Shown: positions 1 through 64,000, counted from the first letter of the stretch. The stretch: DNA of 64,000 nt from Paraspadella gotoi (GCA_051294375.1 CM119265.1:1-64000), one strand, 5' to 3'. A program made the numbers and translations. Notes: generated from the letters alone by a model not told the origin.

Positions 1-246
1 TCATTCGTGAGGCAAAAGCATCACTCTTATCCCCGCCACACTTGGCGAGACCGACATTAGGACGAAGCCAACCTTCAAGAGGGAGAAGAAGAGGACCTCA
101 ACACCTTCTGAGGTAAGATTGGGTGAATGAGATCGGGATTAAGCAATCACCCAATTCGCTCACGCCCTTCCTCTCTCTTTTTATCATAAACGTCAACTGG
201 AGTCAACAATTTCGTCGACGAACGATCAGCAAGCCCAAACGCATCG

Positions 247-1328
247 ATGAGCGACTCCGACCTGCGCTCAAGACTCCGATCCGCTCAGCGCGTCACCGAG
301 GACCCTCGGGACGGCACGACATCGCTACAGGTCCCAATTGGATTCGGAAGAGGCACGCGATCTCGCTCGACATCACCGACATTCGTTGACGCCGCGCCGA
401 CCTTCAGTTTCGGAGGCGTCAACGCCGAAAACTTCCGCGACGCCGATATGGCCACCGGCGACTCGATTCCACGCGATTTGAACGACGAAAACGCCGAACT
501 ACGTGCAGCCCTCGCCGCTGCAACAAGGGCGTTAGAAAGAGCTTCAAATCGAAAACCGGATCTCCCGGAATTCGACAAGGACAACATAGAGATATGGATA
601 AAACGCGTGGAGGCTGCATACACGCGCGCCGGCGTCGTCACACCAAAGGCAAAATTCGCTCATTTAGAGTCGAAAATTGGAGTGAAAGAGACCCAAAGAT
701 AAATCAGTTCCTCTACGGCGAAACGACGGAGGAAACGTGGGGACTCTTTCTGGAATACCTGAGAAAGGAGTACGGGCTCACCCGTCGCCAACAGGCGGCC
801 AATTTATTGGACGCCATCGACTCGGACGGCATGAAGCCGTCAAGAATCCTCGCGCGCCTTGAGGAAAGAACCCGGACCCTAACCTTAGACGACGTCCGCA
901 AGGAAAGAGTTCTGAGGGAGTTGCCTGCAGCAGTGCGTCGACAACTTGAAGACAAAGCTGATGAGTTATCAGCATCGAAGCTTTGTGAATTGGCGGATCG
1001 GCATTTTGATAGTGAGGGAAACCTCAAAATCAAACAATCTTCTTCTCTCATCAGCCACGTCGAACAGGGAAGGCGAGAGCAAAGCGAAACAGATTCTGGA
1101 GAAGAGGAGAGCATCAACGCCATCGCCAATAACCGGAAGAAGACCTTCAATGGAAAAAAGAGGCAATATCAGGCGCCAAAGGGCAAATCAAAGTCGAAAC
1201 TCCTCACTTTATGCCAAAAACATGTGAAATTTGGCGACGACGCCTGGAGCTGTGAGCCTGGGTGCTCAAAGTATGAGGAGACCAAGAAAAAGAGTGAGGG
1301 AAACGGAAGAGGGGGACGACGTCGGTGA
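247..1328 (+). CDS. gag: Gag of A1, split by an apparent 1-nt deletion near 690
   Basis: ORFs 247-702 and 594-1328 join into a protein colinear with the Gag at 29906; CQKHVKFGDDAWSCEPGC knuckle; the copy at ~14540 has the extra base restoring frame. Confidence 0.9.
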
Positions 1329-1340
1329 ATGCCGTCCCCC
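1298..1340 (+). promoter_or_regulatory. -1 programmed ribosomal frameshift signal
   Basis: G GGA AAC heptamer in the Gag frame, 6-nt spacer, GGGGGACG..CGTCCCCC stem; pol lies in the -1 frame. Confidence 0.85.
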
Positions 1341-4300
1341 AATCATCAGATAAATCACCGATGCAAAGTGACCTCCTTTTCATTCGCGACTCAAAGGACA
1401 AAACCAAATGGTTAGTTGACGGGGGAGCGCTCCTGTCAATAGTCCCTCCAACACAAGAACAACGTCGAAAGGGCCCAAATCCAGAAGTAAAGCTTCAGGC
1501 CGCCAACGGCTCACCGATAAGTTGTTTTGGAAAGATTGAAAGGACTGTGCAATTAGGCAAACGAAATTTTCAATACGAATTTATAATCGCTGACGTTAAA
1601 CAGCATATTTTGGGAGCTGATTTTTTGGCAGACAATTTCTTAGCCCCAAACCACCGTGACGGTTTATTGTTGGACCTACGCGACTATTCAGTCATCGCAG
1701 CGTCAATAACGTCGACAGCGTCAGAAACCACAGCACATGTACACTTCGTAGATCGGCAAGGAGAGAAGTATTACAAACTTCTGGACTCATTCCCCTCGCT
1801 CTCGACACCCACGTTTGAACTCAAAGAGCCTAGACACGGAGTAACTCACGCCATCCCCACTGAAGGCAGGCCTTGCCAATCAAGGGCCCGCCGATTGGAT
1901 CCGGAGAAATTAGCCGTCGCTAAAAAGGAACTGGAAAAAATGGTTTCCCTTGGCATTGCCAAGCGCGGCAAATCAGAGTGGTCGTCACCACTGCACGTCG
2001 TCTCCAAGCCAGACGGCGGATGGAGGTGTTGTGGGGACTATAGGCGGTTAAATGCACAAACAATAGACGATAAATACCCGGTTAAGCTATTATCAGACTT
2101 CAACTCGCAATTAGAAGGCAAAACCATCTNNNNNNNNNNTGACTTGTTGAAGGGATATCACCAGATCCCGGTGAATGAAGCTGACATCAAAAAAACCGCG
2201 GTAATTACACCATTCGGGCTATATGTGTTTCCCCGCTGTCCATTCGGCCTCAAAAATGCTGGACAAGATTTCCAGCGGTTGATGGACGAGATTCTGGGGG
2301 ATATTCCCCATACGTTTGTATACCTGGACGATATTCTCGTCGCATCGACAACGCCTGAAGAGCACTATGAAGACCTTGAACGAGTATTCAAGGCCCTCGA
2401 CGCAAATGGCCTTGTAGTGAACACTAAGAAGTGCTTACTAGGACAAGAGTCGCTCGAATTCTTAGGTTTCTTAGTAGACAAAAACGGGGTTCGACCATTG
2501 CCAGAAAGAGTGCAGACGCTACAGGAGACCACCAGGCCAACAACCATCAAAGAACTGCAGCGATTCCTGGGCATGATAAACTATTATCGCCGCTTTATAC
2601 CCAGGGTCGCTCATCGTTGTGCAGCTCTTTATGAGGCCTTAAGTGGCAAACCCAAAACGCTCAACTGGACAACGGAGTGCGAAAAAGCCTTCACTGCAAT
2701 AAAAGAAGGCCTCATCCAGGCAGCGTTGTTACATCACCCAAGAACTGGAGCACAGCTTTGCGNNNNNNNNNNCGCGTCCGACCAAGCAGTGGGCGCCGTC
2801 CTTGAGCAGCGAGGCCCGAAAGGTTGGGAGCCTCTGGCCTTCTTCTCGGCCAAGCTCGCCAAAAATCAGAAGCTTTGGCCGCCGTTCGATAAGGAACTCT
2901 TCGGCGCCTTCAAGGCGGTCCGCCATTTTAGGCATTGGATAGAGGGCCGTTCATTCACTCTATACACGGACCACCAAAGCTTGGTGACGGCAATACGGAA
3001 AAAATCTGAGCCACAGACGATGCGTCAGTCCTACCAGTTATCAGTCATCGCGGAATTTACGACTGACGTCCGCTATCTGAAGGGCAAGGCCAATGTGGTG
3101 GCCGACGCCCTCTCCAGACCAAATGCTCAACCACCAACGCGTCAAACACCAACAGACCCGCCGACATCATCGTCAACGCCTTCAGTGCCGTCGACGACAA
3201 ATTCGACAGAGCCGACGCCACCATCAGCGCCTCTAGTAGCGTCAACAGCATCGACAACGCCCTCAGCGACATCGACGCCATCATCGACGCCTTCAGCGAC
3301 AGCGACGCCATCATCGACGCCTTCAGCGAATTCGACGCCAACATCGACGCCTCCAGCAGCATCGACACCAGCGTCAACGCCCCAACAAGCGTCAACGTCA
3401 ACATCAGCGTCATCAGCAGACTCAAAATCGATCAAACCAAATCGCATGGAAGATACAATGGCGCTGATAGCGTCATTAACGTCATTCGAAGTGGACTTCG
3501 AGCAAATGGCAAGCGAGCAAGCTCTGGATTCAGAATATCAACAGATCGCAGAGGAGGCCAGATCGGGCCTAACATTTCGAAAAATAAAAATCGGAAATCA
3601 GGACCTCTTAGTTGATATATCAAATGGGCCGGCTCGACCATTTGTGCCAGCAGCATGGCGCAAAAGAATCTTTGATATCATACATGGATTAGGACATCCA
3701 GGCGTCGACGCTACAAGAAAGGCGATAGCAGCAAAATTTGTCTGGAAAAACATGCGCCAAGACGTATCACAATGGGCAAGAGAATGTGTAGAATGCCAAA
3801 GGGCCAAAATTACTCGACACATAATCCCTGAGATAGGCGAGTTCAAGATACCGCCACGTAGGTTCCAGCATGTCAACTTAGACTTGGTAAAAATGCCAAG
3901 CTCAAACGGATACAAACATTTACTTACAATAGTAGATCGTTTTTCTAGATGGCCAGCGGCCATCCCGTTACAAGACACCTTGACAACGACAATATTAGAT
4001 GCACTGAGTTATGGCTGGATCAGCATATTTGGGACCCCCTCAGTAATCACTACTGATCAAGGAACTCAATTTAATTCAGCGTTATGGAAACAGCTCGTCA
4101 AACAATGGGGGATAAAACACCAAACAACAACATCATATCACCNNNNNNNNNNCGGCTTAGTCGAGCGTTTCCATCGACGGCTTAAGGAATCATTACTCGC
4201 TCTTGGAAACGAGGATAAAGAAAAATGGTTTTGGCGATTACCGATGACTCTATTAGCGATTAGAACCACAGTAAAAGAGGACATCGGAGCATCAGCAGCT

Positions 4301-5248
4301 GATATGGTTTTTGGCGAAGGAATCGGCGTGCCTGGATGCATCATCGACAGCGCCCAAAGCGACGACGAGACACTCCAGCGCCAGCGCCGTTCTCAACTCG
4401 CCAGCCTTAGAGTCGAAGTGGCCCGTCTGCAGCCAATAGCGACATCAGCGCATCACAAACCAGCCATTCACATCCCCAACGACCTCGAATCCGCGAAATA
4501 CGTCTTCGTCAAGCGAGCTGGCGTCAACCCGCCATTGATTCCGCCTTACGANNNNNNNNNNCGAGTAATTAGTCGAAGAGGATTGAATATAACGATCGAA
4601 ATCCCCAGCAAAGGCCGCGAAACAATTAATATTGCTCGCGTCAAACCAGCTTGCATTAGCGACGACACGCTGGAGGTCGACTCAGGACACCCTCAACGCC
4701 GCCAACCTGGCCGTCAACCTGGGTTGAGAACTCGGAGAGCATCGCCCACAACTCGAGTGACAAGATCGCGAAATCAGCGCGCCGAATCACCCGAGTCGAC
4801 TAGCTTTACTCCTCCTGCTCCTCTCAATCCTCGATCACCTGGGATCGCTCCTCCTCCTCCCCCTGTTTCTCCTACTCCCTCCTCCTCTTACCCACATGAA
4901 CCCCCAACCACCCCAGACCACCCCCCACCCCCTTTTCGATTTTCCTCCCCATCTTCAGGTCTTCCCGAGGCGACGAGTAAATTGCAATTAGCATNNNNNN
5001 NNNNCGAAGAAGAAAAATCCGACGAAGAGCGGGAGAAACGAAATCAAGGGCCAACGATGGAGAGATTCAGCAAACCAACAGCAGAAAACTTCTCAAGACG
5101 AGCAACAAGCAACACCCGTCCAACATACTCCGTCGTACTGAAGGAGATGCTGCGTCGTCAAGAGATACAAAACAAACAAAGACAAACAAACAAACAAGAA
5201 CAAAAAGAAGAAAAAATTAAAACAAAACCCCCCTGTCGGCCTAACTGA
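1325..5248 (+). CDS. pol: Pol polyprotein of A1 (PR-RT-RNase H-IN), probably made as Gag-Pol by frameshift
   Basis: WLVDGGA protease, YLDD RT, RNase H (..VVADALSR), HHCC zinc finger, DDE core. Confidence 0.96.
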   Translation: MNAVPQSSDKSPMQSDLLFIRDSKDKTKWLVDGGALLSIVPPTQEQRRKGPNPEVKLQAANGSPISCFGKIERTVQLGKRNFQYEFIIADVKQHILGADFLADNFLAPNHRDGLLLDLRDYSVIAASITSTASETTAHVHFVDRQGEKYYKLLDSFPSLSTPTFELKEPRHGVTHAIPTEGRPCQSRARRLDPEKLAVAKKELEKMVSLGIAKRGKSEWSSPLHVVSKPDGGWRCCGDYRRLNAQTIDDKYPVKLLSDFNSQLEGKTIXXXXDLLKGYHQIPVNEADIKKTAVITPFGLYVFPRCPFGLKNAGQDFQRLMDEILGDIPHTFVYLDDILVASTTPEEHYEDLERVFKALDANGLVVNTKKCLLGQESLEFLGFLVDKNGVRPLPERVQTLQETTRPTTIKELQRFLGMINYYRRFIPRVAHRCAALYEALSGKPKTLNWTTECEKAFTAIKEGLIQAALLHHPRTGAQLCXXXXASDQAVGAVLEQRGPKGWEPLAFFSAKLAKNQKLWPPFDKELFGAFKAVRHFRHWIEGRSFTLYTDHQSLVTAIRKKSEPQTMRQSYQLSVIAEFTTDVRYLKGKANVVADALSRPNAQPPTRQTPTDPPTSSSTPSVPSTTNSTEPTPPSAPLVASTASTTPSATSTPSSTPSATATPSSTPSANSTPTSTPPAASTPASTPQQASTSTSASSADSKSIKPNRMEDTMALIASLTSFEVDFEQMASEQALDSEYQQIAEEARSGLTFRKIKIGNQDLLVDISNGPARPFVPAAWRKRIFDIIHGLGHPGVDATRKAIAAKFVWKNMRQDVSQWARECVECQRAKITRHIIPEIGEFKIPPRRFQHVNLDLVKMPSSNGYKHLLTIVDRFSRWPAAIPLQDTLTTTILDALSYGWISIFGTPSVITTDQGTQFNSALWKQLVKQWGIKHQTTTSYHXXXXGLVERFHRRLKESLLALGNEDKEKWFWRLPMTLLAIRTTVKEDIGASAADMVFGEGIGVPGCIIDSAQSDDETLQRQRRSQLASLRVEVARLQPIATSAHHKPAIHIPNDLESAKYVFVKRAGVNPPLIPPYXXXXRVISRRGLNITIEIPSKGRETINIARVKPACISDDTLEVDSGHPQRRQPGRQPGLRTRRASPTTRVTRSRNQRAESPESTSFTPPAPLNPRSPGIAPPPPPVSPTPSSSYPHEPPTTPDHPPPPFRFSSPSSGLPEATSKLQLAXXXXEEEKSDEEREKRNQGPTMERFSKPTAENFSRRATSNTRPTYSVVLKEMLRRQEIQNKQRQTNKQEQKEEKIKTKPPCRPN
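3130..3420 (+). repeat. Coding minisatellite (~30-bp units) giving a Ser/Thr/Pro-rich RH-IN linker
   Basis: repeated gcgacgccatcatcgacgccttca; protein TPSSTPSATA-like units. Confidence 0.8.
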
Positions 5249-5593
5249 CAGTCGGAGCTCTGCATCCATCAGCATCCACGACGATCTTCCTCCCGTATGC
5301 TCCAACTGCCAGTGCCTACAGTATCGGTGTACATATTAAGTTTTGTAAATTTTAGTAATTTTAGTAATCGAAACCTTTTTGAATGTTATGGATTTGTTAT
5401 GGAATTGTAAATGCCGATCGAAGTATTTTTGCATGTTTATACCGGTCGTTAAACCAATCGTTTTTATTTTACACATTTTATATATTCGTATNNNNNNNNN
5501 NTCAAATTGTTATCAACATACTTTCAAACACTCAGATGGACGACAACGTATATGTTATAATTTTATTACCCGTTAAATTACAACAGGGGGGCT

Positions 5594-6321
5594 TGCGGCC
5601 ACCTGAGACAATCGAATCTTATTTAATTTAGAACAAATTGCTCCACAACGGGACTCGAACCATCGAGCTCAGGCCTGGTACACTGAGAGCGACAACTCTC
5701 AGCCATCCAGCGGGCCGAGATCTTTGCAACTAAAACCTTTATATAAAGCTTTAAAACAGATCTCGAAAGCCTTTTGTTTTCTCTGAAACAGTTTGATTGA
5801 TTCATCTGATTTGTAGATGGCTTCCCGCCAAAGAAATCAACTGATTGTTTACTTCTATTGATTGTATTCTTTAGTTGTCAGTCTGCTGGATTTAAACTTG
5901 AAATACAAATGTTCTATTAAAACATTTCTTCATCTGTGTTTTTATTAATAATGTAATAAATACATTAACACTGAGAAAAACAGTTGAAATCGAATCTCGA
6001 ATGCTTTTATCTCTGAATTAATTAATCTTCGACTTTTTAATCTACAAATTAATTAATCTCCGACATTTTATTCTACATTCGAATCTCTATTAATTAATTA
6101 ATCTCGATCCCGTTTTAATCAATGTGAAACTAAATAATTAATCAATTGAAACAAATAAACTGTCTCTTGATCATCAATTATTTCTGGAATCACGTGACTA
6201 CGTTTTCCCTGCGCCACGCTCGTCCCTGTGAGCTACGCCAGCAACTCGCTCCGCTTAGAACTAAGTCACTACGTCGTCGTGTCATTCGTGAGGCAAAAGC
6301 ATCACTCTTATCCCCGCCACA
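5594..6321 (+). repeat. 3' LTR of A1 (~728 bp)
   Basis: TGCGGC...GCCACA termini, starts 2 nt after the PPT, near-identical to 13168-13898. Confidence 0.95.
5641..5716 (-). promoter_or_regulatory. tRNA-like Pol III type-2 promoter module in lineage A U3
   Basis: minus-strand TGGCTGAGAG (A-box-like) 44 nt upstream of B box GGTTCGAGTCCC. Confidence 0.6.
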
Positions 6322-6336
6322 GGGTTAGGGTTAGGG

Positions 6337-6377
<41 letters not shown>

Positions 6378-6441
6378 GGTTAGGGTTAGGGTTAGGGGGG
6401 GGTAGGGTTAGGGTTAGGGTTAGGGTGGTTAGGGTTAGGGT
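6322..6441 (+). repeat. (TTAGGG)n telomeric tract
   Basis: direct read. Confidence 0.98.
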
Positions 6442-7322
6442 TGTAGATGGCGTAAACAACTCACTTTGTGACGAGATGACGCCACCTGATGATTGAGTCG
6501 ATCGGCGAGTGAATGGAGTCGATCGAACGAAAGTGGGCGTGGCCTTCGAGTTGGCGTCGCTTCTGGCGCGGCGTTGGCGTCGCGAGAGGTCAATGAAGTT
6601 GATGGCGTGACTCGGGAAGACCAGAGGTAGGATTCGATAGAGTTATTAGCCTTTTAACCCAAACGCGGAAGTGACGCTGACGTTGGCGTTGACGCACGTG
6701 GCGTGATGTTGTTTATTGAATGTTTGTTAAAATTGACTAAACCAACTTGTTTGGTTATTGATTAAAATGGAACCTTAATAAAATAATCAAAGCATATAGA
6801 TATTCCATTTACTAATTAGTAATTGCAATATCTATATGAGCAATAACAATGCAATGTAAATGAATTAATAATGAAGTAGTAAAACGATTAACAATAATTA
6901 TTAACGAGTCTTTTCGATGTGAATAATTTTGTTTAAACTGATTAAAAGATTTTCCAGACCTTGTGGAAACAACAAAGTAAAAACATATGTTTAAAAATAA
7001 AATATTAAATGATCATTTGTTCTAAAACAATAAAAGAGCAATCTGATTATATAACGAATGAGTTATACAAGTTATATAAGTTAGTTTAAACATTCTAATG
7101 TCATCGGACTGAGTGGCGATGCTGGTAGAGTCGCCGCTCGTGGATCGAAGGTCCCGAGTTCGAGACCAGTCCATCGCCTCTTTTTATTATTATTATTATT
7201 ATTTATAAAATCGATTCGAGTATAAATATGAGTTCGAAAAAAGGTTCTGTATCGATCTGAGATGGCCATTAACTGCATGGATGGATCAACTGTGGATAAA
7301 TAATATCGGGTTCGAATCTACA
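6442..7322 (-). repeat. 3' LTR of B1
   Basis: direct repeat of 12255-13128; adjacent tcccccctg is the minus-strand PPT. Confidence 0.95.
7106..7185 (+). promoter_or_regulatory. tRNA-like Pol III unit in lineage B LTR, antisense to the element
   Basis: A box TGGCGATGCTGG (7114), B box AGTTCGAGACC (7157), T5 run after. Confidence 0.6.
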
Positions 7323-7476
7323 TCCCCCCCTGACGTGAATTATGCAATTCACGGAGAAACGGTTGGGCTCAAGGACCACAGGTTAGTTTGAATTCGAATT
7401 ATTTACAGAGCAAGTACTATTCACATAGTAATAGTGATAATAAAAGTTAGAATATCTATATACAGGTTTTTTAAAC

Positions 7477-10400
7477 TCACGTAATGTTCATTAGAAGGTG
7501 ACGAAGGACAGAATTGTAGTTTGGTCGATCGGCACTACTTATAGTTTTGTAAGAGAAATTTCCAGGATTCGGCCTTGAGAATCTTGTCGGAGGTGGGCGT
7601 GGCCGCGTGTCTTCCGGTGGCGCTGACGCTGGCGCTGGTTCGACCGTTGGTGACGGAGGAGGCGCGCCAAAAGGTAAAGTTGGCGCTAACGTCGCCGGTA
7701 ATTCTTCGTTCTGGCCCACGTGGTCTTTTGTTTCGACAAGAGGATTTGGCCTTGGCGCTCTCACTTCCGGTGCGGCTTCTGAGCGGTGGAGGATGTCGGA
7801 GAGCTCTGGATTGTCGTCGTCGTCGTTTTCGTCCTCATTGGCGTCATTGATCGAAGCCAATCGTGATGGAGGAGGTTGACGAGTTTGATTCGATGTTCGA
7901 GTATTAGATCGAGTTAAACGAGTTGTCGTTTGTGGTTGACGAGTTCGAGGACCCGGTCGTCGACCTGGAGGAGGAGGAGAAGAGGGAGGAGACGGCTGAG
8001 CGAAGTGTTCGTCGTCGTTTTCATCTCTCCATATTGTCGCTGGCTTGATTCTGGCGATCGCTACCGTCTCGACGCCTCGACCAGGGAATTCGATACGAAA
8101 GTTCAAATTATCGCGCGAGATGACGCGGAATGGCCCCTGGTAAGGCGCTGTGAGGGGCGGTTTGACGCCAGGGCGTTGTACGAATACGTGGGTGGCGTGG
8201 ACGAGCGAATCGGGGAGATACACGTTTGGCGAGCGATGCGTAGACGTTTCGGTAGGTTGTAAGCGTTCTACTTCGACGCGTAAATTATTTCGCAAGATAC
8301 GACGCTGTTGCTGAAGTTGATCGTCCGTTGGAGCTGGAGGAAGTAGGTCGCCAGGGACGGTGAGACCTTCTCCAAAAACGAGATCGGCCGGAGATGCGCC
8401 GATGTCGGGCTTTATGGTCGTCCGGATGGCGAGTAAGGCCGAGGGGAGACGCCAGAACCATTGGTGAGGGTCTTCTGCCGCTAGGGCGATTAGCGCCTCC
8501 TTGAGTCGCCGGTGAAAGCGCTCCACAAGCCCGTTCGCTTGTGGATGATACGCTGCAGTTTGATGGTGGTGGATGCCCCATATTTGCGCGAGCTGGGTCC
8601 ATGTTGACGAACTAAATTGGGCGCCTCTGTCTGTAGTGATGTCTGAGGGCACTCCAAATGTCGCAATCCATCCGTGGACGAGGGTGTCGACCACGGTGGT
8701 CGAAGCCATGTCCTTCATGGGTAGCGCCGTCGGCCATCTGGTAAAACGATCTACGACAGTGAGGAGATAGCCGAAGCCGTTTGACGCTGGCATGATCGTT
8801 ATATCGACATTCAGATGTTGAAAGCGTCGAGCAGGGACGTTGAATTCGCCGATATTGGGCGTGACGTGGCGAGTCACCTTCGCCTGCTGGCAAGGGATGC
8901 ACTCTCTCGCCCAGCGTGTCGTATCCGCTCGGATTGATGGCCAGACGAATTTAGAGGATATTGTTTCCCTTGTCCTAGCGACGCCGGGATGGCCCAGGCC
9001 ATGAACGGCGTCGAAGATTCGACGGCGCCATGATTCTGGGACGAAGGGGCGGGCGGGGCCGTTCGAAACGTCGACGAGTAGATCTTGGTCGCCGAGTTTA
9101 ATTTTTCTGAAGCTCAACCCAGTTCGTGCGTCGCTAGTGAGGCGTTGGTAGTCTCTGTCGAGGGCCTGGTGGCGAGCCATCTCTTGAAGGTCGATTCCTT
9201 CCTGCCCAATCGCGTTGATAGTGCCGATGAGGTCTTCGACTTTTTCGTCGGAGACGGGTTTGTCGACGGAGGCGATTGAAGGAGGTGGGTTGGGCCTGGA
9301 GAGGGCATCGGCCACCACATTGGCCTTTCCACGCACGTGTCGGATGTCGGTCGTGAACTCGGAGATCACGGATAACTGAAAATTATGCCGAGTAGTTTGG
9401 GGTTCCGAACGTTTGTGGAGAGCGTGAATTAATGACTGGTGGTCGGTATACAGCGTAAAGGTCCGACCCTCCAGCCAATGTCGAAAATGACGCACTGCTC
9501 TAAATGCGCCATAGAGCTCCCGATCGAACGGGGGCCATCTTCGCTGAGCCTCGTCTAACTTGGCCGAAAAGAAGGCCAGCGGTTCCCATCCGTCGCCGCT
9601 GCGCTGCTCAAGGACGGCGCCGACGGCGATGTCGGAGGCGTCGGTCGTTAGAGAAAGCTGGGCGTTGGTTCGGGGGTGACGGAGCAAAGCGGCGTTCGCC
9701 AGGGCCTCTTTCACTGCGTTGAAGGCTATAGTACAAGCCTCAGTCCATACAAGCTGCTTGGGCTTGCCGGCTAATGCGTCGTAGAGGGCTGCGGCGTGGT
9801 GGGCGGCCTTGGGAAGGAAACGGCGATAGTAGTTCACCATTCCCAAGAACCGCTGGAGCTCCTTAATCGTCGTTGGCGGATTGGTGGCGCGGATTGCGTC
9901 GACCTTCTTGGGAAGAGGCTTGACGCCTGACGCGTCCACCAGGTAGCCGAGGAACTCGAGTGATTTTTTCCCCAACTCGCACTTCTTTCTGTTTACGACG
10001 AGCCCGTTGCTCGAGAGGGCCTTGAAGACCTGTTCGAGGTCATGCACGTGCTGTTCCTCGTCTTCGCTGGCGACGAGGATGTCGTCCAGATACACGTAAG
10101 TGTGGGGGACGTCGCCCAGGATTTCGTCCATCATTCGCTGAAAATCCTGTTCGGCGTTTTTAAGGCCGAACGGGGTTCTCAGGAAGACGAACAGGCCGAA
10201 GGGCGTGATTACGGCCGTTTTTACCACATCCTCGTCCGCCACTGGGATCTGGTGGTATCCCTTCAGTAAGTCGACTTTTGAAAAGATCTTTTTCCCGGCG
10301 AGTTGGGCGTTGAAGTCTGCTAATAACTTCACCGGGTACTTGTCGTCTTTAGTCATGGAGTTGAGGCGTCGAAAGTCGCCACAGACTCTCCAGCCGCCGT

Positions 10401-11103
10401 CTGACTTGGGTACACACAGGATGGGTGACGACCAGGCGCTCTTGGAACGTTTGGCAATGCCAAGCGCCACCATCTTCTCCAATTCAGCTTTGGCCACAGC
10501 CAGCTTCTCGGGATCGAGGCGCCGAGCTCGTGCTTGACATGGGCGGCCCTCTGTTGGAATATGGTGCCGAACTCCATGTTTAGGCTCCTTCAGCTCAAAA
10601 CTTGGTTTGGAGAGCGATGGGTATTTGTCGAGGAGTTGGTAGAATACGTTCTCCTTTTGATCGACGAAGTTGATCTGTGACGGAGCTTTGCCGCGGGTAA
10701 CTGCGCACGGAATGGTCGAGTAGTCCTTTAAGTCCAACAATAAGCCATCGCGGTGATTCGGGGCGAGATAATATTCCGCGAGAAAATCGGCCCCAAGAAT
10801 GCTTTGAGTAACATCGGCTATTAGTACATCGAAAGGAAATATTCTTGGGCCGAGCGTAATGCGTCGATGGGCTATGCCGTAACATGCTATTGGACTACCG
10901 TTGGCCGCTTGTAATTGTGCTCCAGTTGGACCCGCCGCTCTCTGCTCCGGCGTCGGAGGGATGAGGGAAAGCAGAGCTCCACCATCCACTAGCCAGTGAC
11001 GACCGTCACTGGCGTCTACGACGTGAAGAAGGAATGAGTCGGGTGAGTCGTCGTCTGAGCGGGGCACCGCGTTCACCTGCGCGGGCCCGCTGTTCCGTTT
11101 CCC
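7477..11103 (-). CDS. pol: Pol polyprotein of B1
   Basis: ORF 7477-11160 with LVDGGA, YLDD, RNase H, HHCC, DDE, GPF motif; entry probably at the GGGAAAC slippery site 11103-11097. Confidence 0.96.
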   Translation of the reverse strand, partial: GKRNSGPAQVNAVPRSDDDSPDSFLLHVVDASDGRHWLVDGGALLSLIPPTPEQRAAGPTGAQLQAANGSPIACYGIAHRRITLGPRIFPFDVLIADVTQSILGADFLAEYYLAPNHRDGLLLDLKDYSTIPCAVTRGKAPSQINFVDQKENVFYQLLDKYPSLSKPSFELKEPKHGVRHHIPTEGRPCQARARRLDPEKLAVAKAELEKMVALGIAKRSKSAWSSPILCVPKSDGGWRVCGDFRRLNSMTKDDKYPVKLLADFNAQLAGKKIFSKVDLLKGYHQIPVADEDVVKTAVITPFGLFVFLRTPFGLKNAEQDFQRMMDEILGDVPHTYVYLDDILVASEDEEQHVHDLEQVFKALSSNGLVVNRKKCELGKKSLEFLGYLVDASGVKPLPKKVDAIRATNPPTTIKELQRFLGMVNYYRRFLPKAAHHAAALYDALAGKPKQLVWTEACTIAFNAVKEALANAALLRHPRTNAQLSLTTDASDIAVGAVLEQRSGDGWEPLAFFSAKLDEAQRRWPPFDRELYGAFRAVRHFRHWLEGRTFTLYTDHQSLIHALHKRSEPQTTRHNFQLSVISEFTTDIRHVRGKANVVADALSRPNPPPSIASVDKPVSDEKVEDLIGTINAIGQEGIDLQEMARHQALDRDYQRLTSDARTGLSFRKIKLGDQDLLVDVSNGPARPFVPESWRRRIFDAVHGLGHPGVARTRETISSKFVWPSIRADTTRWARECIPCQQAKVTRHVTPNIGEFNVPARRFQHLNVDITIMPASNGFGYLLTVVDRFTRWPTALPMKDMASTTVVDTLVHGWIATFGVPSDITTDRGAQFSSSTWTQLAQIWGIHHHQTAAYHPQANGLVERFHRRLKEALIALAAEDPHQWFWRLPSALLAIRTTIKPDIGASPADLVFGEGLTVPGDLLPPAPTDDQLQQQRRILRNNLRVEVERLQPTETSTHRSPNVYLPDSLVHATHVFVQRPGVKPPLTAPYQGPFRVISRDNLNFRIEFPGRGVETVAIARIKPATIWRDENDDEHFAQPSPPSSPPPPGRRPGPRTRQPQTTTRLTRSNTRTSNQTRQPPPSRLASINDANEDENDDDDNPELSDILHRSEAAPEVRAPRPNPLVETKDHVGQNEELPATLAPTLPFGAPPPSPTVEPAPASAPPEDTRPRPPPTRFSRPNPGNFSYKTISSADRPNYNSVLRHLLMNIT

Positions 11104-12200
11104 GGCTTTGAATCGCGTCTTTCCATAAAATCGTTTCTGCGGGCACAACCGCGCTCGCATTTAAAAGCGGCGTCGCCAAACTTAAGATGGTAGCGGCAGA
11201 TTTGCTTAAGCTTTTGATTGGCCGGGCGGGGATTCGTTGACGAGCCACTTGGCGGTCTGGCGCTGCTTGAGGGAGGCTTCGCTGCATTGGACCTCCAGTT
11301 CCCGTTTGACGGGCGGCTGCGGTCGCGGCGCTGTCCCCCTACAGCGTTTATCTCTGCCTCGTCGTCGCTGTCGCTTATGTCGTCGTCGACGAGTTGTTTG
11401 AGAGTGGCGGCGTTGATCGTCGATGATGGAGCTGCCAGTCGTGGACGTCCGTCTTGATCAAAGAACTTGTCGGCCTCATCGGCCAACTCTGCCGCCGTCA
11501 ACGAATCGGCTTTTCCCTCGAGGGAGCGTTGGACTTCAATGGGGAGTCCTCTAATGACCGTCTCCTTCTTTAGATCATCGATGGTTAACGCCTTTATCTT
11601 TTCCTCCAATCGTGCGAGGTGCTGCGATGGTCTGAGGCCGTCGCGGCCAAAGCCATCGAGTAAGACGGCCGCCTGCTGGCGCGGAGTGGAGCCATACTCT
11701 TTCTGAAGATAGAGGACGAACTCGTTCCAGCGTCTGTCCGATTGCTCGCCGTAGAGAAAGGCGTTGACGCGCGGATTAAGATTGACGTCAATCTTAGACT
11801 CTAAGTGAGCAAATTTCTCCTTAGCGTCGCGAATATTGGATCGAACATAAGCCGCTTCGACTCGGCGGAGCCAGACGTCGATGTTTTTGGGATCGAAAGT
11901 GGGAAGCTCAGGCTTCCTCTTCTTCTCTAGAGCGGCGAGGGCGGTGGCGAGGGCGGTGCGGAGAGCTTCCGTTTCGCCAAGGGCGGCGGCGTTAGCCATA
12001 TCGTTGTCCTCGGCGTCAGCAAAGACTTCTGGTTCCGTTGGCGCCGGTGGGTAGTTGAAGATTGGCGCGGCGAGGGCGCCTACGAGATTCGATGGCGAGT
12101 TTTCACGAGAGTTTCGGCCACGACCGAATCCAGCGGGCACGTTTAGGCTTGCTTGCTGGCGTTGTCGGGCGGCTTGTCGCGTCTCGCGAGAGTCGCTCAT
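11073..12200 (-). CDS. gag: Gag of B1
   Basis: 375 aa, CRYHLKFGDAAFKCERGC knuckle. Confidence 0.94.
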   Translation of the reverse strand: MSDSRETRQAARQRQQASLNVPAGFGRGRNSRENSPSNLVGALAAPIFNYPPAPTEPEVFADAEDNDMANAAALGETEALRTALATALAALEKKRKPELPTFDPKNIDVWLRRVEAAYVRSNIRDAKEKFAHLESKIDVNLNPRVNAFLYGEQSDRRWNEFVLYLQKEYGSTPRQQAAVLLDGFGRDGLRPSQHLARLEEKIKALTIDDLKKETVIRGLPIEVQRSLEGKADSLTAAELADEADKFFDQDGRPRLAAPSSTINAATLKQLVDDDISDSDDEAEINAVGGQRRDRSRPSNGNWRSNAAKPPSSSARPPSGSSTNPRPANQKLKQICRYHLKFGDAAFKCERGCARRNDFMERRDSKPGNGTAGPRR

Positions 12201-12214
12201 TGATATAGTTGATT

Positions 12215-12253
12215 ATCAGAAGGTTGGAGGGAGTCCGACGTCGCGGATCACCA
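12215..12253 (-). promoter_or_regulatory. Extended primer-binding site, tRNA-Trp-like
   Basis: + strand ATCAGAAGGTTG-N11-ACGTCGCGGATCACCA is colinear with the 3' half of eukaryotic tRNA-Trp as recalled. Confidence 0.75.
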
Positions 12254-12254
12254 A

Positions 12255-13128
12255 TGTAGATGGCGTAAACAACTCACTTTGTTGACGAGATGACGCACCT
12301 GATGATTGAGTCGATCGGCGAGTGAATGGAGTCGATCGAACGAAAGTGGGCGTGGCCTTCGAGTTGGCGTCGCTTCTGGCGCGGCCGTTGGCGTCGCGAG
12401 AGGTCAATGAAGTTGATGGCGTGACTCGGGAAGACCAGAGGTAGGATTCGATAGAGTTATTAGCCTTTTAACCCAAACCGGAAGTGACGCTGACGTTGGC
12501 GTTGACGCACGTGGCGTGATGTTTGTTTATTGAATGTTTGTTAAAATTGACTAAACCAACTTGTTTGGTTATTGATTAAAATGGAACCTTAATAAAATAA
12601 TCAAAGCATATAGATATTCCATTTACTAATTAGTAATTGCAATATCTATATGAGCAATAACAATGCAATGTAAATGAATTAATAATGAAGTAGTAAAACG
12701 ATTAACAATAATTATTAACGAGTCTTTTCGATGTGAATAATTTTGTTTAAACTGATTAAAAGATTTTCCAGACCTTGTGGAAACAACAAAGTAAAAACAT
12801 GTTTAAAATAAAATATAAATGATCATTTGTTCTAAAACAATAAAAGAGCAATCTGATTATATAACGAATGAGTTATACAAGTTATATAAGTTAGTTTAAA
12901 CATTCTAATGTCATCGGACTGAGTGGCGATGCTGGTAGAGTCCCGCTCGTGGATCGAAGGTCCCGAGTTCGAGACCAGTCCATCGCCTCTTTTTATTTAT
13001 TATTATTATTTTTATAAAATCGATTCGAGTATAAATATGAGTTCGAAAAAAGGTTCTGTATCGATCTGAGATGGCCATTAACTGGCATGGATCAACTGTG
13101 GATAAATAATATCGGGTTCGAATCTACA
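12255..13128 (-). repeat. 5' LTR of B1
   Basis: direct repeat of 6442-7322. Confidence 0.95.
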
Positions 13129-13167
13129 GGGTTAGGGTTAGGGTTAGGGTTAGGGTTAGGGTTAGGG
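13129..13167 (+). repeat. (TTAGGG)n tract
   Basis: direct read. Confidence 0.97.
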
Positions 13168-15760
13168 TGCGGCCACCTGAGACAATCGAATCTTATTTAA
13201 TAACAATTAGAAACAAATTGCTCCCACACGGGACTCGAACCATCGAGCTCAGGCTGGTACACTGAGAGCGACAACTCTCAGCCATCCAGCGGGCCGAGAT
13301 CTTTGCAACTAAAACCTTTATATAAAGCTTTAAAACAGATCTCGAAAGCCTTTTGTTTTCTCTGAAACAGTTTGATTGATTCATCTGATTTGTAGATGGC
13401 TTCCCGCCAAAGAAATCAACTGATTGTTTACTTCTATTGATTGTATTCTTTAGTTGTCAGTCTGCTGGATTTAAACTTGAAATACAAATGTTCTATTAAA
13501 ACATTTCTTCATCTTGTTTTTATTAATAATGTAATAAATACATTAACACTGAGAAAAACAGTTGAAATCGAATCTCGAATGCTTTTATCTCTGAATTAAT
13601 TAATCTTCGACTTTTTAATCTAACAAATTAATTAATCTCCGACATTTTATTCTACATTCGAATCTCTATTAATTAATTAATCTCGATCCCGTTTTAATCA
13701 ATGTGAAACTAAATAATTAATCAATTGAAACAAATAAACTGTCTCTTGATCATCATTATTTCTGGAATCACGTGACTACGTTTTCCCTGCGCACGCTCGT
13801 CCCTGTGAGCTACGCCAGCAACTCGCTCCGCTTAGAACTAAGTCACTACGTCGTCGTGTCATTCGTGAGGCAAAAGCATCACTCTTATCCCCGCCACACT
13901 TGGCGAGACCGACATTAGGACGAAGCCAAAACTTCAAGAGGGAGAAGAAGAGGACCTCAACACCTTCTGAGGTAAGATTGGGTGAATGAGATCGGGATTA
14001 AGCAATCACCCAATTTGCTCACGCCCTTCCTCTCTCTTTTTATCATAAACGTCAACTGGAGTCAACAATTTCGTCGACGAAACGATCAGCAAGCCCAAAC
14101 GCATCGAATGCGCACTCCGACCTGCGTCAAGACTCCGATCCGCTCAGCGCGTCACCGAGGACCCTCGGGACGGCACGACATCGCTACAGGTCCCAATTGG
14201 ATTCGGAAGAGGCACGCGATCTCGCTCGACATCACCGACATTCGTTGCGCCGCGCCGACCTTCAGTTTCGGAGGCGTCAACGCCGAAAAACTTCCGCGAC
14301 GCCGATATGGCCACCAGCGACTCGATTCCACGCGATTTGAACGACGAAAACGCCGAACTACGTGCAGCCTCGCCGCTGCAACAAGGGCGTTAGAAAGAGC
14401 TTCAAATCGAAAACCGGATCTCCCGGAATTCGACAAGGACAACATAGAGATATGGATAAAACGCGTGGGGCTGCATACACGCGCGCCGCGTCGTCACACC
14501 CAAGGCAAAATTCGCTCATTTAGAGTCGAAAATTGGAGTGAAAGAGGACCCAAAGATAAATCAGTTCCTCTACGGCGAAACGACGGAGGAAACGTGGGGA
14601 CTCTTTCTGAATACCTGAGAAAGGAGTACGGGCTCACCCGTCGCCAACAGGCGGCCAATTTATTGGACGCCATCGACTCGGACGGCATGAAGCCGTCAGA
14701 AATCCTCGCGCGCCTTGAGGAAAGAACCGGACCCTAACCTTAGACGACGTCCGCAAGGAAAGAGTTCTGAGGAATTGCCGCAGCAGTGCGTCGACACTTG
14801 AGAGACAAAGCTGATAGGTTATCAGCATCGAAGCTTTGTGAATTGGCGGATCGGCATTTTGATAGTGAGGGAAACCTCAAATCAAACAATCTTCTTCTCT
14901 CATCAGCCACGTCGAACAGGGAAGGCGAGAGCAAAGCGGAACAGATTCTGGAGAAGAGGAGAGCATCAACGCCATCGCCAATAACCGGAAGAAGACCTTC
15001 AATGGAAAAAAAAGGCAATATCAGGCGCCAAAGGGCAAATCAAAGTCGAAACTCCTCACTTTATGCCAAAAACATGTGAAATTTGCGACGCGCCTGGAGC
15101 TGCGAGCCTGGGTGCTCAAAGTATGAGGAGACCAAGAAAAAGAGTGAGGGAAACGGAAGAGGGGGACGACGTCGGTGAATGCCGTCCCCAATCATCATAT
15201 AATCACCGATGCAAAGTGACCTCCTTTTCATTCGCGACTCAAAGGACAAAACCAAATGGTTAGTTGACGGGGAGCGCTCCTGTCAATAGTTCCTCCAACA
15301 CAAGAACAACGTCGAAAGGGCCCAAATCCAGAAGTAAAGCTTCAGGCCGCCAATGGCTCACCCGATAAGTTGTTTTGGAAAATTGAAAGGACTGTGCACT
15401 AGGCAAACGAAATTTTCAATACGATTTATAATCGCTGACGTTAAACAGCATATTTTGGGAGCTGATTTTTTGGCAGACAATTTCTTAGCCCCAAACCACC
15501 TGTCGGTTTATTGTTGGGCCTACGCGACTATTCAGTCATTGCAGCGTCAATAACGTCGACAGCGTCAGAAACCACAGCACATTACACTTCGTAGATCGGC
15601 AAGGAAGAAGAAGTATTACAACTCCTGGACTCATTCCCCTCGCTCTCGACACCCACGTTTGAACTCAAAGAGCCTAGACACGGAGTAACTCACGCCATCC
15701 CCACTGGAAGGCAGGCCTTGCCAATCAAGGGCCCGCCGATTGGATCCGGAGAAATTAGCG
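13168..15760 (+). mobile_element. 5' part of an A1-family copy (LTR 13168-13898, gag, start of pol) with many small indels; ends at a gap
   Basis: near-identical to 5594-6321 plus 41-1915 apart from indels. Confidence 0.9.
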
Positions 15761-15797
15761 ATCTCTCTCTTTNNNNNNNNNNNNNNNNNNNNNNNNN
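15761..15797. other. Probable PacBio SMRTbell adapter remnant plus 25-N gap
   Basis: ATCTCTCTCTTT abuts the gap and is absent from the A1 copy. Confidence 0.75.
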
Positions 15798-16290
15798 CTA
15801 GATGGAATCAATATCAACAAGTAGAATCAGCTGATAAATCGGATTAAATCGGATTGTTCTTTTGTTATGAAAACAAAAGATATAAGAATTAAATAAGGAA
15901 AAACGATTTAGTTTATAGTTCTTAAGGAGAAATTTGTTAACTACAGTGTGGCGACGATGGCTAAGGAACTGATTGTGAATAACAGGTCCCGAGTTCGAGA
16001 CTGAGTTGTCACTCGTTTTTATTATTTTATAATTAATTAATAATCGATTTAAACTTATCGAAGTATTATCCGAGTGAAATATATATCGGTCTTGGCGATA
16101 AACGTCACCAATAAATCGTGGAGGAATAATCATGGGTTCAAATCCCACATCCCCCCCAGACGGAAACAACATTGTTTGCGGAAACGGAAGGGCTTAAAAG
16201 GTAAGCACTAGTGATTTGAAACTAACTATAAATACTTATCTAAATATGTACATATTATACATATTAATAATAATAAAAATGTTGTAGAAC

Positions 16291-19200
16291 TCACTTTAAG
16301 TCCAGTAAATGGCGTACTACTGCGTTGTAATTTGGTCTTGAGGTCGAGTTTATAGTTTTATAAGAAAAATCGGATGGTTGAGGACGAGAGAAACGCTCGA
16401 TCGATGGGCGTGGCCGAGGACGAGTTTCTACTGTTGGCGCTGACGCTAGCGTTGGCGTCGGGGAAACTGGGGGCGCGCCGGAAGTGAATGATGGTGCCTC
16501 GGTTTCGCCTGATGGTGCGAGTTTTCTTTCGACGTCGATACGCATACCGGAAGTGGGCGTGGCCGCATCGAGAGACGCTGATGGTTGGAATGAATTTGAC
16601 GCCGCTTCGTGTTGCGAATGTGGAATATCTATGTCGTGGACGTCGTCGTCCTGGTCGTCGTCGTCGTCCGCGACTTGTGGATTTTGCCTCGCTTGACTTT
16701 GCTGTTGGCGGCGAGTATCTGAGCGCGTTTGTCGCGACGTGGGAGGAGGGCGACGGGTTCGTGGGCCTGGACGCCGGCCTGGAGGGGGCGGTGAGGGTGG
16801 CGGAGATGGTTGTGATGCTCGTTCTTCGCCGTCCTCGTCTCGCCACAGCGTCGCTGGCTTGATTCTGGATATAGCTATAGTCTCGACGCCGCGGCCTGGA
16901 ATTTCCACTTTGAAATTCAGATTATCGCGAGAGATGACTCGATATGGCCCGTGGTAGGGCGCCGTCAGTGGAGGGTGTACTCCCGCTCGTTGGATGAATA
17001 CGTGAGTGGCATCAGATAATGTTTCTGGTAAATATAGCCGGGGCGTTCGATGTGTTGAGGTTTCGGTGGGCTGGAGGCGCTCCACTTCGACTCGAAGGTT
17101 GTCGCGCAGTTGTCGACGCTGATCTTGAAGTTGATCGCCCTCAAGAGGAGGAGGAAGAACGTCGCCGGGAACGGCGAGACCTTCGCCGTAGACTAAGTCG
17201 GCAGGGGAAGCGCCGATATCCGGTTTTATGGTCGTTCTTATTGCTAATAGCGCTGCGGGCAGCCTCCAGAACCACTTGTGAGGCTCATTGTCGCCTAGCG
17301 CCACTAACGCCTCCTTAAGGCGTCGATGGAAGCGCTCGACTAATCCGTTTGACTGCGGATGATATGCTGCCGTTTGCTGATGTTTGATGCCCCATGCTTG
17401 GGTTAGCTGCGTCCATATGGCGGTCGAGAATTGGGCGCCACGGTCGGTCGTGATGGCTGACGGTATACCGAACTGGGCGATCCAGCCGTGCGCGATCGCG
17501 TCGACGACTGATTCCGTGGACATGTCTCGCATGGGAATGGCCGCGGGCCAACGAGAGAATCGGTCGACGATCGTCAGTAATGAACTGAAGCCGTTTGACG
17601 CGGGCATGAGCGTTATATCGACGTTGAGGTGATGGAATCTTTTTGCTGGGATTTCGAATTCTCCGATATGAGGAGTCACGTGACGAGTCACCTTGGCACG
17701 TTGACACGGGACACACTCTCGTGCCCATCGAGCAGCATCTGCCTTCAGAGAGGGCCACACGAATTTTGAGGCAATCGTCTCGCGAGTTCTGGCGACGCCG
17801 GGGTGGCCTAAGCCATGGACGGCATCGAATATTTTCTTACGCCATGATTCGGGGACAAATGGTCGGGCCGGGCCGTTCGAGATGTCGACGAAGAGCTTCT
17901 GATTGCCGACGGAGATCTTACGAAATTGTAAGCCGGTCCTGGCGTCACTGGAGAGGCGCTGAAAGTCGCGGTCAAGCGCCTGGTGACGCGCCATCTCCTC
18001 GAGGTCGACGCCCTCTTGTCCAATTGCGTTGATAGTTGCATGGAGGTCCTCGGACTTCTCCTCTGGAACTGGGCGGTCGATGGCGGCGATTGGAGGCGGA
18101 TTTGGTCGCGACAAAGCGTCGGCGACCACGTTGGCTTTGCCGCGGATATGCCGGATGTCGGTCGTAAATTCTGATATTACAGAAAGTTGAAAGTTATGCC
18201 GCGTCGTCTGCGGCTCCGCGCGCTTGTGTAGGGCGTGAATAAGCGATTGGTGGTCCGTATAAAGAGTAAATGCTCTGCCCTCGAGCCAGTGGCGGAAGTG
18301 CCGGACCGCTCGGAAGGCGCCGTACAATTCTCTATCGAACGGCGGCCATCGGCGCTGTGTTTCGTCGAGTTTGGCGGAGAAGAACGCCAGGGGTTCCCAA
18401 CCCTGCGGCGTCCTTTGCTCCAGCACGGCGCCGACTGCGATGTCGGAGGCGTCGGTCGTCAGCGCCAGTTGGGCGTTGGTTCGAGGATGTCGAAGGAGGG
18501 CTGCATTCGCCAGTGCCTCCTTGATAGCGTCAAATGACTGTGAGCACTTTGTCGACCAATTCAACTGCTTCGGTTTGCCGGCGAGAATGTCGTACAACGC
18601 CGCGGCATGGTGGGCGGCGTTGGGTATAAATCGGCGGTAATAATTTACCATGCCTAGGAAGCGTTGTAACTCTTTGACGGTAGTGGGCGGGTTGGTGGCT
18701 CTGATCGCCTCGACCTTTTGGGGAAGAGGTTTCACTCCTGTGGCGTCGACTAAGTAACCTAGAAATTCCAGTGAGGATTGGCCCAATATGCACTTTTTTC
18801 GGTTAATGACTAAGCCGTTGTCGGCGAGCGAGTCGAAGACTGCTTTGAGGTCTTTTAAGTGCTCCTCCTGGTCGACGCTGGCGACGAGGATGTCGTCCAG
18901 GTAAACGTAAGTGTGTGGGATATCCCCTAAGATTTCATCCATCATCCGCTGAAAGTCTTGCCCCGCGTTTTTGAGGCCGAAGGGGGTGCGGAGGAAGACG
19001 AACAGACCGAAGGGGGTTATCACCGCTGTTTTCGGGATATCTTCTTCTGCTACGGGGATCTGGTGATACCCCTTTAGCAGATCGATTTTTGAAAATACTT
19101 TCTTTCCTGATAACTCTGCGTTAAAGTCGGCCAGAAGTTTCACGGGATATTTGTCGTCCTTCGTGTTTGAATTGAGTCGACGAAAGTCTCCACAACATCT

Positions 19201-19887
19201 CCACCCGCCGTCCGCCTTGGGGACGCACAGCAGGGGAGACGACCACGAACTCTTTGCTCGTTTGGCGACGCCTAGCGCGACGAGCTTCTCGAGTTCCGCC
19301 TTGGCGACGGCGAGCTTTTCCGGAGGAAGTCGACGGGCCCTTGCTTGACAAGGTCTCCCAAAGGTCGGGATGTGATGCTTCACTCCGTGCTTGGGCTCTT
19401 TTATCTCGAAGGTTGGCGTCGCGAGAGTTGGGTACTGGTCGAGGAGTTGATAATAAACGTTGTTCGTCTCCTCGATGAGATTTACATGAGATGGAGGAGT
19501 AACCTCTGAAATGTCGCATGAAATGGTGGAGAGGTCCCTTAGATCGAGGAGAGTGCCATCCCTGTGATTCGGGGCGAGATAAAATTCGGCTAGGAAATCT
19601 GCTCCTAGTATACTTTGAGTAACGTCAGCCGCGATGAAATCGAAAGAGAATAGTCTAGTCCCAAGGACAACTCGGCGGCGGACGATGCCATACGAGTTGA
19701 TGGGTGTGCCGTTGGCCGCTTGGAGTTTGGGTCCCGTTGGGCCGGCGACTCGTTGAGCGGCCGTCGGTGGAACTAAGGAGACAAGGGCGCCGCCGTCGAC
19801 GAGCCATTTGCGGCCGTCCGTGGCGTCCTTTACATATAAGAGATAATTATCGGGTGAATCTTTGTCGACGCGGGGTACAGCGTTCAC
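16291..19887 (-). CDS. pol: Pol polyprotein of B2
   Basis: 1198 aa, PR(DGGA)-RT(YLDD)-RH-IN with GPY motif. Confidence 0.96.
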   Translation of the reverse strand: MNAVPRVDKDSPDNYLLYVKDATDGRKWLVDGGALVSLVPPTAAQRVAGPTGPKLQAANGTPINSYGIVRRRVVLGTRLFSFDFIAADVTQSILGADFLAEFYLAPNHRDGTLLDLRDLSTISCDISEVTPPSHVNLIEETNNVYYQLLDQYPTLATPTFEIKEPKHGVKHHIPTFGRPCQARARRLPPEKLAVAKAELEKLVALGVAKRAKSSWSSPLLCVPKADGGWRCCGDFRRLNSNTKDDKYPVKLLADFNAELSGKKVFSKIDLLKGYHQIPVAEEDIPKTAVITPFGLFVFLRTPFGLKNAGQDFQRMMDEILGDIPHTYVYLDDILVASVDQEEHLKDLKAVFDSLADNGLVINRKKCILGQSSLEFLGYLVDATGVKPLPQKVEAIRATNPPTTVKELQRFLGMVNYYRRFIPNAAHHAAALYDILAGKPKQLNWSTKCSQSFDAIKEALANAALLRHPRTNAQLALTTDASDIAVGAVLEQRTPQGWEPLAFFSAKLDETQRRWPPFDRELYGAFRAVRHFRHWLEGRAFTLYTDHQSLIHALHKRAEPQTTRHNFQLSVISEFTTDIRHIRGKANVVADALSRPNPPPIAAIDRPVPEEKSEDLHATINAIGQEGVDLEEMARHQALDRDFQRLSSDARTGLQFRKISVGNQKLFVDISNGPARPFVPESWRKKIFDAVHGLGHPGVARTRETIASKFVWPSLKADAARWARECVPCQRAKVTRHVTPHIGEFEIPAKRFHHLNVDITLMPASNGFSSLLTIVDRFSRWPAAIPMRDMSTESVVDAIAHGWIAQFGIPSAITTDRGAQFSTAIWTQLTQAWGIKHQQTAAYHPQSNGLVERFHRRLKEALVALGDNEPHKWFWRLPAALLAIRTTIKPDIGASPADLVYGEGLAVPGDVLPPPLEGDQLQDQRRQLRDNLRVEVERLQPTETSTHRTPRLYLPETLSDATHVFIQRAGVHPPLTAPYHGPYRVISRDNLNFKVEIPGRGVETIAISRIKPATLWRDEDGEERASQPSPPPSPPPPGRRPGPRTRRPPPTSRQTRSDTRRQQQSQARQNPQVADDDDDQDDDVHDIDIPHSQHEAASNSFQPSASLDAATPTSGMRIDVERKLAPSGETEAPSFTSGAPPVSPTPTLASAPTVETRPRPRPSIERFSRPQPSDFSYKTINSTSRPNYNAVVRHLLDLK

Positions 19888-21029
19888 CTGCGCTGTCCCG
19901 CGGCGTCGTTTCCCGATGTTGCTCCCTTACGATCTCGGCGTTCGCTTTTTCTTGCGCAGCCTGGCTCGCAGCGGAACGCGGCGTCGCCGAATTTCAGATG
20001 CCATCGGCAGATCTGCTTAAGTCGCGCGCCTGGGGGTCGTGAGCCGGACGACGACCCGCTTGGTGCGCTGCTGCGCCAGTTGTTGGGCTGCTGTCGCTTC
20101 TTGTCGCGGCGTTGATTCTGGACGGCGTTAATATCGGCGTCGTTCTCGCCGTCAGAATCGCTGATTGAGGCGTCGGCGTCTTTATCGAGAGTGGCGGCGT
20201 TTATCGTCGAGGACGGCGCTGCCAAGGTTGGTCGGCCCTCAGAATCGAAAAACTTGTCGGCGGCCTCCGCCAACTGTGCCGCCGTCCAGTCGTCGGCCTT
20301 ATCCTCTAAGGAGCGACGTATTTCGATAGGGAGGCCTCTGATGACGGTCTCCTTCTTAACGTCGTCTATTGTTACAGACTTGATCTTCTCCTCGAGCCTA
20401 GCGAGATGCTGAGAAGGTCGTAAGCCGTCTCTGGAGACGCCGTCGAGGAGTAGGGCGGCCTGCTGGCGACGAGTAGTTCCATACTCCTTTCGGAGATAAT
20501 TGATGAAGGCCGTCCAATTTGCCTCTGACGGCTCGCCATACAAAAACGCGTTGATGCGTGGATTGGTGTCCACGCTTATTTTGGACTCCAAATGCGCGAA
20601 TTTCTCCGTCGCCTCCTTGATATTGGCGCGGATAAACGCGGCTTCAATTCGACGGATCCAGATATCAATATTTTTTGGATCGAATGCTGGGAGCTCTGGT
20701 TTTTTCTTTTTCTCCAGAGCTTTGAGAGCGGTAGCCAAGGCTGCGCGGAGCGCCTCGGTCTCGTCGACGCTAGAGGCGGTCGCCATTGCACTGGGGAGAG
20801 CGAGGGGTGACGTACGGGAGGCGAGGGCCCTGGCGTTCGGTGACGTGGGCGGAAAAGCGAAAAATCTGCTTCCTGGTGACGTCGGCGGAAAGAGGAAAGC
20901 TGGCGCGCCTGGGTTCTCGCCTGGTGACGCTTCTCGAGATGTACGGCCTCGACCGGCGCTCTTAGGTACCGTTAATGTAGACTGTTGGCGCAGGCGAGAG
21001 GTCTGGCGAGTCTCTCGAGGCTCGCTCAT
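19884..21029 (-). CDS. gag: Gag of B2
   Basis: 381 aa, CRWHLKFGDAAFRCEPGC. Confidence 0.94.
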   Translation of the reverse strand: MSEPRETRQTSRLRQQSTLTVPKSAGRGRTSREASPGENPGAPAFLFPPTSPGSRFFAFPPTSPNARALASRTSPLALPSAMATASSVDETEALRAALATALKALEKKKKPELPAFDPKNIDIWIRRIEAAFIRANIKEATEKFAHLESKISVDTNPRINAFLYGEPSEANWTAFINYLRKEYGTTRRQQAALLLDGVSRDGLRPSQHLARLEEKIKSVTIDDVKKETVIRGLPIEIRRSLEDKADDWTAAQLAEAADKFFDSEGRPTLAAPSSTINAATLDKDADASISDSDGENDADINAVQNQRRDKKRQQPNNWRSSAPSGSSSGSRPPGARLKQICRWHLKFGDAAFRCEPGCARKSERRDRKGATSGNDAAGQRR

Positions 21030-22024
21030 TGATATGTTTATGATATAATCGTACAGAAGGTTGGAATTAATCCGACGTTGGGATCATCAATGTAGATTGC
21101 GAAAAAGTAACTCACTTTGACGCAACTTAAATGTAGGGACACGTTTTGACGAGCGAACTGGGGACTTTAGAGGCGTTGCTGAAGGTCGTAGTGAAGCAGG
21201 AGGCTTCGGCGAAGGTTGACCGAAGTGACGCTGAATTTGGCGCTCGTGCTGAGCGGGGAGAACGTGCTTCGACCGATTTTATTTTTGGGATGTCTTTGAA
21301 CTTGATCATAAAAGTTTCTAACAACTTATTTGTAGTTGTAAGAAAGGGCCTTAATAAAATAATCAAAGCATATAGATATTCCATCTGCTTTTGCCATCAA
21401 GCAATTAGAATATCTATTACAGAAAAACAATAATATAAAACAATTATTGAATTAAACCATAACAATGATAATTAATGAAATAAGGAAACGATTGTGGTGA
21501 CTACTCATAGGTAAAATATTGCTGAGTAGTTTTGACGAGTTCTAGAGTTGGTAGATAAGATTTAGAAGCTAGATGGAATCAATATCAACAAGTAGAATCA
21601 GCTGATATAGGATTAATTGGATTGTTCTTTTGTTTATGAAAACAAAGATATAAGAATAAATAAGGAAAAACGATTAGTTTATAAAGTTCTTAAGGAGAAA
21701 ATTTGTTAACTACAGTGGTGGCGACGATGGCTAAGGAACTGATTGTGAAAACAGGTCCGAGTTCGAGACTGAGTTGTCACTCGTTTTTTATTATTATTAA
21801 TTAATTAATATCGAATTAAAACTTATCGAAGTATTATCCGAGTGAAATATATATCGGTCTTGGCCGATAAACGTCACCAATAAATCGTGGAGGAATAATC
21901 ATGGTTCAAATCCCACCCCAGCGGAAACATTGGTTAGGAGGTTAAGTAGCTGTATTGACTAACTTATATAAATTGCTCTTAAAAAAAGTTGTACGACTCA
22001 TTAAGTCGTAATGCGACTATGCGT

Positions 22025-22260
22025 TGTAGGGTTGAGTCGGTTATAGGGTTAGGGTTAGGTTAGGGTTAGGGTAGGGGGGAGGGTTAGGGTTAGGGTAGGT
22101 AGGGTTAGTTAGGTTAGGGTTAGGGGTTACGGGGTTAGGGTTAGGGGTTAGGGTGGGGTAGGGGTTAGGGGGGGTTAGGGTTAGGGTTAGGTTAGGGTTA
22201 GGGTTAGGGTTAGGGTTAGGGTTAGGGTTAAGGGTTAGGGTTAGGGTTAGGGTTAGGGTT
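22025..22260 (+). repeat. (TTAGGG)n tract with a garbled left edge
   Basis: direct read. Confidence 0.93.
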
Positions 22261-23249
22261 AGATAGCGGAGAAAATAATCACTTTGACGCTATCGAGAGT
22301 CGGCGCGACTTGACGAGCGATGGGGTTCCTGAGGCTCGAGAGAAGTCGAGAGGAACGGGAGGCGCCGGCGGACGTTTACCGGAAGTGCGCTGCAATTTGG
22401 CGCTCGTGGCGTCGCGAATCGGTGCGCAAGCTTCGCAGATTTGAATTTGGAATAGTCTTTGAACTTGCATGTAAAAAGGTTTGTAAACCAATTGGCTTGG
22501 TTAGTTGTATATAAATCATGACCTTAATAAAATAATCAAAGCATATAGATATTCCATCTGCTTTTGCCATCAAGCAATTGGAATAGCTATATGAAACAAT
22601 AATGCAATAATTATTGATTAAACAATAACAATGAAATTAATGAATTAATGAACGATTTAGAGACTACTAATAGGCTTAGTATTAATCAGAGGTTCCAGTA
22701 AGTTCTATGTTTGTAAATGAAATTTGAAGCTGGATTGAATCAATAACAAAAGTAGAATCAGCTGATGAATCGAAATCGAATCGATTGTTCAATTGTTTAT
22801 GTAAACAAAAGATAAAGAATTTATATTAGAAGAAACGATTTAATTATAAAGATCTTTATCGAGTAAAATTTGATAACTACCGAGGTGCGACGATGGTTAA
22901 GAGGGGGCCTGTGAATATCTGGTCCGAGTTCGGAGCACGAGTCGTCGCCTTTTTTTATATTGTATAATTAATTTAATATCGAATTAGAAATGTAGAAGTA
23001 TTTTCGAAGTGAATATATATCGGTTCTGGCCGATAAATGATTATAATTCGTGGAATGATTCTATCATAGGTTCAAATCCCACATCCCCCCAGACGGAAAA
23101 CACACTGTTTGCGGATACGGAAGGGCTTAATAGGTAAGCAATATTGATTTGTAAACTAATTATGAATGTTTATCTACTATGTACATATTATACATAATAA
23201 TTCGAAATAAAGTAGGAATGAAGTATCAGAGATTATATTGTTTGTGAAC

Positions 23250-26200
23250 TCACTCTAAGTTGAGCAGGTGGCGAAGGACGGCGCTATAGCTTGGCTTAGA
23301 GGTCGAGTTAATACTTTTGTATGAGAAATCGGATGGTTGAGGTCGGGAAAAACGTTCGATCGGTGGGCGTGGTCTCGCTGGCGCTTCTTCCGTTAACGCT
23401 GGCGTTGGCGTTGGGACTACTGCTGGCGTTGGTGAAGTCGGAGGTGCGCCAAATGGAAGAGACGTCGCCTGATCGTTGGGAATATCTTTATTGGCGCCGT
23501 CGAGCGTTCCGGAAGTGGGCGTGGCGTTTTTGGGGGGCGTCGGAGCTCGGAGTGAATTCGACGATGCACTGGGACGCGATTGGGCGCTGAGGTGATTATT
23601 GACGTCGTCGTTTACGTCGTCGTCCTCCTCGTCGTCGTCGACTTGTATATTTTGCCTCGTTTGAGTTTGTTGCTGATATTTAGTTTTCGAGCGGGTTTGT
23701 CGTGTTGTTGGAGGAGGATGACGAGTTCGTGGGCCCGGGCGTCGACCTGGAGGAGGAGGAGAAGGGGGAGGTGATGGCTGAGAGGCTCGTTCCTCTCCCT
23801 CTTCATCACACCAGAGTGTCGCCGGCTTGATACGAGCGATAGCGACGGTGTCGACGCCGCGACCGGGAATCTCCACTTTAAAGTTCAGATTGTCTCGAGA
23901 TATTACTCGATATGGCCCATGATAAGGCGCTGTAAGCGGTGGGTGAATTCCTGGGCGCTGAATGAAAACGTGAGTAGCGTCTGATAAGGTTTCTGGCAGG
24001 TATAGGCGCGGCGCTCGGTGAGTCGAGGTTTCGGTGGGCTGGAGGCGCTCGACTTCGATTCGAAGGTTATCGCGCAAGTGGCGGCGTTGAGTTTGGAGCT
24101 GCTCGTCGTCGAGTGGGGGGGGAAGTACGTCTCCTGGGACGGCGAGGCCCTCACCGTAAACTAAGTCGGCGGGGGATGCTCCAATGTCTGGCTTAATTGT
24201 TGTTCTAATCGCCAATAGCGCCGAGGGTAGCCTCCAGTACCACTGATGAGGCTCATTATCGCCGAGCGCTATCAACGCCTCCTTTAGGCGCCGGTGAAAG
24301 CGCTCGACAAGTCCGTTTGATTGGGGATGGTACGCTGCCGTTTGTTGGTGACTGATACCCCACGTTTGGGTTAGCTGCGTCCAAATGGCTGTCGAAAATT
24401 GGGCGCCACGATCTGTTGTGATTATCGATGGTATACCATGCTGGGCGATCCAGCCGTGCGCGATCGCGTCGACGACTGAGGTGGTTGACATATCTCGCAT
24501 GGGGATAGCTGCAGGCCAACGGGAGAATCTGTCGACGATCGTGAGAAGTGAGCTAAAGCCGTTCGAAGTGGGCATGAGCGTGATGTCGACGTTGAGATGG
24601 ACGAAGCGCTTTGCTGGGACGTCGAATTCTCCGATATGTGGAGTCACGTGGCGCGTTACTTTGGCGCGTTGGCACGAGAGACATTCTCGCGCCCAGCGCG
24701 TGGCGTCGGCCTTAAGGGAGGGCCATACGAACTTGGAGGCGATCGTCTCTCGAGTTCGAGCCACGCCGGGGTGGCCCAGGCCGTGCACGGCGTCGAAAAT
24801 CTTTTTGCGCCACGATTCTGGCACAAATGGTCGCGCGGGGCCATTGGAAACGTCGACGACTAATTTTTGATCGCCGATGCTAATTTTTCGAAATTGCAGG
24901 CCGGTCCTGGCGTCCATGGAGAGTCGCTGGAAGTCACGGTCTAATGCTTGGTGGCGCGCCATCTCCTCCAGATCGACGCCTTCCTGGCCGATCGCGTTGA
25001 CGGTTGCTAAGAGGTCCTCGGACTTTTCGGCGGGAAGTGGGCGGTCGATAGTGGAGATTGGTGGCGGGTTTGGTCTCGACAACGCGTCAGCGACTACGTT
25101 AGCTTTACCCCTGATATGCCGGATGTCCGTAGTAAATTCCGAGATTACGGAAAGCTGGAAGTTGTGTCGCGTTGTTTGAGGTTCCGCGCGCTTGTGCAAG
25201 GCGTGTATAAGCGATTGGTGGTCCGTATAGAGAGTGAAGGCCCTCCCTTCGAGCCAGTGGCGGAAATGCCGCACCGCTCGGAAGGCGCCATACAACTCTC
25301 TATCGAATGGGGGCCAGCGCCGTTGTGACTCGTCCAACTTGGCGGAAAAAAAAGCCAGGGGTTCCCACCCCTGCTGTGTCCTCTGCTCGAGCACGGCGCC
25401 GACTGCAATGTCGGAGGCGTCAGTGGTAAGGGCTAACTGGGCGCCTGTGCGCGGATGACGGAGGAGGGCGGCGTTCGCCAGCGCCTCCTTTATGGCGTCG
25501 AAAGATTGGGCGCACTTTTCCGACCAATTCAATTGTTTAGGTTTGCCGGAGAGTATATCATACAACGCCGCGGCATGGTGGGCGGCGTTGGGAATGAATC
25601 GGCGGTAATAATTTACCATGCCAAGGAAACGCTGGAGCTCCTTGACCGTCGTGGGTGGGTTGGTGGCACGAATCGCCTCGACTTTCTGGGGGAGAGGCTT
25701 TACTCCTGAGGCATCCACTAAATAACCCAAGAACTCGAGTGAGGATTGGCCTAAGGCGCACTTCTTCCGGTTGATGACCAAGCCGTTGTCCGCCAGAGAG
25801 TCGAAGACCGCTTTGAGGTCGTTGAGGTGCTCGTTTTGGTCGGCGCTGGCGACCAAGATGTCGTCCAGGTAGACGTACGTGTGCGGAACGTCGCCCAAGA
25901 TCTCATCCATCATTCTCTGGAAGTCTTGGCCTGCGTTTTTTAGGCCAAAGGGTGTACGCAGGAAGACGAAGAGACCAAAAGGCGTGATAACGGCTGTTTT
26001 GGGAATGTCCTCCTCCGCTACGGGGATTTGATGGTACCCCTTTAGCAGATCTATTTTGGAGAAAACTTTTTTCCCCGCTAGTTCCGCGTTGAAGTCTGCT
26101 AGCAATTTAACTGGGTACTTGTCGTCTTTTGTATTCGCGTTTAAACGACGAAAGTCTCCGCAGCATCTCCAGCCGCCGTCCGCCTTGGGGACGCAGAGCA

Positions 26201-26855
26201 GTGGAGAAGACCACGAGCTTTTAGCTCGCTTGGCGACGCCCAGTGCCACGAGTTTTTCTAGTTCCGCCTTGGCGACGGCTAATTTTTCTGGAGGCAGCCG
26301 GCGTGCTCTTGCTTGGCAAGGCCTACCAAACGTCGGGATGTGGTGCTTCACCCCGTGTTTCGGCGCCTTTATCTCGAATGTTGGCGTCGCTAGCGTTGGG
26401 TATTGGTCCAAGAGTTCGTAATACACGTTGTTAGTCTCCTCGACGAGGTTGACGTGCGAAGGAGGAGTCACCTCGGAGATGTCGCATGAAATGGTGGAGA
26501 GATCCTTTAGGTCGATGAGGGTGCCGTCCCTGTGATTGGGGGCCAAATAGAATTCGGCGAGGAAGTCGGCCCCCAATATGCTTTGCGTAACGTCGGCCGC
26601 GATAAAGTCAAAAGGGAATACTCTTGTGCCGAGAACTACTCGGCGGTGGACGACGCCGTAGGATTTAATAGGCGTGCCGTTGGCCGCTTGAAGTCTGGGC
26701 CCGACTGGACCTGCTACGCGTTGGGCCGCTGTGGGCGGGACCAAGGAGACTAGGGCGCCGCCGTCGACCAGCCACTTGCGGCCGTCGGTGGCGTCCTTGA
26801 CGTGCAGGAGATAGTTGTCGGGTGAATCTTTATCCACGCGGGGCACAGCGTTCAC
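23250..26855 (-). CDS. pol: Pol polyprotein of B3
   Basis: 1201 aa, all domains, close to B2 Pol. Confidence 0.96.
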   Translation of the reverse strand: MNAVPRVDKDSPDNYLLHVKDATDGRKWLVDGGALVSLVPPTAAQRVAGPVGPRLQAANGTPIKSYGVVHRRVVLGTRVFPFDFIAADVTQSILGADFLAEFYLAPNHRDGTLIDLKDLSTISCDISEVTPPSHVNLVEETNNVYYELLDQYPTLATPTFEIKAPKHGVKHHIPTFGRPCQARARRLPPEKLAVAKAELEKLVALGVAKRAKSSWSSPLLCVPKADGGWRCCGDFRRLNANTKDDKYPVKLLADFNAELAGKKVFSKIDLLKGYHQIPVAEEDIPKTAVITPFGLFVFLRTPFGLKNAGQDFQRMMDEILGDVPHTYVYLDDILVASADQNEHLNDLKAVFDSLADNGLVINRKKCALGQSSLEFLGYLVDASGVKPLPQKVEAIRATNPPTTVKELQRFLGMVNYYRRFIPNAAHHAAALYDILSGKPKQLNWSEKCAQSFDAIKEALANAALLRHPRTGAQLALTTDASDIAVGAVLEQRTQQGWEPLAFFSAKLDESQRRWPPFDRELYGAFRAVRHFRHWLEGRAFTLYTDHQSLIHALHKRAEPQTTRHNFQLSVISEFTTDIRHIRGKANVVADALSRPNPPPISTIDRPLPAEKSEDLLATVNAIGQEGVDLEEMARHQALDRDFQRLSMDARTGLQFRKISIGDQKLVVDVSNGPARPFVPESWRKKIFDAVHGLGHPGVARTRETIASKFVWPSLKADATRWARECLSCQRAKVTRHVTPHIGEFDVPAKRFVHLNVDITLMPTSNGFSSLLTIVDRFSRWPAAIPMRDMSTTSVVDAIAHGWIAQHGIPSIITTDRGAQFSTAIWTQLTQTWGISHQQTAAYHPQSNGLVERFHRRLKEALIALGDNEPHQWYWRLPSALLAIRTTIKPDIGASPADLVYGEGLAVPGDVLPPPLDDEQLQTQRRHLRDNLRIEVERLQPTETSTHRAPRLYLPETLSDATHVFIQRPGIHPPLTAPYHGPYRVISRDNLNFKVEIPGRGVDTVAIARIKPATLWCDEEGEERASQPSPPPSPPPPGRRPGPRTRHPPPTTRQTRSKTKYQQQTQTRQNIQVDDDEEDDDVNDDVNNHLSAQSRPSASSNSLRAPTPPKNATPTSGTLDGANKDIPNDQATSLPFGAPPTSPTPAVVPTPTPALTEEAPARPRPPIERFSRPQPSDFSYKSINSTSKPSYSAVLRHLLNLE

Positions 26856-27997
26856 CGGCGCTGGCCCGCGGCGTCGTTTCCCGCTGTTGTTCCTTTGCGC
26901 TCACGTCGTTCGCCTTTTCTCGCACATCCGGGTTCGCAGCGGAAGGCGGCGTCGCCGAATTTCAGATGCCATCGGCAGATCTGCTTTAGTCGCGCGCCTG
27001 TAGGTCGAGGGCCGGATGACGAGCCACTTGAGGCGTTACTGCGCCAGTTGGCGGATTGTGGGCGTCGTTTGTCGCGGCGTTGATTTTGTATGGCGTTTAC
27101 GCCGGCGTCGTTCTCGCCGTCTGAATCGCTAGGATTGGCGTCGATGTTTTGGTCGAGCGTGGCGGCGCTGATTGTTGAAGACGGCGCTGCGAGAGTTGGT
27201 CGACCCTCCGCGTCGAAAAACTTGTCGGCGGCTTCCGCCAATTCGGCCGCCGTCCAATCGTCAGCCTTATCCTCTAGCGATCGACGAATCTCGATTGGGA
27301 GGCCTCTAATTACTGTCTCCTTCTTGACGTCGTCGATTGTGACTAATTTGACCTTTTCGTCGAGCCTTGCGAGATGTTGAGAGGGTCGCAGGCCGTCTCT
27401 GGAGACGCCGTCGAGAAGTAGGGCGGCCTGTTGTCGGCGGGTCGTTCCATACTCCTTGCGGAGGTATGCTATAAAGGCCGTCCAATTGGCCTCTGTCGGT
27501 TCGCCATATAAGAAGGCGTTTATGCGCGGGTTGATATCCACGCTAATCTTGGATTCGAGGTGAGCAAATTTCTCTGTCGCCTCCTTTATATTAGCGCGGA
27601 TAAAAGCGGCTTCAACTCTTCGAATCCAGACGTCGATATTCTTCGAGTCGAAAGCCGGCAGCTCTGGCTTCCTCTTCTTCTCGAGGGCCTTCAGGGCCGT
27701 TGCCAAGGCCGTGCGGAGTGCCTCGGTCTCGTCGGCGTTGGAGGCGGTCGCCATGCCGTTGGAGTGGGCGAGAGGTGAGCTGCGTGAAGCAAGGTTTCGA
27801 GAGTTAGGTGACGTTGGTGGGAAGGCGAAAAATCTACTCCCTGGAGACGTTGGCGGGAATAGAAAAGCTGATGCGCCTGGCTGCTCGCCTGGCGAATTTT
27901 CTCTAGAGATGCGTCCTCTGCCGGCGCTCTTAGGAACCGTAAGCGAAGCTTGTTGGCGCAGGCGAGAGGTTTGGCGAGTCTCTCGAGGCTCGCTCAT
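26852..27997 (-). CDS. gag: Gag of B3
   Basis: 381 aa, CHCC knuckle. Confidence 0.94.
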   Translation of the reverse strand: MSEPRETRQTSRLRQQASLTVPKSAGRGRISRENSPGEQPGASAFLFPPTSPGSRFFAFPPTSPNSRNLASRSSPLAHSNGMATASNADETEALRTALATALKALEKKRKPELPAFDSKNIDVWIRRVEAAFIRANIKEATEKFAHLESKISVDINPRINAFLYGEPTEANWTAFIAYLRKEYGTTRRQQAALLLDGVSRDGLRPSQHLARLDEKVKLVTIDDVKKETVIRGLPIEIRRSLEDKADDWTAAELAEAADKFFDAEGRPTLAAPSSTISAATLDQNIDANPSDSDGENDAGVNAIQNQRRDKRRPQSANWRSNASSGSSSGPRPTGARLKQICRWHLKFGDAAFRCEPGCARKGERRERKGTTAGNDAAGQRR

Positions 27998-28910
27998 TGA
28001 TAGGAAGTGGCGTTGAAATGTTCAGAAGGTTGGAAGGGAATCCGTCGTCGGGATCATCAATGTAGATAGCGGAGAACAACTCACTTTGACGCTATCGAGA
28101 GTCGGCGCGACTTGACGAGCGATTGGGAGTTCCTGGAGGCTCGAGAGAAGCTGCAGAGGAACGGGAGCGTCGGCGGACGTTTACCGGAAGTGACGCTGCA
28201 ATTGGCGCTCGTGGCGTCGCGAAATCGGGTGGCGCAGCTTCGACCGAGTTTGAATTTGGAATAGTCTTTGAACTTGCATGTAAAAGAGTTAATAAACCAA
28301 TTGGCTTGGTTAGTTGTATAAAATCATGACCTTAATAAAATAATCAAAGCATATAGATATTCCATCTGCTTTTGCCATCAAGCAATTGGAATAGCTATAT
28401 GAAAACACAATAATGCAATTAATTATTGAATTAAACAATAACAATGAGATTAATGAAATTAATGAAACGAGTTTAGAGACTACTAATAGGCTTAGTATTA
28501 ATCGAAGGTTTCAGTAAGTTCTATGTTTTGTATATGAGATTTTGAAGCTGGATTGAATCAATAACAACAAGTAGAATCAGCTGATGGAATCGAATCGAAT
28601 CTGATTGTTCAATTGTTTATGTAAACAAAAGATAAAGGAATTTATATAAGAAGAAACGATTTAATTTATAAGAGTCTTTATCAAGTAAAATTGATAACTA
28701 CCGAGGTGGCGACGATGGTTAAGAGGTGGCCTGTGAATAACTGGTCCCGAGTTCGAGACCGAGTCGTCGCCCTTTTTTATTATTGTATAATTAATTTAAT
28801 AATCGAATTAGAACATGTAGAAGTATTTTCGAAGTGAAATATATATCGGTTCTGGCCGATAAACATGATAAATAATTCGTGGATGATTCATCATAGGTTC
28901 AAATCCCACA

Positions 28911-28931
28911 GGGTTAGGGTTAGGGTTAGGG

Positions 28932-28967
<36 letters not shown>

Positions 28968-28974
28968 TTAGGGT
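28911..28974 (+). repeat. (TTAGGG)n tract
   Basis: direct read. Confidence 0.97.
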
Positions 28975-29905
28975 TAGCGGCCACCTGAGATAATTAATCC
29001 GATGAAGAATTAATTAACCCTGAAACAGGATTCGATCCGCCGATCTCAGGCCTGGGACGTCTAGAGTCAGAGCTCTGAACCAACCAGGAGGCCATGAATC
29101 GTCGATCCTTAACTCAGATCTTATAGCTTTAAAACGACCTCGAAATCTTTTGTTTTTCCAAAACAATCGTTTTGTTTTAATCAGAAAACGCTAGAGGGTT
29201 TTTACCGCCGATTCAAACAGATTGTTTCAGTTGACTGTTTTCTTTATCGATTGTTTTCTCTGAGTAAATCAGTCTGGTTATCTTGCTCAAAATAAATGTT
29301 CATTCTAACATTAAAACAAACGTTTTTACTTACTCTCTCAATGTAGCCAAGTACATTAAATAAAGAGAAAAACTTTTAATGTTTTCAACTTCATCAAACG
29401 ATTTTATTTCTTCACAAAATTGATTTACTCATCAACGAATTAATTAATCTCATTCGAATTAATATAATCTCACTCGAATTAATTTAATCTCATTCGAATC
29501 AATTAAAACTCGAAATGTAAACAATCTTTTGTGAAACAAAAACAATTCGAAGTCACGTGACTTGCTTCCCTGCCCGCCAAGTCTCTTCTGATGAATTTCC
29601 TTGACGCTTAGCAACGCGTCACTCCGTGCCACGTCACGAGTCACGCTGTGGCGCAACAACGACGCCGTGCCACACATGGTGAAAACCGACGTTGAATTAA
29701 GACCAACCTTCACACAGGGGATCAGGCCAACTCGGATTCCCCCCGAGGTAAGATTGGGAGTGAATATTGGAATTAAGCTTATTCCCAATCCGCTCACGCT
29801 TTGTATATCTTTGTTTTGGAATCGCTTACTACCGGGAACGATTCATCGACGGCGACATCGCGCTTGTAACGAGCTGACGCCGCCGACAACGCCATCTCAA
29901 GGTCA

Positions 29906-30987
29906 ATGAGCGAATCCGACTTCCGTTCACGCCTCCGCTCAGCGCAGCGAAACACAGAGGACCAACGCGAGACTACATCGAACCTTCAGATCCCGCTAGG
30001 CTTTGGAAGGGGAAGACGATCGAATTCAGCTTCTCCAAACTTTTCTGACGCAGCGGCATCGTTCGACTTTCAACGAATCAACGACGAGCGATTCGAGGAC
30101 GCTGACATGGCTACAGGAGACGCGCCAACTCGAGTTCTACAGGACGAAAACACAGAACTACGCGCAGCTCTAGCCGCCGCCACTCGCGCCCTCGAACGAG
30201 CAGCAAACCGTAAGCCCGATCTTCCCGATTTTGATCCAACTAACATCGAAATATGGATCAAAAGAATTGAGGCGGCGTATACCCGAGCGGGCATCACCGC
30301 CGCCAAAACAAAATTTGCCCACTTGGAATCGAAGATTGGAGTCAAAATCGATCCCAAGATCAATCAATTCCTCTATGGCGACGCGACAGAGGCAGAATGG
30401 ATAAACTTCATAGCCTATCTACGAAAAGAGTATGGTTTGACTCGCCGCCAGCAGGCGGCCAATTTACTGGACGCCATCGATACCGACGGCCTCAAGCCAT
30501 CGAAAGCACTCGCTCAACTAGAGGAAAAAACGAGAAATCTCACTCTCGATGATGTACGCAAGGAAAAAATCCTGCGCGAACTTCCGGTTGAAATACGTCG
30601 TCAACTGGAAGACAAAGCGGATGAGATGTCGGCCAGTCAGTTGTGTGAGATGGCGGATCGCCATTTCGATAATGAAGGCAACCTGCGGATTCGACAATCA
30701 TCAGCAGTCATCAGCAACATCGAGAGGCATCATAGAGATCGAGACGAATCTGAATCTGACGACGACGACGCCGTCAATGCCATCGGCGCCTCCTCCAAAC
30801 GCAGTTTTCAAACGAAAAAGAGGCCAAGCAATGGAAAAAGAGAGAAAACGCGCTCCAAACTCACAACCCTCTGTCACAAGCATGTGAAATTCGGAAATGA
30901 CGCCTGGTCATGCGAGCCAGGATGTTCGAAGTACGACGAGAGCATGAAGAAAAAGGAGGGAAACGCCAGGGGGGGACGACGTCGNNN
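29906..30987 (+). CDS. gag: Gag of A2; stop codon hidden in a 10-N gap
   Basis: CHKHVKFGNDAWSCEPGC; the copy near 49065 shows CGT CGT CGT-like GGRRR end region. Confidence 0.88.
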
Positions 30988-33900
30988 NNNNNNNTCCCCC
31001 AAGCGTCAACTCACTCACCGTCGCCTAGCAACCTTCTCTTCATCCGAGACGCCGGAGACAAGACGAAGTGGCTGGTCGACGGCGGCGCGTTACTCTCAAT
31101 TGTCCCGCCGACTCAGAAACAACGCCAGGACGGCCCAGATCAAAAGATCAAACTTCAGGCCGCCAACGGGTCGCCAATAGAATGCTATGGCACCGTCAAT
31201 AGAGTCGTGCAACTGGGCAACAGAAAATTCGAGTATGAGTTCGTCGTCGCCAACGTCAGACAACATATCTTAGGTGCGGATTTTTTGGCCGAAAATTTCT
31301 TGGCACCTAATCATCGAGATGGCCTCTTAATGGATCTACGCGACTATTCGACTATCGCGGCGTCAACGGCTACAGAAACAGCGCCGCAAGTGAATTTTGT
31401 CGATCGAAGCGGCGAAAAATTCTATAAATTGCTGGATTCGTTCCCGTCTCTATCTACACCGACATTCGAAGTAAAGGAGCCCAAACACGGGGTCACCCAC
31501 TCGATCCCAACGGAAGGGCGACCTTGTCAATCGAGAGCTCGACGCTTAGATCCGGAAAAATTGGCCGTCGCTAAACGTGAGCTTGAAAAGATGGTTTCTC
31601 TCGGCGTGGCCAAACGTGGAAAGTCAGAGTGGTCGTCACCACTCCACGTCGTCGCGAAACCTGACGGGGGTTGGCGCTGTTGTGGGGATTACAGGCGCCT
31701 AAATGCCCAAACAGTGGACGACAAATACCCCGTCAAGCTCCTCACAGACTTTAACTCACAATTGGAAGGGAAAACGATCTTTTCGAAGATAGACCTTCTT
31801 AAAGGCTATCATCAAATACCCGTTAACCCAGAAGATGTGAAGAAAACGGCTGTGATAACGCCATTCGGCTTATACGTGTTCCCTCGTTGTCCATTCGGAT
31901 TAAANNNNNNNNNNCAAGACTTTCAGCGACTTATGGACGAGATCCTCGGAGAGATCCCACATACGTTCGTCTACCTCGACGACATTCTCGTGGCCTCATC
32001 ATCGCCTGAGGAACATTATCACGACCTCGAACGCGTATTCAAGGCGCTGGACGCTAACGGTTTGGTAGTCAATACCAAAAAATGTCTACTAGGACAAGAG
32101 TCACTTGAGTTTCTCGGCTTCCTCGTAGACAAAAACGGCGTCAGACCACTTCCGCAACGTGTACAAACGCTTCAAGAGACGACGCGCCCCACGACCATCA
32201 AAGAACTGCAAAGGTTCTTAGGTATGGTTAACTACTACCGGCGGTTTATTCCGCGGGTAGCCCACAGGTGCGCGCCGCTCTACGACGCCCTCAGTGGAAA
32301 ACCTAAGACTCTCAACTGGACGAGCGACTGCGACCGCGCCTTCGAAGCGATTAAAGAGGGCCNNNNNNNNNNAGCTTTACTCCATCACCCAAGGACTGGT
32401 GCCCAACTCTGTATCACAACTGACGCATCAGATCTAGCAGTTGGCGCCGTACTCGAGCAGCGCGGCCCTAAGGGGTGGGAGCCGCTGGCTTTTTTTTCTA
32501 CCAAGCTAGCGAAAAATCAGAAGCTGTGGCCCCCATTCGATAAGGAGCTGTTTGGCGCCTTTAAAGCGGTTCGACACTTCAGGCACTGGATTGAGGGGCG
32601 CTCGTTCACGCTATATACTGATCACCAGAGTTTGGTGTCAGCCATCAAGAAAAAAGCTGAGCCACAAACTATCCGTCAGTCGTATCAACTCTCGGTGATA
32701 GCAGAGTTTACCACAGATGTGAGATATTTAAAAGGCAAAGCCAACGTCGTCGCCGACGCGTTATCTCGACCCAACGCGCCCCCGACGACCTCGCCAACAA
32801 CCTCAGCAGCTCCGTCATCAAACTCGCCAACTAGTTCATCGACAAACTCGTCAACAAACGCGTCAACAAGCCCGTCGACAAACGCAGCGACAAACGCGTC
32901 GACAAACTCAGTGACANNNNNNNNNNCAAACGCATCGACAAACGCGTCGACGAACTCATCGATCAACTCAACGACAATCTCACAAGCAGACGCGGCGACA
33001 GGATCGCCAACAAGCTCAACGCCACCTCCCTCAACTCACCCCTCAGCGAGATCAACAAAAGATCAATCTCCGTCAGCTCAAAACAAATCGATTAAAGCAG
33101 ATCGATTGGAAGACGCACAAGCATTGATTGCTTCATTAACTAGCTTCGAAATAAACTTTGAGCAGATGGCAAGAGAACAAATTCTTGATCCAGACTATCG
33201 AAACATCGCTGAGGACGCCAGATCCGGACTAGCGTTTCGAAAAATCAGGGTGGGAGAAGCAGATCTACTCGTGGATATCTCCAACGGCCCGGCGCGCCCA
33301 TTCGTTCCGGCGTCATGGCGCCGGAAAATCTTCGAAGTTATTCACGGGCTTGGTCATCCAGGCGTGGACGCCACTCGAAAGGCAGTAGCCGCCAAATTCG
33401 TCTGGAACTCCATGAGGCAAGATGTAACTCGCTGGGCGAGGGATTGTCTACAATGTCAAAGAGCAAAGGTAACTCGACATGTCATTCCACCAATTGGCGA
33501 GTTTAAGGTGCCACCTAGAAGGTTTCAGCATATTAACTTGGATTTAGTCAAAATGCCCAATTCGAACGGCTTTTCCCATCTATTAACGATAGTCGACAGG
33601 TTCTCGAGATGGCCCGCCGCCATCCCGATCAAGGATACGCTCACCTCGACGATCTTGGATGCTCTAAGCCATGAATGGATCTGCACCTTCGGCACACCAG
33701 CGATCATCACCACCGATAGAGGGACGCAATTCAACTCGGCGTTGTGGCGTCAATTGATCAAACATTGGGGGATTCGGCATCAGATGACAACGGCGTACCA
33801 TCCCCAGGCAAACGGCCTGGTGGAAAGGTTCCACAGGCGCCTGAAGGAGTCACTCATAGCCCTAGCGCGAGAAAATCGACAAAATTGGTTCTGGAAATTA

Positions 33901-34843
33901 CCCATGACGATGCTCGCTATCCGCACAACGATCAAAGAGGATATCGGCGCCTCGGCGGCCGACTTGGTGTTCGGAGAAGGCATCTCCGTGCCCGGATGCA
34001 TCCTCGACGACCCACAGAGCGACGACGCCACCCTGCAGCGCCAACGCCAAGCACAACTCGCCAAATTACGCGTCGAAGTGGCGAGGCTACAGCCAACGCC
34101 AACTTCCGCTCATCAGCAGCCAACGGTGCATCTCCCCAGCAACCTCCAGACCGCTCAATTCGTATTCGTCAGGCGAGCAGGCGTCAATCCACCTCTGGTG
34201 CCACCTTACGAAGGACCTTATAAGGTAATAAATCGAAATGAATTAAACTTTACAATCGAGATTCCCAGCATCGGGCGCGAGACGATCAATATCGCAAGAT
34301 TAAAACCGGCGTGGGTCAGCGACGAGACGCTGGAGGTGGACCAGGAACATCCACAACGCCGACCAGCAGGTCGCCCACCAGGTCTACGAACGACAACGCC
34401 GGCCGCGACATCTAGAAAAACGCGATCGAGCAACAAAAGAGCAGCCTCGCCCGATTCTACTCCTCCTCCTCCTTCNNNNNNNNNNTCCTCCTCCTCCTCC
34501 TTCTCCGACGACTTCCCCGACCTCACCCAATCAACCCCACAGTCTCCCCGACCCACACACATCGCCTTTACGTTTTTTGTCGCCAGCTTCATATTCTCCC
34601 GAGCCTCCACGTGAGACGAGTTCGACATCGAAGAATAAAGAAGGCGAGAATAACAACAACAACAAGGCGAAAAAAGATAATGAGCCAATAACTGAACGTT
34701 TTTCGAAGCCGACGAGTAGCGATTTCTCAGCGAGATGTCCTCGACCAACCTACTCAGTTGTTTTGAAGGAGATGCTTAGGCGACAGGAAATACAAAACAA
34801 CAACAACAACAACCAAAAAGACAAAACCCCCCTGTCAGCCTAA
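30958..34843 (+). CDS. pol: Pol polyprotein of A2 with an apparent frameshift near 34560
   Basis: ORF 30910-34614 has PR/RT/RH/IN; the conserved C-terminus ERFSKP..RPTYSVVLKEML is in ORF 34577-34843. Confidence 0.92.
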
Positions 34844-35881
34844 CTGACAATCGGAGCATCTTCTCCCACGCATCCTCGGTCTTCCTCCCGCCGGCTCCGA
34901 TTGCCAGTAATACAATGTACAGTAATTTTACATTTTTCAACCTTTAATAGTATTTCGATTGTTATGGAACCTTATTGGAATGTTATGGAATTTTTGTAAT
35001 GGAATTTTTGCAAGGAGAAATATTTTTACACGTTTTTAAATCGGTCATTAGACCATTTCGTTGTATATAATTTTATATAATGTTTAATAATTTTAGTATT
35101 TATCATCATTCGTTCAATCATTCAGATGGACGACAACAATTTGTTATAAATTTGATTACCCAAGATTTACAACAGGGGGGCATGCGGCCACCTGAGATAA
35201 TTAATCCGATGAAGAATTAATTAACCCTGAAAATCAGAGATTGATGCCGATCTCAGGCCTGGGACGTCTAGAGTCAGAGCTCTGAACCAACCAGGAGGCC
35301 ATGAATCGTCGATCCTTAACTCAGATCTTATAGCTTTAAAACGACCTCGAAATCTTTTGTTTTTCCAAAACAATCGTTTTGTTTTAATCAGAAAACGCTA
35401 GAGGGTTTTTTACCGCCGATTCAAACAGATTGTTTCAGTTGACTGTTTTCTTTATCGATTGTTTTCTCTGAGTAAATCAGTCTGGTTATCTTGCTCAATA
35501 AAATGTTCATTCTAACATTAAAACAAACGTTTTTACTTACTCTCTCAATGTAGCCAAGTACATAAATAAAGAGAAAAACTTTAATGTTTTCAACTTCATC
35601 AAACGATTTTATTTCTTCACAAAATTGATTTACTTCATACGAATTAATTAATCTCATTCGAATTAATATAATCTCACTCGAATTAATTTAATCTCATTCG
35701 AATCAATTAAAACTCGAAATGTAAACAATCTTTTGTGAAACAAAAACAATTCGAAGTCACGTGACTTGCTTCCCTGCCGCCAAGTCTCTTCTGATGAATT
35801 TCCTTGACGCTTAGCAAGTCACTACCGCCGTTGCCACGTCACGAGTCACGCTGTGGCGCAACAACGACGCCGTGCCACACA

Positions 35882-36137
35882 GGGTTAGGGTTAGGGTTAG
35901 GTTAGGGTTAGGTAGGGTTAGGGTTAGGGTTAGGAGGGTTAGGGTTAGGGTTAGGGTTAGGGTTAGGGTTAGGGTTAGGGTTAGGGTTAGGGTTAGGGTT
36001 GGGTTAGGGTTAGGTAGGGTTAGGTAGGGTTAGGGTTAGGGTTAGGGTTAAGGGTTAGGTTAGGGTTAAGGGTTAGTAGGGTTAGTTAGGGTTAGGGTTA
36101 GGGTTAGGGTTAGGGTTGGGTAGGGTTAGGTTGGGTT
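35882..36137 (+). repeat. (TTAGGG)n tract
   Basis: direct read. Confidence 0.97.
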
Positions 36138-37142
36138 CGGAATCAACTCACTTTGTTGACGCGAAGTCGCCACCTAACGTAGGAATCGATTGACGGGCGA
36201 TTTGAGTTGATCGAGTGAAAGTGGGCGTGGCCTTCGAGTTGGCGTCGCTTCTGGCGTGACCACAGGTGACGTGGGAAGTTGACGAAGGCGTTGGCGTGAC
36301 TCGAGATGACCACAGGTAGGATTCGATGGCGTTAACGACTTGATATCCCAAACCGGAAGTGACGCTGACGCTGACGCACGTGGCGTGACATTGTTTATTA
36401 AGCGTCTTATAAAATTGATGGAACCAACTTGTTTGGTTCTTGAATAAAAGTGGAACCTAATAAAATAATCAAAGCATATAGATATCCATTTACTAATAGT
36501 AATTGCAATATCTATATGGGAATAACAATGTATGTAAATCAAGTAACAATGCATATAAAGATTAACAATAATTATCGACGAGTTGTTTTGAGTTGAATAA
36601 TTTTGCTTAAACTGATTAAAAGATTTTCCAGACCTTGTGGAATAAACAAAGTAAAACATCTGATTAAAATAACATATAATGTTCATTTGTTCTAGAACAA
36701 TAAAAGATCAATCGATTAATATAACAGTTGATTATATAAGTTATATAAGAAGGTTTAAACGTTTTAATGTCATCGGACTGAGTGGCGATGCTGGCTGAGT
36801 CGCCGCTCATGGATCGAAAGGTCCAGAGATCGAATCCAGATCATCGCCTCTTTTTATTATTATTATTATTATTATTAAATCGATTTAAGTATAAATATAA
36901 GTTCGAAAATAGATTGAACATCGATCTGAGATGGCCATCGATTGGCATGGATCACTTGTGGATAAATAATCTGGGGTTCAAATCTACATCCCCCCCTGAC
37001 GTGAATTACTCGATTCGCGGAGAAAAAACGGTTGGGCTCAAAGGACCAAAGGTAAGTTTGAATACTAATTATTTACAAGTGAGATACTATTGATATAGTA
37101 ATAATAAAATAAGTGTGAATATCTATATACAGGTTTTTGAAC

Positions 37143-40100
37143 TCACGTAATGTTTAATAGTAGGTGACGAAGAACTGAATTATAATTGGGTCGATCGGCG
37201 CCGTTTACAGTTTTGTAAGAGAAATTTCCAGGCGCCGGTTTAGAGAATCTCGTCTGAAGTGGGCGTGGCCGTACGACTTCTGATGGCGCTGATGTTGGCG
37301 CTGATTCGACTGACGGCGACGGAGGGGGCGCACCAAACGGAAGTGTTGGAGCTGGAGTCGCTTGCGGATCTTCATTTTGGTCGGAGTGATCGCCCGTTTC
37401 GACGAGTGGATTTGACGCTGGCGCTTCCACTTCCGGTGCGGCTTTTGCGCGCTGGAGGGTGCTCGGGAGTTCTATGACCTCTTCGTCGTCCTTATCGTCC
37501 TCATTGGCGTCGATAGACGGAGCCAATTGTGCTGAGGGATGCTGATAAAGTTGGTTCGACGTTCGAGTTGTTGCTCGAGTTACACGGGTAGTTGACTGAG
37601 GCTGTCGGGTTCGAGGACCCGGTCGACGACCCGGAGGAGGCGGCGAGGGAGGAGGAGATGGTTGAGATAGACGTTCTTCGTCGTCTTCGTCTCTCCAGAC
37701 TGTCGCCGGTTTGATTCTGGCTATAGCAACCGTCTCGACGCCTCGACCAGGGATCTCGACTCGAAAGTTTAGATTGTCGCGAGAAATGACGCGAAATGGG
37801 CCCTGGTAAGGCGCTGTGAGAGGCGGCTTGACGCCGGGACGTTGAATAAAGACGTGAGTAGCGTCAGCGAGCGAGTTAGGAAGATAAACGTTTGGCGAGC
37901 GATGTGTCGACGTTTCGATAGGTTGCAGTCGCTCGACTTCGACGCGCAAATTGTTTCTGAGGATGCGGCGTTGATGTTGCAGCTGGTCGTCGTTTGGAGC
38001 TGGAGGAAGAAGATCGCCAGGAACTGTTAGGCCTTCTCCGAAGACCAAATCGGATGGAGAGGCGCCAATGTCGGGTTTTATCGTCGTCCGTATGGCGAGC
38101 AGGGCTGCAGGGAGACGCCAGAACCACTGGTGGGGATCCTCAGTCGCGAGGGCGATTAGCGCCTCCTTGAGTCGACGATGAAATCGTTCCACAAGCCCGT
38201 TAGCTTGTGGATGATAAGCTGCGGTTTGGTGATGATGGATGCCCCATGTTTGCGCTAGCTGAGTCCAGATTGACGAATTGAATTGGGCGCCTCTGTCCGT
38301 GGTGATATCTGAGGGGACTCCAAAGGTAGAGACCCAGCCGTGGACGAGGGTGTCGATAACTGTCGTCGAGGCCATATCCTTCATAGGTAACGCTGTAGGC
38401 CATCTGGTAAAACGGTCCACGACTGTCAGTAGATAGCCGAAGCCGTTTGACGTCGGCATAATTGTTATATCGACGTTTATGTGCTGGAAGCGCTTAGCGG
38501 GGACGTTGAACTCGCCGATGTTCGGAGTAATGTGGCGAGTCACCTTCGCCTGCTGGCAAGGAAGGCATTCTCTGGCCCAACGTGTCGTATCGGCGCGTAT
38601 TGATGGCCAGACGAATTTTGAGCAGATTGTCTCTCTTGTCCTTGCCACGCCGGGATGGCCAAGGCCGTGGACGGCGTCGAAAATTCGGCGGCGCCATGAT
38701 TCCGGCACAAAGGGGCGGGCAGGGCCGTTGGATACGTCGACGAGTAGGGTTTGATCACCTAGCTTGACTTTCCTGAAGCTTAAGCCCGTCCTGGCGTCCT
38801 TGGAGAGGCGTTGATAATCCTTGTCGAGGATTTGGTGGCGGGCCATCTCTTCTAGGTCAACTCCTTCTTGGCCTATCGCGTTGATCGTGCCGATGAGGTC
38901 TTCGACTTTTTCGTCGGAGACAGGTTTGTCGACAGAGGCGATTGCAGGTGGAGGATTGGGCCTAGAGAGGGCGTCGGCCACTACGTTGGCCTTGCCGCGC
39001 ACGTGTCGTATGTCGGTCGTGAATTCGGAGATCACGGATAACTGGAAGTTATGACGAGTAGTTTGCGGCTCTGATCGCTTGTGGAGAGCATGGATAAGTG
39101 ATTGATGGTCGGTGTATAGTGTAAAAGTGCGACCCTCCAGCCAATGTCGGAAATGGCGCACCGCTCTGAAGGCGCCATATAATTCCCGGTCAAACGGGGG
39201 CCATCTTCTCTGGGCGTCGTCTAATTTGGCCGAAAAGAAGGCTAACGGTTCCCAACCGTCGCCGCTGCGCTGCTCGAGGACGNNNNNNNNNNCGATGTCG
39301 GAGGCGTCAGTTGTGAGAGAGAGCTGGGCGTTGGTGCGAGGGTGGCGGAGTAAAGCGGCGTTTGCCAAGGCTTCCTTTACCGCGTTGAAAGCTGTCGTGC
39401 AAGCTTCTGTCCAGACTAATTGTTTGGGCTTGCCGGCCAACGCGTCGTAGAGGGCGGCGGCATGGTGGGCGGCCTTGGGAAGGAAACGGCGATAATAGTT
39501 AACCATTCCCAAGAACCGTTGGAGCTCCTTGATCGTTGTCGGAGGATTCGTAGCGCGGATTGCGTCGACCTTCTTGGGGAGAGGTTTGACGCCTGACGCG
39601 TCCACCAAATATCCAAGGAACTCCAGTGACTTTTTCCCAAGCTCACACTTTTTCCTGTTGACGACTAAGCCGTTGGTAGCGAGGGCCTTGAAAACTTGTT
39701 CCAAGTCATGGACGTGCTGTTCTTCGTCTTCACTGGCGACGAGGATGTCGTCCAAGTACACATAGGTATGAGGGACGTCGCCGAGGATCTCGTCCATCNN
39801 NNNNNNNNAGTCTTGTCCGGCGTTTTTAAGGCCGAACGGTGTTCTGAGGAAAACGAACAAGCCGAAGGGTGTGATCACGGCCGTTTTGACGACGTCCTCG
39901 TCCGCCACAGGGATCTGGTGATATCCCTTCAATAAGTCGACTTTGGAGAAGATTTTCTTTCCGGAGAGTTGAGCGTTGAAGTCGGCTAATAACTTCACCG
40001 GATACTTGTCATCTTTTGTCATCGAGTTGAGGCGTCGAAAGTCGCCACAAACTCTCCAACCTCCGTCTGACTTAGGAACACACAAGATGGGTGACGACCA

Positions 40101-40742
40101 GGCGCTCTTGNNNNNNNNNNCGATGCCAAGCGCCACCATCTTCTCAAGTTCAGCTTTGGCGACTGCCAGCTTCTCTGGATCGAGGCGCCGGGCTCGTGCT
40201 TGGCATGGGCGGCCCTCTGTAGGGATATGGTGCCGTACCCCATGCTTGGGCTCTTTCAGCTCAAAGCTTGGCTTGGATAGTGACGGATACTTGTCGAGAA
40301 GTTGATAGAAAACATTTTCTTTCTGGTCGACAAAGTTGACGTGGGATGGAGCTGTGCCGCGGGAGACTGCACACGGAATAGTCGAGTAGTCCTTCAGATC
40401 CAACAGTATACCATCGCGGTGGTTCGGGGCGAGATAAAATTCCGCGAGGAAGTCGGCACCAAGAATATTTTGTGTTACATCAGCTATTAACACGTCGAAG
40501 GGAAATATTCTTGGGCCGAGTGTAATGCGTCGATGGGCTATACCGTAGCATGCTATAGGACTACCGTTTGCTGCTTGTAGTTGTGCGCCAGTCGGACCCG
40601 CCGCTCGTTGCTCCGGCGTCGGTGGGATGAGCGAGAGCAAAGCTCCGCCATCCACTAGCCAGTGACGACCGTCGCTGGCGTCGGTGACGTGAAGGAGGAA
40701 TGAGTCGGGTGAGTCGTCGTTTGCGCGGGGCACCGCGTTCAC
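37143..40742 (-). CDS. pol: Pol polyprotein of B4
   Basis: 1199 aa, all domains. Confidence 0.95.
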   Translation of the reverse strand: MNAVPRANDDSPDSFLLHVTDASDGRHWLVDGGALLSLIPPTPEQRAAGPTGAQLQAANGSPIACYGIAHRRITLGPRIFPFDVLIADVTQNILGADFLAEFYLAPNHRDGILLDLKDYSTIPCAVSRGTAPSHVNFVDQKENVFYQLLDKYPSLSKPSFELKEPKHGVRHHIPTEGRPCQARARRLDPEKLAVAKAELEKMVALGIXXXXKSAWSSPILCVPKSDGGWRVCGDFRRLNSMTKDDKYPVKLLADFNAQLSGKKIFSKVDLLKGYHQIPVADEDVVKTAVITPFGLFVFLRTPFGLKNAGQDXXXXMDEILGDVPHTYVYLDDILVASEDEEQHVHDLEQVFKALATNGLVVNRKKCELGKKSLEFLGYLVDASGVKPLPKKVDAIRATNPPTTIKELQRFLGMVNYYRRFLPKAAHHAAALYDALAGKPKQLVWTEACTTAFNAVKEALANAALLRHPRTNAQLSLTTDASDIXXXXVLEQRSGDGWEPLAFFSAKLDDAQRRWPPFDRELYGAFRAVRHFRHWLEGRTFTLYTDHQSLIHALHKRSEPQTTRHNFQLSVISEFTTDIRHVRGKANVVADALSRPNPPPAIASVDKPVSDEKVEDLIGTINAIGQEGVDLEEMARHQILDKDYQRLSKDARTGLSFRKVKLGDQTLLVDVSNGPARPFVPESWRRRIFDAVHGLGHPGVARTRETICSKFVWPSIRADTTRWARECLPCQQAKVTRHITPNIGEFNVPAKRFQHINVDITIMPTSNGFGYLLTVVDRFTRWPTALPMKDMASTTVIDTLVHGWVSTFGVPSDITTDRGAQFNSSIWTQLAQTWGIHHHQTAAYHPQANGLVERFHRRLKEALIALATEDPHQWFWRLPAALLAIRTTIKPDIGASPSDLVFGEGLTVPGDLLPPAPNDDQLQHQRRILRNNLRVEVERLQPIETSTHRSPNVYLPNSLADATHVFIQRPGVKPPLTAPYQGPFRVISRDNLNFRVEIPGRGVETVAIARIKPATVWRDEDDEERLSQPSPPPSPPPPGRRPGPRTRQPQSTTRVTRATTRTSNQLYQHPSAQLAPSIDANEDDKDDEEVIELPSTLQRAKAAPEVEAPASNPLVETGDHSDQNEDPQATPAPTLPFGAPPPSPSVESAPTSAPSEVVRPRPLQTRFSKPAPGNFSYKTVNGADRPNYNSVLRHLLLNIT

Positions 40743-41863
40743 CTGCGCGGGCCCGCTGCTCCGTTTCCCGACTTAGAGTCGCGTTTTTCCATGAATTCGC
40801 TTCGGCGGGCGCAGCCGCGCTCGCACTTGAATGCAGAGTCGCCAAACTTCAGATGGTAGCGACATATTTGCTTGAGTTTCTGGTTAGGCGGGCGGGAGCT
40901 TGTCGACGAGCTGTTTGGCGGTCTGGAGCTGCTCGAGGCTGGCTTCGTCGCGTTGGAGCGCCAATTTCCGGTTGAAGGGCGGCTCCGGTCGCGGCGCTGG
41001 CCTCCTATGGCGTTGATCTCCGCCTCGCCGTCGCTGTCGCTTCCGTCGTCGTCGACAAACTGATTGAGAGTCGCTGCGTTGATTGTTGAAGATGGAGCGG
41101 CGAGGCGAGGGCGTCCATCCTGATCGAAGAACTTGTCAGCTTCATCTGCAAGCTCTGCTGCAGTGAGAGTGTCGACTCTCCCTTCTAAAGAGCGTTGGAC
41201 CTCGATCGGGAGGCCTCTAATAATTGTCTCCTTCTTGAGATCATCGATAGTAACTGACTTTATTTTGTCCTCCAAACGCGCGAGGTGCTGTGATGGTCTG
41301 AGGCCGTCGCGGCCAAAACCGTCGAGCAGGACGGCTGCCTGTTGACGGGGAGTAGTTCCATACTCTTTTTTCAAGTAGAGAACGAATTCGTTCCAGCGTC
41401 TCTCGGATTGTTCGCCATATAGAAAGGCGTTGACGCGCGGGTTGAGGTTGACGTCTATCTTAGACTCTAGGTGAGCAAATTTCTCTTTAGCGTCATGAAT
41501 ATTAGATCTAACGTACGCTGCCTCTACTCGGCGGAGCCAAACGTCAATGTTTTTAGGATCGAAAGCGGGCAACTCGGGTTTCCTCTTTTTCTCCAGAGCG
41601 GCCAAAGCAGTAGCGAGGGCGGTCCGGAGCGCTTCCGTTTCGCCGAGAGCGGCGGCGGCCATGTTGTCGCCTTCGGCGTCGGCGAAGACCTCTGGTTCTG
41701 TTGACGTTGGCGGGTAGTTAAATACTGGCGCCGCGAGGGCGCCTACGAGATTGGATGGCGAGTTTTCGCGAGAGTTTCGACCGCGGCCGAATCCAGCGGG
41801 CACGTTGAGGCTTGCTTGTTGGCGCTGTCGAACAGTTTGTCTCGTTTCGCGAGAGTCGCTCAT
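40739..41863 (-). CDS. gag: Gag of B4
   Basis: 374 aa, CRYHLKFGDSAFKCERGC. Confidence 0.94.
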   Translation of the reverse strand: MSDSRETRQTVRQRQQASLNVPAGFGRGRNSRENSPSNLVGALAAPVFNYPPTSTEPEVFADAEGDNMAAAALGETEALRTALATALAALEKKRKPELPAFDPKNIDVWLRRVEAAYVRSNIHDAKEKFAHLESKIDVNLNPRVNAFLYGEQSERRWNEFVLYLKKEYGTTPRQQAAVLLDGFGRDGLRPSQHLARLEDKIKSVTIDDLKKETIIRGLPIEVQRSLEGRVDTLTAAELADEADKFFDQDGRPRLAAPSSTINAATLNQFVDDDGSDSDGEAEINAIGGQRRDRSRPSTGNWRSNATKPASSSSRPPNSSSTSSRPPNQKLKQICRYHLKFGDSAFKCERGCARRSEFMEKRDSKSGNGAAGPRR

Positions 41864-42059
41864 TGACGTGGTTAATTATCAGAAGGTTGGAAGGGTAGTC
41901 CGACGTCGCGGATCACCAATGTAGATGGCGGAATCAACTCACTTTGTTGACGCGAAGTCNNNNNNNNNNNNNNNNNNNNNNNNNNNNNNNNNNNNNNNNN
42001 NNNNNNNNNNNNNNNNNNNNNNNNNNNNNNNNNNNNNNNNNNNNNNNNNNNNNNNNNNN

Positions 42060-45000
42060 AAAAGACGGCGGTTATTACACCGTTCGGGCTTTACGTGTTT
42101 CCCCGGTGCCCATTTGGGCTCAAGAATGCCGGGCAGGATTTCCAGAGGCTAATGGACGAGATCCTGGGCGAAATCCCACACACGTTTGTCTATCTGGACG
42201 ATATCCTCGTCGCCTCGTCGTCGCCAGAAGAACACTACCAGGNNNNNNNNNNAGTCTTCAAGGCGCTGGACGCCAACGGCCTGGTAGTGAACACGAAGAA
42301 ATGTCTACTAGGGAAATCGCTGGAGTTCCTTGGTTTCTTGGTAGATAAAAACGGCGTTCGACCCCTTCCTCAACGCGTCCAGACTCTCCAGGAAACGACA
42401 CGCCCAACGACCATCAAGGAACTCCAGCGGTTCCTAGGCATGGTCAACTACTATAGGCGCTTCATCCCGAGAGTTGCCCATAGATGTGCGCCACTCTACG
42501 ACGCGCTCAGCGGCAAACCGAAGACGTTAAACTGGACGAGCGACTGTGATCGAGCTTTCGAAGCAATTAAAGAAGGCCTAGTCCAAGCGGCGTTGCTTCA
42601 TCACCCCAGAACCGGAGCTCAGTTGTGCGTGACCACCGATGCGTCAGATCAAGCCGTCGGCGCCGTCCTTGAGCAGCGCGGCCNNNNNNNNNNNNNNNNN
42701 NNNNNNNNCAGGTCGGCTCAACCCTCCACGTCGTCTCAAAACCGGCATGGGGAGGTGGCTTCTGTTTGCGGAGACTACCAGCGCGCCCTTGAACTCCCAC
42801 AAACACCATCGACGACAAGTACTCCGGTTAAACTTCATTAACAGACTTTAACTCACAACTCGACGGCGAATCGACGATTTATGTCGACAAATCGATCTTC
42901 TGAAAGTTATCATCAAAGATACCTATAAAATCCTGATGAACGTGAAAAAAGACGGCGGTTATTACACCGTTCGGGCTATTAGTGTTTCCCGGTGCCCATT
43001 TGGCTCAAGAATGCCGGCAGGATCCAGAGGCTAATGGACGAGATCCTGGGCGAAATCCCACACACGTTTGTCTATCTGGACGATATCCTCGTCGCCTCGT
43101 CGTCGCCAGAAGAACACTACCAGGACTTGGAGCACGAGTCCTTCAAGGCGCTGCGACGCCAACGGCCTGGTAGTGAACACGAAGAAAATGTTCTACTAGG
43201 GAAATCGCTGGAGTTCCTTGTTTCTTGGTAGAAAAAAACGGCTTCGACCCCTTCCTCAACGCGTCCAGACTCTCCAGAAACGACACGCCCAACGACCATC
43301 AAGGAACTCCAGCGCGTTCCTAGGCATGGTCAACTACTATAGGCGCTTCATCCCGAGAGTTGCCCATAGATGTGCGGCCACTCTACGACGCGCTCAGCGG
43401 CAAACCGAAGACGTTAAACTGACGAGCGACTGTGATCGAGCTTTCGAAGCAATTAAAGAAGGCCTAGTCCAAGCGGCGTTGCTCATCACCCAGAACCGAG
43501 CTCAGTTGTGCGTGACCACCGATGCGTCAGATCAAGCCGTCGGCGCCGTCCTTGAGCAGCGCGGCCCGAAAGGCTGGAGCCGCTCGCTTTTTTTCAACAC
43601 CAACAAAATTGGCAAAAAATCAGCGATTGTGGCCACCATTCGATAAAGAGCTTTTCGGCGCTTTCAAGGCCGTCAGGCACTTCCGGCACTGGATAGAAGG
43701 CCGCTCGTTCACATTGTATACAGATCACCAGAGTCTAGTGGCTGCAATAAAGAAGAAATCTGAGCCACAAACCATGCGCCAATCCTATCAGTTGTCAGTC
43801 ATTTCAGAATTCACAACTGATGTGAGATATCTGCAAGGCAAGGCGAACGTGGTCGCCGNNNNNNNNNNGCGGCCCAACGCCCTCCCCACAACGTCGACAA
43901 CGCCAGACTCAGCGCCAACGCCAAGCGAAAAAGTCGACATCGCCATGGTAACGCCATCGACAACGCCTTCGACGTCAAACGAAAACATGCCTGCGTCATC
44001 AAGCTCGACAGCGCCAGCAATAAACGATTCTACGCCTAAAGCGTCAACATCCTCAAGCGGATACGAAATTGAGGAGAGAGGAATTAAAAAGAATCGGCTG
44101 GAAGACGCTCAAGTATTGATCGCCTCGTTAACCGAATTCGAAATAAACTTTGAGCAAATGGCGCAGGAGCAGGTCCTCGACCCCGATTATCAGAAGATCG
44201 CGGCCGACGCGAGATCTGGATTGACATTTCGAAAAATTAAGGTCGGCGAGCATGATCTCCTCGTCGACATCTCCAACGGCCCGGCGCGCCCCTTCGTCCC
44301 GGCGTCATGGCGCCGGCGAGTCTTCAACGTAATTCATGGGCTCGGCCACCCAGGCGTCGAGGCCACGCGCAAGGCAGTGGCGGCCAAATTCGTCTGGACG
44401 TCGATGCGTCAGGATGTAACAAAGTGGTCACGTGACTGCTTAGACTGTCAACGCGCCAAAATTACTCGACACGTCGTTCCCGAGATCGGCGAGTTCAAAG
44501 TGCCGCCACAGAGATTTCAACACCTCAACGTGGACTTAGTGAAAATGCCAGCGTCAAATGGATTCTCTCATTTACTCACAATAGTAGATAGATTCTCGAG
44601 ATGGCCGTCAGCCATCCCAATAAAGGATACGCTCACTTCTACTATTATCGACGCTTTCAGTCACGAATGGATTAGTGTGTTCGGTACTCCAACAATAATT
44701 ACTACCGACAGAGGAACACAGTTCAATTCTGCTCTATGGCGTCAACTCACCAGAACATGGGGAATAAAGCACCAGATGACGACCTCATATCATCCCCAGG
44801 CCAATGGCCTGGTGGAAAGATTCCACAGGCGATTGAAGGAGTCACTAATCGCCCTCGCTCGAGAAAACAAGGAGAAATGGTTTTGGAAGCTTCCTATGAC
44901 AATGTTAGCCATTCGAACAACCATAAAGGAAGATATTGGCGCCTCTGCCGCCGATATGGTCTTCGGCGAAGGCATCAGAGTCCCCGGTGGGATCCTCGAC

Positions 45001-46881
45001 GACCCACAAAACGACGACGCCGCCTTACAGCGCCAGCGAAAAAACCAGTTAGCCAAACTTCGCGTCGAAGTAGCGAGGCTTCAACCGATTCCAACATCTG
45101 CCCATCAACAACCTTCGATCCACATCCCGAGCAACCTCCAGACGGCTCAATACGTCTTCGTGAAACGGGCGGGCGTCAATCCTCCTCTAGTTCCACCTTA
45201 TGAGGGGCCTTACAAGGTAATCAATCGAAATGGATTGAATATTACTATTGACATTCCCAGCACAGGACGCGAGACCGTCAACATCGCACGAGTAAAACCG
45301 GCGTGGGTCAGCGACGAGGCGCTGGAGGTGGACCAGGACCACCCACAGCGCCGCCCAGCAGGTCGACGACCAGGTCCAAGAACGAGAACGCCAGCACCAA
45401 CGTCACGAGTCACGCGATCGAATATTCAACGAGCTGCATCGCCAGATCCGGTTTCTACTCCTCCTCCTCCTCCNNNNNNNNNNCCTCCTCCTTTCCCCAC
45501 CTCCTCCCCGACCTCACCCAATCTACCTCACCTTCCCCCCGACCCACAACCAACACCTTTACGTTTTTTCTCAACGCCTTCCCATTCTCCCGAGCNNNNN
45601 NNNNNGACGAGTCCAGCGTCAAAGAAACAAAAGGCGGAGAACAACAACAACAACGGAGAAAAAAGAGAAAATGAGCCAAATATCGAACGTTTCTCTAGAC
45701 CAACCTCCAGCGACTTCTCAAGAAGATGTCCAGGCAATCCAAAGCCTACTTACTCCGTTGTGTTGAAAGAAATGTTGAGAAGACAAAATATTCACAACAA
45801 CAACAACGAAAAAAGCAAAAACCCCCCTGCGACCTAACTGACAATCGGAGCGTCTTCTCCCAGGCGTCCACGGTCTTCCTCCCGTTAGCTCCGATTGCCA
45901 GTACTATAAATTGTACAGAATTTTACAAATTTTATCATTATTTTAGAGATTTGTCGATTTTGATGATTGTTATGGAATTTTTGTATTGTTATGGAAAGGC
46001 GAAGTGGCGATGAAATATTTTACATGTTTACACCGGTCATTTAGACCAACTTTTATATTCGTTGTATATAAATCTATATATTTTTGAATAATTATTATCA
46101 ACACTCAATTCAAACATTCAGATGGACGACAACTAATTTTGTTTTCAATATGTAATTACCCATATTTACAACAGGGGGGCATGCGGCCACCTGAGACGAT
46201 TAATTTCGATTAAGAAATAATGATAATCATTCCAAAGCAGGATTCGAACCGACGAACTCAGGCCTGGGACGCTGGGACTAAAGCCAGTCAGCCAACCAGG
46301 GGGCCTTGAGTCTGAGATGATTTAATCTATTGAAATAGCTTTAACATCGATTCGAAATCTTTTGTTTTCATTTTGAATCACTAGTTTAATCACCAATCAC
46401 TAGAGGGCTTACCGCCAATTCAAAATGATTTATTCAACTGACTGTTTTTCTTTAAGAATTGATTTGTTTCTGTTTTTCACTCTGGTTTTGAACTCAAAAT
46501 AAAAACGTCGATCTTTCACATTAAAAATACTTGTTTTTATTCTTCTCTTAATGTAATAAGTCTACATTTGCCAAAGAGAAAACGTTTGATGTTAAAACTC
46601 AATCAATTGATCTCGATTTATTTATAATGAATTAATCTTCAAATATAATTAATTCAACTTTGATTTAAACTCATCGATTCGATTCAATCTCATCTCAAAT
46701 GATTTAATCTCGTTAAATAAATAACAAATCGAAAACAATCAACTTCGAATAACTGTGACTCGTTTTCCCTGCCCGGTAACCACATCTGTACTGAAGTAGA
46801 TGTCCTCACGCGGTTAGTCACTTGTCACGTCCTTGTCACGCTCTGTGTCACGCTGTGGCGAGACCCCGATGTCGTGCCACA
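42060..46881 (+). mobile_element. 3' half of lineage A family A3 (RT-RH-IN, 3' LTR 46182-46881); the RT segment is assembled twice around a 25-N gap
   Basis: RT fragments 42060-42683 and 42710-43600; PPT; junction GCCACA|GGGTTAGGG. Confidence 0.92.
43522..45837 (+). CDS. pol: Pol C-terminal part (RNase H-integrase) of A3
   Basis: RH, HHCC, DDE, GPY, ERFSRP..PTYSVVLKEML. Confidence 0.9.
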   Translation: MRQIKPSAPSLSSAARKAGAARFFSTPTKLAKNQRLWPPFDKELFGAFKAVRHFRHWIEGRSFTLYTDHQSLVAAIKKKSEPQTMRQSYQLSVISEFTTDVRYLQGKANVVAXXXXRPNALPTTSTTPDSAPTPSEKVDIAMVTPSTTPSTSNENMPASSSSTAPAINDSTPKASTSSSGYEIEERGIKKNRLEDAQVLIASLTEFEINFEQMAQEQVLDPDYQKIAADARSGLTFRKIKVGEHDLLVDISNGPARPFVPASWRRRVFNVIHGLGHPGVEATRKAVAAKFVWTSMRQDVTKWSRDCLDCQRAKITRHVVPEIGEFKVPPQRFQHLNVDLVKMPASNGFSHLLTIVDRFSRWPSAIPIKDTLTSTIIDAFSHEWISVFGTPTIITTDRGTQFNSALWRQLTRTWGIKHQMTTSYHPQANGLVERFHRRLKESLIALARENKEKWFWKLPMTMLAIRTTIKEDIGASAADMVFGEGIRVPGGILDDPQNDDAALQRQRKNQLAKLRVEVARLQPIPTSAHQQPSIHIPSNLQTAQYVFVKRAGVNPPLVPPYEGPYKVINRNGLNITIDIPSTGRETVNIARVKPAWVSDEALEVDQDHPQRRPAGRRPGPRTRTPAPTSRVTRSNIQRAASPDPVSTPPPPXXXXPPPFPTSSPTSPNLPHLPPDPQPTPLRFFSTPSHSPEXXXXTSPASKKQKAENNNNNGEKRENEPNIERFSRPTSSDFSRRCPGNPKPTYSVVLKEMLRRQNIHNNNNEKSKNPPAT

Positions 46882-46908
46882 GGGTTAGGGTTAGGGTTAG
46901 GGTTAGGG

Positions 46909-46941
<33 letters not shown>

Positions 46942-47049
46942 GGGGTTAGGGTTAGGGTTTAGGGCTGTTAGGTTAGGGTTAGGGTTAGGGTAGTTAGAGG
47001 TTAGGGTTAGGGTTAGGGTTAGGGTTAGGGTTAGGGTTAGGGTTAGGGT
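46882..47049 (+). repeat. (TTAGGG)n tract
   Basis: direct read. Confidence 0.97.
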
Positions 47050-50000
47050 TGCGGCCACCTGAAATAATTAATCCGATGAAGAATTAATTAACCCTGAAAC
47101 AGGATTCCGATCCGCCGATCTCAGGCCTGGGACGTCTAGAGTCAGAGCTCTGAACCAACCAGGAGGCATGAATCGTCGATCCCTTAACTCAGATCTTATA
47201 GCTTTAAAACGACCTCGAAATCTTTTGTTTTCCAAAAACAAACCGTTTTGTTTTAATCAGAAAACGCTAGAGGGTTTTTACCGCGATCAAACAGATTGTT
47301 TCAGTTGACTGTTTTCTTTATCGATTGTTTTCTCTGAGTAAATCAGTCTGGTTATCTTGCTCAAAAATAAATGTTCATTCTAACATTAAAACAAACGTTT
47401 TTACTTACTCTCTCAATGTAGCCAAGTACATTAAATAAAGAGAAAAAACTTTTAATGTTTTCAACTTCATCAAACGATTTTTATTTCTTCACAAAATTGA
47501 TTTACTCATCAACGAATTAATCTAATCTCATTCGAATTAAGATAATCTCACTGGAATTAATTTAATCTCATTCGAATCAATTAAAACTCGAAATGTAAAC
47601 AATCTTTTTGTGAAACAAAAAAATTCGAAGTCACGTGACTTGCTTCCCTGCCGCCAGTCTCTTCTGATGAATTTCCGTTGACGGCTTGAGCCCAACGGCG
47701 TCACTCCCGCCCCGTTGCCACGTTCACGAGTCACGCTGGTGGCGTAAAACAACAAACGCCGCCGTTGCCACACATGGTGAAAACCGAACGTTGAATAAGA
47801 CCAACCTTCACACAGGGGATCAGGCCAACTAGATTCCCCCGGGTAAGATTGGGAGTGAATATTGGAATTAAGCTTATTCCCAATCCGCTCACGCTTTGTA
47901 TATCTTTTGTTTGGAATCGCTTACTCCGGGAACGACTTCATCGACGGCGACATCGCGCTGGTAACGAGCTGACGCCGCCGACAACGCCATCTCAAGGTCA
48001 ATGAGCGAATCCGACTTCCGTTCCACGCCTCCGCTCAGCGCAGCGAAACACAGAGACCAACGCGAGACTACATCGAACCTCAGATCCCGCTAGGCTTTGG
48101 AAGGGAAGACGATCGAATTCAGCTCTCCAAACTTTTCTGACGCAGCGGCATCTTCGACTTTCAACGAATCAACGACGAGCGATTCGAGGACGCTGACATG
48201 GCTACAGGAGACACCCAACTCGAGTTCTACAGGACGAAAAACACAGAACTACGCCGCAGCTCTAGCGCCGCCACTCGCGCCCTCAGAACGAGAGCAAACC
48301 GTAAGCCCGATCTTCCCGATTTTGATCCAACTAACATCGAAATATGGATCAAAGAATTGAGGCGGCGTATACCCGAGCGGGCATCACCGCCGCCAAAACA
48401 AAATTGCCCACTTGGAATCGAAGATTGGAGTCAAAATCATCCCAAAGATCAATCAATTCCTCTATGGCGACGCGTCAGAGGCAGAATGGATAAAACTTCA
48501 TAGCCTATCTACGAAAAGAGTATGGTTTGACTCGCCGCCAGCAGGCGGCCAATTACTGGACGCCATCGATACCGACGGCTCAAGCCATCGAAAGCACTCG
48601 CCTCAACTAGAGAAAAAACGAGAAATCTCACTCTCGATGATGTACGCAAGGAAAAAATCCTTGCGCGAACTTCCGGTTGAAATACGGTCGTCACTGGAAG
48701 ACAAAGCGGATGAGATGTCGGCCAGTCAGTTGTGTGAGATGCGATCGCCATTTCGATAATGAAGGCAACCTGCGGATTCACAATCATCAGCAGTCATCAG
48801 CAACACGAGAGGCATCATAGAGATCGAGACGAATCTGATCTGACGACGCGACGCCGTCAATGCCATCGGCGCCTCCTCCAAACGCAGTTTCAAACGAAAA
48901 AGAGCCAAGCAATGGAAAAAGAGAGAAAAAACCGCGCTCCAAACTCCACACCCTCTGTCACAAGCATGTGAATTCGAAATGACGCCTGGTCATGCGAGCC
49001 AGGATGTTCGAAGTACGACGAGAGCATGAAGAAAAAGGAGGGAAACGCCAGGGGGGGACGACGTCGTGAACGCCGTCCCCAATGCGTCAACTCACTCACC
49101 GTCGCTCTAGCAACCTTCTCTTCATCCGAGACGCCCGGAGACAAGACGAAGTGGGCTGGTCGACAGGCGGCGCCGTTACTCTCAATTGTCCCGCCCGACT
49201 CAGAAACAACGCCAGGACGGCCCAGATCAAAAGATCAAGTTCAGGCCGCCAACGGGTCGCCAATAGAATGCATATGCACCTTCAATAGAGTCGGCAACTG
49301 GGCAACAGAAATCGTATGAGTCGTCGTCGCAACGTCAGACAACATATCTTAGTTGCGGATTTGGCCGAAAATTTCTTGGCACCTAATCATCGAGATGGCC
49401 TCTTAATGGATCTACGCGACTATTTCGGACCTATCCGCGGCGTCAACGGCTACAGAAACAGCGCCGCAAGTGAATTTTGTCGATCGAAGCGGCGAAAATT
49501 CTATAAATTGCTGGATTCGTTTCCGTCTTATCTACACCGACATTCGAAAGTAAAGGAGCCCAAACACGGGTCCACCCACTGATCCAACGAAGGCGACCTG
49601 TCAATCGAGAGCTCGACGCTTAGATCCGGAAAAATTGGCCGTCGCTAAACGTGAGCTTGAAAAGATGGTTTCTCTCGGCGTGGCCAAACGTGGAAAGTCA
49701 GAGTGGTCGTTCACACTCCACGTCGTCTTCGAAACCTGACGGGGGTTGGGCTGCTGTGGGGGATTACAGGCGCCTAAAATGCCCAATACAGTGGACGACA
49801 AATACCCCGTCAAGCTCCTCACAGACTTTAACTCACAATTGAGGGGAAAACGATCTTTTCGAAGATAGACCTTCTTAAAGGCTATCATCAAATACCCGTT
49901 AACCCAGAAGATGTGAAGAAAACGGCTGTGATAACGCCATTCGCTTATACGTGTTCCCTCGTTGTCCATTCGGATTAAAAAATGCTGGACAAGACTTTCA

Positions 50001-53000
50001 GCGACTATGGGACGAGATCCTCGGAGAGATCCCACATACGTTCGTCTACCTCGACGACATTCTCGTGGCCTCATCATCGCCTGAGGAACATTATCACGAC
50101 CTCGAACGCGTATTCAAGGCGCTGGACGCTACGGTTGGTAGTCAATAACCAAAAAATGTCTACTAGGACAAGAGTCACTTGAGTTTTTCTGGCTTCCTCG
50201 TAGACAAAAACGGCGTCAGACACTTCCCAACGTGTACAAACGCTTCAAGAGACGACGCGCCCCACGACCATCAAAGAACTGCAAAGGTTCTTAGTATGCG
50301 TTAACTACTACCGCGGTTTATTCCGCGGGTTAGCCCACAGGTGCGCGCCGCTCTACGACCCCTCAGTGGAAAAACTAAGGGACTCTCACTGGGACGAGGA
50401 CTTGCGACCGCGCTTCGAGCGATTAAAGAGCGGCCTCATCCAAGCAGCTTACTCCATCACCAAGGACTGGCTGCCCAACTCTGTATCCACAACTGACGCA
50501 TCAGATCTAGCAGTTGGCGCCGTACTCGAGCAGCGCGGGCCCTAAGGGTGGGCAGCCGCTGGGCTTTTTTCTACCAAGCTAGCGAAAAAATCCAGAAGGC
50601 TGTGCCCCCATTTCGATAAGGAGCTGTTTGGCGCCTTTAAAGCGGATTTCGACACTTCAGGCACTGGATTGAGGGGCGCTCATTGCACGCTAATATCTGA
50701 TCACCAGAGTTTTGTGTCAGCCATCAAGAAAAAAGCTTGAGCCACAAACTAATCGTCAGTCGTATCAACTCTCGGTGATAGCAGAGTTTACCACAGATGT
50801 GAGATATTTAAAAAGGCAAAGCCACGTTCCGTCGCCGACGCGTTTATCACGACCCAACGCGGCCCCCGACGACCTCGCCAACAAAACCCTCAGCCAAGCT
50901 CCGTCATCAAACTCGCCAACTAGTTTCATCGAACAAACTCGTCAAACAACGCGTTCAACAAGCCCCGTCGACAAACGCAGCGAAAACGCGTCGACCCAAA
51001 AACTCATGACAAACCCGGTCGACAACGCATTCGACAAACGCCGTCGACGAACTTCATCGATCAACTCAACGACCAATTCTCACAAGCAGACGCGGCGACA
51101 AGGATCCCGACAAGCCAACGCCACCTCCTCAACTCACCCTCAGCGGAGATCATACAAAAAGATCAATTCTCCGTCAGTCAAAACAAATCGATTAAAGCAG
51201 ATCGATTGGAAGACCGACAAGGCAATGATTGCTTCATTAACTAGCTTCGAACATAAAACTTTTGAGCCAGATGGCAAGAGAACAAAATTCTTGATCCATG
51301 ACTATCAAACATCGCTGAGGACGCCAGATCCGGACTAGCGTTTCGGGAAAAATCAGCGGGGAGAAGTCAGAATCTACTCGTGATATCTCACGGCCCGGCT
51401 GCGCCCATTCGTTTCCGCGTCATGGGCGCCGGAAAACTTCGAGTTATTCACGGGCTTGTCATCCAGCGTGGACGCCACTCGAAAGGCAGTAGCCGCCAAA
51501 TTCGTTTCTGGAAACTCCATGAGGCAAGATGTACTCGCTGGGCGAGGGATTGTCTACAATGTCAAAGAGCAAAGGTATAACTCGACATGTCATTCCACCA
51601 ATTGGCGAGGTTTAAGGTGCCACCTAGAAGGTTCAGGCATATTAACTTGGATTATAGTCAAAAAAATGACCCAATTCGAACGGCTTTTCCCATCTATTTA
51701 ACGATAGGTCGACAGGTTCTCGGAGATGGCCCGACCGCCCATCAACGATCAAGGAATACGCTCACCTCGACGATCTTGGATGCTTCTAAGCCATGAATGG
51801 ATCTTGCCACCTTCGGCACCACCAGCGATCATCACCACGATAGAGGCGACGCAATTCAACTTCGCGTTTGTGGCTTCAATTGATCAAACATTGGGGGATT
51901 CGGCATCAGATGACAACGGCGTACCATCCCAGGGCAAACGGCCTGCGTGGAAAGGTTCCAACAGGCGCTCTGAAGGAGTCCACTCATAGCCCTAGCGCCG
52001 AGAAAATCGACAAAATTTGATTCTGGAAATTACCCATGACGATGCTCGCTATCCGCACAAGATCAAGAGGATATTCGCGCGCCTCGCCGCGGGCCGACTT
52101 TGGTTTTCGGAGAAGGCATCTCCGTGCCCGGATGCATCCTCGACACCACAAGAGCGACGACGCCACCTGAACAGCGCCAACGCCAAGCACAACTCGCCAA
52201 ATTACGCGTCGACCGTAGCTGGCCGAGGCTACAGCCAACCGGCCAACTTCCGCCTCATCAGCAGCCAACGGTGCATCTCCCCAGCAACCTAACCAGGACG
52301 CTCAATTCGTATTCGTCAGCGAGCAGGCGTCAATCCCACCCTCTTGGTCCACTTACGAAGAGACTTATAGGTAATAAATCGAAATGAATTAAACTTTACA
52401 ATCGAGATCCCAGCATCGGTGCGCGAGACGATCAATTAGCGCAAGATTAAACCGGCGTGGGTCAGCGACGAGACGCTGGATGGACCAGGACATCCACAAC
52501 GCCGACCAGCAGGTTCGCCCACCAGTCTACGAACGACAACGCGGCCGCGACAGTCTAGAAAAACGCGATCGAGCAACAAAAGAGCAGCCTCGCCCGATTT
52601 CTACTCCTCCTCCTCCTTCTCCTCCTCCTCCTCCTCCTCCTCCTCCTTTCTCCGACGACTTCCCCGACCTCACCCAATCAACCCCACAGTCTCCCCGACC
52701 ACACACATCGCCACCTTTACGTTTTTTGTCGCCAGCTTCATATTCTCCCGAGCCTCCACGTGACGACGAGTTCGACATCGAAAGAATAAGAAGGCGAGGA
52801 GAATACAACAACAACAAGGCGAAAAAAGATAATGAGCCAATAACTGAACGTTTTTCTGAAGCCGACGAGTAAGCGATTTCTCAGCGAGATGCTCCTCGAC
52901 CACCTACTCAGTTGTTTTGAAGGAGATGCTTAGGGCGACAGGAAATACAAAACAACAACAACAACAACCAAAAAGACAAAACCCCCCTGTCAGCTAACTT

Positions 53001-53269
53001 GACAATCGGAGCATCTTCTCTACCCACGCATTCCTCGGGTCTTCCTCCCGCCGGCTCCGATTGCAGTAATACAATGTACAGTAATTTTACATTTTTAATT
53101 TCAACCTTTAATTTAGTATTTCGTTGTTATGGAACCTTATTGGAATGTTATGGAATTTTTTGTAATGGAATTTTTGCAAGGAGAAATATTTTTTACACGT
53201 TTTTAAAATCGGTCATTTAGACCATTTCGTTGTATATAATTTTATATAATGTTTAATAATTTTATATTT
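47050..53269 (+). mobile_element. A2-family copy in raw long-read quality (5' LTR to 3' UTR); ORFs fragmented by indels
   Basis: colinear with 28975-35100; left junction TTAGGGT|TGCGGCC; ends in ATCTCTCTCT plus a 25-N gap. Confidence 0.9.
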
Positions 53270-53304
53270 ATCTCTCTCTNNNNNNNNNNNNNNNNNNNNN
53301 NNNN

Positions 53305-56033
53305 ACACCTTAAAGGTCTTCGAATCCATTCATGTACTCGGCCATCAGCGTCGAGGCCTTACGCGCAAGGCCATTACTTCTAAATTCGTCCTGGAAAACA
53401 TTGCAAACAAGATATTTCCCAGATGGGGCTTACGAGACTACCCCTTCGACTGCCAAAGAGCCTACAGATCTAACGAGACCATACAATTCCTTGAAAATAG
53501 GCGAATTAAACAATACCCGCCTAAAATATTCAGCACATCAACCCTCGAACTTAGTTAAAATTGCCAAATTCAATGATTTACTCACCTGACTGACGATAGT
53601 AGATCGCATTTTCCAGATGCCGCCACAGCGGCCATCCCCATCTTTGCTAATACCGCTAACGTCGTACAATTCTAGACGCACCCCCATTAAGCCTAGGAGC
53701 TGGATAAGCGCTATTTTAGGAACACCGTCCATATTATTACAACCGATCCAGAGGCAACGCAGTGTTTAACTCAGCGTCTGTGGGCGGACACATTACTAAA
53801 AACACATGCGGGAATCAACACCAGACCACCACACGCTTCTCGACTACTGCGACCACCCTTCAAGCCCGAACGGCCTAGTTGAGCGCCCTCAAGGCCGCCC
53901 TTAAAAGAAAATCGCTTAATGGCCCTCGCCCCTAAGCGAGAACAGGCAAAAAATGGTTTCTGCGAAACTTACCCAAATGACTTGTTAGGCCATCAGCAAC
54001 AACCGAATAAAAGAGGATATCGGCGCCCTCAGCCGCGATATGGTTTTCGCGCTGAAGGAATAAGTCGTGCCCCGGATGCATAGTACGATAACACACAACG
54101 TCGACGCATGAAGCCCCCACTACAGCGCCGACGTCGAACTCAATTGGCGCAATCTCAAGAGTAGAAATCGCCTCTCCTTCAACCAACTCCGACATCCGCT
54201 CACTCATCAGCCCCTAATGTTCACCTACCGAGTAATTCCTCGAAACTGCACAACTACGTCCGCTCAGCAAGAGCTGGAGTTCATCCTCCCTTAGTTCCCT
54301 CCATACGAACGGCCGCCCTACCGGGTTATTTAAATTCGCACACGATTAACAACCTTTACCATACTGCAAATCCCAAGCAAAGGACGAGCAATTACGTCAA
54401 CGTTCGCCCGCGTCCAAACCGGCACTTTGGACGGTGGACGAGCGACGCAAGGCGTTGGAGGCGAAACTCCGCGACACCCTCAGCGACGTCAACCAGGCCG
54501 CCAGCCTGGCCTTGACAACAAGAGGAAGCGCACAACATCAACTCGAGTCACTCGATCCAACGATCCAACGCCCCCGCTTTCACCGCGAACCATCACTCCT
54601 CCTCCCTCCTCACCTTCCTCCTCCTCCTCCTCCTCCCTCCTCCTCTTCCCCTCCCAGCTGCCCCACCTTCCCCCCCAACACAGCCATGCCCTTCTCAACG
54701 CTTTTTGCTCCCATGCTTCCCCTTCCTCCCAGGCTTCCACGTGCAAGACGAGTCCACCGCAGACGCAAGCGGCAAGCGCCCGAGGATAACAACAACAACA
54801 AGGCGGAAAAATAAAGAAAATGCAGCCAACGACCGGAGAGTATTTCTAAACCATCACCAGGCGCACTTCTCAAGCAAGCGTTACCAGGCGAAACCGCTCC
54901 GTCCAACATATGCCGCTCGTAACTCTAGGGCACGATGCTTCCTCAGAACAAAAAACACAAAACAACAACAACAACAAATCGCATAAAAAATGACAAAATT
55001 CCCTCTACCGGCCCTAATTGGCCACCGAAGCATCTTCTTCCCGGCATCCTCGGTCTTTTCTTCCCGTCGGCCGTCGGCTGCCCCAATGTACTTCTTTACC
55101 CAAAAGCACGTTTAGTAATATTTTAATGAATTTTAGCTAATTTTTTCGATTTTTTAACGAATTTTAGTAATTTTCGACTTTTTCATGAATTGTTGATGGA
55201 TATTTTTCGATTGTTATTGCGAGGTGAAGGAAATTTGGAAATATTTCTTCAACATATTTAAACCGCCGTCCTCTTACTAGACCAAATTTTTGTAATATTA
55301 TTAGTATATATTGATTTTAATTCTTCATTCATACTTTCAAAACCACTCAGAATGCGACGACAACAATTTTTGTCAGCCTAATATGCCTAATTACCTGTAT
55401 ATTACGACTAGCGGGCGGATGCGCACCGTGAGTGAGATAGATTCTAAATCAGAAATAACTCAATCCAACCGGGATTATCGAACCATCGACTCAGGTCTGC
55501 GGCGCAGCCGCGAGCCTCAGCCTTTTTCAAGCCCACACCAGGCGGCTTGCCAAATCCCAGTTTCTTCAATTTCGACTTTTAAGCTTAAAAACATAATCGA
55601 CCTTGTTCCTGATTTCTTAAAAAACAGTAGGGTACCGCCAACAAAACAATGCTTTTCTAACTGCTGTTTTCTTTATGAAATTCAAATCTGATAAATCAGT
55701 CTTGTCTTCAACTTTTGAATAAAATTAAATCATGTCACAAACTTTCATCAAATCGTCTTCTTCTCACAAAATTGGTCTTTTAATTGAAAGCCTTACATGA
55801 TAATATGCGAAATGTTTTTATCTTCGATTAAAATGCTAACTTAAAAAATATAACGTCAATCAATTTAATCTCTACTCATCGATAAAAACAAATAAACAAA
55901 CGACTCGAAAAACGACTGTTTTCACTTCCCGCCGCACGCACCCGTAAATCAAACTCGCTGCCCGCTACCTTAGAATCACCCACTCATGGCGCGCCACTCG
56001 TAGCGCTGATCAACGCACTCGGATCCCGCCACA
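53305..56033 (+). mobile_element. 3' part (integrase, 3' UTR, LTR ~55420-56033) of another lineage A family (A4), very error-rich
   Basis: recognisable HPQRRQPGRQPGL, 3' UTR motifs, LTR end CCCGCCACA followed by telomere repeats. Confidence 0.8.
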
Positions 56034-57249
56034 GGTTTAGGGTTTAGGCGGTTTTTAAGGGGGTTAGAGGAGTAGTAGTGTTAGGGTGTAGGGTTAGGGT
56101 TAGGGTTAGAGGGTTAGGCGTTTAGGCGTTAGGCGTTAGGGTTAGGGTTAGGGTAGATGAGGGTGTATTGGTTAGGGTTAGGGTTAGGGTAGGGTGTTAG
56201 GGTTAGGGTTAGGGTTTAGGGTTAGAAGGGCGGGACGGGGTTAGGGTTAGGGCTTAGGGTTAGGGTTAGGGTTAGGTTAGGTAGTGATCGGAGTAGCGTT
56301 AGGTAGGTTAGGGCTAGGCCGATTAGGGGTTAGGGTTAGGGTTAGGTTAGGGTTGATAAGGGTTAGGGGGTTAGGGTTAGGTCTAGGGTTAGGGTTAGGG
56401 TTAGGCGTTTAGGGTTTAGGTGTTAGGTTAGGGTTAGGTAGGGTTAGGTTAGGGTTAGGGTTAGGGTTAGGTTAGGCGTTAGGGTTAGCGTGGGTTAGGT
56501 TAGGGTTAGGGTTAGGGTTAGCGGTTAGGGTTAGGGGGTTAGGGTCTTGAGTGTTACGGTTAGGGTTAGGGTTAAGGGTTAGGTTAGGGTTAGGTGTTAG
56601 CGGTTAGGGTTAGCGTAGGCGTTAGGGTTAGGTTAGGTGTTAGGTTAGGTTAGGGTTAGTGGTTAGGCGTTAGGGTTAGGGTTAGGGTTAGGAGTTAGGG
56701 TTAGGGCTTTAGGGTTAGGGTTTAGGGTATAGGCGTTAGGCGTTAGGTTAGGGTAGGGGTTAGGGTTAGGGTTTAGGGTTGGTTAGGTTAGGGTTTAGGG
56801 TTAGGGGGGTTAAGGGTTTAGGTTAGGTTAGGGTTAGGGTTAAGGGTTAGGGGTGTTAGGGTTAGCGGTTAGGTGTTAGGCGTTAGGTTAGGGTTAGGCG
56901 TTAGAGGTTATTCTTAGGCGTTAGGGTTAGGGTTTAGGGGGTTAGGGTTAAGGGTTAGGGTTTAGGGTTAGGGTTAGGCGTTTAGGGTTAGGTTAGGGTT
57001 AGGGTTAGGGTTAGGTTAGGGGTTAGGGTTAAGGCGTTAGGTTAGGGTTAGGGTTAGGGGTTAGGGTTAGGGTTAGGGTTAGGGTTAGGTTAGGGTTAGG
57101 ATAGGGTTAGGGGTTAGGGTTAGGTTTAGGGTTAGGGTTAGGGTTAGGGTTAGGGATTTAGGGTTTAGGGTTTAGGGTTAGGGTTAGGTTAGGGTTAGGG
57201 TTAGGGTTAGGGTTAGGGTTAGGGTTAGGGTTAGGGTTAGGGTTAGGGG

Positions 57250-57281
<32 letters not shown>

Positions 57282-57655
57282 GTAGGTTAGGGTTAGGGTT
57301 AGGTTAGGGTTAGGGTTAGGGTTAGGGTTAGGGTTAGGGGTTAGTTAGGGTTAGGGGTTAGGGTTAGGGTTAGGGTTAGGGTTAGGGGTTAGGTTAGGGT
57401 TAGGCGTTAGGGGTTAGGCGTTAGCGTTTAGGGTTAGGGTTTAGGGTTAGGGTTAAGTGGCTTAGGGTTAGGGCTTTAGGCGTAGTTAGGGTTAGGGCTT
57501 TAGGTTAGGGTTAGGGTTAGTGGTTAAGGGTTAAGGGTTTAGGGTTTAGGGTTAGGTTAGGCGTTAGGGTTAGGGGTAGGGTTAGGGTAGGGTTGGGTTA
57601 GGGTAGTTAGGGTTAGTGGTTAGGTTTAGTGGTTTGTTAGGGTTTAGGGTTAGGG

Positions 57656-57686
<31 letters not shown>

Positions 57687-57894
57687 GGGTTAGGGTTAGG
57701 CGTTAGGGTTAGGGTTAGGGTTAGGGTTAGGTGTTAGGGTTAGGGTTAGGGTTAGTTAGGGGTTAGGTAGGGTTAGGGTTGGGTTAGGGTTAGGGTGGGT
57801 TAGTTAGGTTAATTAGGGTTAGGGTTAGGGTTAGGTTAGGGTTAGGGTTAGGGTTAGGGTTAGGGTTAGGGTTAGGGTTAGGGTTAGGTTAGGT
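56034..57894 (+). repeat. Long (~1.86 kb) (TTAGGG)n tract, noisy
   Basis: direct read. Confidence 0.98.
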
Positions 57895-58815
57895 TGCGGG
57901 GCCACCTGAGACGATTAATTTCGATTAAGAAATAATCATTCCAAAGCAGGATTCGAACCGACGAACTCAGGCCTGGGACGCTGGGACTAAAGCCAGTCAG
58001 CCAACCAGGGGGCCTTGAGTCTGAGATGATTTAATCTATTGAAATAGCTTTAACATCGATTCGAAATCTTTTGTTTTCATTTTGAATCACTAGTTTAATC
58101 ACCAATCACTAGAGGGCTTACCGCCAATTCAAAATGATTTATTCAACTGACTGTTTTTCTTTAAGAATTGATTTGTTTCTGTTTTTCACTCTGGTTTTGA
58201 ACTCAAAATAAAAACGTCGATCTTTCACATTAAAAATACTTGTTTTTATTCTTCTCTTAATGTAATAAGTCTACATTTGCCAAAGAGAAAACGTTTGATG
58301 TTAAAACTCAATCAATTTGATCTCGATTTTACTTTCTTATTTATAATGAATTAATCTTCAAAAATAATTAATTCAACTTTGATTTAAACTCATCGATTCG
58401 ATTTAATCTCATCTCAAATGATTTAATCTCGTTAAATAAATAAACAAATCGAAAACAATCAACTTCGAATAACTGTGACTCGTTTTCCCTGCCCGGTAAC
58501 CACATCTGTACTGAAGTAGATGTCCTCACGCGGTTAGTCACTTGTCACGTCCTTGTCACGCTCCGTGTCACGCTGTGGCGAGACCCCGATGTCGTGCCAC
58601 ACTTGGTGAACCAACGACGGATCAAAGCCAACCTTCAAGAAGGGATCAACTCCACTCGGTCTCCCTCCGAGGTAAGATTGGGCGGCGAAACGGGTATTAG
58701 GCAAATCGCCCAATTGCTAACACCCTTCCCCCTCTCTTTTTCGAATCCCACTGTCAACGGAGTCAACGACACAGCGAAACGATCGAGGACGCTGTAAAAA
58801 CATCACTCGTCATCA

Positions 58816-59892
58816 ATGAGCGATCCGGATCTCCGCTCTCGCCTCCGCTCCGCGCAGCGTAACGTCGAGGAGCAACGCGACCTCTCCTCGAACCTGCAGA
58901 TACCTATAGGTTTTGGACGGGGAGCAAGATCGAGATCGACATCACCAGTTTTCGCCGACGCAGCTCCGACCTTTAGTTTTCAACAAGCGANNNNNNNNNN
59001 CTTCGTCGACGCTGAGATGGCGACGGGCGGAAATAATCTACCCGATCTACAGGACGAAAACGCAGAGCTCCGCGCTGCGCTGGCCGCCGCTACGCGCGCC
59101 CTGGAACGCGCATCTAATAGAAAACCTGATTTGCCAGACTTCGACGCCTCTAATATAGAGATATGGATCAAGAGGGTCGAAGCGGCGTATACAAGGGCCG
59201 GAATAACATCTCCTAAGGCGAAATTTGCACATTTAGAGTCGAAGATTGGAGTAAAGGTCGACCCACGAATTAACCAATTCCTCTATGGCGATCCAACGGA
59301 GGCAGCTTGGTTAAATTTCATCGAATACCTACGTAAAGAGTATGGACTAACTCGACGCCAACAGGCAGCCCATTTGCTCGACTCTATCGACTCGGATGGC
59401 TTAAAACCATCAAAAATACTAGCTCAACTGGAAGAAAAAACCAGAAGTTTGACCTTGGACGACCTACGCAAGGAAAAAATCCTCAGAGAGCTCCCGATCG
59501 AAGTAAGACGCCAGTTGGAGGACAAAGCGGATGACCTGACGGCTTGCCAGCTCTGTGAAATGGCAGATCGCCATTTCGACAACGACGGCAACCTTCGACT
59601 CCGTCAGACATCCAGCANNNNNNNNNNCGTCGACAGAAATCAGCACGACCAATTCGAATCAGATTCTGATGACAACAACGACGTCAACGCGATCGGAGGA
59701 AATTTCAAACGAGGCTTTAACGCTAAGAAAAAACAAGGTCACGCAAAGAAAGAGAAAACCAAGGCCAAGCTGGTTACGCTATGTCAAAAACATGTCAAGT
59801 TCGGGAATGACGCCTGGTCTTGTGAACCAGGATGTTCCCGATACGAGGACAGTCAGAAAAAACGCGAGGGAAACGCCAAAGGGGGACGNNNN
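58816..59892 (+). CDS. gag: Gag of A3; stop codon falls in an N gap
   Basis: CQKHVKFGNDAWSCEPGC; homologous to A1 and A2 Gag. Confidence 0.88.
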
Positions 59893-60765
59893 NNNNNNAC
59901 GCCGTCCCCCTCGCTTCAACACAATCACCGTCGACAAACAATCTGCTCTACATTCGCGACGCCGCTAGCAGAACGAAATGGTTGGTCGACGGCGGGGCGC
60001 TGCTGTCAATCGTCCCGCCAACAAAAGAGCAACGGGAAGCAGGGCCCGATCCAAACATTCGTCTCCAGGCGGCCAACGGGTCGCCAATCGAGTGCTATGG
60101 AACGGTCAACAAAGTGGTGCAACTTGGCAACAGGAAGTTCAACTACGAATTCATCATCGCTAACGTCAGACAGTACATACTGGGAGCGGACTTCCTAGCG
60201 GAGAATTTTTTGGCACCCAATCACCGTGATGGACTATTACTAGATCTGCGTGACTATTCAACAATCGCCGCTTCAACGGCCACAGAAACGTCATCACATG
60301 TGAACTTTGTCGACAGAAAGGGCGAAGCCTACTACAAACTGCTCGATTCATTTCCCTCGCTAGCCACGCCCACCTTCGAAGTGAAAGAGCCTAAGCACGG
60401 AGTGACACACTCAATTCCAACTGAAGGTAGACCCTGCCAGTCCAGAGCACGGCGTCTAGACCCGGAAAAACTGGCCGTCGCTAAGCGTGAGTTAGAGAAG
60501 ATGGTTTCTCTGGGCATTGCGCGTCGAGGTAAATCCGAATGGTCGTCACCCCTCCACGTCGTCTCAAAACCGGATGGGGGGTGGCGCTGTTGCGGAGATT
60601 ACAGGCGCTTGAACTCACAAACAATCGACGACAAGTACCCGGTTAAACTTCTTACAGACTTTAACTCACAACTCGAAGGGAAGACGATTTTTTCGAAAAT
60701 CGATCTTCTGAAAGGCTATCATCAAATACCTATAAATCCTGATGACGTAAAAAAGACGGCGGTTA
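59868..60765 (+). CDS. pol: Pol N-terminal part (PR, start of RT) of A3
   Basis: GGGAAAC at 59868, [24 protein letters not shown]. Confidence 0.9.
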
Positions 60766-60775
60766 NNNNNNNNNN

Positions 60776-63700
60776 AAGCCTTAGATATACTTTTCCTTCA
60801 CTAATAGCCTGGCAAAACCTTTTTAAACTCGAATTCACCTAAAACGACAAAAATCAAAACAAAGCAATCAAACAAACAAGAAGATGAATCCAGCAACCGG
60901 GTGAACAAACTTCAACGGATTAATATCCTCCCTCAGGTAGGCAAGTCGCGAATTTAAAGCTGTGATAGCCTTGCCTATCTCTCACCCTCTCCTTCTCTTC
61001 TCTTTTCCCTCAACCCTCCCGTCTCTCGACGAATGAGTGGACCCGCCGGCGGCACACGTGCGCGCGCGGCGCTTTTTGNNNNNNNNNNCGACGCCTCTCC
61101 ACAACCTCACGACCATTCGAATCAACTCGCNNNNNNNNNNGGCATCGGATTCGGTAGAGGAAGGCGATCTCCCGCTTACATCGCCTCCCAGTCGAATTTT
61201 CAATTCCCGACGACGCCCTCTAACACTGCAGAGATGGCAGCAGCGCCAGCTCCAGACCCACAAACCGAACTCGTCCGCACTCTCGCGTCGACACTTGGCA
61301 GCGTCTCAACAAGGACTCTTTCTATCAAAAACAAAGCCCAGAACTTTGATCCAGAAAATGTCGAAACTCTGATCCAGAGATGAGCCCGCGTTACACTCGC
61401 GCTGGAACCGACGGTCTTCCAAAGGAGAAATTCGCCGCACCATGGAAGACAAGTTCCCCGGTCGACTTCATCCCGCGGTAAAACTGTCTTCTTATTTGGT
61501 CGAGCAACCCGACGCACGCTGGACTTCATTCTTCGAACTATACTAGCGATCAAGAATATGGCCGCACGACCGCGTCACAAGCACAGCGCCTGTAACTCAT
61601 CGACGGAATCGCGACGGAAAAATCGACAGCCATCTTCAACTGCTCGACTCGTGAAAGAGAAAGCAGGAAGTATATGTCGTCGACGACATCATGAAGGAAC
61701 TGCTTCTCAGGGAACTTCCTACTGAAGTTCAACGCAGCTTGGCGGAGCGCGTCGAAACCGTCGACGCCGAGACCGCCGCCAAATTTGCCGATGCATACTT
61801 CGATCGTGACGGCAAACTCCTTCACTCAGCAGCGTCGGCATCAGCGTANNNNNNNNNNNNNNNNNNNNNNNNNNNNNNNNNNNNNNNNNNNNNNNNNNNN
61901 NNNNNNNNNNNNNNNNNNNNNNNNNNNNNNNNNNNNNNNNNNNNNNNNNNNNNNNNNNNNNNNNNNNNNNNNNNNNNNNNNNNNNNNNNNNNNNNNNNNN
62001 NNNNNNNNNNNNNNNNNNNNNNNNNNNNNNNNNNNNNNNNNNNNNNNNNNNNNNNNNNNNNNNNNNNNNNNNNNNNNNNNNNNNNNNNNNNNNNNNNNNN
62101 NNNNNNNNNNNNNNNNNNNNNNNNNNNNNNNNNNNNNNNNNNNNNNNNNNNNNNNNNNNNNNNNNNNNGCCGGCGGGAGGAGGTGAATTCTATCCCGTCC
62201 GGCCATATAATCGATTCAAAAGATTCACTCCTCTTTGTGCACGACGTCGACAATAAGCTCAAGTGGCTCGTCGACGGCGGCGCAACAGTTTCCATCATTC
62301 CCCCAACGAGAGNNNNNNNNNNAAGAGGGGAATCTTCTACTAAACTCAAAGCCGCCAACGGCTCCCATATAGCCTGCTATGNNNNNNNNNNCGTTCAGAT
62401 CCGTCTTGGCAAGAGAAAATTTCCCTTCACGGTAACAATAGCAGATGTCACCCAACCCATCCTCGGATCAGACTTTCTGGCCGAGCATTACTTAGCCCCC
62501 AACCATCGCGATGGTTTTTTATTCGATCTGAACGACTTTAGTACAATTCCAGCCTCAAAGGCCAACAAACAAAATCCTATTCGAATTAACTTTGTTCATC
62601 AGGCAGATGACCCATACTATAAGCTCCTCGATACATATCACGACCTTTGTACACCTTCATTCCAACCGACCGAGCCCAAACATGGAGTCAGACACCATAT
62701 TCCCACAACAGGCCGTCCAGTACAATCTAGAGCACGTCGCCTCGCTCCAGACAAATTAGAAGTCGCCAAGAAGGAACTCGACAAACTTTGTGACCTCGGC
62801 ATCGCTCGCCGCGCCAAAAGTGAGTGGGCGTCGCCTCTACTCGTGGTAAATAAACCCGACGGCGGTTACAGAGTGTGTGGAGATTTCCGCCGCCTGAATA
62901 ATTTCAACTATCGACGACAAATATCCCGTCAAAACTCTTAACGACTTCAACGCGAACCTCTGCGGCAAAAAAGTATTCAGCAAGATCGATTTACTAAAAG
63001 GGTATCATCAGATACCAGTCGCAGAGGAAGACGTTGCAAAAACCGGCGTCATAACACCATTTGGCCTTTACGTCTTTCCCCGCACGCCTTTTGGCTTAAA
63101 AAACGCGGGGCAAGACTTTCAGCGCCTTATGGACGAGATACTGGATGGTCTTCCCTTCGTCTTTGTTTATATCGACGACATCTTAGTCGCCTCCGAGAAT
63201 CACGCTGAGCATGAACAACATCTCCGCCAAGTATTCGACACTCTCCATTCGAACGGCCTCGTCGTCAACCGACAGAAATGCGTTCTAGGAAAGCCAGAGC
63301 TCGAATTTCTCGGATATAAAATCGACGCCAACGGCATCTCACCACTACCGGATAGAGTAGCCGCTATCAACAAAACGACGCCGCCTACGACGATCAAGGA
63401 ACTTCAGAGGTTCCTTGGACTCGTCAACTACTATCGACGCTTCATCTCGCGATCTGCACATCACCTCTACCCTTTATTCGAGGCACTCAAATCGAAAGAA
63501 AGACCACGCGTGCTTAGGTGGACGGAAGATTGTCAAAAATCTTTCGAATCGATCAAAAACGCCTTATCACACGCCACAATGCTCTCTCATCCTCGCCCTG
63601 GCGCCTCCCTAGCGATTACATCCGACGCATCAAACTCCGCTATCGGAGCGGTGCTGGAGCGAGGCCCGTCGTGGCTGGGACCTTAGCTTTCTTTTCAGCT

Positions 63701-64000
63701 AAGTTACAAAAAAATCACAACAGCTTTGGCCTCCCTTCGACAGGGAACTGCTCGCCGCCTGGCGGGCGATTCGACACTTCAGGACGATGGTCGAGGGACG
63801 CCATTTCACTTTATATACAGATCACAAATCCCTCATCCCCGCTCTCGCCAAGAAATCGGAGCCACACACGGCGAGACAAACATACCAACTAGCGGGGATA
63901 GCGGAATACACCACTGACATACAATATTTAGCAGGCAAGGCAAACGTCGTCGCCGACTCCCTCTCACGCCCAAATGTCGAGAGAGAGCCGGAAATAAATC
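60776..64000 (+). mobile_element. Third, more divergent Gypsy lineage (C): leader, disrupted gag (~61033-61848), gap, pol PR-RT-RH with frameshifts; runs off the window
   Basis: GFGRGRRSP and LLRELPTEVQRSL Gag motifs; WLVDGGAT; YIDD; KANVVADSLSR. Confidence 0.88.

Follow-up and report, generated by a model that had tools for sequence, protein, structure and literature searches.

Integrases of the retroviral type usually have weak base preferences, and the precise targeting that is known for LTR elements is achieved through host tethers, as in Ty3 and Ty5. The Ty5 integrase binds Sir4 (PMC4700185). Among the Ty3/Gypsy elements, the CsRn1 clade is described as having a CHCC Gag, a tRNA-Trp primer site, overlapping gag and pol genes with a -1 shift and a 4-bp duplication, and no preferred target bases are reported for it (PMC2582038). 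Here, we describe a window of DNA of 64,000 nucleotides from Paraspadella gotoi (GCA_051294375.1 CM119265.1:1-64000). LTR-retrotransposon DNA makes up 57772 of the 60765 bases at positions 1-60765, in line with the roughly 95% given in a first-pass annotation of the same DNA, and is divided into 11 pieces (E1 to E11), seven of which lie on the plus strand and four on the minus strand. The same region contains seven (TTAGGG)n tracts (T1 to T7) of 39 bases to about 1.86 kb, whose G-rich strand is always the plus strand. Telomere-repeat targeting as such is, in our view, highly probable. We narrowly favour the broader reading that an old Gypsy lineage lives only in (TTAGGG)n and carries the first base-exact telomere-targeting DDE integrase of the retrovirus type, that it radiated into many families and builds arrays at chromosome ends, and that a wider clade with the same tail in other aquatic eukaryotes may do likewise.

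Layout of the array and class of its elements

The array begins with E1 (1..6321, +; gag 390-1328, pol 1298-5248), an element of lineage A family 1, of whose 5' LTR only the final 40 bases remain and whose 3' LTR (5594-6321) ends in CA/GGGT, the slash marking the junction. It is followed by the 120-base (TTAGGG)n tract T1 (6322..6441, +), which has GGGT at its start and at its end, and by E2 (6442..13128, -; gag 11073-12212, pol 7477-11160), a complete lineage B element with LTRs at 6442-7322 and 12255-13128 and flanks that read GGGT/TG ... CA/GGGT. T2 (13129..13167, +) is a perfect tract of 39 bases. E3 (13168..15772, +) is the 5' portion of an element of the same family as E1, with a 5' LTR at 13168-13898, and is truncated by a gap of 25 N; E4 (15798..22043, -; pol 16291-19926, gag 19884-21083) belongs to lineage B, its left LTR being truncated by the gap and its right end garbled (about 21916-22043). 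The noisy tract T3 (22044..22260, +) precedes E5 (22261..28910, -; pol 23250-26900, gag 26852-28021), a complete lineage B element with LTRs at 22261-23083 and 28061-28910, and T4 (28911..28975, +) precedes E6 (28976..35881, +; gag 29870-31180, pol 30901-34614), a complete element of lineage A family 2 with one LTR extending to 29676 and the other at 35183-35881. E2, E5 and E6 are the only pieces that have kept both LTRs.

After the noisy tract T5 (35882..36135, +) comes E7 (36136..41959, -; pol 37143-40772, gag 40739-41875), the lineage B sister of E2, whose left LTR extends up to 36988 with a garbled outer end (about 36130) and whose second LTR is truncated at a gap of 100 N. E8 (42060..46881, +) is a 3' portion of lineage A family 3 with a 3' LTR at 46182-46881 ending in CA/GGGT; the 168-base tract T6 (46882..47049, +) again has GGGT at its start and at its end. 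E9 (47050..53279, +) belongs to the family of E6, with which it shares 97.6% ungapped identity in an indel-rich sequence; its 5' LTR (47050-47774) is preceded by TTAGGGT, and the piece is truncated by a gap. E10 (53305..56033, +) is a garbled 3' portion of lineage A with integrase remnants and ends in CCCGCCACA at the noisy tract T7 (56034..57894, +; about 1.86 kb). E11 (57895..60765, +), the 5' portion of an element of the same family as E8, is truncated by a gap, and its 5' LTR (57895-58601) differs from the E8 LTR by 3 substitutions in 693 bases. The seven tracts and their junctions lie where the first-pass annotation had placed them. Past a gap, positions 60776-64000 contain DNA that is not telomeric, with E12, a piece of a Gypsy element that is more distant.

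The readable pieces represent seven families, three in lineage A (E1/E3, E6/E9 and E8/E11) and four in lineage B (E2, E7, E4 and E5), with ungapped identities of 83.5% between E2 and E7 and 80.5% between E4 and E5. Of the at least eight distinct Gypsy families that had been proposed, seven are thus readable; the eighth is a garbled piece, and all are part of one lineage. The proposal that the elements add length to chromosome ends fared less well. With the G strand on plus, the chromosome end is expected rightward, where the window continues past a gap as non-telomeric DNA, and the array may have an interstitial location or reflect a misjoin. Furthermore, the elements insert inside existing tracts and in both orientations; an element that enters a tract moves the end out by its own length without capping it, and a role in keeping telomere length is therefore unsupported here.

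Judged by the features described for the CsRn1 clade, the elements are CsRn1-type Ty3/Gypsy LTR retrotransposons. They have paired TG...CA LTRs and the domain order PR-RT-RH-IN, and each readable element possesses a primer binding site (PBS) and a polypurine tract. The PBS starts with TGGTGA, TGGCGA or TGATGA, is CC-rich and resembles that of outgroup copies. A Cx2Hx9Cx3C (CHCC) knuckle is present in 7/7 Gags read, and gag and pol overlap with a -1 frameshift, GGGAAAC lying immediately upstream of the gag stop in 5/5 elements checked. The protease is seen as a VDGGA motif upstream of RT, with a Pfam protease match for E12 only. All seven Pols that reach the integrase encode a DDE integrase with an HHCC zinc domain (PF17921 and PF00665), whose best matches are the foamy-virus and Ty3 integrases. 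A chromovirus identity was rejected, as 20 proteins gave no Chromo match and the tail behind the integrase is modelled as disordered; an identity as telomeric non-LTR or Penelope-like elements was rejected because LTRs and a DDE integrase are present and both orientations occur.

Junctions with the telomere repeat

The limits of the LTRs were set by alignment of sister LTRs, in which the match begins at TG and stops at CA. Fourteen outer ends lie outside gaps and the window edge, and all 14 are found at a tract, as had been claimed for every end not lost to a gap or to garbled consensus: seven are flawless, five are off by 1-2 bases and two, the right end of E4 and the left end of E7, are garbled. 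The five clean right ends (6321, 13128, 28910, 35881 and 46881) all read CA/GGGTTAGGGTTA, and a sixth at 56033, which the first-pass annotation had missed, reads CCCGCCACA/GGTTTAGGG in noisy sequence. Both clean left ends (6442 and 47050) read TTAGGGT/TG. Noisy left ends read TTAGGT/TG at 57895 and TTAGGG/TG at 13168, and those at 28976 and 22261 are off by 1-2 bases relative to the sister LTR. A single joint phase, TTA^GGGT, is common to both element orientations, and the chance that five right ends fall into one phase of six is (1/6)^4 = 7.7e-4. Random junction phases, which had been named in advance as counter-evidence, were not seen among the clean ends (5/5 right and 2/2 left ends share the phase). 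E2 has GGGT on both flanks, in keeping with the proposed GGGT duplication, the length of which is ambiguous by multiples of 6: within a 6-bp repeat, duplications of 4, 10 or 16 bases are indistinguishable, and 4 was chosen because of the CsRn1 family rule and because 4 bp is the length in six of the seven outgroup copies for which a duplication was seen, these six being located in ordinary DNA. The earlier statement that no element is nested inside another holds as well, since the 10 LTR termini that were probed against the window match known LTR ends only.

Junctions of this kind could also arise without targeted insertion. Herpesvirus 6, for example, uses telomeric repeats that it carries for recombination. 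That telomerase healed exposed LTR ends, or that the elements bring repeats of their own in this manner, is an explanation to which we give next to no weight. CA/GGG and TTAGGG do have an A in common, which might act as a telomerase seed; however, on the left side, too, the flanks have their G-rich strand on plus, as in a split tract and unlike a capped end. An element that carries its own telomeric repeats was rejected, because the inner LTR edges show the PBS or the polypurine tract instead of telomere repeats, LTR pairs match from TG to CA only and no tandem unit was found within the elements in 11/11 pieces.

A second concern is the assembly, which is rough, with 31 N gaps, indel-rich patches and one duplicated 620-base piece. 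E8 and E11 look like halves of one element in reversed order, and each of the three places where one family gives way to another coincides with an N gap; the array order is therefore provisional and may be artefactual. Such an assembly lends some colour to the idea that gap filling glued LTR ends onto telomere reads; however, gluing would not yield a single phase at exact TG/CA termini over seven families, and a contig built from the short reads of a different run shows the joint for one family. We consider an artefact of this kind very improbable.

The family with short-read evidence is E2, which is present in nine public runs of three studies (8/9 with more than half of its words); an RNA run containing E2 was not listed among the public runs. 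The E2 interior (6880-12690) is covered in 4/4 runs checked. The outer flank was assayed in four runs of four samples over 12200-12360, where the first base of the LTR (12255) lies beside the PBS and contigs entering from the outer end of the LTR expose the adjoining sequence as a loose end. Only one such end is listed at 12255 for run X7 (sample S4, study P2), and it consists of 17 telomere-repeat bases ending in TTAGGGT. The LTR contig begins exactly at 12255, forming a fork, in both X6 and X7. Depth bins fit one extra non-PBS contig over 12255-12284 at 36.0 in X7 and 85.0 in X6, given depths of 14.1 (PBS side) and 57.9 (LTR) in X7 and 110 and 217.9 in X6; in each run, three bins agree to the decimal. 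No non-telomeric flank at 12255 was found among 23 of the 28 loose ends, X4 and X5 being without coverage of the LTR start. Since a short-read contig of another run carries TTAGGGT/TG, the joint between LTR and repeat is, for this one family, not a long-read artefact. The short-read evidence concerns a single end of a single family, with flank letters from one of the four runs (X7); contigs lose rare flanks, depth does not equal copy number, and X7 and the window may show one and the same insertion. PBS-side contigs also start 17 bases upstream, which suggests a sister family that is identical over the first 13 bases of the LTR and has an in-phase joint with the repeat. That the genome contains further sister families is indicated by the loose ends and by the depth at the PBS.

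An old lineage and its proposed route to the target

Pol identity among the families is 60-91%. Twelve of the 15 Pol pairs are saturated at silent sites; the remaining three, which are measurable, have dN/dS values of 0.054-0.063. The two LTRs of one element differ by 1/870 substitutions in E2, 1/688 in E6 and 24/811 in E5, the last in noisy sequence. The lineage is old, kept and recently active, as seen from the saturated silent sites and the near-identical LTR pairs. That one phase persisted while the families diverged deeply, and served in recent insertions as well, suggests that it is inherited with the element.

The telomere-flanked Pols form one clade in an IQ-TREE phylogeny of RT-RH+IN (support 96/82; six rows among 34, the sampling comprising six window Pols, 20 rows drawn from 40 non-redundant ENA rows and seven drawn from 37 outgroup rows), and FastTree recovered the same clade at 0.995 from all 84 rows. 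With the integrase only, IQ-TREE again gave the clade (SH-aLRT 91; seven rows among 50), with 14 further relatives outside; an earlier FastTree run on the integrase placed lineages A and B apart, with weak supports of 0.64-0.76. E12, an RT piece covering 33% of the columns, falls outside the telomeric clade, though it is poorly placed. Targeting is thus likely to have had a single origin in one clade and does not represent eight separate cases. Together with the junctions and the short-read contig, the clade bears out the first-pass proposal of telomere-repeat-targeted DDE integration at one phase. A scan for relatives gave at least 80 metagenome loci (34-49% identity) and 15 loci in prokaryote bins, outgroups only, none in viral contigs and none with the P0177 query. 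These 95 loci all fall outside the close clade, with the long branch L042 as a possible exception; 53/95 encode the CHCC Gag motif, and 0/95 have at least three tandem telomere-type units among the matches listed, most of which are short and without LTR ends. A Gag search found three relatives, and none of the 14 proteins placed from a 50% protein library falls inside the telomeric clade. The 115-120 close ENA relatives were compared by protein sequence alone, the trait itself being observed in one organism.

As the targeting mechanism, we consider a tether in the integrase tail combined with a readout of the register moderately probable. Reverse transcription would produce a linear TG...CA copy without repeats, and the predicted tether in the disordered tail of the integrase would bring the complex to telomeric chromatin via a host telomere protein, by analogy with Ty5. 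The DDE integrase would then cut with a 4-base stagger, severing the G strand behind TTA and the C strand behind CTA, and GGGT would be duplicated by this cut, as the family rule implies. The local phase may be set by the pseudo-symmetric register TA-GGGT-TA, read at the base-contact positions known from foamy virus. As either element end could join either strand, both orientations would result. Among the six registers, GGGT has the highest symmetry (8/20 positions), TTAG has 6 and the remaining four have 0, and TA flanks GGGT on both sides. However, TA-N4-TA cannot be the whole rule, because 179 such sites within the elements are unused (vs 234 in the tracts), and something must therefore recruit the complex to the tracts.

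The same sites bear on the explanation that a weak TA-N4-TA preference acts everywhere and that elements survive or pile up in telomeric arrays, the window being an enriched corner of the genome. The test covered one window and one family end, and contigs drop rare flanks, which leaves this account some room. Against it, no nesting occurred despite 179 sites in the element DNA, where insertion would be harmless, the chance that all seven families fall in tracts would be about (234/413)^7 = 0.02 if sites were used equally, young copies already sit in tracts, and a single non-PBS entry into the E2 LTR was seen in X6 and X7. We regard it as improbable.

In the preferred mechanism, the integrase tail is, by analogy with Ty5, likely to be the tether. 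The C-terminal domain (CTD) is followed by a stretch reading PGRRPGPRTR, then by a long tail of low confidence and, behind an RFSxP...FS motif, by a terminal helix; in the model, about 115 residues have a pLDDT below 50 before the helix at 68-78. The TRF-type motif [FY]xLxP is absent from 6/6 tails. In the protein sequences of relatives, the tail motifs are not lineage-specific (FSxP..FS in 89/120 and PGR[RP]PG in 106/120), and the spacer, which is longer in the window lineage, is 5 residues in 60/72 relatives, where it is shorter and basic.

Since the tail motifs are common to relatives, they are perhaps unrelated to targeting, and this is one point for the main rival, namely that the integrase itself reads two or three naked telomeric repeat units and needs no host tether. 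The base-exact phase in both orientations would also suit direct readout, as would altered residues at both known base-contact regions. In the foamy virus integrase, Arg329 contacts bases -2, -1 and 3, Ala188 contacts bases three out, and the integration centre favours a flexible YR step, as far as these contacts are described in PMC4005685. The target centre here is GG, so that plain bendability would fail to explain the phase. The position aligned to Ala188 is A or T in 7/7 window rows vs S in 104/115 relatives, and a CTD loop reads R[PA]G in the window rows vs RGG in 96/115 relatives. These two integrase residues are only a lead, because lineage-specific columns are commoner in RT-RH (20/430) than in the integrase (9/350). 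Moreover, lineages A and B differ at the Ala188 equivalent, with T in one and A in the other, yet have the identical phase, and neither Pfam nor the structure model revealed an extra domain in the integrase that could add DNA binding. The yeast LTR elements, in the account given in PMC4700185, target via host proteins and not via sequence. Direct readout without a tether is therefore a serious but unlikely alternative to the tail tether.

Comparison with known systems

TTAGGG, the target hexamer, is shared with vertebrates and a large number of other eukaryotes. A lineage that targets one phosphodiester register of a 6-bp repeat offers a natural test of how far tethering and direct readout each reach, and its close relatives could serve as a comparison set. 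As the LTR pairs date each insertion, the turnover of telomeric arrays becomes measurable. In addition, LTR elements join the list of telomere-repeat colonists. The open-access papers searched contained no report of an LTR element in telomeric repeats, which agrees with the earlier suggestion that the targeting may be undescribed.

The described colonists SART/TRAS, MoTeR/FoTeR, GilM/GilT, Tx1-1_ACar and Athena likewise insert in or at telomeric repeats; however, they are presented as non-LTR or Penelope-like elements that use target priming (PMC10088271, PMC12857005, PMC4700185). For FoTeR/MoTeR1 one orientation is stated, whereas the window elements have LTRs, a DDE integrase and both orientations. 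Endogenous nimaviruses of shrimps also insert specifically into the host telomere motif, but these are large DNA viruses with a tyrosine recombinase, and the members described as bearing a DDE enzyme use (AT)n (PMC10871703). Many young, low-copy Gypsy families in one small animal genome are known from Juno, Vesta and TelKA of bdelloids; these elements have a dUTPase and extra ORFs, and telomeric-repeat insertion is not among their features reported there (PMC5408684). Ty5 of Saccharomyces, the model for a tail tether, is a parallel in that an LTR element is steered to telomeric regions by its own integrase; however, it is of the Copia type and, in these sources, goes to Sir4-bearing silent chromatin, both telomeric and at the mating loci, and not to a fixed base of the repeat (PMC4700185, PMC8909793).

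In structure, the window lineage resembles CsRn1, PwRn1 and AgCR1-14, with which it shares the CHCC Gag, a PBS apparently of the same type, the overlap with a -1 shift, the order PR-RT-RH-IN, the TG...CA termini and the 4-bp duplication (PMC2582038). It differs from the CsRn1-clade elements as described there in its LTR length (700-880 bases vs 146-381) and in a Pol that ends in a long disordered tail (PMC2582038). It also differs in the target: CsRn1 elements are reported to have no preferred target bases (PMC2582038), and six outgroup copies likewise lie in ordinary DNA, whereas the window lineage lies in (TTAGGG)n. Taken together, the elements have the marks of a known clade and a base-exact target that is apparently undescribed.

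Sequence features of lineage A and copies within the array

In the Pols of lineage A (the families E1/E3, E6/E9 and E8/E11), the interval between RNase H and integrase holds an insert of tandem repeats (3257-3412 and 32813-32977) that is rich in Ser, Thr and Pro, keeps the reading frame and is at most about 90 residues long. The insert is absent from the lineage B Pols of the window. The LTRs of lineage A additionally contain an AT-rich tandem unit of 20 bases (29436-29506, 35635-35710 and 47513-47582).

Several pieces of the array are repeated or split. A 620-base RT piece is present twice, at 42060-42683 and 42947-43566, with 94.6% identity and a gap of 25 Ns between the copies, and likely reflects an assembly duplication. 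E8 (42060-46881) and E11 (57895-60765) are complementary element halves with near-identical LTRs, and the LTRs of E1 and E3 differ by 0 substitutions in 723 positions. Both pairs are either fresh sister copies or a single copy that was placed twice.

Further families with the PBS of E2

The PBS of the complete lineage B element E2 (12233-12267) is shared by several additional families with other LTRs, as seen in short-read contigs. In the public run X6, the depth over this stretch was 3459 summed over the additional families, compared to 110 in E2's own contig.

Relatives in the window and in public assemblies

E12 (60776-64000), a Gypsy piece of the wider clade, is more distant, with an RT identity of 62-65% to lineage A and to lineage B. 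Neither an LTR nor a telomere flank is visible within 60776-64000, and E12 could possibly be a non-telomeric relative inside the same genome as the telomere-flanked elements.

Genome G001, filed as a bacterium, contains 36 matches to the eukaryotic integrase of the window (including loci L083, L084 and L087), the best of which have long open frames; these are likely eukaryotic contigs inside a bacterial bin.

Two integrase-tail motifs are common to a large Gypsy clade in ENA assemblies (P0001-P0120): PGRRPG was found in 106 of the 120 relatives, and FSxP..FS, together with a terminal helix, in 89.
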